From Nitrospirota bacterium (GTDB taxonomy: Bacteria; Nitrospirota; Nitrospiria; JACRHA01): DNA of 64,000 nucleotides. The stretch spans positions 5,553-69,552 of the forward strand of contig JACRHA010000056.1 of NCBI GenBank assembly GCA_016234185.1. The letters are read 5' to 3'. The translations under genes were made by a program, and so were the position numbers. Below the pieces are notes generated by a model. It made no database searches and was not told where the DNA came from. It was given only the letters and a program-made list of their open reading frames with translations. Shown here one piece after another: positions 1 to 64,000 of the stretch. Positions within the stretch are counted from its first letter, which is position 1, and the number at the start of each line of letters is the position of its first letter.

Positions 1-383
1 TTCTTAAGCATCCATTGCATCTGCTCCTTCTCAGCGCCTCCGTAACCAACCAATGCCAGCTTTACCTCTCTAGGTGTATATTCCATAACAGAAACAGATA
101 ATATCTCTGCTGCGATCAGCACAGCCCCCCTTGCCTGACCAAGCCTCACTGCCGTCTGAACATTTTTATGGAGAAAACTATTTTCTACGGCTATTGCATC
201 AGGACGACAGGTCTCAATTAATTCCTGCACCTTCAGGAATATCTCTTTGAGCTTCTTTGATATCGGATCATTTGGTCTTGAGGTGATTTCACCGGATACG
301 ACCAGAGAGATCCTGTCGGATGACTGCTCCACAAGTCCGTATCCAGCCTTAGAAGTCCCCGGGTCTATACCAAGCACCTTCAT
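1..383 (-). CDS. ruvC: Holliday junction resolvase RuvC (C-terminus truncated at the window edge)
   Basis: Minus-strand translation from the ATG at 383 begins MKVLGIDPGTSKAGYGLV, with ...AVENSF... further in, the canonical RuvC N-terminus. Its position downstream of yebC is conserved synteny. Confidence 0.8.
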   Translation of the reverse strand, partial: MKVLGIDPGTSKAGYGLVEQSSDRISLVVSGEITSRPNDPISKKLKEIFLKVQELIETCRPDAIAVENSFLHKNVQTAVRLGQARGAVLIAAEILSVSVMEYTPREVKLALVGYGGAEKEQMQWMLK

Positions 384-390
384 ATTTTCA

Positions 391-1143
391 TTATCCGGTA
401 GAGACCTTTTCCATTATCTCATCAGGGATATCGAAGTTGGCATATACCTTATGGACATCATCATGGTCTTCCAGCGCCTCCATCAGCTTCAGCATCTGCT
501 CGGCCTCTTTTCCCTCCAGCCTTATATAGCTCTGCGGCATCATTGTAACCTCGCTTAAGGCCATCTCTATGCCGTTCTCTTTTACCCTGTTTTTTACATG
601 TTCAAAATCATGGGGGGTTGTTATTATCTCGTAGTTGCTCTCGTCAGATTTTATATCCTCTGCACCTGCCTCAAGGGCAAGGTTCATCAGATTTTCCTCA
701 TCGGCCTTAGCCCTTTCCACAACAATATATCCCTTCTTTGAAAACATCCAGGAGACACAACCTGCCTCACCCATATTGCCGCCATGCTTGCTCATGATAT
801 TCCTTATCTCAGAGACGGTCCTGTTCTTATTATCAGTGGTGATCTCAATAAGCAATGCCGCGCCTCCTGGTCCATATCCTTCATAGACAGACTCTTCATA
901 TGTCACACCGGGAAGCTCACCTGTCCCCCTCTGTACCGCCTTCTTGATATTGTCCGCAGGCATATTGGCCTCTTTGGCCTTTAGTATTGCTGTCCTAAGA
1001 CGGGGGTTTCCCTCAGGATCTCCGCCCCCTTGCCTGGCAGCTATTGTAAGTTCCCTGATGATCTTCGTGAATATCTTACCCCTCTTGGCATCAACGGCCA
1101 TCTTCTTATGCTTGGTAGTTGCCCACTTAGAATGTCCTGACAT
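391..1143 (-). CDS. yebC: YebC/PmpR family DNA-binding transcriptional regulator
   Basis: The 250-aa ORF starts [14 protein letters not shown] and contains [12 protein letters not shown], typical of YebC/TACO1. Confidence 0.9.
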
Positions 1144-1401
1144 CTTACCTCCTAAGACAATTTAGTATCGTCAAACCTATTCTATCTCTTACCACACCCG
1201 GTATAAATAGTCAATTCTTTTCCGAAGCATTCTTTTCCGAAGCATCCGAAACAGGCATTGTTTTATATTCTGTCATCCCAAAATGATAATCTCCTGTTTG
1301 GCCAATACCGTATTCGCTGTAAAACGTAGGACCAATAATTTAGATAGTTGAAAGATACTGTTATTTATGGTAATTTTAAACTGTTCATAAGGGTTCAAAA
1401 T

Positions 1402-1803
1402 ATGGCTGAGTCAGAAGAGGAAAAGGGGTTTAATGTCACTGATAAGAGGCGGGTGACCCTTGATGACCAGGGCACGGATTCTCCAAAGGCAGAACCTCCT
1501 CCAAGGATGGATCAGGATATAAAAAAGGAGGAAGAGAGACCAACGGGGATAGACTTCTCAACCTTTATCCTCTCCCTTGGAAGCTCCACCTTGATCTTAC
1601 TTGGGGTTGTGGAGGATCCGATCAAGGGAGAAAAGATGGTAAATCTGCCTCAGGCAAGGGAGATGATAGACCTGCTTACCATACTGAAAGAGAAGACAAA
1701 GGGAAATCTTAACAAGGAGGAGGGGATCCTTCTTGATAATCTCCTCTTTGATCTGAGAATGAGATATGTGGAAAAAAAAGAGAAATCAATTAAGCAAGGA
1801 TGA
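1402..1803 (+). CDS. DUF1844 domain-containing protein
   Basis: The IDFSTFILSLGSSTLILLGV motif is characteristic of DUF1844. The start was moved to the ATG at 1402 (MAESEEEKG). Confidence 0.5.
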   Translation: MAESEEEKGFNVTDKRRVTLDDQGTDSPKAEPPPRMDQDIKKEEERPTGIDFSTFILSLGSSTLILLGVVEDPIKGEKMVNLPQAREMIDLLTILKEKTKGNLNKEEGILLDNLLFDLRMRYVEKKEKSIKQG

Positions 1804-4800
1804 GGATCATGCAGAACCTAACGACCTGAAGACCCCCCCTTCACCTGCAAAAAAGATTTTAATCCTTCTTCTGATCCTTTTCCTCATTGTATCTACAAAT
1901 ATCTTCCTCCATTCCAACCTCCTTTCTGAGATGATACATCCCATTATAGTGACGCAACTCGAGAAGGTCTTCGGAGAGGGCGTTAGGATTGGGAAGGTAA
2001 GTCTTAATCTCCTGCCAACATCTATCGAGATAACGGACTTTTCTCTGATAGGACCGGTTGATCACCATAAGACGCCACTCTTCAGTGCAAAAAAAGTCAG
2101 GGTTAACTTTTCGCCCCTGTCATTAATTACAGAGGTCTTTCTAATAAAAAAGATATCTTTGACAGAACCAGTAGTGACTATATTGGAATATGGGAAGGAT
2201 ATTAGCATTAAATCTCTTCTTAATCCCATGTCTGCTGCTGGAAGCGGCAGCAGGAAGAAGGTAATAGTAATCAGGAGGATTGAAATAAGAGAGGGCGGGG
2301 TGAATATCAAGGCAATGGATGGTGGGTTGGAGGCTCAAATCGCAGGTCTCAATGCAGTGATAGAGCCCGATCTAACTATGCAAAACTATCAGATCTCAGC
2401 CTCTTTGAGGGATATTATGCTGAGTGTATCCGGCGCTACAAGGCGACTTGCCCAGGTAGAGTGGAAGGCCGCCCTCCACCCCGATTATCTTGAGATTAGG
2501 AGATTAGAAGCCGGATCAGGGGATCTGTTGCTCAGCCTTATGGGAACAATCAGCGGTTTCGAGGAACCGAGAATTAACCTGGAGGTAAAGTCTTCAACAG
2601 GGCTTGATGACATCGATAGATTATACCCACCCCTCAAAGGTATTAATGGAAAGGCGGAGGCCGCGGGAGAGATCAGCGGCAAATATCCTGATATCCTCTG
2701 GAGGGGCCGGCTATCTCTGAAGAACCTTTCCTATGAATCTTCGCCGCTTGGAGAGATGAGCTCTGCTGTCTCCCTATCCAGGGATCAGATTATGTTCTCA
2801 AATGCCTCAGCCGATATATTTGGCGGACATCTAACAGGGAATATGACAAGCTCCATTTCCCCAAAAGAAGGGCCGAGATACCACCTGCAACTTATCTTTG
2901 AAAAGATTAAGACTGAGGAGGTAAAGAAAATAATACCCGAAGGATTCCCTGTTCCTGGCAAAACAATAGACGGAAATATATCGTTGCAAGGTATAGGTTT
3001 GAACAGGGAGTCTTTGAGTGGAGATGGCGAAATAAGGATATCCGGCAGGCCCGATGAGATTAAGGACAAGTCAAGCGCCTCCTGGAAGGAGATCCTCATC
3101 TCGCTCCCAGAGGATATTCAGCTTGCATTTACGATATCTGCCGGTGATCTCAATATCAGGACAATGAAGATATCCTCCGCCGGTTCAATTCTTGAGATGA
3201 GTGGACAGGTGTTCAAAAACAACGACATGGATCTCTCAGTCCGTTCAGGTATCAGGGTAATGAAGACCTTTCTGGAAGGGTCAGGTATTACAGATCTGGC
3301 AGGGGACATTGATTTGGCAGGCAAGCTCAGGGGAAATATATCATCCCCGCTCTTTCAGGGAAAGATCGAGATGAATGATGTCCTCATTAAAGGGGTAAGT
3401 ATCAATAGATTTAGTTCCAATATAGTCCTGACAAAAGAAGAGATCGAACTGTCGAATGCCCTGGCTGAAACAGGTGTCGCAACATATAAATTTAATGGAA
3501 AGATTGCCTGGAGGGATGGCATTAATAACCCTTACATAGATCTGGCAGTAAAGATAAACAGCGGATCTCCCGCAGAGATCGCCCGGATGTTCCATAAAGA
3601 GGTCAGGATTAATACACCTATTACCGGAGAGATGTCGGTTAAAGGATATGTCAGGGAGTTGAATCTCCTTGCAAACCTGTCAATAAGGCAGGGAGAGATC
3701 TACGGGCAATCTATCGATTCAGGCAGGGCAGATCTAGCTATCAATAATATGGGAATCAGGATCTCAACGTTTATCCTGAAAAAAAATAAAAGTATACTTA
3801 AGGGGACAGGCTGGATCGGATTTGACGGGGCATTCAAATCTACAATGAAGGCAGAGGCCCTCGGGCTCGAAGACCTTGATATTATTTCAGACAGGATCCC
3901 GAATATAAAAGGAAAGGCCTCCATTGAGTTATCCGGCGCCGGCACATTTACCAAACCGCAGATACTGGGCGGCATCTCTATTATCGGCCTCTCTTATCAG
4001 GGGTCTGATATGGGGGATGCAAGGATCGAGGTATGGACTCAGGCTGAGGATCTGAATTTTAAGGCCAGGATCAATGACCGGCTCACGGCAAAAGGAAAGG
4101 TGGGCCTGAAGGGCAGCCTTCCGGTTGCGGCAGATATCAGTCTTACTGATATGCCGGTTGGTATATTCCTGGACCTTGTTCATCCTGAACTTCCCTCCAG
4201 GGTGTCGGCCGTGACATCAGGGAGGGTTTCAATAAACGGGAACCTCGCCGATCCGAAGTCGATCCATACCGACATTCTTCTTACAAATCTGAATATTGAC
4301 ATATCGGGCTACCAGGTGAGAAACGACAAGAAGATCTCTATTGAAATAAAGGGAGAGGAAGCCAGGATTGTCTCATTTAGTTTACGCGGGGAAGGTACCT
4401 TAATTAATATAAAGGGAGGATCAATTGCCCGGAACGAGCTAAATATCTTTGTAGAGGGTGAAGCTGACCTGAGCCTGCTCAAGCTATTCACAAGGGATAT
4501 CGCTCTTAGCAAAGGGAGGGCTGTCTTTGCCCTGACAGTATCGGATAAATGGGAGGATCCCAAGATCAGGGGAGACCTAAAGGTAATTGGTGGTATAGTA
4601 AGGACCAATATAGTACTGACCCAGTCGATTAATATAACTGCAATGAACTTACTCTTCAATGAACGCCAAATCCTTCTTGAAAAATTTGAAGGCCTTGTGG
4701 GAAGCGGGAACATACATGGTTCGGGAAAGATAGACATCAAGAATATGTCTGTTGCCGGCATAGAGATGATCCTGGAATTTAAGGAAGTAAGACACGCCTT

Positions 4801-5707
4801 GATATCTGACTTTAATTCCATGATCGATGGTACGCTCATCTTTCAGGCAAATAATAAGTCAAGAAGGCTTACCGGGGAGATCGATATCAAGAAGGGTAAG
4901 TACGAGAAACGGATAGATATGAACAGGTGGCTAATCGAGGTCAGGAAGATCACCTCTGCCCAGAGGCCTGCCAAGGCATCAAATGATGTCTCCTTAAATA
5001 TCCATTTTTATGGAAAGGATGGGATATGGATAAATAATAATATTGCCAAGATTCCGCTTGAACTGGATCTGTATCTTAAGGGCTCTGTAAACAGGCCTGT
5101 ATTATTAGGGAGGATAGATGCAAATGATGGGTCTGTCTTTTTCAGAGGGAACGAATTTAAGGTAAAATCAGGCACAGTAGATTTCCTTGATCCGAAGGCA
5201 ACCAAACCGCAGTTTGACTTCAAGATCAACACAAAAGTAAGGACATATAAGATTGATACCAGTCTGGCAGGAACCCTGGATCGTTTTGACCTGCAGCTCT
5301 CATCAAATCCCCCTCTGAGCGAGACTGATATCCTTGCCCTCCTTACAGTAGGAAGGACTTCGACTGAGTTTACTCAGACCCAGAAGAATATAGGGAAGGA
5401 GGCGGCAGCCTCCCTGCTGGTAGAAGAGCTTGTTCAGGAGAAGGTTCAGGGCATAACGGGTGTGGACCGCTTTCAGGTCGACCCATACTATTCAGGAGTT
5501 AAATCGTCATCCGGCCCTAAATTCACAGTAGAAAAGAAACTGCTGGATGACAGGATGTCTGTTACCTATGCCTCTACGCTGGATCCTTCTGTTGAGGAAT
5601 TGATCCAGGTAGAGTATAGGCTTGCAGGCAACATATCTCTGATCGGCACCAGGGATGAAAAGGGGTTGCTTGGGGGGGACATCAGATTCAGATTCGAATT
5701 CAAATAG
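1766..5707 (+). CDS. tamB: TamB-like translocation and assembly module protein (AsmA/DUF490 family)
   Basis: The 1313-aa protein has an N-terminal TM anchor, long beta-rich repeats and a DUF490-like C-terminus ending RFRFEFK. It lies directly upstream of bamA. Confidence 0.7.
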   Translation: MWKKKRNQLSKDEDHAEPNDLKTPPSPAKKILILLLILFLIVSTNIFLHSNLLSEMIHPIIVTQLEKVFGEGVRIGKVSLNLLPTSIEITDFSLIGPVDHHKTPLFSAKKVRVNFSPLSLITEVFLIKKISLTEPVVTILEYGKDISIKSLLNPMSAAGSGSRKKVIVIRRIEIREGGVNIKAMDGGLEAQIAGLNAVIEPDLTMQNYQISASLRDIMLSVSGATRRLAQVEWKAALHPDYLEIRRLEAGSGDLLLSLMGTISGFEEPRINLEVKSSTGLDDIDRLYPPLKGINGKAEAAGEISGKYPDILWRGRLSLKNLSYESSPLGEMSSAVSLSRDQIMFSNASADIFGGHLTGNMTSSISPKEGPRYHLQLIFEKIKTEEVKKIIPEGFPVPGKTIDGNISLQGIGLNRESLSGDGEIRISGRPDEIKDKSSASWKEILISLPEDIQLAFTISAGDLNIRTMKISSAGSILEMSGQVFKNNDMDLSVRSGIRVMKTFLEGSGITDLAGDIDLAGKLRGNISSPLFQGKIEMNDVLIKGVSINRFSSNIVLTKEEIELSNALAETGVATYKFNGKIAWRDGINNPYIDLAVKINSGSPAEIARMFHKEVRINTPITGEMSVKGYVRELNLLANLSIRQGEIYGQSIDSGRADLAINNMGIRISTFILKKNKSILKGTGWIGFDGAFKSTMKAEALGLEDLDIISDRIPNIKGKASIELSGAGTFTKPQILGGISIIGLSYQGSDMGDARIEVWTQAEDLNFKARINDRLTAKGKVGLKGSLPVAADISLTDMPVGIFLDLVHPELPSRVSAVTSGRVSINGNLADPKSIHTDILLTNLNIDISGYQVRNDKKISIEIKGEEARIVSFSLRGEGTLINIKGGSIARNELNIFVEGEADLSLLKLFTRDIALSKGRAVFALTVSDKWEDPKIRGDLKVIGGIVRTNIVLTQSINITAMNLLFNERQILLEKFEGLVGSGNIHGSGKIDIKNMSVAGIEMILEFKEVRHALISDFNSMIDGTLIFQANNKSRRLTGEIDIKKGKYEKRIDMNRWLIEVRKITSAQRPAKASNDVSLNIHFYGKDGIWINNNIAKIPLELDLYLKGSVNRPVLLGRIDANDGSVFFRGNEFKVKSGTVDFLDPKATKPQFDFKINTKVRTYKIDTSLAGTLDRFDLQLSSNPPLSETDILALLTVGRTSTEFTQTQKNIGKEAAASLLVEELVQEKVQGITGVDRFQVDPYYSGVKSSSGPKFTVEKKLLDDRMSVTYASTLDPSVEELIQVEYRLAGNISLIGTRDEKGLLGGDIRFRFEFK

Positions 5708-5730
5708 CCTATTATCAGGATATCTGCCTA

Positions 5731-5970
5731 GCGAACAACGTGAGCGTGTGAGGGGGAGGCTCCACAGGCTTTGCCGGTGGAGGGGGCGACGCTAGCCCCT
5801 GCAAATGAAAGCAGGAGTCAGGAGTCAGGAGAACAGTATTCAGTAGTCAGAATACAGGAGTCAGGAGGAAAGTCTAGAGCCTGAATATTCTAAACAGCGA
5901 GCGAATGCGAGCGTTGAGGGGGAGGCTCCATCCGGCTTTGCCGGTGGAGGGGGCGACGCTAGCCCCTTTA
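5731..5970. repeat. Two copies of the interspersed hairpin repeat (core GAGGGGGAGGCTCC..GCCGGTGGAGGGGGCGACG) separated by the AATGAAAGC-AGGAGTCAGGAGTCAGGAG module
   Basis: Cores sit at about 5745-5800 and 5908-5970. The same about 55-bp core recurs at least 12 more times in the window. Confidence 0.85.
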
Positions 5971-5976
5971 AAAAGG

Positions 5977-8769
5977 ATGGATCATAAATTAAGCCAGGCT
6001 TCTTGTATCTGCCTTATCTCTCTTTCTCTGTTTATTGCTTTAAATTTTACATCCCCCTTTCTCTATGCCTCTGAATCTAAAATGGAGGGCAAAAAGATTA
6101 CATCTATAGAGATAAAAACAGAAGGGGGTGAGAGGATAGAGTGGTTAAAGGATATGATAAGCATAAGGGAGGGGGATCTCTATTCCTCCAGGGCTGTAAG
6201 GAGGAGCCTTGACCAGCTTTATAAGGACGGGCGTTTTAAGGATATCATTATAGACGCAGAGCTTGCGGACAGAGGGGTTGTCCTGACCTATACATTGATT
6301 GAGAAGGAGATTATATCTGAGATTGTAATCTCTGGAAACTGGTTTGTAACAACAAAAGAACTCATGGAGAAGATAAGGGCGAGTGAAGGCGAGGAGATTA
6401 CAGATGACCTGTTAAGAGAGATATTGTCGGATCTGATCTCCTATTACCACAAAAAAGGTTTTTTCCATGCAGAGGTCGAAGAGGTGGTAAAGAGAGGAAG
6501 GGGGATAAAGGCCAGGACCCTGCTCAGGCTAAATATCAGGGAGGGAAAAAGGACAAGGATACGTGAGTTAAGATTCACAGGAGAGAGGGTCTACCCGGAT
6601 ATAAACCTCCTCTTCAAGATCAGGATGGGAAAGGGAGAGTTCTTTTCAGGCGAAACACTGGAGAGGGATATGGTGTCCCTGGAGAACTTCTATAAGGATA
6701 ACGGATATTTTAACGCGATTATCGGACCCCCGGAAGTTCAATACAATAAAGAATTAAACGAGGTAGATATACAGATACCAATAGAGGCAGGTCGTCATAC
6801 AAAGATCGTCTTTGAAGGAAACAGTGCACTTTCCAGGGATAAACTTGAACCGCTCCTTCTGATAAAAGAGGAAAGGAGTTCTGATGATGATGTACTGAAG
6901 GCCTCCATGGAGAGGATCGAGGGGCTTTATAAGACCAAAGGGTATATGTTGGCAAAGGCAGAATACACCGGGAATGTTAAACCCGAAATGAACGAGACAG
7001 AGATAGCGATTAAGATAATGGAGGGGAAAAAGGTCTCGTTAAGGGAGATCGTATTTGAGGGTAACAGTTATTTTTCCTCAAAGGAGTTAAAGAAATTGAT
7101 GGAACAAAAAGAAGAGGGTTATCTGTTCTCATCAATACTGGACAGGAATAAACTTGAGGACGATATGAACCGGATACAAGCCCTGTACTATAAGAACGGG
7201 TTTATCGGGGTGAAGATTAAAGAAGAGACCTACATAGATGACGCAAAAGAAAATATGGTTTTAATCCTGAAAATAGATGAGGGGGTACAAACCTTTGTTG
7301 ACAGGATAGAGATACATGGAAACAGGCTCTTTTCTGAAAAGGAACTTTTAGACAATATTCCCTTAAAACCCGGAGCGCCTTACCTGGAGACATCTGCCCG
7401 CGATGGACAGCTTAATATCCTGACGCTATACGCAAAGATGGGTTATATATATGCCAATGTCAATCTAAAACCGGTCTTAAGGGATGATCAGAGGGGGGTT
7501 GAACTTTTATATCTCATTGATGAAGACAGGCCTGCCTCTATTGGAAGGATAGTGACAAGAGGGAATGATTTTACAAGGTCAAGGGTAATCTTGAGGGAGC
7601 TTATTATTCACGAAGGCGAGCCATACGATTATGAGAAGATCCTAAGGAGTCAGCAAAGGATATATCAGTTGGGATTTTTCAGTGATGTGAGGGTAGAGCC
7701 CTTCAGGGCAGGAGAAAAAGAATATATTAAAGATATGGTAATTGCCGTCAAGGAAAAGAATGCAGGTGCAGTCGATTTTGGTATAGGCTATGGTGATGTT
7801 GAGAGGTTAAGGGGGTTTAGCGAGATATCTCAATCCAACCTGTTCGGGACAGGCAGATATGCGAGCTTAAGGGGTGACTTAAGCCGGATCGAGAGGAAGT
7901 TTTCCTTAAATTATAAGGAGCCGCGGGTCTTAAATCTCCCGGTAGATGCAAGGATCGGCCTGGTGGATCTTACACAGAAGAGGATCACCTCGGACACAAG
8001 GGATGTGCTCTATGAGCTAAGGCAGGCGGGAGGAACCCTCGGCCTGGATAAGGGCTTTACTCCATCTGTAAAGGGGTCTTTTCTCTACCAGTTTGAGGCC
8101 AATAAGCTGCTGGATGTTAAACCGGGCGCAGTCCTGGCGCCGGAGGATGAAGGAAGGGTAACCATAGGCAGTATTAATCTTTCGCTGGAGAGGGACAGCA
8201 GGGACGACCCATTCAATCCATCAAGAGGGTCGGTGAACGGAATCCTTCTTAAGGATGCAGCATTCTCCCTGGGATCCGATGTACAGTTTTTTAAGGCATC
8301 CCTTCAGAGCAGCTGGTATTTCCCGGTTACAAGATGGTTCGTCCTTGCCTTATCAGCGAAGGGCGGGGCTGCAAAGAATTTTGGCGAGACCCTTGCTGTC
8401 CCGATCAGCGAGAGATTCTTCCTGGGCGGGAGGAGCACGGTAAGGGGTTACCTGCAGGATTCGCTCGGTATCCCCGGCGTTACAGTAATAGACGGAACAC
8501 CTACCGGTGGAAATGCGATGCTCCTTGTAAATGGCGAATTCAGGATATCACTCTTTTGGGGATTGGGCCTTGTGACATTTCTCGATGGAGGCAACGTATG
8601 GCCGGAATACAACGAGATCAACGTCTCGGAGATGAAATATTCCGCGGGGGTCGGTCTAAGATACAATACCCCCATAGGGCCATTCAGGTTAGATTTAGGA
8701 TACAAGCTTGAGCCGGAGCCTGGTGAAAGCAGCTCAGAATTGCATTTTACCCTGGGTCATACCTTTTAA
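5977..8769 (+). CDS. bamA: Outer membrane protein assembly factor BamA
   Basis: POTRA repeats and a C-terminal surface-antigen beta-barrel ending LGHTF. The start is set to the ATG at 5977 (MDHKLSQ, signal peptide, AAAAGGA Shine-Dalgarno) because the upstream in-frame stretch is translated repeat element. Confidence 0.85.
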   Translation: MDHKLSQASCICLISLSLFIALNFTSPFLYASESKMEGKKITSIEIKTEGGERIEWLKDMISIREGDLYSSRAVRRSLDQLYKDGRFKDIIIDAELADRGVVLTYTLIEKEIISEIVISGNWFVTTKELMEKIRASEGEEITDDLLREILSDLISYYHKKGFFHAEVEEVVKRGRGIKARTLLRLNIREGKRTRIRELRFTGERVYPDINLLFKIRMGKGEFFSGETLERDMVSLENFYKDNGYFNAIIGPPEVQYNKELNEVDIQIPIEAGRHTKIVFEGNSALSRDKLEPLLLIKEERSSDDDVLKASMERIEGLYKTKGYMLAKAEYTGNVKPEMNETEIAIKIMEGKKVSLREIVFEGNSYFSSKELKKLMEQKEEGYLFSSILDRNKLEDDMNRIQALYYKNGFIGVKIKEETYIDDAKENMVLILKIDEGVQTFVDRIEIHGNRLFSEKELLDNIPLKPGAPYLETSARDGQLNILTLYAKMGYIYANVNLKPVLRDDQRGVELLYLIDEDRPASIGRIVTRGNDFTRSRVILRELIIHEGEPYDYEKILRSQQRIYQLGFFSDVRVEPFRAGEKEYIKDMVIAVKEKNAGAVDFGIGYGDVERLRGFSEISQSNLFGTGRYASLRGDLSRIERKFSLNYKEPRVLNLPVDARIGLVDLTQKRITSDTRDVLYELRQAGGTLGLDKGFTPSVKGSFLYQFEANKLLDVKPGAVLAPEDEGRVTIGSINLSLERDSRDDPFNPSRGSVNGILLKDAAFSLGSDVQFFKASLQSSWYFPVTRWFVLALSAKGGAAKNFGETLAVPISERFFLGGRSTVRGYLQDSLGIPGVTVIDGTPTGGNAMLLVNGEFRISLFWGLGLVTFLDGGNVWPEYNEINVSEMKYSAGVGLRYNTPIGPFRLDLGYKLEPEPGESSSELHFTLGHTF

Positions 8770-8779
8770 TTATGTAACT

Positions 8780-10168
8780 ATGGAAAACAGGACATTTAAC
8801 AGATCAATCAATCTGGCCATACTCATTCTTGCGGCGATAGCTATATATATCGGCTATTCCATATTTCATCAGGATGGAGATGAGGTCAGGATATATGAAA
8901 GTCCCCCTCCCCTGCCGGGTAAGAAAGAAGAAACCCCTAGAGAAAACCCTGTAGTACCGGCGCCGGAGACCAGGAGCAATACAATTAAAGACGATGCCTC
9001 AACAGATCTATTTAACGAGGAGGGACTCCGGTTTTATAACCAGGGGAGATATGAAGAGGCAGCAGATTCTTTCAGGAGGGCGCATGAGAAGGATAAAAAT
9101 AATGATGCCTTAAAGATGAACCTTGCCTACACTGAAAGCAGGCTTGGCTGGAGAGAGATAGAGGCAGGGAGATACGGGGAATCATTGAGATACTTCAGGG
9201 AGGCCATGGAGTTTAATGATAAAGTACCGGATTCATATTTCGGTATGGGGTTTGCCCTTCATAAATTAAAGGATGATGACAGGGCGATAGAGTCAATAAA
9301 CAGGGGACTGGCCATAGATCCAAAGAGGACAGAGGGGTACAAGTTGCTGGCAGAGATACATTATCATAAAGATAACACAGAGCTGGCTATTAGTAATCTT
9401 GAGGCAGCATTAAAGCTTGCCCCCAACGACAACAACCTGAAGGGAATGCTTACAAAGATCAACAGGGAGAAGAAAGCAGAAGGAGGCTTTCAGCAGGAGG
9501 CAACAGAACATTTTACAGTAAGGTTCGAAGGGAGGGAAGAGAGGGATATAGCCAGGGTAATAACCATTATCCTTGAAGAGGCATACAGGGAGGTCGGCGC
9601 CTCCTTCTCTTTTTATCCTGGGGATCCAACTACTGTCATCCTCTATTCCGAGGAAAAGTTCCGGGACGTAACGCTCACTCCTGCTTGGACAAAGGGTATA
9701 TTTGATGGTAAGATAAGGCTTCCCGTTGGAGGGGCATTAAACGATAAGGAACTCCTTGAAAAGGTAATCTTTCATGAATATACACACGCTGTCATCCACA
9801 ATATCTCAGGTAAGGATGTCCCGCGGTGGCTGAATGAGGGTCTGGCCGTATATATGGAGCATGGGGATAAGGAGAGGCTTGAAGAGAGAATAATCAGTGA
9901 AATAAAAAAAGGCGGCAGGATAATCCCGCTGCATGAACTCCATGATTCCTTTATGGACAGCGAAGAATCAAGGGTGCCCATCCTTTATGCCGAAAGTTAT
10001 TCTGCTGTGGATTATCTGATAGATAGATACGGGATATTCAGGGTAAAGATCCTTCTTGAAGAGCTCTCCAGGGGGAGGGAGTTTAAGGAGGCATTCAGGG
10101 ATCTCTTTTTTATATCCTATGACGAATTCCAGTCCGCCTGGGAAAAGTCGATAATGAACAGGGTTTAA
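8780..10168 (+). CDS. Membrane-anchored TPR-repeat protein with a C-terminal peptidase MA-like (HExxH) domain
   Basis: N-terminal TM helix, TPR-like repeats, and an HEYTHAV...NEGLAVY zincin-like motif. Confidence 0.6.
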   Translation: MENRTFNRSINLAILILAAIAIYIGYSIFHQDGDEVRIYESPPPLPGKKEETPRENPVVPAPETRSNTIKDDASTDLFNEEGLRFYNQGRYEEAADSFRRAHEKDKNNDALKMNLAYTESRLGWREIEAGRYGESLRYFREAMEFNDKVPDSYFGMGFALHKLKDDDRAIESINRGLAIDPKRTEGYKLLAEIHYHKDNTELAISNLEAALKLAPNDNNLKGMLTKINREKKAEGGFQQEATEHFTVRFEGREERDIARVITIILEEAYREVGASFSFYPGDPTTVILYSEEKFRDVTLTPAWTKGIFDGKIRLPVGGALNDKELLEKVIFHEYTHAVIHNISGKDVPRWLNEGLAVYMEHGDKERLEERIISEIKKGGRIIPLHELHDSFMDSEESRVPILYAESYSAVDYLIDRYGIFRVKILLEELSRGREFKEAFRDLFFISYDEFQSAWEKSIMNRV

Positions 10169-10175
10169 ACTTAAA

Positions 10176-10772
10176 ATGAGCAGATTAGGCTTCCCGGTCT
10201 TTTTATTTATCATCTGTTTTTCATCCTCCGCTATCCTTTTCCCCTTTTCCGCGCTCGCAGATGATGAAAAGATCACAGACCTTTCCGTGACAATACAGAA
10301 TAAGGACATTTTGGTCTCAGCAAAGTTAATAAAGGCAATTAACAGCACTATTGAAGAAGATATTAAAAACGGAATCCCTAAAGATCTCTTTTATTATATC
10401 CTTTTAAAGAGAAAGCAGAATATATGGATCGACGAAGAGATCCTCTCAGTAACATTAAAATATACGATTAAATATGATATCTTAAAAAAACAGTATATTG
10501 TTACAAGCAGGGAGGGGACAAAAAATAGCCAGAGGGTTATTGAAAATTACCAGGAGATGGTGGACCTGAGCTCCAGGGTAAATAATGTTAAGCTTGCAGA
10601 TACTGATATATTAAATGCCAAGGAGTCTTACTATGTGAGTGTAAAAGCCCAGATGAAGGCTACAGCCATCCCCCTTCATCTCGACTATTTCTTTTTCTTC
10701 ATCCCATTCCTTGAGCTTGATACCCCCTGGGCTGACTCATCAATAATCTACCCCCAGGGGAAGGCTAAGTAG
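10176..10772 (+). CDS. DUF4390 domain-containing protein
   Basis: Secreted 198-aa protein immediately upstream of an NtrY-like kinase, the conserved DUF4390-ntrY-ntrX arrangement. Confidence 0.55.
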   Translation: MSRLGFPVFLFIICFSSSAILFPFSALADDEKITDLSVTIQNKDILVSAKLIKAINSTIEEDIKNGIPKDLFYYILLKRKQNIWIDEEILSVTLKYTIKYDILKKQYIVTSREGTKNSQRVIENYQEMVDLSSRVNNVKLADTDILNAKESYYVSVKAQMKATAIPLHLDYFFFFIPFLELDTPWADSSIIYPQGKAK

Positions 10773-10774
10773 AG

Positions 10775-13012
10775 ATGAGGTCTTCTATGGCATCATCACA
10801 AGGACATCCAGGCGAAGAAGGGATAAAGACAAGGAAGGGAAGCCAGAAGGCAGTCTGGGTAATATCAGCAGCGCTCCTTCTTACCCTCACTATCACCCTC
10901 TCTATAATACATTTCAAGGGGATCGAGGACAGATCGCTTTTCCCAAGCAATATACTGATTATCACCCTTGTAAATGTAAACCTGATCCTCGTGATTATAC
11001 TCTGCCTGCTCCTTTCAAGGAATCTTATAAAACTATTTTTTGAGAGACGCCAGAAACTGCTCGGTTCAGGATTCAGGACAAGGCTCATAGCAGCATTTGT
11101 AGGTTTTTCACTTATCCCTTCTGTGCTGCTGTTCATAGTGGCAAGCGGCCTCCTCACAAACAGTATTGAGAACTGGTTCGGCATACAGGTCGAACAATCC
11201 CTGAAGGATTCCCTTGAGGTAGGCCAGGCCTATTATCAAAGGAACAAGGACTTAACCCTGCATTATGCAAGGGAGGTCAGTAAATCCATCCTGGAGAATA
11301 CATTACAAGGTGACGAGAATATTAATGGGATAACTGAGAAGCTAGGAAGAAAACAGAAGGAATATAATTTAAGCGCCCTGGAGGTACTCTTTTCCGGCTC
11401 TAAAAGATCAGTCAGGGCAACAGATCCTAATATCAAAGGAGGCCTTCAGGCAGTCCCTTCCTCAGATATAGCAGAGAAGGCGCTGAAGGGTGAGGAGGCT
11501 ACCCTTATCAGATCAACAGGAACCGGTGATCTGATAAGGAGCGCTGTTCCGATCCGATCGGCTGAAGGCGTCATAGGAGTAGTTATTGCAGACCTCTATA
11601 TACCGGAGAGCCTCGTAGGAAAGATGGAGGAGATAAGCAAGTCCTCTGAGGATTACAGCCAGTTGAAGGCGTTTAAGAACCCTATAAAGGGGAGCTACGT
11701 CCTATCCTTCCTTCTTATCACAATTGTCATCCTCTTTTCAGCCACATGGTTCGGGTTCTATCTTGCAAGGGGCATTACTATCCCGATCCAGAGGCTTGCA
11801 GAAGGGACTAACGCAATAGCCAATGGGGACCTGGATTTCAAGATAGATGTGGATGCAAAAGATGAGATAGGTATCCTAGTCAGGTCTTTTAACAAAATGA
11901 CGGAAGATTTAAAGATAAGCAAAAAGAAACTTGAGGAGGCAAATATCTCCCTGACGGAATCGAATATTGAGCTTGACCGGAGAAGGGCATACATGGAGAC
12001 GATTCTGGAAAATACCGCAGCCGGGGTCATATCTATAAACCTGGATGGCTTAATAACAATATTCAACAGGTCAGCCGAGACAATACTCGGCATAAAGGCA
12101 GAGGACGTGAGAGGCAAGAGGGCCTCACAGGTTCTCTCCGATCCACCCTTCCAGGGAATATACAATATTGCAGAGAGGATAATTTCCGGGAAAAAGAATC
12201 CCATAGAGGAGGAGGTTCAGCTCGATTTTAAAGGTAAACATATTACCATACACCTGAGCGTCTCCGGCATGAGGGACGAGGAATATAATTTCCTCGGTGT
12301 GGTAATTGTATTTGAAGACCTGTCGGAGTTGATCAGGGCGCAGAAGGCTGCGGCCTGGCAGGAGGTAGCAAGGAGGATAGCCCATGAGATCAAAAACCCG
12401 CTGACTCCGATCCAGCTATCTACCGAGAGGTTGCGAAAGAAGTTTTTTGAAGACTCTCCTGATTTCAGAAAGATATTTGACGGATCTACGAGGATTATTA
12501 TTAACGAGGTAAACAGCATGAAGAGGCTGGTTAATGAATTTTCCAATTTTGCCCGCATGCCCTATCCAAAACCGGCTCCGAGTAATCTACAGGAGATACT
12601 AAATGAGGTGATCATGTTATACAGGGGCGCCCATAAGGATATCGAGATCTCCTTTAATCATGCCGATGACCTTCCTCCCCTTAATATCGACAGAGAACAG
12701 ATGAAGAGGGTATTTGTAAACCTCTTTGAGAATGCCCTTGAGGCGATGAACAGGAAGGGAAGGCTCTGCATCACAACTGTCAGTGACCTTAAATCCGGCA
12801 AGGTAAGGATAGAGGTGGCTGATGAAGGTATCGGCATACATCCGGAGGATACAGACAAGCTGTTCCTCCCCTATTTTTCAAAAAAGAAGAGCGGGACAGG
12901 ACTTGGCCTCGCGATCGTGAATCGGATCATATCAGATCATAACGGACATATAAAGGTAACCAGCAATACGCCGAAGGGGACGAATTTTATTATAGAGCTG
13001 CCCATAACGTAA
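10775..13012 (+). CDS. ntrY: Sensor histidine kinase, NtrY-like (TM, HAMP, PAS, HisKA, HATPase)
   Basis: HAMP (IPIQRLAEGTNAIANGDLDF), PAS, the H-box AHEIKNPLTPI and a GLGLAIV G-box. Confidence 0.85.
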   Translation: MRSSMASSQGHPGEEGIKTRKGSQKAVWVISAALLLTLTITLSIIHFKGIEDRSLFPSNILIITLVNVNLILVIILCLLLSRNLIKLFFERRQKLLGSGFRTRLIAAFVGFSLIPSVLLFIVASGLLTNSIENWFGIQVEQSLKDSLEVGQAYYQRNKDLTLHYAREVSKSILENTLQGDENINGITEKLGRKQKEYNLSALEVLFSGSKRSVRATDPNIKGGLQAVPSSDIAEKALKGEEATLIRSTGTGDLIRSAVPIRSAEGVIGVVIADLYIPESLVGKMEEISKSSEDYSQLKAFKNPIKGSYVLSFLLITIVILFSATWFGFYLARGITIPIQRLAEGTNAIANGDLDFKIDVDAKDEIGILVRSFNKMTEDLKISKKKLEEANISLTESNIELDRRRAYMETILENTAAGVISINLDGLITIFNRSAETILGIKAEDVRGKRASQVLSDPPFQGIYNIAERIISGKKNPIEEEVQLDFKGKHITIHLSVSGMRDEEYNFLGVVIVFEDLSELIRAQKAAAWQEVARRIAHEIKNPLTPIQLSTERLRKKFFEDSPDFRKIFDGSTRIIINEVNSMKRLVNEFSNFARMPYPKPAPSNLQEILNEVIMLYRGAHKDIEISFNHADDLPPLNIDREQMKRVFVNLFENALEAMNRKGRLCITTVSDLKSGKVRIEVADEGIGIHPEDTDKLFLPYFSKKKSGTGLGLAIVNRIISDHNGHIKVTSNTPKGTNFIIELPIT

Positions 13013-13051
13013 ATAGTAAATGGCAAAGCTCAAAGTTCAAATTAGGGAAAA

Positions 13052-13120
13052 GACAATGTCAAATTTCAAAGTTCAAAGTTCAAAAATTTGGCATTTGGAT
13101 TTTGACATTTGAACTTTTTT
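13052..13120 (+). terminator. Imperfect hairpin followed by a T-run after the kinase gene
   Basis: AATGTCAAA...TTTGACATT arms, followed by GAACTTTTTT. Confidence 0.3.
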
Positions 13121-13131
13121 AGAGGAACTAT

Positions 13132-14502
13132 ATGGCCGAGAACATCCTGATAGTAGACGATGAAAAATCGATTCTAACTATATTATCGGCAGTCCTGATA
13201 GACGAGGGATACCAGGTGCTCACCGCCGCCGGCGGGAACGATGCCCTCAAGGTCATAAAAAGAGAGACACCTCCTATTGTCCTTCTCGACATATGGATGG
13301 CTGATATGGATGGGATTGAGACGCTGAAGAGGATAAAGGCCCTGTTCCCCGGGGTAATCGTAATAATGATGTCAGGGCATGGCTCGATTGAAACTGCTGT
13401 CAAGGCTACAAAGCTTGGGGCATATGATTACATTGAAAAGCCGCTCTCACTTGAAAAGGTTGTGCTTATAGTCAGACATGCCCTCCGGGAAAAAAAGCTT
13501 GAGGAGGAAAATAGGGCATTGAGGAGCAGGATTGAGCGGAGATTTGAACTTATAGGTGATAGCGCTGCCCTGGGCAGGCTGAAGGAATTAATTAAAACGG
13601 CAGGTCCAACCAATAGCAGGGTCCTGATCTCCGGCGAGAACGGTACCGGCAAGGAACTTGTTGCAAGGAGGATACATCTTTATAGTCCAAGGGCTGCCAG
13701 GCCGTTTATAGAGGTAAACTGCGCCGCCATCCCTGAAACATTGATTGAATCTGAGCTCTTCGGTCACGAGAAGGGTGCATTCACCGGTGCAGTAGAGATG
13801 AAGAGAGGAAAATTTGAGCTGGCCGACGGAGGCACACTGTTTCTTGATGAGATCGGCGATATGAGCCTGGCCACCCAGGCAAAGGTGCTGAGGGTGCTAC
13901 AGGAACAGAGGTTTAACAGGGTCGGGGGAAGCAAGACGATCCAGGTGGACGTTAGGGTCATTGGCGCCTCTAACAAAAACCTGGCGGAGGAGATAAAAAA
14001 GGGGACTTTCAGGGAGGACCTCTACTACAGGCTGAATGTAATCCCCCTCCATATACCCCCGCTAAGGGAGAGGAAGGATGACATTGGACTGCTTGTTAAG
14101 AATTTTTTGATTGAGCTATCAGAGGAACAGGGACTGAAGGAGAAATCTATTACCGATGAGGCCATTGAGATATTAAAGAGGTATTATTGGCCGGGAAACG
14201 TAAGAGAACTAAAGAATATCATTGAACGCCTCATGATCATGGTGCAAGGCCCTGTAATAAAAAAAGAGGATATACTTCTCTTTCTTGAGCCTTCCAATGC
14301 AGCCGGCCCTGCTCCACCAGGTTATCTATATTCCTCCTCCCTGCGGGAGGCAAGGTCATTATTTGAAAAGGAATATATCATGCAGAAACTAAAGGATAAT
14401 GGCTGGAATATATCCAAGACCGCAGAGGACCTTAGGGTCGAGAGGAGCCATCTTCACAGGAAGATAAAATATCTTGGTATAGAGATCAAGGCGGAGTCGT
14501 AG
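13132..14502 (+). CDS. ntrX: Sigma-54-dependent Fis-family response regulator (NtrC/NtrX-like)
   Basis: REC domain (LIVDDE...D), AAA+ sigma54 activator motifs GENGTGKE, GAFTGA and ESELFGHEKGAFTG, and a C-terminal Fis-type HTH. Confidence 0.9.
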   Translation: MAENILIVDDEKSILTILSAVLIDEGYQVLTAAGGNDALKVIKRETPPIVLLDIWMADMDGIETLKRIKALFPGVIVIMMSGHGSIETAVKATKLGAYDYIEKPLSLEKVVLIVRHALREKKLEEENRALRSRIERRFELIGDSAALGRLKELIKTAGPTNSRVLISGENGTGKELVARRIHLYSPRAARPFIEVNCAAIPETLIESELFGHEKGAFTGAVEMKRGKFELADGGTLFLDEIGDMSLATQAKVLRVLQEQRFNRVGGSKTIQVDVRVIGASNKNLAEEIKKGTFREDLYYRLNVIPLHIPPLRERKDDIGLLVKNFLIELSEEQGLKEKSITDEAIEILKRYYWPGNVRELKNIIERLMIMVQGPVIKKEDILLFLEPSNAAGPAPPGYLYSSSLREARSLFEKEYIMQKLKDNGWNISKTAEDLRVERSHLHRKIKYLGIEIKAES

Positions 14503-14504
14503 AC

Positions 14505-14660
14505 AGGTTATACCAATTCGCATTCAACAGGATACCAAGGCGGCGAGGAGGCACGAAGAAGGCTGAGGCTGAGGTTGAGGCTAAGAAGTTCCTAAACCTT
14601 AACCTTGACCTCAACCTGTTTTTTTCCAGGTAGCCGAATGAAGGCAAATTGGTATTAGTT
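14505..14660. repeat. MITE-like composite element with terminal inverted repeats TACCAATTCGCATTC / GAATGAAGGCAAATTGGTA enclosing an aggttgagg / cctcaacct hairpin plus T-run
   Basis: Inverted 25-30 bp ends at 14506-14530 and 14629-14658. The internal hairpin at 14551-14627 is followed by TTTTTTT and probably also terminates ntrX transcription. Confidence 0.4.
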
Positions 14661-14740
14661 CCCTCTACCTAAATGGTATATACTACAGGTTCATCCGTTT
14701 GATTTTTAAAACTTAGAATGGTAATATGCAGTCGATCGGA

Positions 14741-15671
14741 GGAGGTACTAATGAGGAAAGTTATCATAATCGGTTCCGGCCCGGCAGGTCTTACCGCAGC
14801 TATATACGCCGCAAGGGCAAACTTAAATCCCCTTGTTATAGAAGGTATCCAGACAGGCGGACAGCTCATGATAACCACCATGGTGGAAAACTACCCTGGT
14901 TTCCCTGACGGGATCATGGGCCCACAGCTCATGGAATATACAAAAAAACAGGCAGAGAGGTTTGGAACCGATTTTGTAAGCGGTGATGTCACATCAGTAG
15001 ACTTTACAAAAAGGCCATTTAAGGTAGAGGTTGATGGGAAGTTCTTTGATGCAAGATCGGTAATAATCGCATCCGGGGCATCTGCGATGCTCCTCGGCCT
15101 TGAATCGGAAAAAAGGCTCATGGGAAGGGGTGTTTCTGCATGCGCCACGTGCGACGCCTTCTTTTTTAAGAATAAAGAGGTAGTAGTGGTTGGCGGCGGT
15201 GATACGGCTATGGAGGAGGCAATTTTCCTTACGAAGTTTGCTGTAAAGGTAACCGTTATTCACAGAAGAGATAAGCTTCGTGCCTCGATGATTATGCAGG
15301 AGAGGGCCATAAATAATGAGAAGATCAGTTTCATGTGGGACTCTGTTGTAGATGAGATCTTAGGGGATGAGACGGTAAGTGGTGTCAGGCTTAAAAATGT
15401 GAAGACCGGACAGCATGCGGAGTTAAGATGCGATGGTGTTTTTATGGGTATAGGTCATCAGCCAAATACATCCCTCTTCAAAGGTCAGATAGAGATGGAT
15501 GATAAAGGATATATAATTACCAGGAACTGCACGGAGACAAATATAAAAGGCATCTTTGCGGCAGGTGATGTGCAGGACGTTAGATACAAACAGGCAGTAA
15601 CTGCGGCAGGATCAGGCTGTATGGCCGCTCTGGATGCGGAGAAGTATCTGGAAGAATCAGGTATTTCCTAG
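14741..15671 (+). CDS. trxB: Thioredoxin-disulfide reductase
   Basis: [18 protein letters not shown], the redox-active CATCD motif and an FAD/NAD fold. Start at the ATG at 14741 with a GGAGG Shine-Dalgarno. Confidence 0.9.
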
Positions 15672-15727
15672 TCCACTAATATCTTTGTTGGTGTGTGTCA
15701 AGGGACTTTGTGAAGGAAGTGCCACCA

Positions 15728-15955
15728 ATGCCTAAGACTATTGAGGCCATCTATGAAGATGGTGTGTTTAAGCCGCTGGATCAGGTCCCTCTGCCAGAAC
15801 ATACTAGGATCCGTTTGACGCTGTCTCCCACCAAGGATTGGGCGGAAAAGTTTAGACGGCTTTTGAACAAGGTTCATCAACGGACCAGAAATATTCCGCA
15901 TTTCCATTTCCAGTTGGGTTGTCATAGAAATATTACTGCAAAAATGTTAATATAA
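15728..15955 (+). CDS. DUF104 (AF2212-like) antitoxin-family protein
   Basis: MPKTIEAIYEDGVFKPLDQVPLPEHTRIRLTL matches the AF2212/DUF104 family. Confidence 0.5.
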   Translation: MPKTIEAIYEDGVFKPLDQVPLPEHTRIRLTLSPTKDWAEKFRRLLNKVHQRTRNIPHFHFQLGCHRNITAKMLI

Positions 15956-15981
15956 AAAAATCGAATATGGGGAGGTTGATA

Positions 15982-16203
15982 ATGCGAGTTACAGATATTC
16001 CAGAAATCATAAAACTAAGCACGCCTGAAAAAATTCTATTGGTTGAGGATTTGTGGGACAGTATAACAGGAGAAGAATCAGAAGTATCTATCCCTGAGAG
16101 CCATATGGAGGAGTTGGATCGGAGGCTAATAAAGTATAAGTCATCGCCAGGTGAACTTTTATCTTTGGAAGAACTCCAGGCAAGAGTAAAAAGGCGGAAA
16201 TGA
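15982..16203 (+). CDS. Putative addiction-module antitoxin (TIGR02574-like), partner of ParE/RelE
   Basis: Small acidic protein with ...SPGELLSLEELQARV... immediately upstream of, and overlapping, a ParE-family ORF. Confidence 0.55.
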   Translation: MRVTDIPEIIKLSTPEKILLVEDLWDSITGEESEVSIPESHMEELDRRLIKYKSSPGELLSLEELQARVKRRK

Positions 16204-16469
16204 CCTATACTCTACGCTTTCTTCCAGAGGTCGAAGAAGATGTGATATCTGGCTATGAATGGTATGAAAGAAAGTCCTCTGGGCTTGGTGAGGATTTCAT
16301 TCGGATGTTTTATGTATATGCCAATGAGATACCAAGATCGCCATTGCTCTATCCAAAAATTTATAATAAATTCCATCGCCGTCTCCTTCGAAGATTTCCG
16401 TATGCTATTTATTTCACAATAGAGAATGACCAGATTATCGTGTTTGGACTTTTTTTATTGTGCACGTGA
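16200..16469 (+). CDS. parE: Type II toxin RelE/ParE family, with a probable C-terminal frameshift in a T7 homopolymer
   Basis: LRFLPEVEEDVISGYEWY...AIYFTIENDQIIVFG fits ParE. Removing one T at about 16445-16451 gives ...VFGLFYCARDPRTIKAKLQDRKI*, the canonical family C-terminus. Confidence 0.65.
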   Translation: MTYTLRFLPEVEEDVISGYEWYERKSSGLGEDFIRMFYVYANEIPRSPLLYPKIYNKFHRRLLRRFPYAIYFTIENDQIIVFGLFLLCT

Positions 16470-16502
16470 TCCACGCACGATTAAGGCCAAACTGCAAGAT
16501 AG

Positions 16503-16715
16503 AAAAATATAGAAAGTCCCAAGTCACTACACCTGACGCCAAGAGACGGCGCAGGTGAGTTGGGTCTCTGGTTGGATCAACAATTTGGGGTAGTTGCAAC
16601 TCTCCCATTACTAGAAGAAATCGCCAGAGTCTTACAAAAACCGCGTCTCCAATCCCGTTATGGATACATATCCTCAGAGATCGAACAAACCGCGTCAATG
16701 TCTCAGATGGTATAG
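16503..16715 (+). pseudogene. PIN-family toxin fragment (TIGR00305-like), N- and C-terminally truncated
   Basis: Translation ...ELGLWLDQQFGVVATLPLLEEIARVLQKPRLQSRYGYISSEIEQ matches the central region of PIN-family toxins. There is no in-frame start and it ends prematurely. Confidence 0.45.
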
Positions 16716-16874
16716 TTAGCATAGGGTATTTACCGAGGGAGGTGTATTCCTTCCATATGTGGTGTTAACCGACAAGTGAGTATAATTATACTAACGGGTT
16801 ATGGCAAATTTATTTCACAAAAAAGCCTATTTCTGCTACACTCGTTTTGTCGCTTAATAACATTGTTAGATTTC

Positions 16875-17657
16875 ATGAGAGCCATGTTCCCAGTCCCGCG
16901 AATCACGGAGTCGTTCATTGATGGCGTCATTGAGTCGCTCGGGTGGAAACGATATGTAGATATACGGGAGCCAATTGAGGGAGAGCTGAACGCTGATTAC
17001 GTCTCTCCAAATGAAGTTCTTGAGCTGAAGATTTTCGAAGAGGAAGGGCTCGATAAATCTGGGCGTCAGTCAAAGATCGCTGCCCTTTATGAGAGGTTCA
17101 CGACAGATAAAGGGGTTGTCGATCTGGAACTTGATCAGGCTCCGATTGAAATTCGTCGAGAGTTAGAAACGTTGGTGTCTATGCCCCTTCAGACTGCTGT
17201 GAAAAAGGCATCAAAGCAAATTCGCCAATCCGCCAAGGCACTGAACATGGATGGCGCGGGTGTGCTCATAGGTGTGAACAATGGGTACTCGTATCTCAAT
17301 GCCGATAACTTCGAGAGTCTATTGGTACGTCGATGCCGCAACGACTCAACAAACATAGATCACGCAGCCTGTATTACGGTCGATTATCACCAAGGTGCCT
17401 TTGACGCTTTCGTTTTCTGTACAGTCCACTGCCATACAATCCAAGGCGGACCGGAATGGTGTGAATCCAAGCGATTTCAAAAAGCTGTGCTCGGCGCCTT
17501 CAACGATGCGATGGGCCAAATGATGGCTGATCAAATGAACCCGAAATTATGGTATGGAAGCCTGATCCCAGTCACAGACATTCGGTTCGAGCGCAATGGA
17601 GTAATGTACGTGAGGGAGGCGCCATATGTGCCTGATTCCAGGTTCGAGAAAACTTAA
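16875..17657 (+). CDS. Hypothetical protein (260 aa), no recognisable domain, in a compositionally distinct segment
   Basis: Long ORF with codon usage and GC distinct from flanks, bounded by toxin-antitoxin genes and a transposase pseudogene. Confidence 0.5.
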   Translation: MRAMFPVPRITESFIDGVIESLGWKRYVDIREPIEGELNADYVSPNEVLELKIFEEEGLDKSGRQSKIAALYERFTTDKGVVDLELDQAPIEIRRELETLVSMPLQTAVKKASKQIRQSAKALNMDGAGVLIGVNNGYSYLNADNFESLLVRRCRNDSTNIDHAACITVDYHQGAFDAFVFCTVHCHTIQGGPEWCESKRFQKAVLGAFNDAMGQMMADQMNPKLWYGSLIPVTDIRFERNGVMYVREAPYVPDSRFEKT

Positions 17658-17751
17658 ATCTACGCCTGTGTTGCAGGTGACGTCTCAACCGCTGTGCGGT
17701 TTCGCCGCACCTGAACACAGGCGTTATTGGCCATAAAAAAAGGAGGGAGCA

Positions 17752-17835
17752 ATGTTCAGAAAAAAAATTGAAACGTTCGTGGAATGCGTTATTTTTGTAG
17801 CTTTTTTAAAGGTTTTCTTCTGGCAGTTAGTATAG
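17752..17835 (+). CDS. Small hydrophobic peptide (27 aa, MFRKKIETFVECVIFVAFLKVFFWQLV), candidate type-I-toxin-like or small membrane protein
   Basis: A strong AGGAGGG Shine-Dalgarno sits 5 nt upstream of the ATG. The ORF is immediately downstream of a long hairpin at 17662-17724. It was not in the ORF track because it is under 60 aa. Confidence 0.3.
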   Translation: MFRKKIETFVECVIFVAFLKVFFWQLV

Positions 17836-18053
17836 GGACACCATATCTGATGCTTAAGAGTATGGATAAGATGCCTCAAATTTCTGATGCAATTAGTCAG
17901 CCATTTTCTGATATAATATTTACAAATAGTTAAAGGGCCGTAGTGATAGAATTCGCAAATGTATGGGGTCAGCGCAAATGTATGGGGTCACCCATTAAAA
18001 GGCACCCATTAAAAGGTCTTGGAATATAAGATTAGTTCTGTTACAGACTGTAC

Positions 18054-18450
18054 ATGGCAAGGCCACTTAGGATCGAATATGCGAGGGCGGTTTATCATGT
18101 GACCTCTGGGGGCAACGCCCGCAAGAAGATTTTTGCCGATAACCAAGACAGAGAGAACTTTATTGCCTCTCTCAGCGCGGTCGTGAAACGCTATAACTGG
18201 TTGTGCCATGCCTACTGCCTTATGGACAATTACTACCACCTTATGATCGAGACACCCGATGCCAATCTATCCATCGGCATGCGCTAGCTCAATGGAATCT
18301 TATACGCAGAAATACAATCGCACACACAGGAAGAAAATGGGACGGGTTCCGTTTTCTCTGTCTTGGGGTGGGGAATACAAACCCGAGAGCGTTAATGTAA
18401 AGCCTTTTCCTGTTTTACCCTCTCATGCAACCAGACTTTTATAAGTGCCC
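18054..18450 (+). pseudogene. IS200-like Y1 (HUH) transposase / REP-associated tyrosine transposase-like gene, degraded
   Basis: MARPLRIEYARAVYHVTSGGNARKKIF...YNWLCHAYCLMDNYYHLMIETPDANLSIGMR matches the IS200/RAYT-like family N-terminus. It then hits an in-frame TAG where Q of RQLNG is expected, and the YTQKYNRTHRKK-GRV continuation is in another frame. Confidence 0.7.
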
Positions 18451-18646
18451 CTCGGTCGACACCTATTTCTCCCCGTATTTCGTCAATCTCGTTAACCAAT
18501 GATTCAGCAATATCTAACGTGATACGTACCTTCTTTCCGTAATGGATAACCTTGGCACGGGATATTTCTATGAGATCATGAATATCCTCACCTGAATCAA
18601 ACCGTTGATCAAATTCTGTATTAGTTTTAGCTAGATTCTTCTTCAT
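18392..18646 (-). CDS. brnA: BrnA antitoxin (CopG/RHH-like)
   Basis: Small ORF overlapping the 3' end of the BrnT gene, with the ...ITLDIAESLVNEIDE... ribbon-helix-helix-like region. Confidence 0.65.
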   Translation of the reverse strand: MKKNLAKTNTEFDQRFDSGEDIHDLIEISRAKVIHYGKKVRITLDIAESLVNEIDEIRGEIGVDRGALIKVWLHERVKQEKALH

Positions 18647-18896
18647 AAATTTTCTCCTCTTTCTCTCTTGCATGTCTTACTGAGATGATACGAATTGCAT
18701 CTTCTCGCATAGTGTGTATTGCAGTCCATATCTTATTATGTATTTTGCCTATAACGATTCTTCTATTCTCTACAGGATGAGGGGCAAGAATTTCTATCCG
18801 GTTTTCATCCTGCCATAGTCGCTTGGCTGTTTCAAAATCGATTCCATGTTTTACCTTGTTTGAACTGCTTTTGTCATAATCCCACTCAAATTTCAT
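18627..18896 (-). CDS. brnT: BrnT toxin (DUF497)
   Basis: MKFEWDYDKSSSNKVKHGIDFETA is the signature BrnT N-terminus. Confidence 0.75.
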   Translation of the reverse strand: MKFEWDYDKSSSNKVKHGIDFETAKRLWQDENRIEILAPHPVENRRIVIGKIHNKIWTAIHTMREDAIRIISVRHAREKEEKIYEEESS

Positions 18897-19044
18897 GCTG
18901 ATATTATACATATTTTACACAGATAATCAACTATCGTGGGTGCATAAATCAAACATAGGTTCAAGCCTTGAATATCATTTTTTCTCAAACCCTTACATGA
19001 AAGCCATGGCTTTGCTCATTGTTGAAGAGTGAATAAGCCAACGA

Positions 19045-19074
19045 AGGTAGCCGAATGAAGGCGAATTGGTATTA
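19045..19074. repeat. Solo copy of the 30-mer GGTAGCCGAATGAAGGCGAATTGGTATTAG (right end of the 14505-14660 element)
   Basis: Matches 14629-14658 at 29 of 30 positions. Confidence 0.5.
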
Positions 19075-20148
19075 GACCCTGGGAATAAGATGTATTGACT
19101 GGGCCTTAACCGAGGCAGTTATCTCTGATCCCTCAGCTAAGGCAAGCTCCTGGTAAGATTGCTTCGTCACAAGTGCGGTGAGGAGAAATCCACAATCAAT
19201 TATTATCCTTACTATCGGCCCTTCGAGTGCGATCTTCCTGATCCTTCCCCTTAAGCGATTCCTCGCGCTGCTGTTTGATGCCACATCCTTTTCGAGTATT
19301 ATATCCTCGCCCCTTATGCAGACAAATACATCTCCGGATATATCTTTACTCTCTACGGAAAAAAGGCGTTCACTTGAGACATCGACCGTAACAAGGCCTT
19401 CAGATATAGCGGTCACCTTTCCGGGGACAACAGTCTCAACCCCTACAATAGAGGCAACCTTTTGGTTTACAGGCCTGTTGAATACCTCGTCAACATTACC
19501 CATCTGAAGCACCTCACCATCCGAAATGAGGATCAGCTTATCACCTAACGAGAGGGCCTCGGTCCTGTCATGTGTTACTAAGAGGGTTGTGGTCTGGAAT
19601 CCCTTTAATATAACCTTGATCTCACCCCTGATCTGCTCCCGGGCCGTTGCATCTATGGCGGAAAAAGGCTCGTCGAGAAAGAGGATCTTGGGCCTCCTTA
19701 TGAGGGTCCTGGCCAGCGCGACCCTCTGGCGCTCCCCACCAGAAAGGCTTGCTGGAAATCTATCCCTTACATCACTTAATCTCAACAGCCCGATGATATC
19801 CTCAAGCCTCTCCCTTGCCTCTTTTCTTGAGAGATTGTATGTTATATTCTTTGTAACTGTAAGGTGAGGAAAGAGGGCATAGTCCTGAAAGAGATAGCCT
19901 ACACCCCTTTTATGCGTGCAGACGGATATTCGGGCATCAGAATCAAACCAGATCTCGGAGCCGAACTGCACCCTCCCCATATCAGGTCTTTCCAGCCCGG
20001 CAAGGCACCTTAGAAGAGTCGTTTTCCCTGAACCGGATGGCCCAAAAAGTACCATAACAGATCCATCCGTATGGAAATCCAGGTCTGCACAGACTCGGAA
20101 TCCGGATGGATACCTTTTGATTATATTTGCCGCTACCTCCCTGGCCAT
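19072..20148 (-). CDS. modC: Molybdate ABC transporter ATP-binding protein ModC (with C-terminal TOBE/MOP domain)
   Basis: Walker A GPSGSGKTT, LSGGERQRVALAR, and a C-terminal MOP-like domain. Confidence 0.9.
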   Translation of the reverse strand: MAREVAANIIKRYPSGFRVCADLDFHTDGSVMVLFGPSGSGKTTLLRCLAGLERPDMGRVQFGSEIWFDSDARISVCTHKRGVGYLFQDYALFPHLTVTKNITYNLSRKEARERLEDIIGLLRLSDVRDRFPASLSGGERQRVALARTLIRRPKILFLDEPFSAIDATAREQIRGEIKVILKGFQTTTLLVTHDRTEALSLGDKLILISDGEVLQMGNVDEVFNRPVNQKVASIVGVETVVPGKVTAISEGLVTVDVSSERLFSVESKDISGDVFVCIRGEDIILEKDVASNSSARNRLRGRIRKIALEGPIVRIIIDCGFLLTALVTKQSYQELALAEGSEITASVKAQSIHLIPRV

Positions 20149-20807
20149 CCGTAGATCCTTCTTTTGTTAAAACCATACACTATGGAAAGTGTGGCAAAGG
20201 ACACAATAAGAAGGAAGAGGGCGGTCTTCCCGGCAGAGGCATAATCCAGCGCCTGCACCTTATCGTAAATATCTATCGAGGCCGTCCTGGTAACACCGGG
20301 GATATTACCCCCTACCATAAGAACCACCCCAAACTCCCCCATAGTATGTGCAAAGCTTAAGACAACACCGGTTATTAACCCTGATGTAGAAAGGGGGATC
20401 ATGATCGTGAAGAATGTCTTTAACCTTGAGGCGCCAAGTGTCCATGCCGCCTCCACCAGATGTCTATCCAGGGAATTAAAGGAGGATGTAAATGACTGGA
20501 CTGCAAAGGGGAGACTGTAAAGGACAGAAGCGATTAAAAGACCGCCAAAGGAAAATACGAGGTGTCCGCCTGTCAGGCCTTCCCATAGTCCTCCTATGGG
20601 GCTCCTTGGCCCCATTGCGACCAATATATAAAACCCGAGTACTGTTGGAGGAAGAACAAGCGGCAGGGCCACTATGGCCTCTACAAGGAACTTATATCTC
20701 CACGTTGAAAACGAGAGCCAATAGGCAATCGGAAGACCTATAATAAGTAGCGTTATTGATGTCAGGAGGGCCAGCCTTGTGGTCAATAATATAGCTTCCC
20801 AATCCAT
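20133..20807 (-). CDS. modB: Molybdate ABC transporter permease ModB
   Basis: ABC permease with an EAA-like loop. Operon context with modA and modC. Confidence 0.9.
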   Translation of the reverse strand: MDWEAILLTTRLALLTSITLLIIGLPIAYWLSFSTWRYKFLVEAIVALPLVLPPTVLGFYILVAMGPRSPIGGLWEGLTGGHLVFSFGGLLIASVLYSLPFAVQSFTSSFNSLDRHLVEAAWTLGASRLKTFFTIMIPLSTSGLITGVVLSFAHTMGEFGVVLMVGGNIPGVTRTASIDIYDKVQALDYASAGKTALFLLIVSFATLSIVYGFNKRRIYGWPGR

Positions 20808-20810
20808 TAT

Positions 20811-21701
20811 CTATCTCTCTCTCTTATCATTAGGGACAAGAAAACCATATTCCGATAATATCCTTCTCCCCTCTTTTCCCCCTAAATAACCGATAAATAC
20901 TTCTGCAAGCCGGACATTATTAGATCTGTTTATTATTGCAGCCCACTGTTCTATTCTATTATAAGAGCCTTCTGGTATCAACCAGAATCTACCAATAGCG
21001 TTCATCTTTGGAGAAAGGGCAATGGATAGGGCAATAATTCCTATATCTGCTGCTCCAGACTGGATGAACTGGGCTGTCTGGGATATATTCTCACCAAGTA
21101 TCAGTCTATCTTTTACTCTTTCATATACGCCAAGTTGTTTCATGGCCTCGACAGCAGCCCTCCCATATGGGGCATGCTGCGGATTAGCAATAGCTATCTT
21201 TTTAACAGAGGGATCAAGAAGACCCTTGATCCCTGATACATCTATGTCTATCCTTGATGCCTTAGGGACCCATAAAACTATCCTCCCGATCGCAAAAAAA
21301 GATTTTGAATCAGGGATGACAACCCCGGCTGAATCCATCTGCTCGATATAATTCGGGCTTGCTGATAAAATAATATCGAATGGCGCGCCATTTATGATCT
21401 GTGAGGCAAGATTTCCCGAAGACCCGAATATCACCTTTACCTCTACCTCGTGCCCACTATCCTTAAAACCCTTAACTATATCCGGCATGGTAAGATTTAA
21501 ATCAGAGGCAGCAGCAATTATTAATTCCCCGTTATCATGCCGATCCTGGGCATACAGTAAATCGGGAAATCTGCCAACCACAATAAGAGATAGTGTCAAC
21601 AACAGAAGGCCGGGGCTATGAAAACTTTTTATGCGACACCTTTTAAGATAAATATTAAATCTTTCGATCATAAAAAGTTTGAGTAGGTCCGGCCTTTTCA
21701 T
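20811..21701 (-). CDS. modA: Molybdate ABC transporter substrate-binding protein ModA
   Basis: Periplasmic-binding-protein fold with signal peptide. The true start may be an internal Met. Confidence 0.8.
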   Translation of the reverse strand: MKRPDLLKLFMIERFNIYLKRCRIKSFHSPGLLLLTLSLIVVGRFPDLLYAQDRHDNGELIIAAASDLNLTMPDIVKGFKDSGHEVEVKVIFGSSGNLASQIINGAPFDIILSASPNYIEQMDSAGVVIPDSKSFFAIGRIVLWVPKASRIDIDVSGIKGLLDPSVKKIAIANPQHAPYGRAAVEAMKQLGVYERVKDRLILGENISQTAQFIQSGAADIGIIALSIALSPKMNAIGRFWLIPEGSYNRIEQWAAIINRSNNVRLAEVFIGYLGGKEGRRILSEYGFLVPNDKRER

Positions 21702-22057
21702 TTGACTGTCTCTGCCTGTTTCTTCTCTTCCTCTTTCAAAAAGATCTTCAAGTCACCATACAGCGACCAGAAGAGTTTTATTGCCCGCTCACCCTCATCG
21801 GTAATAATAGCCCCTCCTCCACTTCGCCCGCCTGTCCTGGTCTCAACCAGTTTCTTTTTTGAAAGCCTGTTCATTGATTCTACAAGCTCCCAGGCACGCC
21901 TGTACGACATATCCATTGACCGTGCTGCCATGCGTATCGAGCCATATTTCTTGATCAGCTCCAACAGGATTACCCTGCCATATCCTATATATGTCTCTCC
22001 CCTATTTTCTACCCAGATCCTCCCATTTACTGTGTATCTATCCTTCGACTTCTTCAT
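21698..22057 (-). CDS. ModE N-terminal-domain-like winged-helix regulator
   Basis: YIGYGRVILLELIKKYGSIRMAARSMDMSYRRAWELV matches HTH_ModE. It overlaps the modA start (ATGA). Confidence 0.7.
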   Translation of the reverse strand: MKKSKDRYTVNGRIWVENRGETYIGYGRVILLELIKKYGSIRMAARSMDMSYRRAWELVESMNRLSKKKLVETRTGGRSGGGAIITDEGERAIKLFWSLYGDLKIFLKEEEKKQAETVK

Positions 22058-22226
22058 AAATTGTGCGTAGTATATGATAGGGAATAACGGATGTCAAGGC
22101 TGTACGGCCTGTTGTCCACCCATTGACGGACCGGTCGCCGCATGTTATTCTTAGCGTCATGCGAATATCGTATCTGTTTCTTATGTCATGCACACAGCGT
22201 CCCTTTCTTGCAAAGTCTAGCTGCTG

Positions 22227-23831
22227 ATGCGTATCTTCTTAATTCATATCCGTGATCCACAGTTTTACGCCCTGCCGGCCAAGACCCGCGCCAAGAACGG
22301 GAATATCCGGGTGATGGGCTTTCCTCCCATCGGCATCATGTCGCTCTCCGCCGTGCTCAAACGGGCAGGTCACGAGTGCGTTATGTTCGATCAGGCCAAT
22401 CCCGAAACACCCAATGACGTTATTATCGAAGAAATCCGCAAGCAGCGCCCCGCGCTTGTCGGCCTTAGTTTCCTGAGCACAACCAGTTATCCTTACGCGA
22501 AGATCCTGGCCCGTCAGATCCGCCAAGCTGATTCGAAAGTTCGGCTGGCGTTCGGCGGCGTCTTCGCCTCGCTCAACGCGCAGTTGGTCAAGCTCCAATG
22601 TCCCGAGGTCGACTTTGTCTGCCGCGGCGACGGCGAGCAGCTCATCCTGGATCTTATTGAGCGGCTTGACGCTCCCGAAACTGTGGAAAGCCTGACGTGG
22701 GCCAAGGACGGCCAGGTGGTGCAGAACCCCAACCGGACCATGGAGCGTCATCTCAATCAGTGGCCTTTTCCCGACCGTGAGGGACTGCCTCTGGACTTTA
22801 TCGAGTCGATGCCGCTTGATGTGCCGGCGGTATTGTCGATGGAGCGCTTCACGACAATGCAGACCTCCCGCGGCTGTCCATGGCCGTGTATCTTTTGCGA
22901 CATCCCGGTATTCAATGAGGGGAAGTGGCGCTCCCGCACTGCCGATCACGTAGTGGAAGAGTTTAAGCATCTCCAGAATCTCGGCTACGGGGCCGTATAT
23001 TTCGTAGACGATCACTTTCTCCTCCAGCCCAAACGGATTGAAGAAATTTGCCGGGGCATCATCGACGCCGGTTTAACGATCGAGTGGGGTGTTGAGGGGC
23101 GGGTCGACTCCGTTTGTCAGCATCTCTTCCCCATAATGGCAAAGGCGCACTGTCGAACGATCATGTTTGGAATCGAGACCGGCAGCCAGAAGGTGCTCAA
23201 TCGTCTGAATAAGGAACAGACCCTGGAAGATGTCGAATCAGCGGTGACGACCGCCAAGAAAGCAGGCATCGAGATCGTACACGGCTTCTTCGTCGTCGGT
23301 ACGCCGGACGAGACGGTGGAGGATATGCGGGCTACGTTCGACTTTGCGTCACGGCTCAGGCTCGATACCTTTGCGTTCAATCGGCTCTGCGTCTACCGCG
23401 GGACACCCCTGTGGCAGGAATATGTGAAGCGCGGCCTGGTCAACGATGTGACCGATTGGTACAAGTTTTTTAAGTGCTCGGAGATCGACCCCACCTGTCT
23501 GCCCGGTGAGGTCATCAACGCCGAGCGCACCGCCGGTATGCGCCGCCTCTTTGTCTACAAGCTGACGCATTACCCGATTCAAATCTTTACGTTGCTGCGC
23601 CGCTTCTTCCGCTATATGCCGGTGCGCGATGTGATCTATCTGATTGTCAAGCCGTTCCTCGGAAAGAAGCAGGGACAGACAAAGGCCGAGGCGCTGTCGC
23701 GCTCCGTTGAGCACGGGGCGCTCAAGGACACGGCCGCCGAGCTGACGCAGGTGTCGGATGATAAACTCGAATATGTCATCAATGAATCGAAGGCCGAGCG
23801 CCTTCGCTTTCAGCAAGAGGCGAAAAAATAG
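22227..23831 (+). CDS. B12-binding domain radical SAM protein (class B, DUF4070 C-terminus)
   Basis: N-terminal B12-binding fold, CPWPCIFCD radical SAM cysteine motif, and about 58% GC against the roughly 45% flanks. Confidence 0.85.
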   Translation: MRIFLIHIRDPQFYALPAKTRAKNGNIRVMGFPPIGIMSLSAVLKRAGHECVMFDQANPETPNDVIIEEIRKQRPALVGLSFLSTTSYPYAKILARQIRQADSKVRLAFGGVFASLNAQLVKLQCPEVDFVCRGDGEQLILDLIERLDAPETVESLTWAKDGQVVQNPNRTMERHLNQWPFPDREGLPLDFIESMPLDVPAVLSMERFTTMQTSRGCPWPCIFCDIPVFNEGKWRSRTADHVVEEFKHLQNLGYGAVYFVDDHFLLQPKRIEEICRGIIDAGLTIEWGVEGRVDSVCQHLFPIMAKAHCRTIMFGIETGSQKVLNRLNKEQTLEDVESAVTTAKKAGIEIVHGFFVVGTPDETVEDMRATFDFASRLRLDTFAFNRLCVYRGTPLWQEYVKRGLVNDVTDWYKFFKCSEIDPTCLPGEVINAERTAGMRRLFVYKLTHYPIQIFTLLRRFFRYMPVRDVIYLIVKPFLGKKQGQTKAEALSRSVEHGALKDTAAELTQVSDDKLEYVINESKAERLRFQQEAKK

Positions 23832-23989
23832 GATGTCACAGGCCAAGGCGCCTGAGGCCGATTCCTCGCATTCTATCCCTCCCTCCATTCAGCACTTCTT
23901 AAGCTGGATAGATATATAAGTAAATCCCATTCTGTTGTATAATTAAACGGATCTATATTACAAATAGACCTAAATAAGGAGACGCTTAA

Positions 23990-25243
23990 TTGAAGATATA
24001 TCTATTCCTGATACTGATAGTCATTGCATATATCCTGAAAGAGGCATTTAAATATCTCGTCATCTATATGAACCTGAATCACATGATGAGAAAAGGGGAT
24101 GTTGTACCGCCTGAATTTGATGGAAAGATCAATAAGGAAGGAATGAAAAAGGCAGGAGATTATCAGTCGGAGAGGGTCCGCTTCGGCATGATCGCATCCC
24201 TATTTAACAATATAGTCATAATCGTCTTTATCTTTGGCGGTCTTCTGAGCCTCTATAATAGATGGATCTCATCCTTAAACCTCCCCTTTATCTTTGCCGG
24301 GTGGCTCTTCTTTATCCTCCTATTCTATGCAAACGAGATCCTCTCCATCCCTTTTGGCCTATATAGCAGTTTCAAAATAGAGGCAAGGTACGGATTCAAT
24401 ACAATGACGCCCCGTCTCTGGCTCTCTGACTTTCTAAAATCGATCTCTATCTCTACTGCTATGAACTCCCTCCTGATATTGGCCGGTCTCCTCTTGATTC
24501 AATGGGCTCCCGATTCCTGGTGGATCTGGGTATGGACTTTTATTTTGGCCTACAGCATATTCATCATGTATATATCGCCATACGTGATTGAACCCTTATT
24601 TAATAAATTCGCACCCATTGATGATGAATCGCTCAGAGAAAGGATCATCAGACTGACAGATAAGGTGGGCATACATGTCGGCAGGATACTAAAGATGGAT
24701 GCCTCAAAGAGGAGCAGACATACAAACGCCTATTTCACAGGGATCGGGAAGACAAAGAGGATAGTCCTTTTTGACACCCTCCTGTCAGGCATGGATCAGG
24801 ATGAGATAATAGCTGTCCTTGCCCATGAGATTGGACACTGGAAGGGCAGGCATATCTTGAAGATGATGGTCATATCCGCTATCGTATCGCTTGTAGCCCT
24901 CTTTTTGACCTTCAGGCTGACTCAGAGTAATCTCCTTTTGAGGCTCTTTAATATCAGTACAGACACGCTCTTTGCAAAGCTGTTTATTATCTCATTCCTT
25001 GCAGGGATTGTAGCCACGCCATTAAAATGGCTTATGAGTTCCATTAGCAGAAGACATGAGAGGGAGGCCGACAGGACATCATATGAACTTACATCAGATG
25101 GTGAGAGGATGGTGAGCGCCCTTGTAAAGTTATCCAAAGAAAACCTCTCAAACCTTTATCCCCACCCCCTCTATGTCGCCATCTATTATTCCCACCCCCC
25201 TGTCCTGGAGAGGATAAGATATATAAGGGCTTTATCAGAATAA
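23990..25243 (+). CDS. M48 family (Ste24/HtpX-like) zinc metallopeptidase
   Basis: Multiple TM helices, HEIGHW HExxH motif, and a downstream glutamate. A TTG start is implied, with an AAGGAGA Shine-Dalgarno. Confidence 0.8.
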   Translation: MKIYLFLILIVIAYILKEAFKYLVIYMNLNHMMRKGDVVPPEFDGKINKEGMKKAGDYQSERVRFGMIASLFNNIVIIVFIFGGLLSLYNRWISSLNLPFIFAGWLFFILLFYANEILSIPFGLYSSFKIEARYGFNTMTPRLWLSDFLKSISISTAMNSLLILAGLLLIQWAPDSWWIWVWTFILAYSIFIMYISPYVIEPLFNKFAPIDDESLRERIIRLTDKVGIHVGRILKMDASKRSRHTNAYFTGIGKTKRIVLFDTLLSGMDQDEIIAVLAHEIGHWKGRHILKMMVISAIVSLVALFLTFRLTQSNLLLRLFNISTDTLFAKLFIISFLAGIVATPLKWLMSSISRRHEREADRTSYELTSDGERMVSALVKLSKENLSNLYPHPLYVAIYYSHPPVLERIRYIRALSE

Positions 25244-25554
25244 CATTTTTCCGCCTCAAAGGCGTGAAGCGCCCCAGAGAACGCTCCGGTTGAGCCTCGT
25301 GAGCTTTGTGAGCGCCGGACTCCAACCGGTTATTATGCGGCGTTCAATGGTGAAATACGCTCAATATGGATGATAGCCTTAAATTTGTTCTTCCTCCTGA
25401 TGTAAGTATCGCCCATCCTACAGGTATAGGCCCTTTCAGGATCGCCTCTTTTTCTATCATCTGAGACAGTCCATAATTTGACTCTGCTTAATAATATAAT
25501 ATATATTCTAACCCAATTTTCTAAATATCTAACAATAGAAATGGATTACTCAGC

Positions 25555-27324
25555 ATGGGCATAGCAATTGTACTGATTATCTTCGTGGCAGCCATAGTCC
25601 TTTTTTCCCTGGAATTATTATCCGTAGAAATCATAGGAATCTTAATAATGTCCTCCCTCGTGATAACAGGCATCCTGTCCGCACAGCAGGCATTCGCCGG
25701 GTTTGGCAATGAGATGATCATCTTCTTCGTAGGGGTCTTGATTATGGGTGGCGGAATAATAAAGACAGGCATAGCAGACAGGATCGGAGAATTGATATTA
25801 AAAATGCATGATGCCGGAGAAAGGAGCTTAATCTTCATCATCCTGGTAGTGGTTTCCGCTCTCTCTGCCTTTGTCAGTAATTTCGGGACCGTTGCAATGT
25901 TATTACCTGCCGTATTGGGGATTTCAAAACATTCAAAGGTAAGCCCGTCAAAGTTACTCATCCCCCTGGCATTCGGTTCACTCCTGGGCGGGACCTGTAC
26001 ATTAATAGGCACATCAACCAACATAGCTGTCAGCGGGGCACTGGCTCAATATAAAATGCCGCCATTTTCTATGTTTGAGCTGACACCTGTCGGCATTATA
26101 ATCGTTGGCGCCGGAATACTCTATTTCATGTTGATCGGTTATCGCCTTCTTCCGGACAGGCAGAAGGAGACGGTAATCGAAAATTATCAGTTAAGAGAGT
26201 ATCTGACAGAGCTATTAATACAGCACAATTCCCCCTTTGCAGGGAATTCTATAAAGATAAATGAGTTTAGAGAAAAATATAATATAGTTGTCGTAGGTAT
26301 ATTGAGGGACCACAGAAAGATACTTGTACCTACATCAACAGAAATTATCAAGGGCGGGGATATATTACTGGTAAAAGGCAATATAGAGAACATTAAAAGG
26401 ATGATGGTAAAAAAGGGCGTAGAGATAAAATCCGATGTAATGATTAATGATCGTGACCTTGAAGATGAAGACGTGAAGATGATTGAATTTATCCTTCCGG
26501 GCCATTCTGCATTTACAGGAAAAACACTGGAGGAGCTTAACATCCGCGAGGTATATGGTCTTAATACCCTGGCGCTCTTCAGGCATGGTGAGGCGCTGAG
26601 GGAAAAGGTCAGGGATATCCCCCTAAAGTTCGGCGATGTCCTGCTTATCATGGGAAGAAAAGAGAAGATCGACAGATTTAAGATGAACCCTGAGATTATG
26701 CTGCTTGGAGATGCTACCCCCCAAAAGGTGAGGAGAGAAAAAGGACTCCATGCTATAGCTGTCTTTGCCGGGGCAATAATAGCCGGGACCCTGAATATAA
26801 TTCCGATCTCCCTGGCCTTCCTAATAGGGGGAGTACTTATGATACTGATGCGCTGCATAGATATAGAAGATGCCTATCGCACCATTGAATGGAGACTTAT
26901 CGTCTTAATCGGCGCAATATTTTCCCTAAATGCTGCCATGGAGGTTACCGGCACTGCCCAGTTTCTGGCAAACCGGATAGTTGAACTGGTTGGTCAATAT
27001 GGACCGATGACGCTCCTTGCAGGATTCTTCCTCTTGACGCTATTTCTTACCCAGCCTATGTCCAATGTAGCCGCAGCACTATTAGTCCTCCCCCTGGCCA
27101 TCCACAGCGCAAACGATCTTGGTGTGAATCCGAGGACATTTGCAATCGGGATAACAATAGCGGCCTCCTGTTCACTTATAGCGCCCCTTGAACCTGCCTG
27201 TGTGCTGGTATATGGTCCCGGAAGGTATAAATTCTCTGATTTCATAAAGAATGGATCGATACTGGCCTTTATCATCTTTATCATCTCGATGATAGCAATA
27301 CCTATCCTCTGGCCATTCAATTAG
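25555..27324 (+). CDS. DASS/SLC13-type anion transporter with two internal TrkA-C domains
   Basis: ArsB/NhaD-like permease halves flanking two TrkA_C-like cytoplasmic domains. Confidence 0.75.
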   Translation: MGIAIVLIIFVAAIVLFSLELLSVEIIGILIMSSLVITGILSAQQAFAGFGNEMIIFFVGVLIMGGGIIKTGIADRIGELILKMHDAGERSLIFIILVVVSALSAFVSNFGTVAMLLPAVLGISKHSKVSPSKLLIPLAFGSLLGGTCTLIGTSTNIAVSGALAQYKMPPFSMFELTPVGIIIVGAGILYFMLIGYRLLPDRQKETVIENYQLREYLTELLIQHNSPFAGNSIKINEFREKYNIVVVGILRDHRKILVPTSTEIIKGGDILLVKGNIENIKRMMVKKGVEIKSDVMINDRDLEDEDVKMIEFILPGHSAFTGKTLEELNIREVYGLNTLALFRHGEALREKVRDIPLKFGDVLLIMGRKEKIDRFKMNPEIMLLGDATPQKVRREKGLHAIAVFAGAIIAGTLNIIPISLAFLIGGVLMILMRCIDIEDAYRTIEWRLIVLIGAIFSLNAAMEVTGTAQFLANRIVELVGQYGPMTLLAGFFLLTLFLTQPMSNVAAALLVLPLAIHSANDLGVNPRTFAIGITIAASCSLIAPLEPACVLVYGPGRYKFSDFIKNGSILAFIIFIISMIAIPILWPFN

Positions 27325-27330
27325 ATACCC

Positions 27331-27403
27331 AGCGAGCGGATGCGAGCGTTGAGGGGGAGGCTCCATCCGGCTTTGCCGGTGGAGGGGGCGACGCAAGCCC
27401 CTT
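27331..27403. repeat. Interspersed hairpin repeat copy (forward orientation)
   Basis: AGCGAGCGGATGCGAGCGTTGAGGGGGAGGCTCCATCCGGCTTTGCCGGTGGAGGGGGCGACGCAAGCCCCT. Confidence 0.85.
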
Positions 27404-27417
27404 TAATAGGTAAAAGA

Positions 27418-27690
27418 CTAAGCCTTGATAATTGTCCAGATCCCGATGACAATGAAGCCTATGCCTGCAACCCATGAGATCCATCTTTGGCTCATATGAC
27501 GGAAAATAAACGAGCCAGCGAGAACCCCGATCCCTGAGGCGACAACAAGGGCAAGGGCAGAACCGAGAAAGACCGACAATTTCTTGCTTTCAGGGTCTGC
27601 GGCATATAATATTGTTGCAAGCTGTGTCTTGTCTCCAACCTCTGTAAGAAAGATAGTCCAGAATGTAATCAGAACAACCCTTATATCCAC
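27418..27690 (-). CDS. UPF0016 / GDT1 (TMEM165) family cation transporter-like membrane protein
   Basis: E-x-G-D-K-T signature (TEVGDKTQ) in a 90-aa, three-TM protein. Confidence 0.7.
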   Translation of the reverse strand: MDIRVVLITFWTIFLTEVGDKTQLATILYAADPESKKLSVFLGSALALVVASGIGVLAGSFIFRHMSQRWISWVAGIGFIVIGIWTIIKA

Positions 27691-27854
27691 TTACACCTCC
27701 GGCTTTTGTCAGATTTATTCTTACCCAATGCTTACCATCCTTGATCCTTGTTTATGCCGCCCAATCTTTGCAAAGTGGATTCAGTGATCCGGTGGCTATT
27801 CATAATTATATCTTTACGATATCAACTCGACTCATTTTATGGTAAAATATATTC

Positions 27855-28058
27855 ATGTCAAAAAAGCCTCTGATAGAGACAAACCCTTACTTAAAGGACC
27901 CTGAAAAGCGAAAAGCTCTGATTTATACGACAGTTACTTCCTCAACCGCCATAGAAACAGGGCACATCGTCTCTGATTGGACAATTCAGCCATCAAAGAA
28001 ACCCAAAAAAGAGATTAACTTTGCTAAGCCTGAAGAGTCTTATCGATTACCTCGCTGA
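27855..28058 (+). CDS. Hypothetical small protein (67 aa), convergent with fic
   Basis: ORF only. It contains an ...SSTAIETG... segment reminiscent of the Fic_N SSxIEG motif. Weak. Confidence 0.2.
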   Translation: MSKKPLIETNPYLKDPEKRKALIYTTVTSSTAIETGHIVSDWTIQPSKKPKKEINFAKPEESYRLPR

Positions 28059-28665
28059 ATACCTTCTCCATCGGACTATAGTTTCGATCTAATCCAGCCC
28101 TTACTGCGACAAAATATTCCTCTCGCTTTATGCCTTTTATAATACCGGTAAAATCTAAAAACGGACCGACCTGTGCAGCCATAAGGTTTGCCAACAGGCG
28201 GGCAACACGACCATTGCCTTCACGAAAAGGATGGATGAGTATTAGTTCTGTGTGCACAATAGCCAATGCCTTTACCACCTCATTCATTGATCTAAAACGG
28301 CAAGGCGTGAATTGACGAAGAGGCCCTTTTTCAAACTCCGCCATCAGCATATGGATATGCTGTGCAGCGGCAAAAGGAAAATCTCCCTTGGTAAGATTTA
28401 CCTGCCAATACTGGCCTGCCCAAGCATAGATAGGTCTAAGCCAGATCCTATGAATGTTGCAGATATCCTCCGCAGTAAAACGATGACCCTGGCCATAAAT
28501 CTCGACTAATTCTTCGATGGCGCGGAACTGTTCTCTCTGCTCAATCTGATCCATCTCTCTTTTTGTTTTGATCCCCAACAAATTTTTGAGTACCCGTCCA
28601 CGCGATCCGGGTTCAAACTGGGCCTCCAACAGCCCAGAGGCATCATAACGTCCTGTCTTTTTCAT
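28024..28665 (-). CDS. fic: Fic/DOC family protein (type I restriction-modification-associated subtype)
   Basis: HPFREGNGRVARLLANLM Fic motif. N-terminus GLLEAQFEPGSRGRVLKNLLGI. Confidence 0.85.
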   Translation of the reverse strand: MKKTGRYDASGLLEAQFEPGSRGRVLKNLLGIKTKREMDQIEQREQFRAIEELVEIYGQGHRFTAEDICNIHRIWLRPIYAWAGQYWQVNLTKGDFPFAAAQHIHMLMAEFEKGPLRQFTPCRFRSMNEVVKALAIVHTELILIHPFREGNGRVARLLANLMAAQVGPFLDFTGIIKGIKREEYFVAVRAGLDRNYSPMEKVFSEVIDKTLQA

Positions 28666-29011
28666 CTATATTCACCGGATTGTTCTCATCCATTTTGCCC
28701 ATTTTAAGGGGTGCCATTTGCTTGAAAAAGTAGTAGACGAACCGCGGTTCATTTCCATGAAAGTCCTTGACCCAAAGAGTTGTGTCATGCGGCCAATAGT
28801 CTGACTCGATGTAGTACACGCTTCCAACCACGCCCTTACGCCCCAAAACCACACCTGGTCCACGTACTTGCGCTGTGTCGTGATAGCTCGAAATTCCTCC
28901 GGAGGATATGACAGGAATATTGCCCGAACGCTGTTCCGCTTTAGTAATGTCAATCCCACGTTGAAGCGTGGCTTGCTCACCGATGGTCGTATCACGCCAC
29001 TCACCCGCCAT
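28643..29011 (-). pseudogene. hsdS: Type I restriction-modification specificity subunit HsdS, truncated after the first target-recognition domain
   Basis: GEWRDTTIGEQATLQRGIDI...GPGVVLGRKGVVGSVYYIESDYWPHDTTLWVKDFHGNEPRFVYYFF matches an HsdS target-recognition domain. The conserved central region and second domain are missing. Confidence 0.55.
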
Positions 29012-29026
29012 ATCTCACCCTCAAAC

Positions 29027-29545
29027 TCATTTCCCTTCCTTCTCCCTATGGAAGCCAATCTGACGGCGCTTAGGATCGGGAGGAATCATAAGCTGTCGGA
29101 TGGCATCAAACACCACCTTGAACTGGGCGTCATATTTCTTCTCAATGGCATTGAGCTTTCGTGATAACTCGGCATTTGAGGCAAGCATTTGCCTGAGCCT
29201 CACAAAGGCCCGCATGATTTCTATGTTGACCTTTACAGCCCTTTCGCTGTTCAACACGCTGGAGAGCATGGCCACGCCCTGCTCTGTAAAGACATAGGGT
29301 AGGTATTTAGAATGCCCCCCTCTTTTTAAGGTGCCAAAATGGCGCCTTAAAGAGTCGTATTCTTCTTTCGATAATTGGATCATGAAATCTTCCGGGAAGC
29401 GGTCTATATTTCGTCTTACCTGCCTTTTCAGGTGCTTAACCTCAACACCATAAAGTTCGGCCAGATCGCTATCTAACATGACCTTTTCGCCCCGAATCAG
29501 CAGAATCTTCTTCTCAATCAGCTCAACTGGTATCAGCGCCTTCAT
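29027..29545 (-). CDS. ORF6N (KilA-N-related) domain DNA-binding protein
   Basis: [42 protein letters not shown] is the ORF6N signature, common in type I restriction-modification loci. Confidence 0.8.
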
Positions 29546-29693
29546 TTTGCCTCCACCTGTAATGTGCCAAATTGTGACCTCAACCTGTCAAGTCTTTTGT
29601 CCGCCATATCTCAGCACCTTTAGGTTAAAACAGATAGTGATGTCGCCCTGCCTGTGCGTCGCACGCAGGCAAGCACGCAGACAGGGTTTCCCA

Positions 29694-30818
29694 TTATTCT
29701 TCATGGCCCGTATCACCCTTAGGCATTTCAAGAGATGCCGAAATAGATGCCGAAAGGGATGTCTCCAATTCCTCAATGCTTGGCAGATTCCCTTTAAGAT
29801 TCTTCGGCAAGGTCTCTGTAAGTTTATATCCGGATACACCAATCGGTTTCCTGGTATCGCGCAGGGCGTATTCCACAATCACCCTGTTTTTGGCCTTGCA
29901 CAGGATTATGCCGATGCTCGGCTGGTCGTCTTTATGGCGCAGAATGTCATCCACCGCGGAAAGGTAAAAATTCATCTTGCCCGCATATTCGGGCTGGAAT
30001 TCTCCTACCTTGAGATCAATGACAACGAAACAACGCAGGCGGAGATGATAGAATAGAATGTCAATATAAAAATCTTCGTTTCCTATCTCCAAATGGTATT
30101 GGCTGCCGACAAAAGCGAACCCGACGCCCAGCTCGAGCAGGAATGAACGTATCTGCTCCAGGAGGGCCCTTTCCAAGTCCCGTTCTTTTGCCTCTTCACC
30201 GATGCTCAAGAAGTCAAAAACATACGGGTCTTTCAATACCTGCCTGGCAAGCTCGGATTGAGGTGCAGGTAGGGTGTGGTCAAAATTGGTGATGGCCTTT
30301 CCCTGTCTTTTATAAAGACCGCTCTCTATCTGATGCACAAGAACATTACGAGACCAACCGTGCTGGATGGTCTGGTGCATATACCATTCGCGCTCTGCCA
30401 GGTCCTTGACCTTGTCCAGCAGGATGCAGTTGTGGAACCATGGAATTTGTCCAGCAACCTGCTGGACAATTGAGCCATTGGGGTATGCCTCGGCGAATGC
30501 CCGCATATAGAGTAGGTTTGCCCGCGAGAAGCCCTTCATAACGGGGAAAGCGCTTCGAAGGTCTCGCGCTAAACGCTCGACTACCTTTGCTCCCCAGCCA
30601 TAGGCCTTCTGCTGTTCTATGATGCGCCGGCCAACCTCCCAGTAGAGCAGGACCAATTCGCGGTTGGCCGCAAGCCCTGCACGTATCTGAGCGGTGCGTA
30701 TCCGCGCCTTGAGTTCTTCGAGCAGTTCCGAGTAGCCCGTAGGCGCCTTTATGAATTGTGCAACAGCCCTTTGCACAATTTCTGATTTGGATTTTTTGAT
30801 TTTCCTTTTATCCGCCAT
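29694..30818 (-). CDS. yhcG: YhcG/DUF1016 PDDEXK-nuclease domain protein
   Basis: N-terminal YWEVGRRI...GFSRANLLYMRAFAEAY DUF1016 region. C-terminal PD-(D/E)xK-like core. Confidence 0.8.
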   Translation of the reverse strand: MADKRKIKKSKSEIVQRAVAQFIKAPTGYSELLEELKARIRTAQIRAGLAANRELVLLYWEVGRRIIEQQKAYGWGAKVVERLARDLRSAFPVMKGFSRANLLYMRAFAEAYPNGSIVQQVAGQIPWFHNCILLDKVKDLAEREWYMHQTIQHGWSRNVLVHQIESGLYKRQGKAITNFDHTLPAPQSELARQVLKDPYVFDFLSIGEEAKERDLERALLEQIRSFLLELGVGFAFVGSQYHLEIGNEDFYIDILFYHLRLRCFVVIDLKVGEFQPEYAGKMNFYLSAVDDILRHKDDQPSIGIILCKAKNRVIVEYALRDTRKPIGVSGYKLTETLPKNLKGNLPSIEELETSLSASISASLEMPKGDTGHEE

Positions 30819-30918
30819 ATCCCAGCCTCTTCAGATTTTTCTTTATGATTGCTTCAAGCTTATCCGACTCGGTAAACTGTTCATGTAATTGTGCCATCAG
30901 CCGCTTCATCTTCTCCTC

Positions 30919-31353
30919 TTATTTTAAGGAACCCAGGTTCAATACCGCCATGGTAATCCTTGAGATGCAGACCAGTTTATCCTTCTCGTTTTGAATCCTG
31001 ATATCCCATAATTGTGTAGTAGCTCCGATATGTACAGGCATGGCTACCCCGTATACAAAGCCGGATCTAACCTGTCGGATATGGTTGGCATTTATTTCTA
31101 ACCCCACGCACATCTTCCTGTTTCTATCCACACAAAGGTTGGCCGCCATGCTCCCCAGGGTCTCTGCCAGGGCAACTGATGCACCGCCATGCAGGATGCC
31201 CGCCGGCTGTTTGGTCCTGTGATCTACAGGCATCCTGGCCTTAATATAATCACTCCCTATCTCCAGGAATTCGATCCCGAGGTGATCAACCATAGTCTTC
31301 ATGTACAGGTTATTCAGATCTTCCGGCGTAACCTTTTTAAACCAGATAGACAT
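30919..31353 (-). CDS. PaaI/YbgC-type hotdog-fold thioesterase
   Basis: GILHGGASVALAE hotdog active-site region. Confidence 0.75.
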   Translation of the reverse strand: MSIWFKKVTPEDLNNLYMKTMVDHLGIEFLEIGSDYIKARMPVDHRTKQPAGILHGGASVALAETLGSMAANLCVDRNRKMCVGLEINANHIRQVRSGFVYGVAMPVHIGATTQLWDIRIQNEKDKLVCISRITMAVLNLGSLK

Positions 31354-31421
31354 ATTGCATGACCCCCCTTTCTTCCCTCTCCGCCCTTTGTTATAATCCA
31401 GTTTATCCGGTGAGTCAATAT

Positions 31422-31847
31422 ATGTCTAATTCATCTGTCAGTACTGAAAAATGGAAGACCCTTGAAAAACGCCTCCAAAAATTAGGCATCAGCGAAGATG
31501 ACCTTGAGGAACGCTTTGTACGCTCAAGCGGCCATGGCGGCCAGAACGTAAACAAGGTCTCAACCTGTGTTATGCTGATCCATCGCCCCTCCGGGCTTTT
31601 AGTACGCTGTCAGGAGGCCCGCACCCAGGGGATGAACAGATACATTGCAAGAAGGCGCCTGGCTGAGAAGATGGAAGAGATGCTTTTAGGCGCAGAAAGC
31701 AGGCGCCGGCAGGAGATCGAGAAGATCCGAAGGCAGAAAAGAAGGCGAAGCAAGCGAGCCAAAGAGAAAATGCTTGAGGAGAAACATCACCGTGCAGGGA
31801 TCAAGAGGGCTAGAAGGATGGCCGGGGAAGGATCTGATCTTGACTAG
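31422..31847 (+). CDS. arfB: ArfB-like peptidyl-tRNA hydrolase / RF-1 domain protein
   Basis: GGQ motif (SSGHGGQNVNKVSTCV) plus a highly basic C-terminal tail, about 140 aa from the ATG at 31422. Confidence 0.65.
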   Translation: MSNSSVSTEKWKTLEKRLQKLGISEDDLEERFVRSSGHGGQNVNKVSTCVMLIHRPSGLLVRCQEARTQGMNRYIARRRLAEKMEEMLLGAESRRRQEIEKIRRQKRRRSKRAKEKMLEEKHHRAGIKRARRMAGEGSDLD

Positions 31848-32003
31848 CGATTTTAGCGGGGTTTATAATAAAAATATAAAGAGTGGTACAGATTTAGCGG
31901 TCCACTAGATTCTGCCTATTAACTGGAAGGTTTTGAGTCTCAAAAAGATCCTCGAGTAGTTTTCGGATACGATTGAATCATCTGATCTTGGAGGTATGTC
32001 ATC

Positions 32004-32501
32004 ATGAAGAGCGGAAGAATCATTACTGCAATAATGGTTCTTATTATAATATCCTTGTCTGGATGTGTGGCAAGGGAGCGCTACATGGAGCTTTTGGATG
32101 AGGCAAAGACATATCAAAAGAATCTCCAGAAGGAACAGACCAGGAATAACGAACTTTCCAAAAAGGTCTCTGATCTTGAAAAGACAGCAGCCGGCGTTAC
32201 AGCAGACAGGACAACTGAGATAGAAAGGTTAAGAGATGAACTGGCAAGGGTGAAAAGTGATGCAGAAAGGGCAGGAGAACTTAGTAAGAGACTGGCTGAC
32301 CTTAATCTTGAGATAGACCATCTCAAGGCATCTTTGCAGGGAAGGGAAGCCATATTAAAAGAAGAGATAGAGAGGCTCAGGATCCAGATAGCATCCCAGA
32401 GGGATGAGGCAGCGCGAAGGGAAATGGAGCTTGCCGCAATTAGAGAGAAGTATGAGGATATGATCATAGGCATAGTTAATAAAATGACCAAAGGTGAATA
32501 G
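32004..32501 (+). CDS. Coiled-coil lipoprotein (hypothetical)
   Basis: Lipobox LSGC, then heptad-rich charged sequence. Confidence 0.45.
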   Translation: MKSGRIITAIMVLIIISLSGCVARERYMELLDEAKTYQKNLQKEQTRNNELSKKVSDLEKTAAGVTADRTTEIERLRDELARVKSDAERAGELSKRLADLNLEIDHLKASLQGREAILKEEIERLRIQIASQRDEAARREMELAAIREKYEDMIIGIVNKMTKGE

Positions 32502-33330
32502 GTTTTCTATGATACCAAAAAAAAGAATAAGAATAGTGCCGGTCTTGATTGTTTTTCTCTTGATCACCTTTTTTGGCTCAGATCAGGTACTTGCCAGGGA
32601 TCTTTTCATGGAAGAGGAAGAGGCACCGCAAATCTTTGGAGTCACACTAGGGATTGAAACCGGTATTACATCCAGGAATATTGTAGAGGAGGATCCCGTA
32701 TTCGCAGGCTTCAAGGTGAGCGGAGATGCAGTTTCAACAAGATTCCTGGCAAAGATCGGATTGAGATTCTTCGACAGGTTCGAGATCTACGGCAAGGGGG
32801 GCGGCGCAGACCTTTCTATATCTGATTTCAACGATTTTGATGCAAGACCGGCGCCTGCCTACGGAGGAGGTTTAAGGATTGATCTTTACCAGGGTCCAAG
32901 ACCCGAAGGAATAAAGTTGTTTTTAGATAGCAATTTCCTCTATTTTGTCGTTAAAGATAGGATCCAGATACTGGATTGCCCTCTAACTTCTTGCGCGGAC
33001 TCAGACCTTCTCCCAAGGATGGCGGATGAGAAGATAAGCTGGAGGGAGGGGACTATATCAGCAGGAGGGAGCTTCAGACATGACTATTTTGAGCCCTATG
33101 GCGGGGTAAGGCTATCATTTGTACGGGGGGATGATATACTTGAAGTTAAGGAGGATGCTAATTTCCCTGATCCATTGAAACTAAAAGTTGACCTAGATGA
33201 GGATAACAATTTTGGCATCTTCTTTGGTACAAACATATATCTTGACAGGAGCGATAAAAGCGCAATAAGCCTCGAGTTCTCTGCCATTGATCAGCTTGCA
33301 TTCATAGCAGGATTCAAGGCAGCTTTTTAA
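32494..33330 (+). CDS. Putative outer-membrane beta-barrel protein (hypothetical)
   Basis: Signal peptide, alternating amphipathic strands, C-terminal ...FKAAF. Confidence 0.4.
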   Translation: MNRFSMIPKKRIRIVPVLIVFLLITFFGSDQVLARDLFMEEEEAPQIFGVTLGIETGITSRNIVEEDPVFAGFKVSGDAVSTRFLAKIGLRFFDRFEIYGKGGGADLSISDFNDFDARPAPAYGGGLRIDLYQGPRPEGIKLFLDSNFLYFVVKDRIQILDCPLTSCADSDLLPRMADEKISWREGTISAGGSFRHDYFEPYGGVRLSFVRGDDILEVKEDANFPDPLKLKVDLDEDNNFGIFFGTNIYLDRSDKSAISLEFSAIDQLAFIAGFKAAF

Positions 33331-33345
33331 AACTAGCTTTAAGAG

Positions 33346-33699
33346 GTGAAGGTTATGCTTAAGAAATATCTATATCGGCTGGTGATCTTGATGATCGGGA
33401 TTACAGTGATTTTTATCATGACCGGTTGCCATGCCACCCAGTCAGGCTATATATATGATGAGAACTACCCATATCCATATCCGGCAAACTACTATCCCTA
33501 TTATTATCCATACCCCTATTTCTATCCGCATGTCTTCTTCGGGAGCGATATCCTGATCATTCAATCCAACAGGGACGGGTCAGGCCAATCTACTGACGAA
33601 GGTATAGGCGGAAGGGTATTGAGGAGCGGGCCATCGGGTTCTGGCGGGAGAAGTTTATCTTCCAACTCATCAGCGGGAAAGCGGAGCCTGGAGAGATAG
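33346..33699 (+). CDS. Small Tyr/Pro-rich lipoprotein (hypothetical)
   Basis: Lipobox MTGC, then a YPYPYPANYYPYYYPYPYFYPH low-complexity region. Confidence 0.4.
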   Translation: MKVMLKKYLYRLVILMIGITVIFIMTGCHATQSGYIYDENYPYPYPANYYPYYYPYPYFYPHVFFGSDILIIQSNRDGSGQSTDEGIGGRVLRSGPSGSGGRSLSSNSSAGKRSLER

Positions 33700-33712
33700 T
33701 CATTTCCTGGCA

Positions 33713-34666
33713 TTAGCCCCCGCCAAAGACCCCCATGTTACGGTACTTCTCGTGTCTCAATCTGCTTAGATCTTCAACCGGAATACCATCCAGGTTGGCC
33801 AGATGATCTTCAAGTGATTTTTTCAGGTTTTCTGCCATAAGCACAGGATCCCTATGGGCACCGCCTTCCGGCTCCTGGATAATTGCATCTATTATACCAA
33901 GCCCGATCAGGTCCCTTGCTGTCATCTTTAATGCCTCTGATGCCTCAGCGGCCTTTGATCCATCCTTCCAGAGGATTGCGGCGCACCCTTCAGGAGAAAT
34001 AACGGAATATACTGCATTTTCAAGCATTAATACCCTGTCCCCCACCCCAAGGGCCAGTGCACCGCCGCTCCCGCCCTCCCCAACAATAACGGCAATGATC
34101 GGGACACTGAGCGAGATCATGGTGATAAGATTCCTTGCTATCGCCTCAGCCTGTCCCCTTTCTTCCGCCCCCATACCGGGATAGGCCCCAGGAGTATCTA
34201 TAAGGGTGACAACGGACATATTAAACCTCTCAGCCATCTTCATAAGACGCAAGGCCTTTCTGTAACCCTCCGGATTTGGCATTCCAAAGTTCCTGAATAC
34301 CTTCTCCCTTACACCCTTTCCCTTCTGCGTTCCGATCAGAAAGATACGCCTGGCCCCTAGTCTGCATATCCCGCCTATGATAGCCGGATCATCAGAAAAT
34401 AACCGGTCTCCATGCAGCTCTGTGAAGTCCTGGAAGATCATGGAAATATACTCCTGAGTACCGGGACGGTTTGGATGCCTTGCAATCTGAACCCTCTGCC
34501 ATGGATTTAACGCGGAATATACCTCTTCTCTTAATTCAACTGCCTTCCTTTCAAGCTTCATTATCTCATTGAGCAGAGAGGGATCCTTATCTAATATACC
34601 CTTTAATTTCTCTATCTTCTCCTCTACCTCTCCAATCGGTTTTTCAAATTCCAGATAATCCTTCAT
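33713..34666 (-). CDS. accA: Acetyl-CoA carboxylase carboxyltransferase subunit alpha
   Basis: MKDYLEFEKPI...RHPNRP...GGAYPG... typical AccA. Confidence 0.9.
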   Translation of the reverse strand: MKDYLEFEKPIGEVEEKIEKLKGILDKDPSLLNEIMKLERKAVELREEVYSALNPWQRVQIARHPNRPGTQEYISMIFQDFTELHGDRLFSDDPAIIGGICRLGARRIFLIGTQKGKGVREKVFRNFGMPNPEGYRKALRLMKMAERFNMSVVTLIDTPGAYPGMGAEERGQAEAIARNLITMISLSVPIIAVIVGEGGSGGALALGVGDRVLMLENAVYSVISPEGCAAILWKDGSKAAEASEALKMTARDLIGLGIIDAIIQEPEGGAHRDPVLMAENLKKSLEDHLANLDGIPVEDLSRLRHEKYRNMGVFGGG

Positions 34667-34674
34667 CCGTCCCC

Positions 34675-37600
34675 CTATGTAAATGATACCGTGCCTTTTC
34701 CAAAAGAGGTCTCTATTGCCAAAACAAAGGAATCTGTCGGACTGACCTTGAGGTTTTCATCAACAGCAATAACCGACTCATGCTGATCAGGATGGTGAAT
34801 CCTGAGATAAACCAGGCAGTCCCCCTGATACCTGCAAAGTATCTTTTTAAGATTAATTAAATCCGGCGCTTTAATCCCTTCAGAGTTCAGCGAGATATCA
34901 ACCCTGCTGACAGGCTTTAAAAGTGCATCGGAAAGGAGTTCCATATCCTTTGCCCTTATCTTTGCCCCCTTTTCTCCCCTGTCGATCCAGCCTGATACGA
35001 GGAGAGGTGCATCTGCCAGAATGAGGGTAGAAACCTTCTTGAAGAGCTCGGGAAAGATAATAACCTCAAATGAACCATGCAGGTCTTCAACCTGAACATA
35101 GGCCATCTTCTCTCCCCTTTTTGTATTTATCACCTTTTTGCCGCCTATTATACCGCATATCGTTACCCTGCTGCCATCAGGCATACTGCCCACATCCTCA
35201 GACATAGAAACAGAAAACCTCTTAAGTTCAGACTCATATCTTGCCAGGGGGTGGCTGGTGACATAGAATCCAACCGACTCCTTTTCGTTTCTTAGTATCT
35301 GTGTCTCATCCCATTCAGGCATATCAGGCAGTTTCTCTTCTGCCGCAAAAGAACCGTTGTCAGGGCCGTCGGAAATAGAAGGAGAGAAGATATTTATCTG
35401 GCCGTTTGTCCTCTCCCTCTGAATGGTTACACCTTCTTCCATGGCCCTCTCCATAACCTCCATAAGCTGGGATCTCTTCGCCCCGGTAGAGTCAAAGGCG
35501 CCGCTCTTTATAAGGCCCTCTATGACCCGGCGGTTTACCTTTCGCAGATCAACCCGCCGGCAGAAGTCAAAGATCGACTTGAACCTTCCCCCCTCTTCCC
35601 TGGCAGTGATAATAGATTCAATGGCAATTGAACCCACATTCTTAATTGCGGCAAGTCCAAACCTGATTCCGTGCGAAATTGCCGTAAAATCATTATAACT
35701 CTCATTCACATCCGGCGGCAGGATCGCAATCCCCATATCTCTGCAAGCCCTGATATACCCGACAATTTTATCTGAATTCCCCATTTCGCTTGAGAGCATT
35801 GCCGTCATAAATTCAACAGGATAATGGGCCTTAAGATATGCGGTCTGATAGGATATCAGGGCATAGGCGGCACTGTGGGACTTATTGAAGCCATAACCTG
35901 CAAAATAGGCCATCTGGTCAAATATCTTTTCAGCCTTCTTTTCATCAATCCCTCTTTTAATAGCACCTTTTATAAAGTCTTCTTTCTGCCTGGCCATTTC
36001 CTCCGGCTTTTTCTTGCCCATGGCCCTTCTTAAGATATCTGCATCACCCAGCGAGAACCCTGCGAGAAGGTTGGCGACCTTCATCACCTGCTCCTGATAC
36101 ACCATCACACCATAGGTCTCTTCGAGGATATCCTTAAGATCAGGGGTTTCATATTCGATCCTTACATCCCCGCGCTTTCTCTTAATGAAGTCGTCTATCA
36201 TGCCGCTCCCTATCGGGCCAGGGCGATAGAGCGCCAGGATAGCTATAATCTCCTCAAACCTTTCCGGCCCCATCTTTGTAAGGATATCCCTCATTCCGGA
36301 ACTTTCAAGCTGGAATACCCCGGCTGTATCTCCTGAAGAGAGGAGCCTGTAGGTCTCCTTATCATCAAGCGGTATATCGGTTATCATGAGACTGTCCTGC
36401 TTCCCCTTGTTTATCAACTTTACAGCCTTATCAATCACTGTCAGGGTTTTTAAGCCCAGGAAGTCGAATTTAATCAGGCCGATCTTTTCTATCGCCTCCA
36501 TCGAATATTGGGTTACAATTTCACCCTTCGTCCCTCTGTACAGGGGGAGGTGTTCCATTATGGGTGCGTCTGATATGACTATGCCTGCGGCATGGGTTGA
36601 GGCGTGTCTTGTCAGCCCCTCAAGTTCCTTTGCAATTGATATAAGTTCGCTGATCTTCTGATTCTGCTCTATCAATTCCCTGAGCTTAGGTTCAGCGTCT
36701 ATCGCTTCATCTATGGTTATATTGAGTGTATTTGGAACAAGCTTGGCAACTTTATCCACCTCTATATAGGGGATCTCAAGGGCCCTGCCAACGTCCCTGA
36801 TAGCGCCCTTTGCAGCCATAGTCCCGAACGTAATGATCTGGGATACGTGGTCTGACCCGAATCTTTCTATAACATGGGCTATCACCTCGTCGCGCCTCTC
36901 CATGCAGAAGTCGATATCTATGTCAGGCAGCGTGATCCTTTCAGGATTTAAAAACCTCTCAAATATAAGGCCATATGCCAGTGGATCTATATCTGTAATC
37001 CTGAGGGAGAAGGCAACAAGGCTCCCTGCCGCAGAACCCCTGCCGGGTCCGACAGGGATACCGCTTGATTTTGCGTGGTTTACTATATCCCAAACAATAA
37101 GAAAATATCCTGCATAGCCCATCTTGTTTATTATATTAAGCTCTATATCCAGCCTGTCTTCATATAATTTAGGATCGATATCGCCGACCTTTTCAGACAG
37201 CCTCTGTTTTAGTCCCTTCCTTGTCAGCTCTTCCATGTATCCTTCCTTTGTATAACCCTCAGGAACGCTGTATTGCGGAAGATGGAACTTGCCGAAGGTT
37301 AGATCAAGTGAGACCATATCGGCAATCCTTCTCGTATTTGCAATGGCTTCGGGGACATCCTTAAAGGAGTTCTTCATCTCGGCGGGAGACTTAAAGTAAA
37401 ATTGGTCTGTCTGCATCTTAAGCCTGTCGGTATCGGATATCGTCTTTCCTGTCTGAAGACAGAGGAGGATATCATGGGCCCTGGAATCCTCCCTCTTAAG
37501 ATAGTGACAATCATTTGTAGCCACAAGGGGTATGGACAACTTTTTGGAGATCCGGATAAGTTCGCGATTCAGGGTCTTCTGCTCCTCTATGCCATTATCC

Positions 37601-38139
37601 TGGATCTCAAGGAAATAGTTCCCCTTTCCCATAATCTCCTCGTATCTTATTGCCGTACACTCCGCTTCATCATGCATGCCACGGGAGATTAAAGAGGAGA
37701 CCTCGCCCTTCATACAGCTGCTTAAGGCCACGAGCCCCTCCCTGTACCTCAATAAAAGTTCTTTATCGATCCTCGGCTTATAATAGAAGCCTTCTGTCTG
37801 GGCATAGCTAATCAGCTTTATAAGGTTTCTGTAGCCTACCAGATCCTTTGCAAGGAGGATCAGGTGAAAAGATGAGTGGGACACATCTGATGATGGGGTC
37901 CTGTCCAGTCTGCTGCCCGGGGCTATGTAGACCTCTGATCCGATAATAGGCTTTATGCCCTGGCTCCTGGCCTTCTGGTAGAAATCTATAGCCCCAAACA
38001 TATTCCCATGGTCGGTAATGGCAAGGGCCGGCATGCCGTATTTCTTTGCCTCGGAGAGGACCTGGTCAATCTGGATCGCACCATCCAAGAGACTATACTG
38101 GGTATGCATATGCAGGTGTACAAAATCTGACTGATCCAT
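34675..38139 (-). CDS. dnaE: DNA polymerase III subunit alpha
   Basis: PHP domain (HLHMHTQYSLLDGA), polymerase core and OB-fold, 1154 aa. Confidence 0.95.
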   Translation of the reverse strand: MDQSDFVHLHMHTQYSLLDGAIQIDQVLSEAKKYGMPALAITDHGNMFGAIDFYQKARSQGIKPIIGSEVYIAPGSRLDRTPSSDVSHSSFHLILLAKDLVGYRNLIKLISYAQTEGFYYKPRIDKELLLRYREGLVALSSCMKGEVSSLISRGMHDEAECTAIRYEEIMGKGNYFLEIQDNGIEEQKTLNRELIRISKKLSIPLVATNDCHYLKREDSRAHDILLCLQTGKTISDTDRLKMQTDQFYFKSPAEMKNSFKDVPEAIANTRRIADMVSLDLTFGKFHLPQYSVPEGYTKEGYMEELTRKGLKQRLSEKVGDIDPKLYEDRLDIELNIINKMGYAGYFLIVWDIVNHAKSSGIPVGPGRGSAAGSLVAFSLRITDIDPLAYGLIFERFLNPERITLPDIDIDFCMERRDEVIAHVIERFGSDHVSQIITFGTMAAKGAIRDVGRALEIPYIEVDKVAKLVPNTLNITIDEAIDAEPKLRELIEQNQKISELISIAKELEGLTRHASTHAAGIVISDAPIMEHLPLYRGTKGEIVTQYSMEAIEKIGLIKFDFLGLKTLTVIDKAVKLINKGKQDSLMITDIPLDDKETYRLLSSGDTAGVFQLESSGMRDILTKMGPERFEEIIAILALYRPGPIGSGMIDDFIKRKRGDVRIEYETPDLKDILEETYGVMVYQEQVMKVANLLAGFSLGDADILRRAMGKKKPEEMARQKEDFIKGAIKRGIDEKKAEKIFDQMAYFAGYGFNKSHSAAYALISYQTAYLKAHYPVEFMTAMLSSEMGNSDKIVGYIRACRDMGIAILPPDVNESYNDFTAISHGIRFGLAAIKNVGSIAIESIITAREEGGRFKSIFDFCRRVDLRKVNRRVIEGLIKSGAFDSTGAKRSQLMEVMERAMEEGVTIQRERTNGQINIFSPSISDGPDNGSFAAEEKLPDMPEWDETQILRNEKESVGFYVTSHPLARYESELKRFSVSMSEDVGSMPDGSRVTICGIIGGKKVINTKRGEKMAYVQVEDLHGSFEVIIFPELFKKVSTLILADAPLLVSGWIDRGEKGAKIRAKDMELLSDALLKPVSRVDISLNSEGIKAPDLINLKKILCRYQGDCLVYLRIHHPDQHESVIAVDENLKVSPTDSFVLAIETSFGKGTVSFT

Positions 38140-38903
38140 TATTTAAAATCCCTCCTCTGAAAGATTATTACAGAAGACAATAAGATCATAGTTATATACA
38201 GGAGACCGTAAAGGACAGACATGACAATAAAGGAGGGATCCAGCGCGATATTATGGACTACCTCTCCCTTTATATTAAAGTTCTCCAGGTTAGGAAGTAT
38301 ATAATACAGGGCATCCATCATGAATACCATTACCGGGTTCCCGAGTTTTGCAGCAAATGCCTTCAGGTCTCCTAATAAGTGTCCAATAACATATATAGAT
38401 ATGGTAAAGATAGCGCTTAATGCAGATGTGGTAAAGGTCGAAAACATCAGGGCAACCGCAGTAACGACCATCATTTCAACATAGATCAATAAAATAGCCT
38501 TAATCATATCAGGGGTAATATTGTATGACATGATTAAAAGTACCGCAAAAAAACCTATCACCATAATCGATGTATTCACAAACAGGGTTATAAGCAGACC
38601 GAGATATTTCCCAAGGAGGAACTGATATCTGTAAATAGGCTTTGATATGATTGTATAAATAGTCTTTTTTTCTATCTCTTTGCTTACAAGTCCTATTCCA
38701 ACAAAGATTGCAATTAAGATGCCGAAGATATTGATGCTGGCCAGACCGATATCCATTATGATCTTGGATTGCTCCCCTATAGTCAGGGTGCTCAATAAAA
38801 CGGATGAGCCGATCATCAGGAGGGCAAAAAAGAGGAGGTTATAGAGAACCTTCTCCCTGACAGTCTCCCTGAAGGTATTTAAGGCAATTACAACTATCTT
38901 CAT
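38139..38903 (-). CDS. ABC-2 type transporter permease
   Basis: Six-TM protein downstream of the ABC ATPase. Confidence 0.7.
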   Translation of the reverse strand: MKIVVIALNTFRETVREKVLYNLLFFALLMIGSSVLLSTLTIGEQSKIIMDIGLASINIFGILIAIFVGIGLVSKEIEKKTIYTIISKPIYRYQFLLGKYLGLLITLFVNTSIMVIGFFAVLLIMSYNITPDMIKAILLIYVEMMVVTAVALMFSTFTTSALSAIFTISIYVIGHLLGDLKAFAAKLGNPVMVFMMDALYYILPNLENFNIKGEVVHNIALDPSFIVMSVLYGLLYITMILLSSVIIFQRRDFK

Positions 38904-38909
38904 GGCAGC

Positions 38910-39818
38910 CTAATTTGTACCTACCTCTTTTATAAAGTAGTCCTCCAGGGATTCCTTCTGGGGGATAATGGAGATGACCTTTCCATTCATTTTGCTGGTA
39001 AGCTCAATTACCTCATTTACCTGCTGTTCATTACCCAATCTCATAATAATCCTGTCACCTGCCGTCATGACCCCTTTATCTATTTTTGATACAACCTCCG
39101 CTCCGACCCCCTCGGCAATGACCTCTATATATTTCAATCTGGCCTCAAGGATCTCATCCAGCCTGCCAACATTTATAAGCTTTCCTCTGTTTAATATCCC
39201 TACCCTGTCACAGATCATCTCGGCATCAGAAAGTATATGGGAGCTGAAGAATACCGTCTTGCCATCGCTTCTTAATTTAAGGATGATATCCCTTATCTCC
39301 CTCCTGCCGATCGGATCCAATCCTGACATCGGCTCATCAAGGATTACCAGTCTGGGGTCATTGATCAATGCCTGGGCTATCCCTATCCTCTGGAGCATAC
39401 CTTTTGAAAACTTTCCGAGCGGGAGGTGCCTGTTGTCTGATAATCCTACCATCTCTAATAATCTTTCTATCCGGCCCTTCAGCAGGTTCTTTTCTATCTC
39501 GAAAAGCCCGCCATAAAATCGCAGAAATTCATGGGCTGTAAGATAGTCGTAAAAGTATGGGGCCTCAGGAAGAAAGCCTATTTCCTTTTTTACAGCCGCG
39601 TTGGTTAGTTCCCTTCCCAGGAGCCATGCCCTGCCTGAGGTAGGGTAGATGAGGCCCATCAAAAGTTTGAGGGTAGTGGTTTTACCTGCCCCGTTTGGAC
39701 CCAGGAACCCGAATATCTCTTTTTCATTCACCTGGAGGTTTAGATAAGAGAGGGCCGTAACCTTCCTGCCCCAGAAGCCCACCCTGAAGACCTTTGTCAG
39801 TCCCTCTGTCCTGATCAT
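38910..39818 (-). CDS. ABC transporter ATP-binding protein
   Basis: Walker A GPNGAGKTT, signature LSKGMLQRIGIA, Walker B ILDEP. Confidence 0.85.
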   Translation of the reverse strand: MIRTEGLTKVFRVGFWGRKVTALSYLNLQVNEKEIFGFLGPNGAGKTTTLKLLMGLIYPTSGRAWLLGRELTNAAVKKEIGFLPEAPYFYDYLTAHEFLRFYGGLFEIEKNLLKGRIERLLEMVGLSDNRHLPLGKFSKGMLQRIGIAQALINDPRLVILDEPMSGLDPIGRREIRDIILKLRSDGKTVFFSSHILSDAEMICDRVGILNRGKLINVGRLDEILEARLKYIEVIAEGVGAEVVSKIDKGVMTAGDRIIMRLGNEQQVNEVIELTSKMNGKVISIIPQKESLEDYFIKEVGTN

Positions 39819-40102
39819 AATCTTATTGATAAAGGGTCAAATTCATTCAATGAATTTACACCAGTTGAGGGGGGAAAGGCAAGATCACAATTAAATTTCC
39901 CTCGGCTCTATTAAGAGCTTAACACCCTATTAACCCTGGATAAGGTCATCTCTGACAAGATAGCGGATTATGGTATTGGCGTCAGGAAAACTTCTTGCGG
40001 GTTTTCTCACGGACAGCCTCCTCCCAGGGTTATGCGTGCCCAAAAATTCATCGGCCTTATTGCGTAAATCCTCATAACTGTGAATGGGTATTTGGTCATT
40101 AT

Positions 40103-42133
40103 CTACCAGGATGCGACTTCTGCTGTCCCTATCCGGCCTGCTGCAACCAGACCCTCCTTTTGCCTTGCAGTCTTCTCATGCTGATCAGAATTAATCTTAA
40201 ATCTGCCGACTACCTCCATTAGTTCCCCGCCCATCCTGGCCAGTGTCTGAGAGGCCGACATGACGTTAGCCGCCCCTTCGGCGGTGCTCCTGGAAGCAGT
40301 AGCCACGCCGGATATGCTCTGGACCACCTCGCCCGTCCCTGTTGCCGCCTCCGCCATGTTCCGGCTGATATCTGTAGTTGTTGCTGCCTGCTCCTCTACG
40401 GCCCCGGCGATTGCCGTAGATATCTCGTTAATCTTGCCGACAATCTCTCTTATTTCATCTATGGCCAATACAGCGCCCCTGTTATCAGCCTGGATCGCCT
40501 CGATCTTCCGGCTGATCTCCTCTGTGGCCTTTGCCGTCTCCTTGGCAAGCTCCTTCACCTCGTTTGCCACAACGGCAAAGCCTTTGCCGGCCTCCCCCGC
40601 ACGGGCAGCTTCAATGGTTGCGTTAAGCGCCAGGAGGTTTGTCTGCTGGGCAATAGAAGTTATGACCTTTATTACCTTGCCTATCTCAATACTCGACTCA
40701 TTTAGTTTTGAAATTGTAGTATTGGTAGATTCGGCAACATTAACAGCCTGCGAAGTAATCCTGCCCGCCTCCTGGACATTTTTTGAGATCTCCTTGATGG
40801 TTGCCGTCATCTCCTCTGCCGCTGTTGCAACTGTCTGGACATTTCTGTTGGTCTGTTCTCCTGCCGCCGAGACGCTGCTTGCCTGGCGATTCGTCTCCTC
40901 TGAATTGGCGCTCATCTGCTGACTGGAGGCTGCCAGTCCCTCCGATGTGACATATATCCTTTTGGAGGTGTTTTCAATGCCCGCAAAGGTTTCGCGGAGC
41001 CTTACCACCATGGAACAGAAGGATCGGACAAGAGATCCTATTTCATCGTTCCCCCTGGCCTTAATCTCCACTGTCAGGTCGCCTTCTGATATCCTTTCCA
41101 CCACCCGGACCATCTCATACATCGGTCTGGTAATGCCCCTCATTAAAAAGTAGGTCAGAAAAACCGTAGCCATGAGAGAAACAAGGGTTATTATCATGAA
41201 GAGCATAAGACCAAGATTCGCACCCCTTTTTAATTGATCTGCATTTGCATTTATGTCATTCGAGAGCCTCTCTTCTACCTCTTTTAAGAGATTTATCTTA
41301 CCGGTCATCATTGTAAACCAATAGGCAGAATCAACCCCCAGATTCCCCTGGCTCGCTCTATCTATGGCAATCTTCCTCATCCTTGCGGTCTCATCTATAA
41401 ATTGACCCTGCATCTTATTTTTATAGAATTCCTTCTGCTCCTCTTTAGCAATCGATAAAAACTGATTTAAATAGATATCCTGGGCATTTACAGCGTAGAT
41501 GAATTTATTATATATCCCCTCTTCAAATCTGCCTACACCAAAGGTATTACTCATAGTAGCCCTTTCTACGCCTGCCTTCTCTTTTGACCTCAGGAAACTT
41601 ACATAGGCCAATATCTGGATTGAAAGCCCCGGATTGGCGCTTATCCTGGATATATGGTCTATTACCTTTAAAAAGGAGGCGTTCATATCTGTGTAATAAC
41701 CGATTCCTTCCCCGCCGGAGATATTAAAGGCATTAACTGAGTCCCTGTGCCCCCTTATTCTGTTAAGGTTATTGAGCGCCATTTCCAGGTCATTTTTAAA
41801 CCCGGCATCAAACCTGTTCCTGTTAAAACCCTTCATAAAATCATCCATGGCTTCTATCTTCTTGTCGGTATTGGACCTCTGGGTTCTAAGCTCTTCGGTA
41901 TATTTCGTCCCCTTGCTTCCCATAAATACACCTGTAGCGCCTCTTTCTTTCTGCGATTCATGCACAAACCCGCTTATCTTAACTACAAGGACAGACAGAT
42001 CCCCCAATCTCTCCATCTCGCCTGAAAGCCTCCATATTTCAGCGATCCCGGTTAAGGCAAAATAGAGGAGGGCCAGGATCGGGATAATAACCATCAGGAT
42101 GAGCTTATGCGCTATTTTTATATGCTTAAACAT
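40103..42133 (-). CDS. Methyl-accepting chemotaxis protein with an N-terminal NIT (nitrate/nitrite-sensing) domain and HAMP
   Basis: NIT-like region ([16 protein letters not shown]...), HAMP, and the conserved MCP signalling domain. Confidence 0.8.
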
Positions 42134-42146
42134 CTACACTTCTCCT

Positions 42147-42286
42147 TTAGGAGCCTGTTGCACAAATGCTATTTATGCTTCGACAAGCTCAGCATGAACG
42201 GTAAAGTTTAATGATTTCAATACATGCTCCGCTCGCCCTGAGCCTGTCGAAGGGCAAAATTTGGTTTGTGCAACAGGCTCTTAGTT
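42147..42286. repeat. Foldback element: two inverted copies of an approximately 55-bp sequence (TAGGAGCCTGTTGCACAAA...CCCTTCGACARGCTCAG) separated by about 20 bp
   Basis: Left copy 42147-42205. The right copy, 42228-42286, is its reverse complement with few mismatches. It sits between the GGDEF-EAL stop and the MCP start. Confidence 0.5.
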
Positions 42287-42400
42287 AAGATTATTTTTAT
42301 TTCGCCATAACATTCTTGACATTGGCATAACATTCATAACCTGGTAATTACATAGATCGGAATAGATCGATTAAAACTTTAGTGTTTTGTTATGAGGCTT

Positions 42401-44059
42401 TCAGGTCATTGCCGCAACAGGATATTTTTTTCTGCTGCCTTCATTTGTCATCCTCTCTATAAATGCCGATAATGGGATCGGCCTGCTCATGTAATACCCC
42501 TGGGCTAAGTCACAGTCAAGCAAGACGAGTTTATCATATGTCTCTTTATCCTCCACGCCCTCGGCCACCACCTTCAAGCCCAGACTATGGCCAAGCTCTA
42601 TGACGGAGCGGACTATCTTTAAGTTATTATCATCCTTCATCATATTAATGACAAAGGATTTATCTATCTTTATCTCATCCACAGGGAGCCTTTTCAGATA
42701 ACCAAGTGAGGAGTAGCCGGTGCCGAAGTCATCGATAGAAAACCTGATACCCATGGATGTAAGATCGGTGATGATCTCCATGGCAAGCTTCGGGTCAGAC
42801 ATGATAATAGATTCAGTGATCTCAAACCTGACAGCGCCTGCTGTTATGCCCCAGGTCATGAGAAGCTTTTTTATCTGATCTAAAAGCTGAGGGTTATGGA
42901 GGCTCTTTACGGAGAGGTTTATTGCTACAGAGACCTCAATGCCTGACTTAAGCCAGCCCCTTGACTTGCTTAGCACATCTTTTAACACCCATAGTGTAAG
43001 CTCCTTAATTAATCCTCCCCTCTCTGCAAGAGAGATGAAGTCATTGGGAGGTATGACGCCTGATTTCGGATGCTGCCAGCGGACAAGGGCCTCAACGCCG
43101 ATGGTCTTGCCTGTCTTCAGGTCTATCTTCGGCTGATACAGGAGGAACAACTGGTCTTGTTCTATGGCATGGCGGAGCTCACCCATCAGGGCAAGGCGGG
43201 CGGGAGAATATTGGTCAAATTCGCTGGAGTAGACACAGACCCCGCTTTCTGTCCTCTTGGCCGCATACATCGCCATCTCTCCCCTTCTGATCAGGGTGTG
43301 CACATCCTCACCATGACCGGGGAAGAACGCGATCCCGATGCTTGATGAGACCTCAACCAGGAGATCCGCTACAGGAAAAGGTCTTTTTATCTCCCCTATT
43401 ATCCTTTCTGCCCCTATCTTGGCAGTATCTGTATCTGCCCCCTGAATCAGGACTGCGAACTCATCACCGCCTAAGCGCGCCACGGTGTGAGGATGCAAGA
43501 AGATCCCTTTTAGGCGGACTGCGACGCCCTGTAATATCAGGTCGCCATTATTATGGCCCAGGGTATTATTAATCTCCTCGAAGCGGTCCAGGTTTATCAC
43601 GATGAGGGCAAAGGATCTATTATCCATCCGCGCCCTGGTTATGGCACGGTCTATATCGTCATGCAGGGAAAGGCGGTTTGGGAGGTCCGTAAGAAGATCA
43701 TTGTAGGCAAGGTGATGGATCAGCGCATCCGACTGCCTCCTTCCAGTAATATCATTCGCCATTATTCTTCTCTGTCTGTCTATTGCGCCCTGGGCCCAGA
43801 ATCCAAAAATAGTAGTAATAGACATAATAACCAGGCGCATCCAGGCGTCCATTGTATCCAAGACAAATATCTGCCCTGAAAAAGTATTCTCATGAAATAT
43901 AAAGGCATCTACTGCAGAATCAAGCACCCAGAAGGAGATCCCAAGACCAACACCCAGCAGCCCATATTTTTTAGATATAATAAGGTTTAGTTTTTTTACC
44001 ATCCACCCCACCTCCTTAAAGCAGGCCCACATATCGATCTTATACAATAAGTATATCAA
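42401..44059 (-). CDS. GGDEF-EAL diguanylate cyclase/phosphodiesterase with N-terminal membrane sensor
   Basis: GGDEF (RLGGDEF) and EAL (EALVRW...) motifs. Confidence 0.85.
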   Translation of the reverse strand: MIYLLYKIDMWACFKEVGWMVKKLNLIISKKYGLLGVGLGISFWVLDSAVDAFIFHENTFSGQIFVLDTMDAWMRLVIMSITTIFGFWAQGAIDRQRRIMANDITGRRQSDALIHHLAYNDLLTDLPNRLSLHDDIDRAITRARMDNRSFALIVINLDRFEEINNTLGHNNGDLILQGVAVRLKGIFLHPHTVARLGGDEFAVLIQGADTDTAKIGAERIIGEIKRPFPVADLLVEVSSSIGIAFFPGHGEDVHTLIRRGEMAMYAAKRTESGVCVYSSEFDQYSPARLALMGELRHAIEQDQLFLLYQPKIDLKTGKTIGVEALVRWQHPKSGVIPPNDFISLAERGGLIKELTLWVLKDVLSKSRGWLKSGIEVSVAINLSVKSLHNPQLLDQIKKLLMTWGITAGAVRFEITESIIMSDPKLAMEIITDLTSMGIRFSIDDFGTGYSSLGYLKRLPVDEIKIDKSFVINMMKDDNNLKIVRSVIELGHSLGLKVVAEGVEDKETYDKLVLLDCDLAQGYYMSRPIPLSAFIERMTNEGSRKKYPVAAMT

Positions 44060-44079
44060 TTATTTGCAAACACACCAAC

Positions 44080-44913
44080 TTATGGCTGCATAGGAATGGT
44101 GTTCTTCTTATAACAAACACCCTTCTCCGTCTCAATACGGGTGAATTTGCCGGTAATACCGAAGGGAGTCTCGGCCCCGCCCAGAAAAAACACACCTCCG
44201 GAGGATAGGATATCGGCAAACTGTTCCATAATCCTGACCTTTGTATCTGCATCAAAATAGATAAGGACGTTTCGGCAAAAGATAACATCAAATATCCCGA
44301 GGTGTGAAAAGCCGGACAACAGATTTAATCGCCGGAATTCTACCAGCCTCTTTACCTCCTGTTTTATCTCCCATTCTGTCTTGCGCTGATTAAAAAAACG
44401 GGTCAGGTATGTAACAGGCAGGCCGCGCTGAACCTCATACTGTGAATAAATACCTGCCTTAGCCCGCGCAAGCGCCCCATCTGCAATATCTGTTGCAAGG
44501 ATGCCAATGTCCCATTGCCGAAGTGCAGGACCCATCTCGCAAAGCAACATAGAAATGGTATATGGCTCCTGACCTGTTGAACAACCTGCTGTCCAGATCC
44601 TGATCCTGCGGCCCTTTTCATTGGCCTTTAACAGATCTGGAATGACAACGCCTTTCAGGAGTTCAAAGGGTTTTACATCCCTGAAGAAGGAGGTCTCATT
44701 GGTCATCATGGCGTCTATAACCTTCTGGCGGAGAGGCTGAGATGGATGCTGTTTCATGTGCCGGCCAAGGTCATTGATCGATGGAAAACCTTCCTGTCTT
44801 GCTATCGGATCCAATCTGGTCTCAATCAGATAGGTCTTGGAATCATCCAGCGCCAACCCACTCTCCTTATGAAGGAGGGAGAATAAAAAGTTGAGTGTTT
44901 CTTGAGTTACCAT
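44080..44913 (-). CDS. cheR: Chemotaxis protein methyltransferase CheR
   Basis: SAM-binding IWTAGCSTGQEPY and a CheR N-domain. Confidence 0.9.
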   Translation of the reverse strand: MVTQETLNFLFSLLHKESGLALDDSKTYLIETRLDPIARQEGFPSINDLGRHMKQHPSQPLRQKVIDAMMTNETSFFRDVKPFELLKGVVIPDLLKANEKGRRIRIWTAGCSTGQEPYTISMLLCEMGPALRQWDIGILATDIADGALARAKAGIYSQYEVQRGLPVTYLTRFFNQRKTEWEIKQEVKRLVEFRRLNLLSGFSHLGIFDVIFCRNVLIYFDADTKVRIMEQFADILSSGGVFFLGGAETPFGITGKFTRIETEKGVCYKKNTIPMQP

Positions 44914-44928
44914 AGCCGATTTACACCT

Positions 44929-44995
44929 AAATAAAAGCCAAGGTTGAGGTTAAGGCTAAGGTTAAGGTTTCAGGTTTTCTCAGCCTCAACCTAAA
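44929..44995. repeat. aggttgagg...cctcaacct hairpin repeat (second copy of the family seen at 14551-14627), terminator-like between cheB and cheR
   Basis: AAGGTTGAGGTTAAGGCTAAGG...CTCAGCCTCAACCTAAACCTTAACCTGTTTT. Both copies end in AACCTGTTTT. Confidence 0.4.
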
Positions 44996-46064
44996 CCTTA
45001 ACCTGTTTTCTTGATACGCAGTCATCTATGGCGCTGCTTATCTGATCCAACGGTAATACACAATCCGCAAACCCGCCATTGATTACAGCCGACGGCATCC
45101 CCCAGACCACGCTACTGGCCTGGTCTTGTGCAAAAACCAGGGCACCCTGTTTCTTCATATCCATTACACCCTTATAACCGTCCTGTCCCATCCCTGTCAT
45201 GATGATCCCCAGGGCATTGGGTCCATAGACCTTTGCTACAGAACGGAAGAGTGCATCTACTGCCGGACGGCAGAAGTTCTCCGGGGGTCCCTGGTTTAAG
45301 GAGATCACAGCGCCATCCCCCCTATGCTGCAAGGTCATATGAAAATCTCCAGGGGCAATATAGACCACTCCAGGCTCTGGCTCCACCCCCTCATGCCCTT
45401 CAATAACCCTAAGGTCAGAGATAGTGTTGAGACGCTCTGCAAGGAGCTTTGTAAAGATTGGCGGCATGTGCTGAACTATCATAATAGGAACAGGGAATCC
45501 CTTCGGTAATACCGGAATTAGCCTTGATAAGGCCTCAGGGCCTCCTGTGGATATGCCAATGGCCACAACCCTGGGAACAGAGAGGACAGGGTGCAGGGGG
45601 TAGGGGGTATACCCTGTACCCTGTACCCTGTACCCTACCCCCTGACTAAATTGTTTGATCTTCGGGATCAACTCCGATGCAACACCTTTAAGGATATCTT
45701 TATATCCCTGATGGGTAATGCATGCAGGTTTGGCAATATAGTCATTGGCCCCAAGTGATAGCGCCTCGATAGTCTGTACAGCTCCGCGCTGAGTAAGGGA
45801 GCTGAACATGATCGTCCTGATCTTCGGGCAATTGGCCCGGAGTACGCGGAGCACACCGAATCCATCCATTTCCGGCATCTCGATGTCAAGGATAATAACA
45901 TCCGGGTTTAATTGACTGATACGCTGAATGGCAATAATACCGTTAGATGCGGTTCCAACAACTGCAATCTCAGGGTCTGATGAGAGGGCATCAGAGACTG
46001 CCCGCCTGACTACGGCAGAATCATCAACAATCAGGACTCGGATTGGTTCATTAATTGCAGCCAT
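44991..46064 (-). CDS. cheB: Chemotaxis response regulator protein-glutamate methylesterase CheB
   Basis: REC domain plus the methylesterase catalytic region (GISTGGP, IVQHMP). Confidence 0.9.
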   Translation of the reverse strand: MAAINEPIRVLIVDDSAVVRRAVSDALSSDPEIAVVGTASNGIIAIQRISQLNPDVIILDIEMPEMDGFGVLRVLRANCPKIRTIMFSSLTQRGAVQTIEALSLGANDYIAKPACITHQGYKDILKGVASELIPKIKQFSQGVGYRVQGTGYTPYPLHPVLSVPRVVAIGISTGGPEALSRLIPVLPKGFPVPIMIVQHMPPIFTKLLAERLNTISDLRVIEGHEGVEPEPGVVYIAPGDFHMTLQHRGDGAVISLNQGPPENFCRPAVDALFRSVAKVYGPNALGIIMTGMGQDGYKGVMDMKKQGALVFAQDQASSVVWGMPSAVINGGFADCVLPLDQISSAIDDCVSRKQVKV

Positions 46065-46431
46065 TTGTGATCCCGAGTATGGACAGCTTTTCTATTAGGA
46101 TCTCCCTTGTGAAAGGTTTCATTATGTATTCATTTGCCCCCTTGGCCAGGGCCTGGACGATCTTTTCCATCTGGTTCTCTGTTGTTACCATTATGATAGT
46201 GGGCCTCTTTACCGGGTCCCATCTCAATTTAATCGCGTCCAATAATTCAACACCATTCATCTCGGGCATATTCCAGTCTAACATCATTAGTCCGATATCA
46301 GGGTGGGCCTCCAATTGTTTCAGTGCGTCTTTTCCGTGAATCGCCTCCAGCGGCTCATGGCCCAGATCAGAAATCATCTTTCTCATAAGCCTTCTGACCA
46401 ACCCTGAGTCATCAACAATCAATACCTTCAT
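46051..46431 (-). CDS. cheY: Chemotaxis response regulator CheY
   Basis: Single REC domain (VDDS...LMMLDWNMPEMNG...K). Confidence 0.85.
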   Translation of the reverse strand: MKVLIVDDSGLVRRLMRKMISDLGHEPLEAIHGKDALKQLEAHPDIGLMMLDWNMPEMNGVELLDAIKLRWDPVKRPTIIMVTTENQMEKIVQALAKGANEYIMKPFTREILIEKLSILGITNGCN

Positions 46432-46498
46432 ATCAAACCCCTATTTCAAAAAAGATGTTCAAGTGAGTAGCAGAGAAAGATCCCCCTTATGAAATGAC

Positions 46499-48139
46499 TT
46501 AAGCAGCTCTTCTCTGAGAAACCTCATACAGACCCTCCCTTTGCTTGAATGACTTATCGTTGTTATCAGAGTTGATCTTAAACTTGCCCACCACCTCCAT
46601 TAACTCCAAGCCCATTTTGGCAAGGATCTGAGAGGCCGACATGACATTAGCCGCCCCTTCAGCCGTGCCCTTGGAGGCTGTTGCCACCCCGGCAATGCTC
46701 TGAACCACTTCACCTGTGCCTTTGGCTGCCTCCGTCATATTCCGGCTTATCTCATTGGTGGTCACCGCCTGCTCTTCGACTGCCCCTGCGATAGTCATTG
46801 AAATCTCGTTGATCTTGGTAATAATCTGCCCGATCTCCCCGATAGCCGAGACGGCCCCCCTGGTATCTGTCTGGATCGCCTCGATCTTCCGGCTGATCTC
46901 TTCTGTGGCCTTGGCTGTTTCTTTGGCCAGATCCTTTACCTCATTAGCCACCACGGCGAATCCCTTTCCTGCCTCTCCTGCCCTGGCCGCCTCAATGGTT
47001 GCATTGAGGGCAAGGAGGTTTGTCTGCTGGGCAATTGATGTAATAACCTTGATTACCTTCCCGATCTCAGCGCTCGATTCACCAAGCTTTGAGATAATGG
47101 CATTAGTCGATTGCGCAGCCGACACCGCCTGGGTAGTAACACTTGTCGCCTCCTGGACATTTTTCGATATCTCCTTGATTGTAGCCGTCATCTCCTCTGC
47201 CGCAGTGGCAACTGTCTGGACATTCCTGTTTGTCTGCTCGCCTGCGGCTGAGACTGAAGTTACCTGGCGGTTTGTCTCCTCTATGTTAGCTTCGACATGT
47301 TTACTGAATGCAGCCAGCTCTTCAGATGTTGTAGAGATCTGGCTCGAACCATGTTGAATACCGGAGATCATTTCGCGTAGCCCCGCGACCATAGCGGAGA
47401 AGGACCGGCTTAGCGCCCCGATCTCATCATTACCTCCGGCCTTCACCTCAATAGTAAGATCGCCGGCAGCAATCCTTTCAGCGACCGAGGCCAGGTTGCG
47501 CAGCGGGTGAACGATAGCCCTTCCCAAAAGGACCACCAGCGCCGTCCCGAGCAGGATTATTCCGATAGTGATCCAGAGGGTGATACCCTTGAAACTTTTT
47601 GCCAGCCGGCCCAGTCCCTCAATTCCGGTCTTAAAGGTATTGTCCTTACCCTTGGTATATTCATCGAGGCGCTGCCTGAGTTCAGTGGCTGTATTGCTGA
47701 ATTTTCCCGTTTCTTGTTCTGCCATGCCGATATTTTTTCTGGCCATAAGTGTGGCCGCGATCTTCTGACCCAGGTCAAAATATGTTTTATAAAGGGCTTC
47801 AATCTCGGCAAGCTGTTTACTATCCTCCCCTGACAACTTCTTTAGCCGCTCCAGCGCGGCCATAAATCCTGTTCCTATCTCTTTGGCTTTTTCAAGTTTC
47901 ATCTGATCATTAAAACTGATCGCCTCTGTAAACAGCTCGGATATCCTTTTTAAATCTTCTTCCAGCACTACGCCTTCTTTGTATGGGAGGTAAGCCTTCT
48001 CCTGGAGCTGAACTGCAAGAGAGAGCATCCGGACACCCCCTGAATAACTGTAAACGGCCAGCATCAGGAAGACGATCAACATTAAGACATAACTGCCGAT
48101 GATCTTGTGTTGGATTCTTAAGGAATTTATGTTAAGCAT
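46499..48139 (-). CDS. Methyl-accepting chemotaxis protein (HAMP plus MCP signalling domain)
   Basis: Its conserved signalling domain is near-identical to that of the MCP at 40103. Confidence 0.85.
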
Positions 48140-48160
48140 TTCCCTACCCCCATTATATTT

Positions 48161-48595
48161 TTAGTCCCCTACCTCTATCGTTAACAGCACCTTAATTTCG
48201 TTATCTTTAGGGTCCACTTCATCCTTCCATATATACCCGATCCATCCGGCCTCCTGCTTAACAGATTCCATCACTGCACCTGATGATTTCTTTTTCACCG
48301 GCGGTACCCCGCCATCCTGAAAAATCCTCTTAATCCAATATCCCTTGTAACGGTCAATGGTGGTTCCCAATGCCTTTTCAAGGAATTTCTTCTCGATCAT
48401 CGACCCCTCCTGGTCGATCGGCCGGATCTTAACGCCCCCCTCCACTGTCTTTTCCCCCCGGTATACATCTTTCAACACCGCTATAGCAATGCTGCCTGAT
48501 GGATAGGCCTTATTCGCAATAATTGCCAACTCCCTGGCCTGTGCATTTTCATACAGAAGGAGGCCGATGGCTATAATCAATATCTTGATTTTCAT
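48161..48595 (-). CDS. Small periplasmic protein, possibly a PBP-like (PstS-type) substrate-binding domain fragment
   Basis: Signal peptide and ELAIIANKAYPSGSI. Weak family assignment. Confidence 0.3.
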   Translation of the reverse strand: MKIKILIIAIGLLLYENAQARELAIIANKAYPSGSIAIAVLKDVYRGEKTVEGGVKIRPIDQEGSMIEKKFLEKALGTTIDRYKGYWIKRIFQDGGVPPVKKKSSGAVMESVKQEAGWIGYIWKDEVDPKDNEIKVLLTIEVGD

Positions 48596-48653
48596 TCATT
48601 TTCTCCTTATCTTCATCTTCTTAGATCAGACTCCGGCTTGCACCCGTTGATCC

Positions 48654-49760
48654 CTAAAACGCTATTGCCCATTGGAAACCATACTCATTCCACTTCCCAT
48701 CCGCGCGGTCAACATCACGCCATTCGGCCTTAAGGGAGCTCCTATAGCTGAGGTTGTAGCGGAGCCCTAGAGTGGTCTTCCTGACATCCGTGCTTCCAAG
48801 TGCAATGAAATAGGGATCTTTATCGCTTTTCACAGACATATTCTCATGCAAAAGGTAAGGTATCCACCTATCGGCAATAGTATAGGAAATCAGGCCATAA
48901 TATGCATTACTGGTATTGGATCCGGCAGATCCGATATTGTCTTTATCTTTAATGGAAAAGTATTCGCCCATCAGGTCTATATTTCCCGTGGAGTAGATGA
49001 TGCTTGCGCCGATAATAGTCTGGTCTACATCAACAGCACTGATACCATTCACCGGAACAAAAGAGCTGTCACTCTCTATCCTTGCAATATGACCCTGGGC
49101 GCCCAGCTTAAGGCCTTCGACCAATGGGGATGAAAGCGTTACATTAAAGGCCACAGACTTTCCCATGGTGTTATCCGTAACGTTATTGGGTGAGATAAGA
49201 TTCGACTCTTCATCCTCCGAGGTCACCCTCGGACCATTTCCGACCATTACGCCATATTCTGCGATCAAGGGATCTCTTCTCGTCCTTCCGGAGAGATAGA
49301 GACCAACGGTATGAACCGGGAGGATCCCTCCGTCGTCTTCAAACAATAGAAATTCCGGCCGGTTGATAGTTGTCTGGAGCTGGACCCCATGGTGAAATGA
49401 GGTGTTCCAGAATCCCATAGGCGTATGGAAACGGCCCATATTTATCTGAAGGGCATCGCTGAATGAGTACCTCAAGATCATCCTCTCCAGGTCAACTATG
49501 GAGCCCCCTTCTATAACGAGCTCTACCAGGGCATCGATCTTATCCATATTATGAGCGACATAGAGGTCGAGGGTCCCGACTGTGAAATTTCCGTTCCTTC
49601 CCCCCTCTTCCCCGATGGCCCCGCAATCATCGTTTGTGCATTTGGTAAACGAGGCATCGGCAAACCCATTGAACTCAAAGGCATTGCCGTCTATCACGCC
49701 AATAAGGCAATGGACCGCTATCCAGGATGCCAGTATGATTATTCGCTTCATGAAAATCAC
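48654..49760 (-). CDS. Outer-membrane porin-like beta-barrel protein
   Basis: Signal peptide, beta-strand periodicity, C-terminal WAIAF. Confidence 0.45.
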   Translation of the reverse strand: MIFMKRIIILASWIAVHCLIGVIDGNAFEFNGFADASFTKCTNDDCGAIGEEGGRNGNFTVGTLDLYVAHNMDKIDALVELVIEGGSIVDLERMILRYSFSDALQINMGRFHTPMGFWNTSFHHGVQLQTTINRPEFLLFEDDGGILPVHTVGLYLSGRTRRDPLIAEYGVMVGNGPRVTSEDEESNLISPNNVTDNTMGKSVAFNVTLSSPLVEGLKLGAQGHIARIESDSSFVPVNGISAVDVDQTIIGASIIYSTGNIDLMGEYFSIKDKDNIGSAGSNTSNAYYGLISYTIADRWIPYLLHENMSVKSDKDPYFIALGSTDVRKTTLGLRYNLSYRSSLKAEWRDVDRADGKWNEYGFQWAIAF

Positions 49761-49825
49761 TCCTCCCTTTCTCTGAACCTAAATTGCTTTGTAATGGCCC
49801 CTTTTATTTCCACTCATGTTGGTCT

Positions 49826-50377
49826 TTATCCGGCAACCTGCACAATCGAATCGATATTAAGTGCCAGAAGCAGCCTCTCTTTGAGTTTATATACCCCATC
49901 TATAACCGATCCAAACTGCTCATCCAGTGTCTCAGGGGCAGACTCAAAAAGATCAGGGAGCACCTCGATGACATCCCCGATCTGATCCACCAGGAGATCC
50001 ACAGGCCCATCCATGGTCAAAACCACCAGACTCTTAGTCCAAAGACCCGGGGGGCGGGACGGGAACCCGAGCCTTGTCCTGAGGTCGATAGCTGTAACAA
50101 TATGCCCTCGAAGGTTGATAAGACCGGCAATTACCGGAGGCGCCAGCGGGACACGGGTCATATCCTGGACATTGAGAATTTCCTGTACCTTCTCTACCTC
50201 AACCCCGAGAAAATGATCATCCAGAAAGAACGTTGCATACTGACGGTTGTTTTCGTGGCGCCGGTCTGCCGTGGCAGACCGCTTTTCGAACCCACCAATA
50301 GGACCAAGGTCAGACTGACGTCGGTCTTCTCCCCTTGATATATGCTTTATCTGTTTGTCTGAGGATTGTAATGACAT
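49826..50377 (-). CDS. cheW: Chemotaxis coupling protein CheW
   Basis: YATFFLDDHFLGVEVEKVQEILNVQDMTRVPLAPPVIAGLINLRG. Confidence 0.85.
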   Translation of the reverse strand: MSLQSSDKQIKHISRGEDRRQSDLGPIGGFEKRSATADRRHENNRQYATFFLDDHFLGVEVEKVQEILNVQDMTRVPLAPPVIAGLINLRGHIVTAIDLRTRLGFPSRPPGLWTKSLVVLTMDGPVDLLVDQIGDVIEVLPDLFESAPETLDEQFGSVIDGVYKLKERLLLALNIDSIVQVAG

Positions 50378-50430
50378 AATCTGGCCGCCTCCTTAAATAT
50401 AGTCTTCGATCTTTTTCTAAACCCCCAACC

Positions 50431-52773
50431 CTACACCCTTGCCTCTTCCATCCACCCCGGTTCAACGCCTTCGATCACCTGGTCTATATTGAGCAGGTCG
50501 GTTGTCATCCCCTCAATAACCAAAGATCCGGCTACCCCTGTCTTGCCTGGCGGGGGAGGATGGAGCACCGACTCTGCCTCAACGATATCGAGTATCCTGT
50601 CTACCACCAGCCCGACATTCTTCTTTTTTCCGGAAAATACAATAGTAGGCAGCATCTCCCGGTTTTGGTCAGGGGAATCTATACCAAGGATCCTGTCAAG
50701 CCGGATCAACGGAAGAAGACCCCCACGGTATTGAATTATGTCCCGTCCGGCAGCCTGTTCAACCCTGTTTAGGTAAAATTCCTCCAGTCGGTCAACCAGG
50801 GCCAGAGGGACTGCAAACCGGTCATTCCCTGAGGCAGAAAAGAGGATCAGCGTATGATGTTCAATCCCTGATCCATCTTCCGTACTATCTTCTAATGTTA
50901 ATTTGGTCTCACCAGCCTTAGACTGAAGAAACCCTCCCTCCTTGGCAACCCCCTGTACATCCAGTATAAGGGCCACCCTTCCATCACCCATGATCGTTGC
51001 GCCTGCAAATACTGAAAGCCCTTTTAACTGCCTGCTCAATGGCTTAACTACGATCTCCTCGCTATTGTTTACCGCATCAACCACAAGCCCGAAGGGACGT
51101 TCTCCAGCCTTAAGGACAACTATGCTGGTATTAGATGTTTCTGTAGGGGCACATTGCAATGTGCCCCTACCTTCTTCCAGGCAAAGGAGTCGATTGAGGT
51201 AAAGAATAGGAAGGAGCGTTCCCCGCAACCTATAAAAGCTGGCGTCGTGGATCACTTCGATCCGGCCGCCAGACTCAGGATCTACCCGGACAAGCTCAAG
51301 CAGACTTGCCTGCGGGATCGCAAAGAGCTCCTTTCCTGCCGCAACCATCAGGGCCGGGATTATTGCCAGCGTCAATGGTATCTTAATTCTAAGGCTTGTG
51401 CCCTGCCCAAGCCTGCTTGTCATTTCCACTGTCCCACCTATCTTTTCTATATTTGTCCTGACTACATCCATACCGACACCGCGGCCCGAGACATTTGTTA
51501 CCTTCTCAGCAGTTGACAGCCCCGGCAGAAAGATAAGGTTTAGGGCCTCACGCTCCGACATGCGGGATACAGCCTCAGCAGAGACGAGACCCTTCTCAAT
51601 GGCCTTGCGCTTGACCTTCTCTATATCAATACCATTTCCGTCATCTCCGATCTCTATATTGATCTGGCCTCCTTCGTGGTATGCCTTAAGATTGAGCATC
51701 CCCTTTGGTCCCTTCCCCCTTGCCCTCCTCATATCAGGGGTCTCAATCCCATGATCTACGGAATTCCTGACAATATGTGTCAGGGGGTCTTTAATCGCCT
51801 CTAACAGGGTCTTGTCCAACTCAGTCTCAGCCCCGTCCATGACAAGTTCAACCTCTTTGCCATTTGTCTTGGCAAGGTCCCTCACCAGGCGCGGGAATTT
51901 CTCCCAGACATTCAGAATCGGCTGCATCCTGGTCTTCATTACAGCATCCTGGAGCTCTGTTGTAATCAGATTCATCCGCTGGGCAGTGCCTGCATACACA
52001 GCATTATCCTCTTCCCTTACCCGCTGTAAGAGCTGATTTCGCGCAAGCACAAGCTCACCGACTAAATTCATTAATTTATCGAGGAGGCCGACGTCCACAC
52101 GGATGGAAGATTCCGCGGACACAAGACCTCTATTTTGTGACATAACAGCTTTGCTTTCTTCCTGACTTCTGACTCCTGACGGCTCGACTGAGCTCGCCGA
52201 AGTCTCCTGACTCCCGCTTTCATTAGCAGGGGCTTGCGTCGCCCCCTCCAAAGGCAAAGCCTTTGGAGCCTTCCCCTCAACGCTCGCATCCGCTCGCTGT
52301 TTAGAGGATTCAGCATCCAGGATACCTTTCTCCTTTCTCCTGACTCCTGACGGCTCGACTGAGCTCGCCGAAGTCTCCTGACTCCCGCTTTCATTTGAAA
52401 TAAGCGTCTTCAGCTTCTGTAGTATAGAATTATAATCCTGGGCAGGCTCGGATCCTTTAGACTCTATGTGGGACAGGATTTCCTTTATGGTATCAACCGC
52501 CTCAAGGAGGATTGTAACCCCCTCCGGCGTCACAGGCATCTTTCCGTCCCGCATCATCGAGAGGACATCTTCACCGCCATGGGCAACAGACTCAAGCTTC
52601 GGAAGTCCAAGAAAACCACAAGTTCCCTTAATGGTATGTATAGTGCGAAAGATACTCGCGATAAGGGCTCTGTTCCCTGTCTCCTTTTCAAGTAAAACAA
52701 ACTCCTGATCAAGCCTTCCCAGACCTTCATAACTTTCAACCAGGAATTCCTTCAAGATGCCGTCATCTTCCAT
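50431..52773 (-). CDS. cheA: Chemotaxis histidine kinase CheA, carrying in-frame repeat-element insertions in a linker
   Basis: Hpt (P1), dimerisation, HATPase and CheW-like (P5) domains. The linker contains a duplicated ESGSQETSASSVEPSGVR around a translated repeat core. Confidence 0.9.
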   Translation of the reverse strand: MEDDGILKEFLVESYEGLGRLDQEFVLLEKETGNRALIASIFRTIHTIKGTCGFLGLPKLESVAHGGEDVLSMMRDGKMPVTPEGVTILLEAVDTIKEILSHIESKGSEPAQDYNSILQKLKTLISNESGSQETSASSVEPSGVRRKEKGILDAESSKQRADASVEGKAPKALPLEGATQAPANESGSQETSASSVEPSGVRSQEESKAVMSQNRGLVSAESSIRVDVGLLDKLMNLVGELVLARNQLLQRVREEDNAVYAGTAQRMNLITTELQDAVMKTRMQPILNVWEKFPRLVRDLAKTNGKEVELVMDGAETELDKTLLEAIKDPLTHIVRNSVDHGIETPDMRRARGKGPKGMLNLKAYHEGGQINIEIGDDGNGIDIEKVKRKAIEKGLVSAEAVSRMSEREALNLIFLPGLSTAEKVTNVSGRGVGMDVVRTNIEKIGGTVEMTSRLGQGTSLRIKIPLTLAIIPALMVAAGKELFAIPQASLLELVRVDPESGGRIEVIHDASFYRLRGTLLPILYLNRLLCLEEGRGTLQCAPTETSNTSIVVLKAGERPFGLVVDAVNNSEEIVVKPLSRQLKGLSVFAGATIMGDGRVALILDVQGVAKEGGFLQSKAGETKLTLEDSTEDGSGIEHHTLILFSASGNDRFAVPLALVDRLEEFYLNRVEQAAGRDIIQYRGGLLPLIRLDRILGIDSPDQNREMLPTIVFSGKKKNVGLVVDRILDIVEAESVLHPPPPGKTGVAGSLVIEGMTTDLLNIDQVIEGVEPGWMEEARV
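52161..52395. repeat. Hairpin repeat core flanked by two direct copies of the approximately 58-bp module CTGACTCCTGACGGCTCGACTGAGCTCGCCGAAGTCTCCTGACTCCCGCTTTCATT, all inside cheA
   Basis: The core at 52228-52300 has arms CTCCAAAGGC/GCCTTTGGAG instead of CTCCACCGGC/GCCGGATGGAG. The substitutions are compensatory and preserve the stem. Confidence 0.85.
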
Positions 52774-53012
52774 TTAAACCTCCCCATGAGAACTTAATTA
52801 TCTTATCGGAAAATCAAGGAAAATCTTTAGCTTCCGGGTCCTTATGAAATGGGTGTGCGACATAAATGTTGATATGTTTAACAGATTCATCGTAGGGGCA
52901 GACCTATGTGTCTGCCCTGGAAATGTCTCCGTCGATCCCAAAGAGGGCGAACACAGAGGTTCGCCCCTACATAAAGGGATCTTTATGCTATCCTCTTGGG
53001 GCAACTACTTTT

Positions 53013-53717
53013 TTATGGAATCCTATCCACACTTACAACTACTATCTCTACCCGGCGGTTCTTTGCCCTGCCCTCCGGCGAATCATTGGTATCGATCGGT
53101 CTGAATTCGCCATACCCGGCCACAGAAAAACGTTGAGGATCCATTGCATGGCGGTCGACAAAATACCTTACAATACTCATTGCCCTGCCAGTTGACAGTT
53201 CCCAGTTGGATGGGAAGGCCGGTGTCTTGATAGGTATATTATCGGTATGCCCCTCGACCTGGACGGGGTTCGGAAGGGCGGCTATAAGATCTGCTATCTT
53301 ATCAAGTTTTTCGCTGAACACCGGGAGAATCTCTGCCTGACCCGTTTCAAAGGCAAGACTGTTCTCGATCCTTATCACTGTACCCCGCCGGTCTTTAATC
53401 AGACTGATCTGCCCGGAAGGGTCCATTGTCCTGACCTCCTCCTCCATCTTCCTGTATTTAAAAAAAAGTTTGAGGCCGGTATCAAACATGGCAGTCCCGG
53501 ATTGTTTAGAGGTCAGTCTTATATTTGAAGAGGAGAGAGCGATAACGGGGTGAAATGCCTCATTCACGGAATCGGAAACTGCACGATACTTACCCTCATG
53601 GACTGATGATGTAGAATACATCACCACAAAGAATGCAAAGAGGAGCGTGATAAAATCGGCATAGGAGATCAGCCAGCGCTCTTGATTTTCATGTTCTTCT
53701 TCCTTTTTTTTCCGCAT
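53013..53717 (-). CDS. motB: Flagellar motor stator protein MotB (OmpA-like C-terminus)
   Basis: WLISYADFITLLFAFFVVMY plug/TM region and a C-terminal OmpA-like peptidoglycan-binding domain. Confidence 0.85.
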   Translation of the reverse strand: MRKKKEEEHENQERWLISYADFITLLFAFFVVMYSTSSVHEGKYRAVSDSVNEAFHPVIALSSSNIRLTSKQSGTAMFDTGLKLFFKYRKMEEEVRTMDPSGQISLIKDRRGTVIRIENSLAFETGQAEILPVFSEKLDKIADLIAALPNPVQVEGHTDNIPIKTPAFPSNWELSTGRAMSIVRYFVDRHAMDPQRFSVAGYGEFRPIDTNDSPEGRAKNRRVEIVVVSVDRIP

Positions 53718-53730
53718 CTTTCCTCCTTTT

Positions 53731-54174
53731 TTAAGGGGCTTGCGTCGCCCCCTCCACCGGCAAAGCCGGATGGAGCCTCCCCCTCAACGCTCGCTTTGCT
53801 CGCTTTAAGGGGCTTGCGTCGCCCCCTCGCCTATCTCAGGGGAGCGACCGTCCCCCTCCACCGGCAAAGCCGGATGGAGCGCTTCGGCTGAGCTCAGCGT
53901 CGAAGCCCTCCCCCTCCCTACGCTCGACTCCGCTCGCTGTTATAAATTCAGGGGAGCGACCGTCCCCCTCCACCGGCAAAGCCGAAGCGAGCATCCGGCT
54001 TGGCCGGTGCAAGCGCGGGGTGTAGGGGCATCGGAGGAGCAACTGCACCGCACGGGCCCCCACAGATGATCGTCGCCTCCCCCTCAACGCGCGCCCTGCC
54101 CGCTGTTTAGAAGATTCAGAATCCAGACTTTCCTCCTGCACCCTGACCCCTGCACCCTGCTTTCATCAGGGTAT
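53731..54174. repeat. Cluster of about four tandem or variant copies of the hairpin repeat between motB and motA
   Basis: AGGGGCTTGCGTCGCCCCCTCCACCGGCAAAGCCGGATGGAGCCTCCCCCTCAACGCTCGC plus GGGGAGCGACCGTCCCCCTCCACCGGCAAAGCCGGATGGAGC variants. Ends with a GGGTATCTAC tail. Confidence 0.85.
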
Positions 54175-54942
54175 CTACTTTTTGGGTCTCTTCTTCTGTG
54201 CCTCTGTCAGGAAGCCTTCCAGTTTTTCCTGGATCATCCGCGGGTTATCCCCTGCAGCAATGGACATTATCCCTTCAATAATCAGCTCACGGCTGATCCC
54301 TTCCATCCGGTTCCTCATCTTCAGCTTTCCTGCGATCGGGAGGAAGATCAGGTTTGCCGTTAAGACACCATATACCGTGGCAACAAAGGCTGTAGCGATC
54401 CCGCTTCCCAGCTTTGTCGGATCTGCAAGGTTCTCCATCACATGGATCAGCCCCATTACAGCGCCAAGGATCCCGAATGTCGGACAATAACCGCCGGCGG
54501 CCTCAAATAATTTTGCCGCCATTGCATAATGCTCCTCTCCAAAGGAGAGTTCCACCTCGAGTATCTCGCGGATCAGCTTTGGCTCGGTCCCATCCATCAA
54601 AAGCTGTAATCCCTTCTTTAAAAAAGGGTCCTTTATCTCCTTAATCTTCGACTCAAGGGCCAGGATCCCCTGCTTCCGGACAACATTGGCATATTCCACA
54701 ATCTTTTCTATGAAGGCGACTGCATTATTATTTGGCGCCTTGACGGCCTCCAGCCCTAACTTCATCGCCTCAAGGAACTTAGGAAGTGTAAATTGAACCA
54801 TCACCGCACCCATTGTTCCCCCTAATACGATAATAGCAGCGGTAAATTGGAGGATTGAGTGGACACTCCCCCCTTCCAAGGCCTGTCCCCCAACAAGTGC
54901 GCCCAGCCCAACAACCACACCGATGACCGTAAGGATATCCAT
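54175..54942 (-). CDS. motA: Flagellar motor stator protein MotA
   Basis: MotA/TolQ/ExbB proton-channel family, four TM helices. Confidence 0.85.
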   Translation of the reverse strand: MDILTVIGVVVGLGALVGGQALEGGSVHSILQFTAAIIVLGGTMGAVMVQFTLPKFLEAMKLGLEAVKAPNNNAVAFIEKIVEYANVVRKQGILALESKIKEIKDPFLKKGLQLLMDGTEPKLIREILEVELSFGEEHYAMAAKLFEAAGGYCPTFGILGAVMGLIHVMENLADPTKLGSGIATAFVATVYGVLTANLIFLPIAGKLKMRNRMEGISRELIIEGIMSIAAGDNPRMIQEKLEGFLTEAQKKRPKK

Positions 54943-54967
54943 AGATCAATCAAACCTGTCTATTTCC

Positions 54968-55125
54968 AGGGGCTTGCGTCGCCCCCTCCACCGGCAAAGC
55001 CGGATGGAGCCTCCCCCTCAACGCTCGACTCCGCTCGCTGGGTTAACACCCACTTTCAGGAGCTTGCGTCGCCCCCTCCCTGCCTGCCGACAGGCAGGGC
55101 TAGGTAGATACCCGATGGTATCTAC
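54968..55125. repeat. Hairpin repeat copy plus a variant copy with palindromes CCCTGCCTGCCGACAGGCAGGG and GTAGATACCCGATGGTATCTAC
   Basis: Sequence identity to the repeat family. Confidence 0.8.
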
Positions 55126-55226
55126 TTTTCTCTATCTCCTATCGGCAAATTTTAAGCTTATCTTTAGTGCTTCCAGGATAGATAAATAAGGTACAGGTAC
55201 GGTTTGAGACATCATATTATATTAAT

Positions 55227-55254
55227 TTGACAAGGGATCATCTTCAGATATAAT
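55227..55254 (+). promoter_or_regulatory. Sigma70-like promoter TTGACA-N16-TATAAT upstream of bioB
   Basis: TTGACA at 55227-55232 and TATAAT at 55249-55254. The bioB ATG at 55266 leaves a very short leader. Confidence 0.35.
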
Positions 55255-55265
55255 CTAATAATCCC

Positions 55266-56270
55266 ATGGATGTCATATTAAACGATATTATTGATAAACT
55301 TGAAGGGGTTGGGTCCCTATCAAAGGATGAGGCCTTGTACCTTGTCAGCCTCGATGATATCAGTCTCATCTCTTCCCTTGCCGAAAAGGCAAGGAGAAGA
55401 TATAAGGGCAACCTTGCCGATCTCTGCTCTGTAATAAGCGCCAAATCCGGTTCATGTCCGGAAGATTGTGCCTTTTGCGCCCAGTCGGTCCATTACCAGA
55501 CCGGGATAATGGAGTATCCATTGATCCGGGTAGATAAGATCGTCAAGGCCGCCGCTGATGCAAAAAAAAATGGCGCAAGGAGGTTCTGTATATCAACCAG
55601 CGGCAGGGGGACCGGGAAGGATGATGAGATTTCAAGTATATGTGAGGCGATAAAAAAAATAAGGAATGAGGTTTCAATCTCGCCCTGCGCAACCCTCGGT
55701 TTAATGTCTTCTGACCATCTAAGGGCCTTAAAAGAGGCCGGATTAAACAGATACCATCATAACCTTGAGACATCGGAAGGCTATTACCAAAAGATATGCA
55801 CGACCCACTCTTTTTCTGAGAGGGTGGAGATGGTAAAGAAAGTTAAGGAGTCAGGGCTCTCCGCATGTGTTGGGGGGATATTGGGGATTGGAGAATCTAT
55901 GGAGGATAGGGCCGATCTTGCTGTCGCTATCAGGGACCTCGATCCCGATTCTGTGCCCATAAATTTCCTGATGCCGATTATAGGTACCCCGCTTGAAGGT
56001 ACAGCCGGACTTGGACACGATGAGGCATTAAGGTCTATTGCGCTATTTAGGTTCATTATGCCTTCAAAAGAGATAAGGGTCTGCGGCGGCAGGGTCTCTG
56101 CCCTCGGTGAATCCCACAGACTGATATTCAACTTTGGGGCTGACGGCATGATGGTCGGAAACTATCTCACCAGGTCCGGCGTCGATCCCAAAGAAGATCT
56201 GAGGATGCTCAATGATCTCAGCCTTGGTATTAGAGAGATAGATGTTTCCGGGCGAGATATCCAGGCTTAA
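55266..56270 (+). CDS. bioB: Biotin synthase
   Basis: Radical SAM CPEDCAFC motif and the auxiliary-cluster cysteines. Confidence 0.9.
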   Translation: MDVILNDIIDKLEGVGSLSKDEALYLVSLDDISLISSLAEKARRRYKGNLADLCSVISAKSGSCPEDCAFCAQSVHYQTGIMEYPLIRVDKIVKAAADAKKNGARRFCISTSGRGTGKDDEISSICEAIKKIRNEVSISPCATLGLMSSDHLRALKEAGLNRYHHNLETSEGYYQKICTTHSFSERVEMVKKVKESGLSACVGGILGIGESMEDRADLAVAIRDLDPDSVPINFLMPIIGTPLEGTAGLGHDEALRSIALFRFIMPSKEIRVCGGRVSALGESHRLIFNFGADGMMVGNYLTRSGVDPKEDLRMLNDLSLGIREIDVSGRDIQA

Positions 56271-56343
56271 AGCGAGCAAAGCGAGCGTTGAGGGGGAGGC
56301 TCCGTCCGGCTTTGCCGGTGGAGGGGGCGACGCAAGCCCCTTT
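56271..56343. repeat. Hairpin repeat copy in the bioB-bioF intergenic region
   Basis: AGCGAGCAAAGCGAGCGTTGAGGGGGAGGCTCCGTCCGGCTTTGCCGGTGGAGGGGGCGACGCAAGCCCCT. Confidence 0.85.
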
Positions 56344-56367
56344 AAAGCGAAAAACCTTCTCCGCAGA

Positions 56368-57476
56368 TTGTTAGTTGTCGAACCGGGGGAGGGGTCAGGT
56401 CTTGTCATTGATGGAAAGAGGGCAGTGAACCTCTCTTCAAATAATTATCTTGGTCTTTCAAACCACCACAGGATAAAAGACGCATCTATCAGGGCCATAG
56501 AAAGATATGGTGCCGGGGCAGGGGCATCAAGGCTCATCTCAGGTCACACGAATATCATAAAAGAACTTGAAGAAAGGATCGCCAGGTTTAAATCAACTGA
56601 GGCGGCCCTTGTCTTTGGATCGGGCTACCTGGCCAATATCGGGATCATCCCATCCATAGTAGGCGATGGAGACGTCATCATTGCAGACAGACTGAATCAT
56701 GCGTCTATCTTTGAGGGGTGCAGGATCAGCAGGGCAAGGCTATTAATATACAGACACAAAGATATGACCCAGCTTGAGGAGATACTTAACAGGTATTCAT
56801 CATATAAGAGGAAGCTGGTTATTACCGATGGTCTTTTCAGTATGGATGGTGATATTGCCCCGTTAAATGATATCGTCTCTCTTGCAAAGAGGTATGAGGC
56901 GATGGTGATGGTCGATGATGCCCACGCAACAGGGGTTTTAGGAAAGAGCGGCAGGGGCACTATGGAGCATCTCGGGATAAAGGATGGGGTTGACATCCAG
57001 ATGGGGACATTGAGCAAGGCGATCGGGTGCTATGGCGGATTTGTTGCAGGGGATAATGCACTTATAGATTATTTAATAAACAGGGCAAGGTCGTTTATAT
57101 TCACAACAGGACTTCCACCGGCTATTGCTGCTGCGGCCATTGCCGCATTCGACATCATTGAAGAGATGCCTGAGATAAGGGAGAGGTTATGGGAGAATAG
57201 AGGATACTACTTTAAGGCCGTAACAGGACTTGGCCTTGATACAGGGATGAGCGAGAGCCAGATAATACCAATCATGATTGGAGACGAGAAGAGGGGACTT
57301 GAGTTCTCAGAAAGACTCCTTGAATTAGGCGTTTTTGCGCCTGTAATTAGGCCTCCCACTGTACCTAAAGGTAAGACAAGGATCAGGACATCTATAATGG
57401 CCACCCATACAAAGGAGGAGATTGATACAGGTGTAGATGCCTTAAAGAGGGCAGGAAGGGAGCTTGGGATTATTTC

Positions 57477-57480
<4 letters not shown>
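56368..57480 (+). CDS. bioF: 8-amino-7-oxononanoate synthase
   Basis: PLP-dependent aminotransferase class II (NNYLGLS..., DGLFSMDGD, PPTVP). The ORF track start at 56242 translates the repeat, so the in-frame TTG at 56368 is the likelier start. Confidence 0.8.
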
Positions 57481-59002
<1,522 letters not shown>

Positions 59003-59010
59003 AGGTTTTG

Positions 59011-59043
59011 AAGAACCCTCCAAAAAATGCGGAGGGTTCTTCA
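59011..59043. terminator. Perfect 12-bp-stem hairpin GAAGAACCCTCC-aaaaaatgc-GGAGGGTTCTTC between convergent bioD and ppi genes
   Basis: Perfect inverted repeat in a convergent intergenic region. No strong T-run. Confidence 0.4.
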
Positions 59044-59078
59044 TCGCGAGGTAGAGATATGCTAGATCTTTACCCTTG

Positions 59079-59582
59079 TCACTTCATTGTCACCTTCTTC
59101 ATCACATCCCCTTTTGCAATCTTCTGCACCACATCTATCCCCTTTATCACCTGCCCAAAGACGGTATAGTTCCCGTCAAGGGTAGGTTGATCACCCAGAC
59201 AGATATAGAATTGGCTGTCAGCGCTGTCGGGGTTTTGTGCCCGTGCCATGGCCACTGTTCCAAAGACATGCTTCTTGCTGTTGAATTCTGCAGATAGCTT
59301 CTTCCCTGAGCCTCCTGTGCCGTCACCCTTAGGATCACCGCCCTGTATTACAAACCCGGGAACTATCCTGTGAAATGTAAGGCCATTGTAAAAACCCTGT
59401 TTCACAAGTTCTGTGATCCTCGCAACAGTCTTTGGTGCGACATCCGGATACATCTCGAATACTATCTCCCCCTTATCTGTCTCTATTGATACCATTGGTG
59501 CCTTCTTCTCCTTTTCTGCTGCAAAAAGATTTGGCGCAGCTATTAAACAGGTTATTAATAATACAAGAAAAAATCTACTCAT
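59079..59582 (-). CDS. ppiB: Peptidyl-prolyl cis-trans isomerase, cyclophilin type (secreted)
   Basis: Signal peptide, then cyclophilin motifs (FHRIVPGFVIQGGDP, GTVAMAR). Confidence 0.85.
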   Translation of the reverse strand: MSRFFLVLLITCLIAAPNLFAAEKEKKAPMVSIETDKGEIVFEMYPDVAPKTVARITELVKQGFYNGLTFHRIVPGFVIQGGDPKGDGTGGSGKKLSAEFNSKKHVFGTVAMARAQNPDSADSQFYICLGDQPTLDGNYTVFGQVIKGIDVVQKIAKGDVMKKVTMK

Positions 59583-59608
59583 ATCTCCTCCTTTGTCGTC
59601 TTCGCTAT

Positions 59609-60541
59609 TTAATGGGTGCATCTCTTGTTGTAGGCATCCATAATAAGGCCCTCTCTGAGCCCATAATCACTAACAACTAATGAATCATGACCCATCTCCT
59701 CCATTATGGTTATAAGAATCGCTGTTCCGGCCACTATAATATCCTCCCTTCCCGGCTCGAGTCCTTTAATCGTCCTCCTCACCTTGATCGATTTGGAAAC
59801 CAGGTCTGATAATATCGCTCTTATCGATGCGAGCTTTAAGATGCAGTTATTGATCCGGAGAGGATTATATACCTCCATCTTCCGGTCTATGGCCGCCAGT
59901 GTAGTTATGCTCCCAGCTGTACCTACCAATATTGATCCTTCAATGCCTTTTGATTGCTCAGAGACCATTTTTATCTTCGCCATAATTTCCGAATCCATGG
60001 ATGAAAGCTCAGATGGAAGGATAGGGTCACTTTTTAAATGTCTTTCAGTCAGATTTACTACCCCGAGGTCTATGCTTATTCTTGAAAGGATCTCACCTCC
60101 ACTCCCAAATATAAACTCTGTTGACCCTCCACCTATATCTATGGCAACGATATTATGTATCCTTTTATCTAACCCATGGAGGATACCGAGGAACGTCCTC
60201 CTCGCCTCCTCCTTTCCAGAGATCACCTCTATGTCAAATCCTGTCTCTTTTTTTACAAGGTCAATAAAATATTGACGGTTTTCTGCGGCTCTTACAGCGC
60301 TTGTTGCAGCTACAACAACCTCGTTGACCATATATCTGTCAATAATCGTCCTGAAGTCTTTGAGGGTTGAGACGGTTCTGATTATAGCATTATTAGTCAG
60401 GCGGCCTGAGCCTGACAAACCCTCGCCGAGGCGGGTTATCATTCTTTCTGAATGTATCTCCTTAAAATGGTGCTTACCAATTTCAGTGATTAGGAGCCTT
60501 AAGGTGTTGCTACCTATATCTATGCCGGCTATAACTGCCAA
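59609..60541 (-). CDS. ppx: Ppx/GppA family phosphatase (exopolyphosphatase / pppGpp phosphohydrolase)
   Basis: AGIDIGSNTLRLLI N-terminus, the ASKHA fold signature of Ppx/GppA. Confidence 0.85.
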   Translation of the reverse strand: MAVIAGIDIGSNTLRLLITEIGKHHFKEIHSERMITRLGEGLSGSGRLTNNAIIRTVSTLKDFRTIIDRYMVNEVVVAATSAVRAAENRQYFIDLVKKETGFDIEVISGKEEARRTFLGILHGLDKRIHNIVAIDIGGGSTEFIFGSGGEILSRISIDLGVVNLTERHLKSDPILPSELSSMDSEIMAKIKMVSEQSKGIEGSILVGTAGSITTLAAIDRKMEVYNPLRINNCILKLASIRAILSDLVSKSIKVRRTIKGLEPGREDIIVAGTAILITIMEEMGHDSLVVSDYGLREGLIMDAYNKRCTH

Positions 60542-60550
60542 TTTTTTGGT

Positions 60551-60766
60551 CTATCTCAGGGGCTTGCGTCGCCCCCTCCACCGGCAAAGCCGGATGGAGC
60601 CTCCCCCTCAACGCTCGCATCCGCTCGCTGTTTAAAAGATTCGGAATCCAGACCTTCCTCCTGACTCCTGACTCCCGCTTTCATTAGGGGCTTGCGTCGC
60701 CCCTACAACTCAGCGCTCGCCTTGCTCGCTAGGTAGATAGCCACTGGCTTGCCCGTGGCTATCTAC
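60551..60766. repeat. Hairpin repeat copy, AATGAAAGCGGGAGTCAGGAGTCAGGAG module, second partial core, and GTAGATAGCCACTGGCTTGCCCGTGGCTATCTAC palindrome
   Basis: Sequence identity to the family. Reverse orientation. Confidence 0.85.
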
Positions 60767-61368
60767 TATCTTATTTCAAATTCGAATTCTTCGGATGTTG
60801 CGCCGATATTCGCCTTCAGCTTGACATTCTTCCCGTACGTCACTGCCTTCTTGAAATATATGAACCCCCTTACCTGGGACCCTGGAAATATATCCCCCTC
60901 TGAAATAGATAACAAGGTTATATCAGTCGGGGCCATGGAATAATATCCGAATCCAGGCGGGGGGAGATATCCTCCATAATAGAAAGACGGCGGATAGAAA
61001 CCCTGCCCGTATCCCCTTGGGGTCATAATCCTTTCGACTATGCCCGGATCTACTGCGCTAAACTGATTACCCCTATCATCAACCAGGACAAGATCGGATG
61101 CCTTAAAGCTAACCTTCTTATCAGTATTGTTTCTGATAAGAAAGAGCATGGGGGTATAAAAATTATCCAGGTTATATGGGTAATACTTCCATTCCATAGA
61201 CTGGACAGAGATGCGTATGCCCTCCCTCTCTTTTGAGATTATATTTGAATCTAAATCTACATCCCCTGCCTGGAGCGGTTTTGGCACTATCCTTGTAGTA
61301 CAGCCGGAAGACATAAGGTATAAAAGGAGCAAAAGAAAAGACGACAGACTAATTATCATCCTTTTCAT
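60766..61368 (-). CDS. Hypothetical lipoprotein
   Basis: Lipobox MSSGC. No recognisable domain. Confidence 0.4.
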   Translation of the reverse strand: MKRMIISLSSFLLLLLYLMSSGCTTRIVPKPLQAGDVDLDSNIISKEREGIRISVQSMEWKYYPYNLDNFYTPMLFLIRNNTDKKVSFKASDLVLVDDRGNQFSAVDPGIVERIMTPRGYGQGFYPPSFYYGGYLPPPGFGYYSMAPTDITLLSISEGDIFPGSQVRGFIYFKKAVTYGKNVKLKANIGATSEEFEFEIR

Positions 61369-61652
61369 TGCCCCTCCTCTGCCTTGATCCTGGCCTTTTT
61401 CAGGGTCTCTTCATGGATCCGCTGCATTATCTTCTTGATCTCCTCATGCTCATGAAGATCCCCTTCTCCATTAGTTATCATTTCAAAGGCAACCATCCCT
61501 AAATTGCGGTATGAAGCCTTGATCTCCTTCTCGATATTATCCACCTGCATCTTAAGCCCGATCCTGTCTGTTTCCTTTGCTAATTTTCCCGCTATCTCTC
61601 CTGCCCCTCCGGCTATGATCTTAATCCCCCTCTTTAAGTCCCTTCCGATCAT
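61365..61652 (-). CDS. Hypothetical protein (95 aa)
   Basis: ORF only. Overlaps the downstream gene start by 4 nt, which suggests an operon. Confidence 0.35.
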   Translation of the reverse strand: MIGRDLKRGIKIIAGGAGEIAGKLAKETDRIGLKMQVDNIEKEIKASYRNLGMVAFEMITNGEGDLHEHEEIKKIMQRIHEETLKKARIKAEEGQ

Positions 61653-61851
61653 TACTAACCTTTACAATCGTCTATTTTTATTTTACATAATAGGGTGTTA
61701 AATATCAAGCAATTCCTGGTTCACAGGTAGGCAAAAGTATCCTATCAGGGAAGAAGATTCCTACCGGAACAGAGGGGGCAGGGCTTTTACTTTTTATATG
61801 AAACTCAAATAAATCAATCTGATAGCGCAATTCAGGTTCAACGAATTGTAG

Positions 61852-61867
61852 TGGCATACCAGTTGCA
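61852..61867 (+). promoter_or_regulatory. Sigma-54 (RpoN) promoter TGGCAT-N5-TTGCA upstream of flgF
   Basis: GG at 61853-61854 and GC at 61865-61866 have the consensus -24/-12 spacing. It is 33 nt upstream of the flgF ATG. A GGAGGA Shine-Dalgarno lies at 61886-61891. Confidence 0.55.
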
Positions 61868-61899
61868 AAAGACATAGTGCCAATGGAGGAAGAAGGGAC

Positions 61900-62631
61900 A
61901 TGAACAGAGGAATATATCCGTTATTATCAGGCGGGATTGCCCAGGAAATGAAGCTTGAGATGATATCCAATAACCTCTCAAATATAAATACAATCGGTTA
62001 TAAAAAAGATAAGGCAATATTCAAGTCTTATTTACCTTCTTATAATGAACCATATCCAGATGGCGGATCTTTCTTCGGTAAGGATAAGGCCTTCGTACAG
62101 TATGACAGGTCCGTGATAGACCTTTCAGGGGGACCTATAAAAAATACAGGGAACAAGCTTGACCTGGCCATAAACGGTGATGGTTTCTTTGCGATAGAAA
62201 AGGACGGGGGTACGAGATATACACGGAACGGGAATTTTTCATTAGATGACCAGAGGAGGATCGTTACTCAAGATGGTGATCCGGTTCTTGGCGAGGGTGG
62301 GCCGATCCAGCTTCCGGAGGGAGAAATTACGGTTGACGAGAAGGGGACTGTATATGCCGGCAACCAGGAGGCCGGCATGCTCAGGATAGTAACCTTTGCG
62401 AACCAGGATAACCTGGAAAAGGAGGGGGAATCTCTCCTCTCGGGCGGCGCTGAACAGCCGTCTGAGAAATTTTCGGTTGTGCAGGGGGCCCTTGAGCAGT
62501 CGAATGTGAATACCATAGAGGAGATGGCATCCATGATTGAGGTATTGAGGGGATATGAATCTTATCAGAAAGCAATACAGACCATTGATGAGATTAATTC
62601 AAGGTCAGTAACCGAGATAGGGAGGGTTTAG
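61900..62631 (+). CDS. flgF: Flagellar basal-body rod protein FlgF
   Basis: N-terminal ...LSNNLSNINTIGYKK and C-terminal LEQSNVN rod-protein signatures. Confidence 0.85.
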   Translation: MNRGIYPLLSGGIAQEMKLEMISNNLSNINTIGYKKDKAIFKSYLPSYNEPYPDGGSFFGKDKAFVQYDRSVIDLSGGPIKNTGNKLDLAINGDGFFAIEKDGGTRYTRNGNFSLDDQRRIVTQDGDPVLGEGGPIQLPEGEITVDEKGTVYAGNQEAGMLRIVTFANQDNLEKEGESLLSGGAEQPSEKFSVVQGALEQSNVNTIEEMASMIEVLRGYESYQKAIQTIDEINSRSVTEIGRV

Positions 62632-62635
62632 TAAG

Positions 62636-63424
62636 ATGATAAGATCGCTATGGATATCTGCATCAGGTATGGCCGGGCAACAGGTAAACCTCGATGTAAT
62701 CTCTAACAATCTTGCCAACGTAAATACTGTAGGTTTCAAGAGGAGCAGGGCAGATTTTCAGGACCTCCTTTATCAGAATGTGAAATCTGCCGGGACGGCC
62801 TCAGGCACAGGGACACAGGTGCCGACAGGTATACAGCTTGGGTCAGGGGTTCGTCCTGTTGCGGTGCAGAAGTTATTTATCCAGGGAGATTTCCAGGAGA
62901 CCCAGAGTGAGCTGGATATGGCTGTTGAGGGGGATGGGTTCTTCCAGATAACAAAGCCTGACGGGGAGATAGCATATACCAGGGCAGGTTCATTCAAAAA
63001 GGACAGCGATGGTAGGATGGTGAGCTCAGATGGGTATCCCCTTGAACCATCTGTTGCTATTCCTAGCAATGCATCGAAGGTAACCATAAGCAGTGATGGT
63101 ATTGTATCTGCCGAGGTGTCAGGCAGCTCGGCGCCGACCAACATAGGTAAGATCGAGCTTGCACGGTTCGTAAACCCTTCCGGATTAAACAGTATCGGCA
63201 AAAACCTTTTTCTCCCGACTGCCTCATCCGGGGATCCGATTACAGGGAAGCCCGGACAGGATGGTTTTGGGACGATATCCCAGGGATATCTGGAGTCGTC
63301 GAACGTTAATATTGCCGAAGAGATGATTAACATGATCATCGGTCAAAGGGCGTACGAGATTAACTCAAAGTCGATCCAGACGGCCGATGAGGTCCTCCAG
63401 ACGGCAAATAACCTGAGGCGGTAA
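62636..63424 (+). CDS. flgG: Flagellar basal-body rod protein FlgG
   Basis: MIRSLWISASGM...LANVNTVGFK and C-terminal GYLESSNVNIAEEMINMI. Confidence 0.9.
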   Translation: MIRSLWISASGMAGQQVNLDVISNNLANVNTVGFKRSRADFQDLLYQNVKSAGTASGTGTQVPTGIQLGSGVRPVAVQKLFIQGDFQETQSELDMAVEGDGFFQITKPDGEIAYTRAGSFKKDSDGRMVSSDGYPLEPSVAIPSNASKVTISSDGIVSAEVSGSSAPTNIGKIELARFVNPSGLNSIGKNLFLPTASSGDPITGKPGQDGFGTISQGYLESSNVNIAEEMINMIIGQRAYEINSKSIQTADEVLQTANNLRR

Positions 63425-63430
63425 CTTTAT

Positions 63431-64000
63431 ATGGAGAAAGGCAAGATGATAGGATGCAATTTGTTTAAAAAGCTTTTGCCGGCAGTGGTCTTCCTTGGTC
63501 TTGTTGGCAGCCCTCCCCTCTTTCCTAAAGAGATCAGGAATGTTACCACCGATGATTGGATAAGGGATGTTATTGCCCATTACGTGGAAGGGCAGATGCC
63601 ATGGGCAGAAGACCATGTCAGGGTCGATCTGATCGGATCAGCAGAGAAGGTTTTTGTATCAGAGGATAAAATGGAATATAACGTGAGCATCAAGGATAGC
63701 AGGGGCCTCCTCGGAAGAAGGCTTTTTCAGATCGAATTCAAGAAGGATGGGGAAAATTTCAAAACAATCAAGACGACAGCGGATGTGAGGGTAGAGATGG
63801 ATGTTGTTGCCCTGTCACATCCTATTAAGAAGAATCAGATAATCAGGGAAGATGACCTCTATTTGAAAAAGATCGGGCTTTATGATCTGAGCGGGAGCCT
63901 CTTATTCGACCCCGGGGCCGTTATTGGAAAGAGGGTCAAGAGGTTTATCAAGCCCGGCACACTGCTGACCGAGGAGATGATCGAAGAGGCGCCCCTCGTA
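63431..64000 (+). CDS. flgA: Flagellar basal-body P-ring formation chaperone FlgA (3' end beyond the window)
   Basis: Signal peptide and a SAF/FlgA-like region (IKKNQIIREDDL...IKPGTLLTEEMI). The ORF runs off the window end. Confidence 0.65.
   Translation, partial: MEKGKMIGCNLFKKLLPAVVFLGLVGSPPLFPKEIRNVTTDDWIRDVIAHYVEGQMPWAEDHVRVDLIGSAEKVFVSEDKMEYNVSIKDSRGLLGRRLFQIEFKKDGENFKTIKTTADVRVEMDVVALSHPIKKNQIIREDDLYLKKIGLYDLSGSLLFDPGAVIGKRVKRFIKPGTLLTEEMIEEAPLV

Follow-up and report, generated by a model that had tools for sequence, protein, structure and literature searches.

Hairpin repeats in the window

Between and within the genes of the 64,000-nt stretch of Nitrospirota DNA analysed here (the window), we found a family of small hairpin-forming repeats, sited in intergenic spacers, in tandem and nested clusters, and in frame within coding sequence (cheA, bioD and, as annotated, the N-terminus of bioF); intergenic, coding and tandem placements had been described in the original prediction. 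The 24-nt arm-loop-arm core CTCCATCCGGCTTTGCCGGTGGAG gave 9 window matches at up to 3 mismatches vs 0 in 100 shuffles, and a covariance model trained on 115 copies recovered 9 full copies at 53-95 bits and 6 partial or interrupted matches, which make up 14 units plus a solo P3 module; all 13 positions given for the predicted minimum of 13 core copies fall inside these matches. Full copies lie on the + and the - strand, as had also been claimed, each co-oriented with the surrounding genes, and they switch orientation together with the 4-kb bio operon. The second module that the prediction had joined to the core, AATGAAAGCGGGAGTCAGGAGTCAGGAG, is present nearly intact at 5804-5831 and 60658-60685, with two further copies in cheA, each split by a 24-nt hairpin. 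The in-gene copies are stop-free and in frame, and the cheA insertion lies in the linker that joins the Hpt domain to the dimerisation domain. The features along the window are as follows (bits are covariance model scores).

5726..5810, +: A unit (P1-P2-P3), 83.9 bits, directly after the tamB stop codon; P2 partly decayed (ACAGGC/GCCGGT)
5804..5891, +: B module, AATGAAAGCAGG with a (GAGTCAG)n heptamer array (5812-5867) and a GATTC-type palindrome
5836-5855, +: small hairpin GTATTC-AGTAGTCA-GAATAC, inserted in the heptamer array of that B module
5892..5977, +: A unit, 91.8 bits, ~10 nt upstream of what is apparently the bamA start (ATG at ~5978); the listed ORF 5905-8769 begins within the unit
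27327..27412, +: A unit, 92.1 bits, beginning 3 nt past the stop of a CitMHS-family transporter gene, whose TAG falls in the TTAGATACC boundary motif
52160..52395, -: composite insertion in cheA (B module, A unit, second B module), translated in frame
52218-52302, -: A unit of the cheA insertion, matched by the covariance model, of the subfamily with P2 AAAGGC/GCCTTT
52181-52204 and 52352-52375, -: 24-nt hairpins splitting the cheA B modules, one in each
53724..53808, -: A unit, 94.5 bits, P3 end 16 nt before the motB ATG, with an AAGGAGG ribosome-binding site directly 3' of P3
53809..53825, -: solo P3 module (GGGGCGACGCAAGCCCC), partial covariance match to model positions 57-73
53828..53941, -: A unit with P3 variant GGGGA-CGGTCGC-TCCCC, covariance match 53828-53904
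~53880-53904, -: nested small hairpin of ~24-27 nt, between the G-rich spacer and P2 of the preceding unit
53940..54108, -: A unit with a ~91-nt module (53985-54075) in place of the 5' arm of P2, covariance matches 53940-54012 and 54014-54108
54958..55043, -: A unit, 85.7 bits, ~25 nt before the motA ATG
55048..55127 (with P0), -: P2-less unit, a CCCTGCC-TGTC-GGCAGGG hairpin plus P3, covariance match 55048-55101
55102-55127, -: P0 hairpin GTAGATACC-CGAT-GGTATCTAC, preceding the P2-less unit 55048-55101
56267..56351, +: A unit, 92.7 bits, at the bioB stop and bioF start
58373..58460, +: A unit with P3 variant GGGGA...TCCCC, 53.5 bits, in frame within bioD
60548..60633, -: A unit, 88.6 bits, P3 end ~16 nt before the ppx start codon
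60634-60685, -: B module, lacking on a reading of the sequence the array hairpin inserted at 5836-5855
60676-60734, -: P2-less A unit, partial covariance match
60733-60766, -: P0 hairpin GTAGATAGCCAC-N10-GTGGCTATCTAC, adjoining the P2-less unit 60676-60734

The repeated A unit, which at ~84 nt (range 75-84) is longer than the core noted earlier, consists of three small hairpins in the order (A)CCA-[P1]-(T)TGA/AGA-GGGGGAGG-[P2]-[P3]-TATA, the commonest mosaic in the family. P1, GCGAGC-loop-GCGAGC, is a 6-bp hairpin with tandem G.A/A.G mismatches; a GAGGGGGAGG spacer separates it from P2, a 10-11 bp hairpin of the form CTCC-variable stem-GGAG whose inner stem varies from lineage to lineage; and P3, GGGGC-GACGCnA-GCCCC, is followed by a TATA-like tail. 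MFE folds of the sense strand recovered P1, P2 and P3 in most copies, and the unit contains two GGAGG runs. Sub-modules of 17-24 nt occur alone, nested in each other or inside heptamer arrays. Solo P3 modules are found at other loci too, P2-less units also exist, and hairpins nest in the loops of P2 and P3 and in the spacer, with related small hairpins in three metagenome copies (L204, L206 and L217) at the spacer/P2 position equivalent to that at ~53880-53904. Copies stand singly or head to tail, not as inverted doublets. The P0 hairpin, whose GTAGATACC...GGTATCTAC form contains GTAG/GTGG tetranucleotides, accompanies only about one third of the copies.

The hairpins are kept by compensatory change

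Across 123 copies, 90.3% of stem cells pair vs 80.9% in shuffles, and 14 of the 21 pairs have changes on both sides. Double-change cells number 192 vs 43 in shuffles and 23-37 in slid controls, with none of 500 shuffles reaching as high, and the covarying pairs comprise all six of P1 and all five of inner P2; in ~35 copies a tandem G.A pair is swapped for Watson-Crick pairs. An independent metagenome sample repeated this result (69 double-change cells vs 11.7 in shuffles and 5-17 in slid controls), and the covariation of P1 and inner P2 is strong in both samples. Within genomes, stem deviations kept the pairing 61 times and broke it 14 times. The three hairpins therefore exist and are kept by compensatory change, in agreement with the original prediction that the hairpin itself is under selection. 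That prediction had pointed to the arms of the cheA copy, CTCCAAAGGC/GCCTTTGGAG, as a perfect compensatory change. The arms are there, but the change did not arise in place: the same AAAGGC/GCCTTT variant occurs in the MAGs L011, L019 and L045 and marks a subfamily. On the sense strand, G.U outnumbers A.C by 51:12 and 20:12 in the two samples.

Gain, loss and spread of copies

Comparison with related genomes showed that units and sub-modules come and go at orthologous sites among close relatives, which bears out the proposed recent activity of a non-autonomous element. The clearest case is the bioB/bioF junction, where the window copy is a clean 75-nt insertion between direct repeats TTAAAG(CGA), with flanks ~95% identical over the aligned stretch, and lengthens the annotated N-terminus of BioF by 25 residues in frame. 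L110 has an empty site in the alignment, and the covariance model had no match there in L113 (same contig as L110) or in L114. The inserted copy is 98% identical to the motB-upstream copy, 2.5 kb off on the opposite strand, and this gain at a copy-free site speaks against simple tandem duplication as the sole source of copies, an explanation that the original prediction had set against its own. At the bioD site, five relatives carry the insertion and four (P0006/L109, P0007/L112, P0008 and P0010) lack it; in the orthologues from L110 and L111 the indel measures 84 nt (28 aa) and is in frame, and the 5' junction of the window copy is remodelled. The cheA A unit is shared by the window and L114 and missing from the L113 orthologue, and the 24-nt hairpin at 52352-52375 is present in the window and missing in L114. 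In the motA-motB spacer of three related genomes the modules number 5, 1 or 2, inside the same outer boundaries; P3 and its tail are kept directly upstream of both the motA and motB start codons while the modules upstream differ, and the ~91-nt module at 53985-54075 sits at another locus in L113, upstream of motA. Two window copies are retained at orthologous sites, that at 53724..53808 in L113 and L114 and that at 27327..27412 in L050.

Two collection scans with fixed anchor sequences, which make the locus numbers lower bounds, placed the repeat, among the matches listed, at more than 108 loci in ~50 species-representative assemblies that carry Nitrospirota or Deltaproteobacteria labels, some of the loci being on Mb-scale contigs and on a 3.2-Mb scaffold from Syntrophorhabdus aromaticivorans UI. 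A few more loci among these matches lie in assemblies labelled as other phyla (Patescibacteria, Ignavibacteriales, Acidobacteria and Bdellovibrionales MAGs, labels taken as given). In the sample for which P1 and AGCCCCT were the sole anchors, conservation of the unpaired core was at least 90% per position across assemblies labelled several phyla. Between co-directional genes, as judged from heuristic gene calls, 82 copies were sense and 23 antisense (~78% sense; p = 6e-9), and several of the antisense copies are backed by solid gene calls.

Nature of the family

We found no matching repeat in the literature and no match in Rfam, even at E up to 5, and the 84-base unit is apparently undescribed so far. 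The comparison with REP and MITE elements made in the original prediction holds for a hairpin-forming, non-autonomous repeat; it fails for a strict MITE, because neither terminal inverted repeats nor a copy-specific or general target-site duplication was found for the A unit (the TTAAAG repeat at bioB/bioF is a single case), and for the defining features of REPs and REPINs. REPs typically carry GTAG/GTGG tetranucleotides and are species-specific (PMC6006769), and effects on mRNA stabilisation and termination have been reported for them (PMC6006769; PMC3116915). Like the REP/BIME (REPIN) elements of Enterobacteria and Pseudomonas, the present repeats are short, GC-rich imperfect palindromes in many copies, mostly between operon genes, forming co-transcribed mosaics with conserved linkers and stems kept by compensatory change. 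Unlike them, the A unit has no 5' GT[AG]G foot, inverted doublets or detected RAYT, assemblies with different phylum labels share its conserved core, some copies are in frame within genes, and the sense bias is clear. In Nostoc punctiforme, the small dispersed repeats (SDR) reportedly described by Elhai et al. (2008, Genome Res 18:1484; cited in PMC3116915 and PMC2884548) are said to be apparently mobile hairpins of ~17-27 nt that insert in each other and in tandem heptanucleotide repeats, with no associated transposase known. Here, too, 24-nt hairpins are found within (GAGTCAG)n arrays and within the A unit; the likeness drawn is one of description, and the hosts are MAGs labelled Nitrospirota and Deltaproteobacteria, not cyanobacteria, with three modules fixed as a conserved 84-nt composite moving as a unit.

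Other systems share single traits. In pneumococcus, BOX is modular, and BOX, RUP and SPRITE cluster and insert in each other intergenically, with stable transcript structures (PMC10969869); our modules are likewise bunched and mutually inserted, but sequences and hosts are unrelated and the A unit lacks the terminal inverted repeats of RUP, a MITE. Rickettsia palindromic elements insert in frame in unrelated housekeeping genes and are translated as an extra peptide (PMC10969869), as are the copies in cheA, bioD and bioF; they differ in being ~150 bp, Rickettsia-confined and mostly intragenic, where the A unit is 75-84 nt and mostly intergenic. A variable covarying stem with invariant unpaired flanks, single-strand folding and gene-aligned orientation recall attC sites and IS200/IS605 ends, a resemblance that is a mechanistic analogy only, since there is no R/L box consensus (GTTRRRY), cassette array or integrase as for attC, and no tnpA or tnpB was seen.

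We consider it likely that the repeats are very small, non-autonomous hairpin DNA modules that assemble into mosaics, and that they make up a new family akin to REP/BIME or SDR elements. We think it unlikely that they are instead a conserved cis-acting structured RNA motif, held at each locus for its function with spread secondary (for example as a platform for a bound protein, in processing or stabilisation, or, through the two GGAGG runs, as a standby or decoy site for ribosomes). The strong covariation, the G.U excess and an orientation that tracks local transcription in the window are compatible with such a motif, and the conserved core, the sense bias and the retention of P3 just before motA and motB fit functional RNA equally well. 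The gain, loss and nesting of copies, and the antisense orientation of some (~22% in co-directional contexts), make a regulatory RNA family less likely; moreover, copies are truncated, hairpin-interrupted or inserted in frame in coding sequence, their neighbours are unrelated housekeeping genes, they are only loosely positioned with respect to start and stop codons, and no Rfam match was found. It is also doubtful that they are classical REP/BIME-REPINs moved by a RAYT (TnpA_REP, HUH Y1) transposase, with the GTAG-containing P0 as the true REP and the A unit as a conserved linker. Mosaic clustering, preferential folding of the sense strand and the REP-typical tetranucleotides of P0 (REP definition in PMC6006769) suggest this, but P0 is missing from most copies, the foot and the inverted doublets are absent, a core common to differently labelled phyla is at odds with species-specific REPs (PMC6006769), and a motif scan of the fetched genome loci (~0.9 Mb) and the window found no HUH-Y1-like ORF; nor did the neighbouring genes checked, or the window, contain a transposase or other mobilising gene. 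Spread without dedicated mobility, purely through tandem duplication, slipped replication at hairpins and ectopic gene conversion among copies already present, we regard as improbable: the tandem and nested clusters, the lack of target-site duplications and terminal inverted repeats, and the motA-motB spacers, whose pattern could come from gene conversion, agree with it, but the bioB/bioF gain where no earlier copy stood, the in-frame insertions in bioD and cheA and the presence of the A unit in assemblies labelled different phyla do not. Least of all do we favour a retro-mobile SINE-like element, very improbable even though reverse transcription of the sense transcript followed by integration would explain the sense bias and fit the G.U excess and the co-transcription with operons suggested by position, for antisense copies exist, no poly-A-like or templated tail was found, no reverse transcriptase lies among the neighbouring genes checked, and we know of no bacterial system that spreads in this way.

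If the repeats are, as we favour, a family of mobile hairpin modules, a structure-specific enzyme acting in trans would make the new copies. Folded strands are recognised through unpaired bases in integron attC sites, IS200/IS605 ends and REP sequences, and the enzyme may similarly read the folded sense strand (ssDNA, possibly RNA) through the invariant unpaired bases, leaving the stem sequence to drift freely. Insertion may occur at A/T-rich, T-A-R-A-like sites, which would be commonest at stop codons, before ribosome-binding sites and in the tails of earlier copies, and such a preference would explain the tandem and nested clusters along gene boundaries. Most surviving copies would then be co-transcribed in the sense orientation, their RNA hairpins being harmless or mildly useful as intercistronic stabilisers or insulators, like those of REP/BIME and BOX. 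Antisense copies, which carry CCUCCCCC anti-Shine-Dalgarno-like runs, are probably selected against.

Anatomy of the repeat and its copies in the window

The core CTCCATCCGGCTTTGCCGGTGGAG was matched 9 times in the window at up to 3 mismatches and 0 times in 100 shuffles, and its recurrence, as claimed by the original prediction, is thus genuine and far above chance. The repeat itself is longer than the core that had been reported, since repeat finding returned repeated stretches of 74-113 nt, on both strands, that exceed it. A covariance model (R1), built from 115 distinct copies (alignment A1) and searched against the window with filters off, found 9 full copies and 6 partial or interrupted matches, and all 13 core positions reported previously lie inside one of these matches.

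The complete repeat, here called the A unit, spans ~84 nt and consists, in order, of (A)CCA, hairpin P1, (T)TGA or AGA, GGGGGAGG, hairpins P2 and P3, and a TATA-like tail. P1 (GCGAGC-3-5 nt-GCGAGC) has 6 pairs, the central two being tandem G.A/A.G mismatches; P2 is formed by CTCC, an inner stem of 5-7 bp, a loop typically of 3-5 nt (consensus TTT) and GGAG; and P3 (GGGGC-GACGC(A/G/T)A-GCCCC) has a 5-bp stem and a 7-nt loop. All three were recovered in most copies by minimum free energy folding of the sense strand. That the mirror-repeat GGGGGAGG...GGAGGGGG could form a G-quadruplex or H-DNA is speculation. The window also holds the following separate or accessory modules:

53809-53825: solo P3 module, additional to the 13 positions reported previously
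53985-54075: GC-rich module of ~91 nt, CGACGATCATCTGTGGGGGCCCGTGCGG...GGATGCTCGCTT, occupying the place of the P2 5' arm
55102-55127 and 60733-60766: P0 hairpin, GTAGATAnCC...GGnTATCTAC, an accessory module

Further accessory parts are small hairpins of ~24 nt with a 6-bp stem and a B module that includes a (GAGTCAG)n heptamer array. The modules are very small (17 nt for P3, 24 nt for the small hairpin with its 7-nt loop, and ~24 nt for P2), and both solo P3 modules and P2-less units occur. The window and three metagenome copies have small hairpins related to the 24-nt type inserted between GAGG and CTCC; in the metagenome copies their stems covary. Further hairpins are nested inside the P2 or P3 loop. 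The dominant inner P2 stem tends to be genome-specific. The second module that had been described as joined to the core, AATGAAAGCGGGAGTCAGGAG..., is present in two nearly intact window copies and in two more within cheA, each split by a 24-nt hairpin.

The genes of the window include tamB, bamA, ppx and other housekeeping genes, a chemotaxis and motility cluster (cheA, cheW, a methyl-accepting chemotaxis protein (MCP) gene, motA, motB and two flagellar rod-family genes), and bioB, bioF, a short-chain dehydrogenase gene and bioD, whose product matches MBI5746064.1 of a Nitrospirae MAG exactly. A cyanobacterial origin, at first suggested by the heptamers and the GC content, was rejected on this gene content and the BioD match. 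A Fic/DOC family gene lies at 28024-28665 (-), downstream of the copy at 27327 and convergent with a transporter gene, and a perfect sigma-70 consensus promoter (TTGACA-16 nt-TATAAT) lies at 55227-55254 (+), 12 nt 5' of the bioB ORF.

Covariation, orientation and candidate RNA roles

We found evidence of selection on pairing in two samples of copies gathered across many assemblies and metagenomes. In a model-based alignment of 123 copies (A2), 90.3% of pairing cells were paired, compared with 80.9% in shuffles, both sides changed in 14 of the 21 pairs, and double-change cells numbered 192 against 43 in shuffles, with 0 of 500 shuffles attaining this value and only 23-37 such cells in slid controls, in which partners were shifted by 1-3 columns. 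Covariation extended to all 6 pairs of P1 and all 5 inner pairs of P2. In ~35 copies the tandem G.A/A.G of P1 is swapped for Watson-Crick pairs at exactly those two positions, which fixes the pairing register, and P3 hardly varies; its one variant (GGGGA...TCCCC) is compensated. A second sample from metagenomes (A6), anchored on P1 and AGCCCCT with the core left free, replicated the signal (69 double-change cells, where shuffles gave 11.7 and slid controls 5-17). Fitting an alignment to a model biases it toward the structure of that model, but the slid controls and plain MAFFT/RNAalifold still agree. Furthermore, within genomes, stem deviations from the local consensus kept pairing in 61 cases and broke it in 14. 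G.U pairs exceeded A.C pairs in both samples (51:12 and 20:12), so the strand that folds is the sense strand. The compensatory change singled out previously in the cheA copy (AAAGGC/GCCTTT) is present, but it did not arise in place, since it marks a subfamily also found in other MAGs (loci L011, L019 and L045).

The strand of each window copy is that of the surrounding genes, and the copies switch to + in the 4-kb bio operon, whose flanking genes are on the - strand; this flip argues that the sense bias tracks transcription and not replication. Between co-directional gene pairs, as delimited by heuristic gene calls (ORF length weighted by GC3-GC2), sense copies outnumber antisense copies 48:13 in genome loci and 34:10 in metagenome loci (82:23 combined, p = 6e-9), and several of the antisense copies are supported by solid gene calls. 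The distance to the next start codon is short yet loose (median ~40 nt, many below 30), as is the distance to the previous stop codon. These loose distances, together with the antisense and convergent copies, speak against a strict 5'-UTR element. A promoter, with the TATAAT-like tail as -10 and the 17-nt P3 as spacer, was rejected as well, since only TATA is conserved, the -35 is not TTGACA-like, and a consensus scan of 52000-61000 for sigma-70 promoters (-35/-10, 16-18 nt spacing) picked out 0 A units. The same stretch gave 0 A units in a scan for intrinsic terminators, the hairpins having no T-run. Rfam returned 0 matches at gathering thresholds over the whole window, and chance-level matches only at E up to 5 over 53600-55200; no tRNA or tmRNA was found.

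Gain and loss between related genomes

Two closely related genomes, CAYZUL010000024.1 (loci L110 and L113) and CAZYNY010000048.1 (L114), have the bio-motAB-cheA synteny in common with the window, and copies differ in presence between related genomes at bioB/bioF, in bioD, in the cheA linker and in the motA-motB spacer. At bioB/bioF the window carries a 75-nt insertion for which the L110 allele is empty, with flanks ~95% identical in the aligned stretch, and the L114 junction has no R1 match. This one clean fresh insertion, a single case, is bordered by the direct repeat TTAAAG(CGA), with the bioB stop codon in the first copy of that repeat. The inserted unit shares 98% identity with the unit upstream of motB and lengthens the annotated N-terminus of BioF by 25 in-frame residues. 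In bioD, an in-frame segment of 28 aa (84 nt) is found in the window and four relatives and is missing from four other relatives, and one carrier has a second copy in a different reading frame. In the cheA linker, the window and L114 have the A unit and L113 lacks it, and one 24-nt hairpin of this linker is in the window and not in L114. The prediction of copies inside coding regions is thus borne out by in-frame insertions in CheA, BioD and BioF.

The spacers of the motility genes differ in the same manner. The number of modules between motA and motB is five in the window, one in L113 and two in L114, and upstream of motA the three genomes have three different mosaics with common outer boundaries. 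The 5' boundary is formed by GTAGATACC, which in the motA-motB spacer supplies the upstream stop codon (TAG), and the 3' boundary by P3 plus tail, directly 5' of the start codon. In the window the 91-nt module belongs to the motA-motB spacer, whereas in L113 it lies upstream of motA (~8170-8260); its location at different loci in two related genomes makes it another mobile passenger. The A unit, then, demonstrably enters and leaves sites between close relatives.

Distribution, affinities and neighbouring repeat families

An exact-core scan of one genome per species gave more than 108 loci among the matches listed, and in these matches the 26-nt core occurs in ~50 assemblies, each a species representative, whose labels are Nitrospirota, Deltaproteobacteria and other phyla. 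Among the matches listed, ~18 assemblies are labelled Nitrospirota, including a 4.6-Mb Manganitrophaceae chromosome, and ~21 are labelled Deltaproteobacteria, Syntrophorhabdus, Syntrophus or Syntrophobacterales, including a 3.2-Mb scaffold of S. aromaticivorans UI and Mb-scale long-read contigs. One assembly each is assigned, by label only and among the matches listed, to Acidobacteria, Bdellovibrionales, Ignavibacteriales and Patescibacteria; in the Patescibacteria assembly, three copies lie around hrcA-grpE. In the sample anchored on P1 and AGCCCCT, per-position conservation is at least 90% for each of GAGGGGGAGG, CTCC/GGAG and GGGGC-GACGC.

The original prediction had called the family REP/MITE-like. 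Its main interpretation, a hairpin-forming mobile element, holds, but several defining features of REP/REPIN and of MITEs are absent. In REPs the tetranucleotide GT[AG]G is conserved at 0-2 nt on the 5' side of the hairpin foot (PMC6006769), whereas the 5' contexts in the A unit are CCA (P1), GAGG (P2) and GGAG (P3), and a GTAG start is seen only in the accessory P0 hairpin, there within the stem. Clustered copies stand head to tail in one orientation, unlike the inverted doublets of REPINs, and the core is common to assemblies labelled as different phyla, in contrast to the species or genus specificity of REPs. Since GT[AG]G foot, inverted doublets and species specificity are lacking and a search of the 64-kb window and ~0.9 Mb of genome loci (Pfam on selected neighbours; HUH-Y motif regex) gave no RAYT, the unit does not belong to the REP/REPIN family as PMC6006769 defines it. 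Nor is it a MITE in the strict sense, since it lacks terminal inverted repeats (flank complementarity averaged 3.86 nt within a copy and 3.72 nt between different copies) and regular target-site duplication was not apparent: over 119 copies, flanking direct repeats of at least 6 nt showed no excess; the one clean fresh insertion is bordered by TTAAAG(CGA). The flanks carry family-level motifs only (5' ...ATCTAC-CCA and 3' TATA(A/T)...AGA), and a closing stem or tRNA-like cloverleaf around the unit was dismissed because same-copy complementarity did not rise above the different-copy level.

In its mosaic behaviour the family resembles REP/BIME, in its in-frame insertion into genes RPE, and in its clustering BOX, RUP and SPRITE (PMC10969869). 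It comes closer still to the Nostoc small dispersed repeats (SDRs): P3, the 24-nt hairpin and P2 match the SDR trait of ~21-27-nt hairpins nested mutually and in heptamer repeats, and the small modules are found alone, nested and inside (GAGTCAG)n arrays. Described by Elhai in 2008, in work cited in PMC3116915 and PMC2884548, the Nostoc repeats are reported to be tiny hairpins that nest mutually and within heptamer arrays, and no transposase is known for them. Literature searches gave no match to the unit sequence and nothing on REP with Nitrospirota or Desulfobacterota. The finding is real, and the unit is newly recognised within the small hairpin mosaic repeats. Four traits set it apart there: it is conserved in assemblies labelled as several phyla, it is hierarchically modular, it favours the sense orientation, and insertions in frame are documented for it.

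Candidates for the mobilising enzyme were sought nearby. Neither the window genes and the neighbours of inverted copies nor a HUH-Y motif scan of ~0.9 Mb of loci and the window yielded a transposase, reverse transcriptase or HUH-Y1-like ORF, and no IS was seen among the neighbouring genes checked. Beside the inverted copy pairs (L006, L036 and L073), where a transposase was considered, the genes are housekeeping; a 200-aa ORF at 60766-61368 was set aside as lipoprotein-like, without Pfam family or HUH motif; and a phage or plasmid vector was rejected, the unit occurring in 0 of 2.9 million viral contigs and 0 PLSDB plasmids. Compensating stems, invariant unpaired bases and one-strand folding point to a putative trans-acting, structure-specific enzyme of single-strand type that would move the unit, and the same pattern is seen in attC sites, IS200/IS605 ends and REP, all of them single-strand substrates. 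With transcription-linked orientation added, these features led us to an improbable reading, in which the A unit and its 17-24-nt sub-modules would be substrates of an unrecognised structure-specific system (a ssDNA recombinase or RNA-templated copying) shared horizontally among subsurface Nitrospirota, Desulfobacterota and other phyla. If true, this would be a general, so far undescribed way to move hairpins of less than 30 nt, the same problem as that of cyanobacterial SDRs. Beside such a system, a co-opted RNA role at gene starts might exist.

Small hairpin repeats are usually regarded as lineage-specific passengers. Here, in contrast, an 84-nt composite, built of 17-24-nt hairpins that move independently, keeps its unpaired bases conserved to at least 90% per position in assemblies labelled as different phyla, with stems drifting by compensation. 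To our knowledge, how such tiny elements move has been a question since cyanobacterial SDRs were described in 2008; a second widespread system gives comparative leverage for an enzyme hunt by phyletic co-occurrence, and Syntrophorhabdus aromaticivorans UI provides a host that is a named strain and not a MAG. In practice the repeats disrupt assembly from short reads, inflate ORF calls and make intergenic spacers and linker peptides hypervariable, and they would be good strain markers.

Other repeats were observed in passing. Heptamer arrays resembling cyanobacterial STRR repeats lie at 5812-5867 (CAGGAGT, ~8 copies, with small hairpins inserted), 13059-13084 (TCAAAGT, ~4) and 45610-45636 (TACCCTG, ~4), and a related array in the cheA linker varies in copy number among the three related genomes. 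A 300-nt direct repeat of 76% identity (40148-40447 and 46529-46828) falls in two long - strand ORFs, the second of which encodes an MCP, and probably reflects paralogous MCP genes, separate from the hairpin family. A 31-nt repeat of 97% identity (14628-14658 and 19045-19075, 4.4 kb apart) and a perfect 19-nt tandem duplication, CGCAAATGTATGGGGTCAG, in 2 copies at 17954-17990, are both unrelated to the A unit. GC reaches 54% at 22001-24000, against ~46% elsewhere, over the ORF at 22227-23831, which may be a foreign or highly expressed gene. A second hairpin repeat family, of AGGTTG/AGGCTG hexamer runs and their complement, occurs apart from A units at 14560-14617 and 44947-45004 and fills the spacers upstream of motA and between motA and motB in L114 (~7700-7800 and ~8780-8900). 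Another family, in metagenome loci L134, L172, L201, L216 and others, has a P1-like start, CAGCGAGCCGCAGGCGAGCGGAGTCAA, a CCCCGG-rich continuation and the end GAAGCCCCT; these CAGCGAGCCGCAGGCGAGCGGAGTCAA...GAAGCCCCT repeats may be a sister family assembled from like modules.

Follow-up and report, generated by a model that had tools for sequence, protein, structure and literature searches.

In the 64-kb stretch of DNA analyzed here (the window), the cheA gene carries part of an interspersed repeat that is mosaic and rich in hairpins. This part lies in frame within the tether between the P1 and P3 domains of the kinase, where it is most likely translated and tolerated. The best reading of the evidence is that of a selfish repeat, REP-like or like the Rickettsia palindromic elements (RPE), tolerated in a disordered tether.

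The cheA gene (50431–52773, minus strand) is an intact ORF of 780 aa, and its product has 100% identity to the NCBI protein MBI5746057.1, which comes from a Nitrospirota MAG and is annotated as CheA. The expected Pfam domains follow one another in order: Hpt (P1, residues 6–97), H-kinase_dim (the dimerization domain P3, residues 222–281), HATPase_c (P4, residues 329–468), and, C-terminal of HATPase_c, two stretches of the CheW-like domain (P5). With the ORF intact and the domains in order, cheA is not a pseudogene, in agreement with the earlier interpretation made from the sequence alone (hereafter the sequence-only reading). A domain search of the 780-aa protein detected no P2 domain. CheA orthologues were found at 58–100% identity, and the neighborhood motA-motB-cheA-cheW-mcp is conserved among relatives; a search for further cheA alleles in JGI metagenomes with the Hpt domain as the query gave a best match of 73%, and the assembly index contained no exact match to the window CheA.

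The whole repeat-derived insert, with the module order B-A-B′, occupies 52160–52395 on the minus strand (CheA residues 127–205, NESGSQETSASSVEPSGVRRKEKGILDAESSKQRADASVEGKAPKALPLEGATQAPANESGSQETSASSVEPSGVRSQE) and is positioned between the Hpt (P1) and dimerization (P3) domains, i.e., in the linker, as the sequence-only reading had placed it. Disorder-promoting residues make up 80% of the insert peptide, its mean hydropathy is -0.99, and the GC content of the insert is 57% vs. 50% for the remainder of cheA. As also described by that reading, CheA contains the peptide NESGSQETSASSVEPSGVR twice (residues 127–145 and 184–202), on either side of a translated repeat core that reads ...SSKQRADASVEGKAPKALPLEGATQAPA; the corresponding 65-nt direct repeats (52331–52395 and 52160–52224) are 95% identical and lie 171 nt (57 codons) apart. 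The first copy of module B (52300–52395, minus strand, like all features of the insert) comprises AATGAAAGCGGG, GAGTCAG heptamers, and then ...CTGGATGCTGAATCCTCTAAA, with its direct-repeat arm at 52331–52395. Nested in its heptamers is a 24-nt mini-hairpin (52350–52373, ACTTCGGCGAGCTCAGTCGAGCCG, TSASSVEP), a separate piece that is missing from the first B module of a related cheA (L002, see below) and is also found within an unrelated heptamer array (L083 6766–6791). Module A, the 72-nt repeat core (52228–52299), consists of CAGCGAGCGGATGCGAGCGTTGAGGGGAAGG, a central hairpin, and GGGGGCGACGCAAGCCCCT, and encodes QRADASVEGKAPKALPLEGATQAP. Its central hairpin (52246–52268) has a perfect 10-bp stem, CTCCAAAGGC / GCCTTTGGAG, with a 3-nt loop, and its 3′ hairpin (52229–52245) reads GGGGC-GACGCAA-GCCCC in the sense of the gene. 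A 3-nt spacer, GCT (Ala183, 52225–52227), separates the core from the second B module, and GCA is present at the equivalent junction of an intergenic copy (5805–5807). Module B′ is a partial second copy formed by the direct-repeat arm at 52160–52224, and it contains a second 24-nt mini-hairpin (52179–52202). Downstream of the insert, the native linker tail ...SKAVMSQNRGLVSAESS (52111–52159, minus strand) precedes the conserved SSIRVD at the start of P3. This tail matched none of the repeat copies, and its K/RGL..AES motif is common to CheA orthologues.

An AlphaFold2 model based on a 14-sequence alignment places CheA residues 129–239 at pLDDT 22–29 without secondary structure. However, the model as a whole is poor (mean pLDDT 45.9, with low values for the P5 domains too), which makes the low linker pLDDT weak evidence of disorder. 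Because the frame is intact and conserved, we infer that the cell most likely translates the insert as ~79 hydrophilic, disorder-prone tether residues.

The segment belongs to an intergenic repeat family that is read in frame here, in line with the sequence-only reading. In blastn comparisons, which are independent of any model, the cheA core is 88–92% identical over 61–79 nt to six intergenic copies in the window, and cheA is 87% identical over 122 nt to a seventh copy (60557–60675), with E-values of 1e-10 to 2e-24 across the seven. A covariance model (R1) combining sequence and three helices was built from eight window copies; the cheA core (52220–52305) scores 100.9 bits against it (E = 7e-23, 87/87 model positions), a score that is partly circular because the cheA copy is itself a seed of the model. 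R1 has 11 matches in the window and 132 across the 82 sources searched. A genome scan places the family in at least 79 stretches, and the assemblies with the accession prefixes CAZYNY, CAYZUL, and CAZOFJ each have dozens of copy-bearing contigs among the matches listed. The hosts are Nitrospirota and a Deltaproteobacteria/Myxococcota-like lineage, and thus represent at least two phyla.

The sequence-only reading had described a tandem duplication of a flanking module, wording that implies duplicated host sequence or a duplication created by the insertion and that is not supported. At eight intergenic loci in three genomes, module B (AATGAAAGC, then GGAGTCA heptamers; AATGAAAGCRGGAGTCAGGAG..., then GGAAAGTCTGGATTCTGAATCTTCTAAA in intergenic copies) immediately precedes a core of the same orientation, and the two also adjoin in cheA and in the DnaJ gene of L071. 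Intergenic B modules often abut the 3′ hairpin of the previous core, as in cheA. Module B is thus a standard part of the mosaic, not duplicated cheA sequence, and it follows that cheA carries a B-A-B slice of an array of the A-B-A-B type. Since module B is a family component at other loci, the 65-nt direct repeats are not a target-site duplication either, and this origin was rejected.

The conserved repeating unit of the family is ~75–87 nt long, has three helices, and is accompanied by a connector of ~60 nt. Its individual hairpins measure 17–23 nt, the central one with 9–10 bp and the other with a 5-bp GGGGC/GCCCC stem. Across the family alignment, 87 cells are changed on both sides of a pair vs. 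14.6 in shuffles (0/500 reach 87), and 94% of cells are paired vs. 32–58% in slid controls; for helix 4, the 3′ GGGGC/GCCCC hairpin, the value is 99.8%. The central hairpin is therefore under structural constraint, and conserved unpaired stretches lie beside the covarying stems. Most clusters (106/116) are outside ORFs. Those between unidirectional genes are co-oriented with transcription in 59 cases and opposed in 11 (p = 4e-9), and those inside ORFs in nine cases and one case, respectively.

The compensatory stem mutations noted in the sequence-only reading are real, although they are not specific to cheA. Compared to the consensus CTCCATCCGGC-TTT-GCCGG-TGGAG, the cheA hairpin CTCCAAAGGC-TTT-GCCTTTGGAG shows two exchanges of C-G for A-T pairs, and the bulged base of the consensus stem is gone, making it a compensatory variant (the 21-nt stem variant). 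In sister genomes, three copies that are not within long ORFs (L008, L015, and L031) have the identical variant. An origin within cheA is thus not required, and the variant, which belongs to a subfamily found outside genes too, was probably inherited. The variant also bears on the reading frame. In consensus copies, the frame of the 19-residue reading runs into TAA or TGA at the A-to-B junction, whereas the 21-nt stem variant moves the frame to ...EGATQAP and passes the junction open. The DnaJ gene of L071 solved the frame in the same way. It is worth noting that the cheA insert is open in two of its three sense frames, so that an open frame is by itself weak evidence.

Comparison of CheA lengths among relatives, as the sequence-only reading had suggested, gave linkers of 63, 110, 114, and 120 aa. 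The cheA genes of L003 and L004 (79–80% aa identity to the window cheA; 78% nt identity for L003) have unrelated, repeat-free linkers of 114 and 110 aa, respectively. The linker of L001 (63 aa) contains a single module, B, that of the window (120 aa) B-A-B′, and that of L002 (120 aa) B-A-B′ plus another module; L002 is without one 8-aa mini-hairpin and has an extra tail module compared to the window. All linkers in this series are open and in frame, and they differ by modules whose lengths are multiples of 3 nt. Neither the L003 linker nor the opening 55 nt of that of L001 matched any of the repeat copies, and we therefore treat these, like the window tail, as native. Among more distant CheA orthologues, linker length varies widely and the repeat is absent. 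The segment is thus not ancestral linker sequence, and the part of the element in linker evolution, which the sequence-only reading had proposed, is borne out by the orthologues. The original linker is missing, not merely interrupted, and the linkers of the window and L002 are both exactly 120 aa. L002 (GCA_964648095.1), an independent assembly from another project, has the same junctions and frame as the window, which argues against an assembly artifact. The insert is 100% identical between the two, and the flanking cheA is 96–99% identical, with the identity forming a mosaic along the gene. Constraint on the insert at the nucleotide level was rejected as the cause of this identity, since the flanks are 96–99% identical as well. 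With 96–100% identity around the insert, the two cheA copies reflect one shared event, and persistence of the insert says little about selection.

Copies in frame are also present in at least five genes other than cheA, one of them in the other phylum: bioD, speA, ppx, a DnaJ/TPR gene, and an epimerase gene. Across the genes, the inserted peptides all have 74–82% disorder-promoting residues. The bioD copy (window 58370–58458) accounts for a protein with ~31 residues more than E. coli BioD; by alignment, it falls between segments matching residues 1–52 and 67–176 of 1dts. The insert in speA, placed in a variable loop by sequence comparison, is missing from a 95%-identical orthologue. A comparison of the filled (L038) and empty (L164 and L165) sites, which are too variable to be decisive, defined neither a clear duplication nor sharp ends. 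In the DnaJ protein of L071, the insert lies between DUF4388 and the J domain.

A tblastn search over 693 kb of loci, with IS608 TnpA and E. coli RAYT as queries, found no RAYT (Y1 HUH transposase) gene flanked by family copies. The one RAYT-like gene identified (L020 1339–2298; PF01797, 60 bits; NF047646, 75.4 bits with a cut-off of 80) has, on both sides, perfect inverted repeats of its own that are 23 nt long. As these terminal repeats are unrelated to the family of the cheA insert, the gene is not linked to the family and was rejected as its mobilizer.

The family is normally intergenic and co-oriented with transcription, and in cheA it likewise runs in the sense direction, with the frame open and with a length that keeps P3 to P5 in frame. 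We propose that the insert arrived, or was rebuilt by recombination among copies, in the lineage of the host and its two closest known relatives, where it would have replaced most of the original Pro/Ala/Ser/Lys-rich linker. Its later changes would have been gains and losses of entire modules, each shifting the length by a multiple of 3 nt, and the insert itself is probably neutral, that is, tolerated rather than beneficial. By analogy with REP elements and BIME arrays, we favor hairpin-dependent single-strand transposition or recombination as the means by which the family may have spread. A bolder reading, which we consider unlikely, is that of a structured, transcription-oriented element shared across phyla, with sense frames that evolution has made compatible with coding, which routinely seeds new disordered protein segments. 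If this were true, the whole P1–P3 tether would have been rebuilt from modules and would now be evolving through module gain and loss, and heptamer copy number could adjust frame or length, or even act as an on/off switch.

Other explanations were weighed against that of a tolerated selfish repeat. The modules might have been exapted, with selection acting on the length or charge of the P1–P3 tether and module gain and loss tuning kinase kinetics in a CheA that is without P2. Such a role is consistent with the replacement, and not just the lengthening, of the native linker, with module differences that are all multiples of three bases, and with the lengths of the linkers (120 aa in both the window and L002, 114 and 110 aa in L003 and L004). 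In particular, the equal 120-aa linkers with unlike modules may be a sign that linker length is under selection and not purely neutral. However, coincidence could easily give two equal lengths, L001 is presumably functional with a linker of 63 aa, and lengths among distant orthologues range widely. The divergence between the window and L002 is too low for a selection test, and the peptide modules recur in unrelated proteins and loops, the pattern predicted for selfish elements in permissive frames. Overall, we regard exaptation as improbable. A role at the RNA level, in which hairpins in the cheA mRNA pause the ribosome, mark processing, or block nucleases and the peptide is a by-product, appears still less probable. 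The sequence-only reading had suggested a check of mRNA structure and attenuation, and here a stable fold is predicted (-99.9 kcal/mol for the sense RNA of the insert, z = -3.9 vs. shuffles), whereas a scan of 51900–55300 for terminators and promoters found none on the cheA strand inside the insert. The strong co-orientation of the family with transcription would fit a role in RNA, as would the conserved unpaired stretches beside covarying stems, which are like those of structured RNAs, but REP-type DNA elements also predict both orientation bias and covariation, and no effect is tied specifically to cheA. Apart from one chance miRNA match, Rfam gave no family, either for the whole window (gathering thresholds) or for 52000–55300 (E <= 1).

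Repeats often cause chimeric contigs in metagenome assemblies, and with two of three sense frames open, a recently inactivated cheA could retain an open frame by chance. Mis-assembly or decay of this kind is nevertheless very improbable: the junctions and frame are repeated in the independent assembly of L002, the downstream Pfam domains are in frame and highly conserved, and the gene resides in the conserved motA-motB-cheA-cheW-mcp neighborhood. The reverse direction, with the linker sequence as an ancestral part of cheA and as the source of the intergenic copies, has nothing in its favor but the shared sequence, and we consider its probability negligible. It is contradicted by the orthologue series, as cheA of L003, L004, and more distant orthologues is without the repeat, and also by the more than 120 copies in many genomes of at least two phyla and by the cheA copy being a minority stem variant.

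Among known systems, the Rickettsia palindromic elements (Ogata et al., 2000, 2002, cited in PMC3184786 and PMC5896051) are ~100–150 nt long and present both between genes and in frame within them. By description, the family here is similar in being both intergenic and in frame in intact, unrelated genes (cheA, bioD, speA, ppx, DnaJ/TPR, and epimerase), where it adds hydrophilic peptide. By contrast, its hosts are free-living groundwater Nitrospirota and Myxococcota/Deltaproteobacteria-like bacteria rather than obligate intracellular Rickettsia, its unit is a mosaic of core, heptamer connector, and mini-hairpins in arrays, and the cheA array replaced almost the entire interdomain linker and varies module-wise among close relatives. 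A sequence relationship to RPE is not expected. The family works like RPE but is not classed as one.

REP families are usually specific to a species or genus, whereas the family here is common to two phyla. REP elements, together with the BIME mosaics of Enterobacteria and Pseudomonas, include GTAG/CGTC-tagged REPs that also occur within genes and that RAYT mobilizes in the REPtron model (PMC3733652), and REPs have been defined as mostly extragenic sequences near gene ends that are transcribed, palindromic, 14–40 nt long in E. coli, and of a common consensus (PMC12306157). The family shares with them short G+C-rich imperfect palindromes with many copies that lie mainly outside genes and close to gene ends, run in the direction of transcription, form mosaics with short motifs, and are sometimes wholly within ORFs. 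It forms palindromic stem-loops and has a consensus with many copies per genome, but its unit of ~75–87 nt plus the ~60-nt connector exceeds the 14–40 nt of a REP, and it is closer to a BIME-like mosaic than to a single REP. It also differs in that no RAYT gene was found beside copies in the loci searched, and a consistent GTAG/CGTC end tag could not be established among the copies compared, the usual core having GGAGGGGGCGACGC. GTAG...CTAC palindromes are present among neighboring modules (55104–55125 and 60727–60760), and a truncated core-derived copy (60678–60737, 36.9 bits) reads GTAGGGGCGACGC.

Bacterial MITEs that fuse with or enter ORFs, such as QMITE1/2 of Coxiella (PMC5896051; reviewed in PMC3184786 and PMC10969869), are likewise small non-autonomous repeats that extend or interrupt ORFs in frame and supply peptide segments. 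Unlike MITEs, the family has no terminal inverted repeats, as CAGCGAGCG... and ...GCAAGCCCCT, at the two ends of the core, do not complement each other and the 65-nt cheA flanks are direct, not inverted; a target-site duplication was not seen at the sole filled/empty site compared, the variable one in speA. Finally, the cheA insert resembles other CheA P1–P2 and P1–P3 linkers in forming a flexible, low-complexity tether of variable length and sequence among orthologues, but its source can be named as interspersed repeat copies, not ordinary low-complexity drift.

We found no description of the family in the literature searched, where neither the element sequence nor the host lineage names were among the queries; as far as that literature shows, the family has not been described before, and the type of event is known from RPE. 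The cheA insert represents a clean, datable case of an interspersed repeat turning into protein sequence, with a series of close relatives in which the number of repeat modules in the kinase tether is zero, one, three, or four. Palindromic repeats within genes are best known from Rickettsia, and the insert broadens their range to uncultured, free-living Nitrospirota and at least one further phylum. Inserts of this type make proteins appear more novel than they are and may mislead gene callers and homology searches. They also mark sites that tolerate 25–80 additional residues, including the CheA tether and loops of BioD, SpeA, and Ppx.

The cheA gene (50431-52773, minus strand) is an intact ORF of 780 aa, and its product is identical to NCBI MBI5746057.1, a Nitrospirota MAG protein annotated as CheA. 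A Pfam search identified Hpt (P1, residues 6-97), H-kinase_dim (P3, 222-281), HATPase_c (P4, 329-468), and two CheW-like stretches (P5), and no P2 domain. Between the Hpt and dimerisation domains, the protein reads ...LKTLIS-NESGSQETSASSVEPSGVR-RKEKGILDAESSKQRADASVEGKAPKALPLEGATQAPA-NESGSQETSASSVEPSGVR-SQEESKAVMSQNRGLVSAESSIRVD. In the DNA, two 65-nt direct repeats (52160-52224 and 52331-52395, minus strand; 95% identity, spacing 171 nt or 57 codons) lie on either side of a 72-nt hairpin repeat core, module A (52228-52299, minus strand). The sequence-only reading had described a repeated peptide around a translated repeat core, and this observation proved correct in every detail. Nested in the flanking heptamer connectors (module B) are two copies of a 24-nt mini-hairpin encoding TSASSVEP (52350-52373 and 52179-52202, minus strand).

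The core belongs to an interspersed family. A covariance model built from eight window copies, the cheA copy among them, found 132 matches in the 82 sources searched and 11 in the window, at 5723, 5889, 27324, 56264, and 58370 on the plus strand and at 52220, 53726, 53830, 54960, 60550, and 60678 on the minus strand. The score of the cheA core (100.9 bits, E = 7e-23) is partly circular because this copy served as a model seed. In blastn comparisons made without the model, six intergenic copies of the window matched the cheA copy at 88-92% identity over 61-79 nt, and a seventh at 87% over 122 nt. A scan of one genome per species yielded at least 79 stretches with the repeat pattern; among the matches listed, most come from a number of Nitrospirota MAGs, among them the genomes of the closest cheA orthologues, and a few from MAGs labelled Deltaproteobacteria or Pseudomonadota. 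No family match for the repeat was found in Rfam. Another repeat type, with AGGCTG/AGGTTA hexamers in a long imperfect palindrome, occurs at 14560-14617 and 44947-45004, the copies being 78% complementary.

Module B, with the signature AATGAAAGCRGGAGTCAGGAG(TCAGGAG)n...GGAAAGTCTGGATTCTGAATCTTCTAAA, is located directly upstream of the core, always in matching orientation, at eight intergenic loci in three genomes, and in many cases it follows immediately on the 3' hairpin of the core before it (...GCAAGCCCCTnnAATGAAAGC), which is precisely the arrangement in cheA at 52213-52230. It follows that the family forms A-B-A-B type mosaics, of which the cheA slice is B-A-B', B' being a partial second B copy. 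What had been read as a tandemly duplicated flanking module is more accurately seen as the periodic layout of a mosaic array, since module B recurs at those intergenic loci. The mini-hairpin also occurs in an unrelated heptamer array (6766-6791 of locus L083). The module B heptamer, (CAGGAGT)n, reaches about eight copies at 5812-5867 and takes the version CAGGGTG/CAGGGGT at 54130-54160 (within 54120-54170); every change in its copy number moves the reading frame by one.

The consensus central hairpin is CTCCA(T)CCGGC-TTT-GCCGGTGGAG; compared with it, that of cheA, CTCCAAAGGC-TTT-GCCTTTGGAG, has two C-G to A-T exchanges and has lost the bulge. In an alignment of 126 distinct copies, which was fitted to the model and so leans towards the structure, 94% of cells are paired (32-58% in slid controls), and both-sided pair changes occur in 87 cells versus 14.6 in shuffles, with 0 of 500 shuffles reaching the observed value. 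Because the pairing and two-sided changes are echoed in the raw list of stem variants (e.g., TCATCGGGC/GCCCGATGA and TCCAGCAGC/GCTGCTGGA), the family's hairpin is structurally constrained. The compensatory stem attributed to the cheA copy does consist of real pair exchanges, but it is not unique to cheA, as the identical 21-nt stem is present at three other loci (L008, L015, and L031), all outside long ORFs. The 21-nt stem is probably a subfamily trait that the cheA copy inherited.

In the canonical intergenic unit, the frame that gives the core peptide runs into a stop codon (TAA or TGA) where A joins B. With the 21-nt stem, one base shorter, the second half of the core becomes ...EGATQAP and reads through into NESG..., and the rest of the frame adjustment comes from small indels and from the number of 7-nt heptamers. 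By itself, the open frame is not strong evidence, as the insert is open in two of its three sense frames (all antisense frames are closed); the continuity of the frame with the conserved P3-P5 domains is strong evidence. A 107-aa Arg-rich ORF (MKAGVRRLRRAQSS…; 52071-52394, minus strand) is open in the +1 frame through the whole insert, starting at an ATG within AATGAAAGC of module B that is constant in the module, and is probably meaningless.

Only four orthologues at least 77% identical to the window CheA were found among 5.8 billion proteins, and their DNA was compared with the window. Two of them, L003 (78% nt identity) and L004 (both 79-80% aa identity), have Lys/Pro/Ser-rich linkers of 114 and 110 aa, respectively, in which no match to any repeat copy was found, and the linkers of more distant orthologues are of an ordinary Pro/Ala/Ser type. 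The linker of L001 (91% nt identity; 63 aa) consists of a short native start (GGISTPASV..., cf. GGPNIGSS... in L003), one B module, and a native end; that of the window (120 aa) is B-A-B' with a native end; and in that of L002 (91% nt identity; 120 aa), a B module lacking the mini-hairpin is followed by A, B', and one more heptamer module, palindromic, that reaches all the way to the conserved ESSIRVD. By parsimony, the repeat-free linker is the ancestral state; repeats entered the lineage of the window, L001, and L002, followed by module-by-module turnover with the frame always kept. The earlier interpretation, an in-frame repeat that contributes to linker evolution, was mostly right, apart from the tandem duplication and the stem specific to cheA.

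The window and L002 cheA genes share 96-100% nt identity around the insert (first 240 codons) and in the last 200 codons, versus only 72-85% in the middle (around codons 440-580), a mosaic that suggests within-gene recombination between diverged lineages. Because the high identity also surrounds the insert, the shared insert counts as a single event, and nothing further can be read into its perfect conservation. Hairpin repeats have another hot spot in cheA at 51143-51170 (residues about 535-544), in a variable loop within the first CheW-like domain: the window has a perfect 28-nt palindrome there, GTAGGGGCACATTGCAATGTGCCCCTAC, encoding RGTLQCAPT, and the L002 and L004 orthologues have another hairpin element at this position (…LTPPSPSLPKRGIRGGVGDRG…, DNA CCCCCTCTTTGCCAAAGAGGGGG). 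Elsewhere in the window, a 300-nt segment is duplicated (40148-40447 and 46529-46828, 76% identity) in minus-strand ORFs of 676 and 546 aa, probably paralogous genes in the chemotaxis cluster.

In-frame residence in genes is general for the family: 10 of 116 copy clusters lie inside long ORFs, and host genes beyond cheA were confirmed by Pfam. The window bioD (dethiobiotin synthase; 58205-59002, plus strand) has a core in frame at 58370-58458, and BioD has about 31 residues more than its E. coli counterpart between the segments aligning to 1dts 1-52 and 67-176; the L002 orthologue also has the core (560-648 of that locus). The speA gene (arginine decarboxylase) of locus L038 (2963-5056, core 4770-4852, minus strand) has a 27-aa insert. 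This insertion is recent, because a 95%-identical orthologue (P0121/L164) lacks it, as does every other aligned orthologue. Since the named relatives of this speA host belong to the Deltaproteobacteria and Myxococcota, the family spans at least two phyla; this evidence lies within a single contig and is therefore independent of binning. In-frame cores were also found in ppx/gppA (L058) and an NAD-dependent epimerase (L051), along with a core-derived C-terminal extension of a peptidase U32 (L059). In a DUF4388-DnaJ-TPR protein (L071, 6148-7842, plus strand), an A-B-A slice is predicted to be translated between domains, and the first of its two cores has the same shorter-stem frame solution as cheA. 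The inserted peptides of all hosts contain 74-82% disorder-promoting residues and have negative hydropathy.

Of the clusters that lie between unidirectional genes, 59 run with transcription and 11 against it (p = 4e-9), and inside ORFs the counts are nine and one. The bias tracks transcription rather than replication arm, because window genes on both strands carry co-oriented copies. Such co-orientation is typical of REP-type elements (PMC3733652, PMC12306157) and is compatible with a function at the RNA level as well as with selection against the opposite orientation. Over all loci (116 clusters), unpaired stretches of the repeat are conserved across phyla and stems covary. Together with the orientation bias, this is more suggestive of a structured element that is transcribed than of passive junk.

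In-frame palindromic repeats in genes have been described as Rickettsia RPEs (Ogata 2000 and 2002, as cited in PMC3184786 and PMC5896051), REPs are known inside genes (PMC3733652), and so are MITE fusions with genes (PMC5896051, PMC10969869). A MITE identity was rejected since terminal inverted repeats are missing. The family behaves like an RPE; because its hosts are different, we do not class it as one. In build, it resembles a BIME-type REP mosaic. A literature search by topic, rather than by element sequence or host lineage names, found no description of the family. Only one RAYT-like gene was found in 693 kb of loci, with its own unrelated inverted repeats, and a target duplication could not be defined from filled versus empty speA sites. 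That gene (L020, 1339-2298, minus strand; PF01797, NF047646 just below cut-off) resembles a REP-associated tyrosine transposase, is flanked by perfect 23-nt inverted repeats (1332-1354 and 2324-2346), and lies 2 kb from a core copy.

The best-supported account is that a selfish, hairpin-dependent REP/BIME-type mosaic repeat landed, or was copied by recombination, in the tether-coding part of cheA. It would have arrived in sense orientation and in a permissive frame, and the tether would tolerate it because it is a flexible connector of unconserved sequence; later module gains, losses, and conversions may then have reshaped the insert, limited only by the need to stay in frame. Consistent with this account, the insert RNA is predicted to fold to -99.9 kcal/mol (z = -3.9), stabler than shuffles, and residues 129-239 have a pLDDT of 22-29 and no secondary structure in an AlphaFold model that is poor as a whole. 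We infer the translation of the insert, its neutrality, and the transposition chemistry. Overall, the presence of an in-frame repeat inside the CheA linker is real and well supported. It represents a further case of a known phenomenon, palindromic repeats in genes, and what makes it noteworthy is that repeat modules replace the kinase tether almost completely, that the relatives form a stepwise series, and that the family is spread across phyla.
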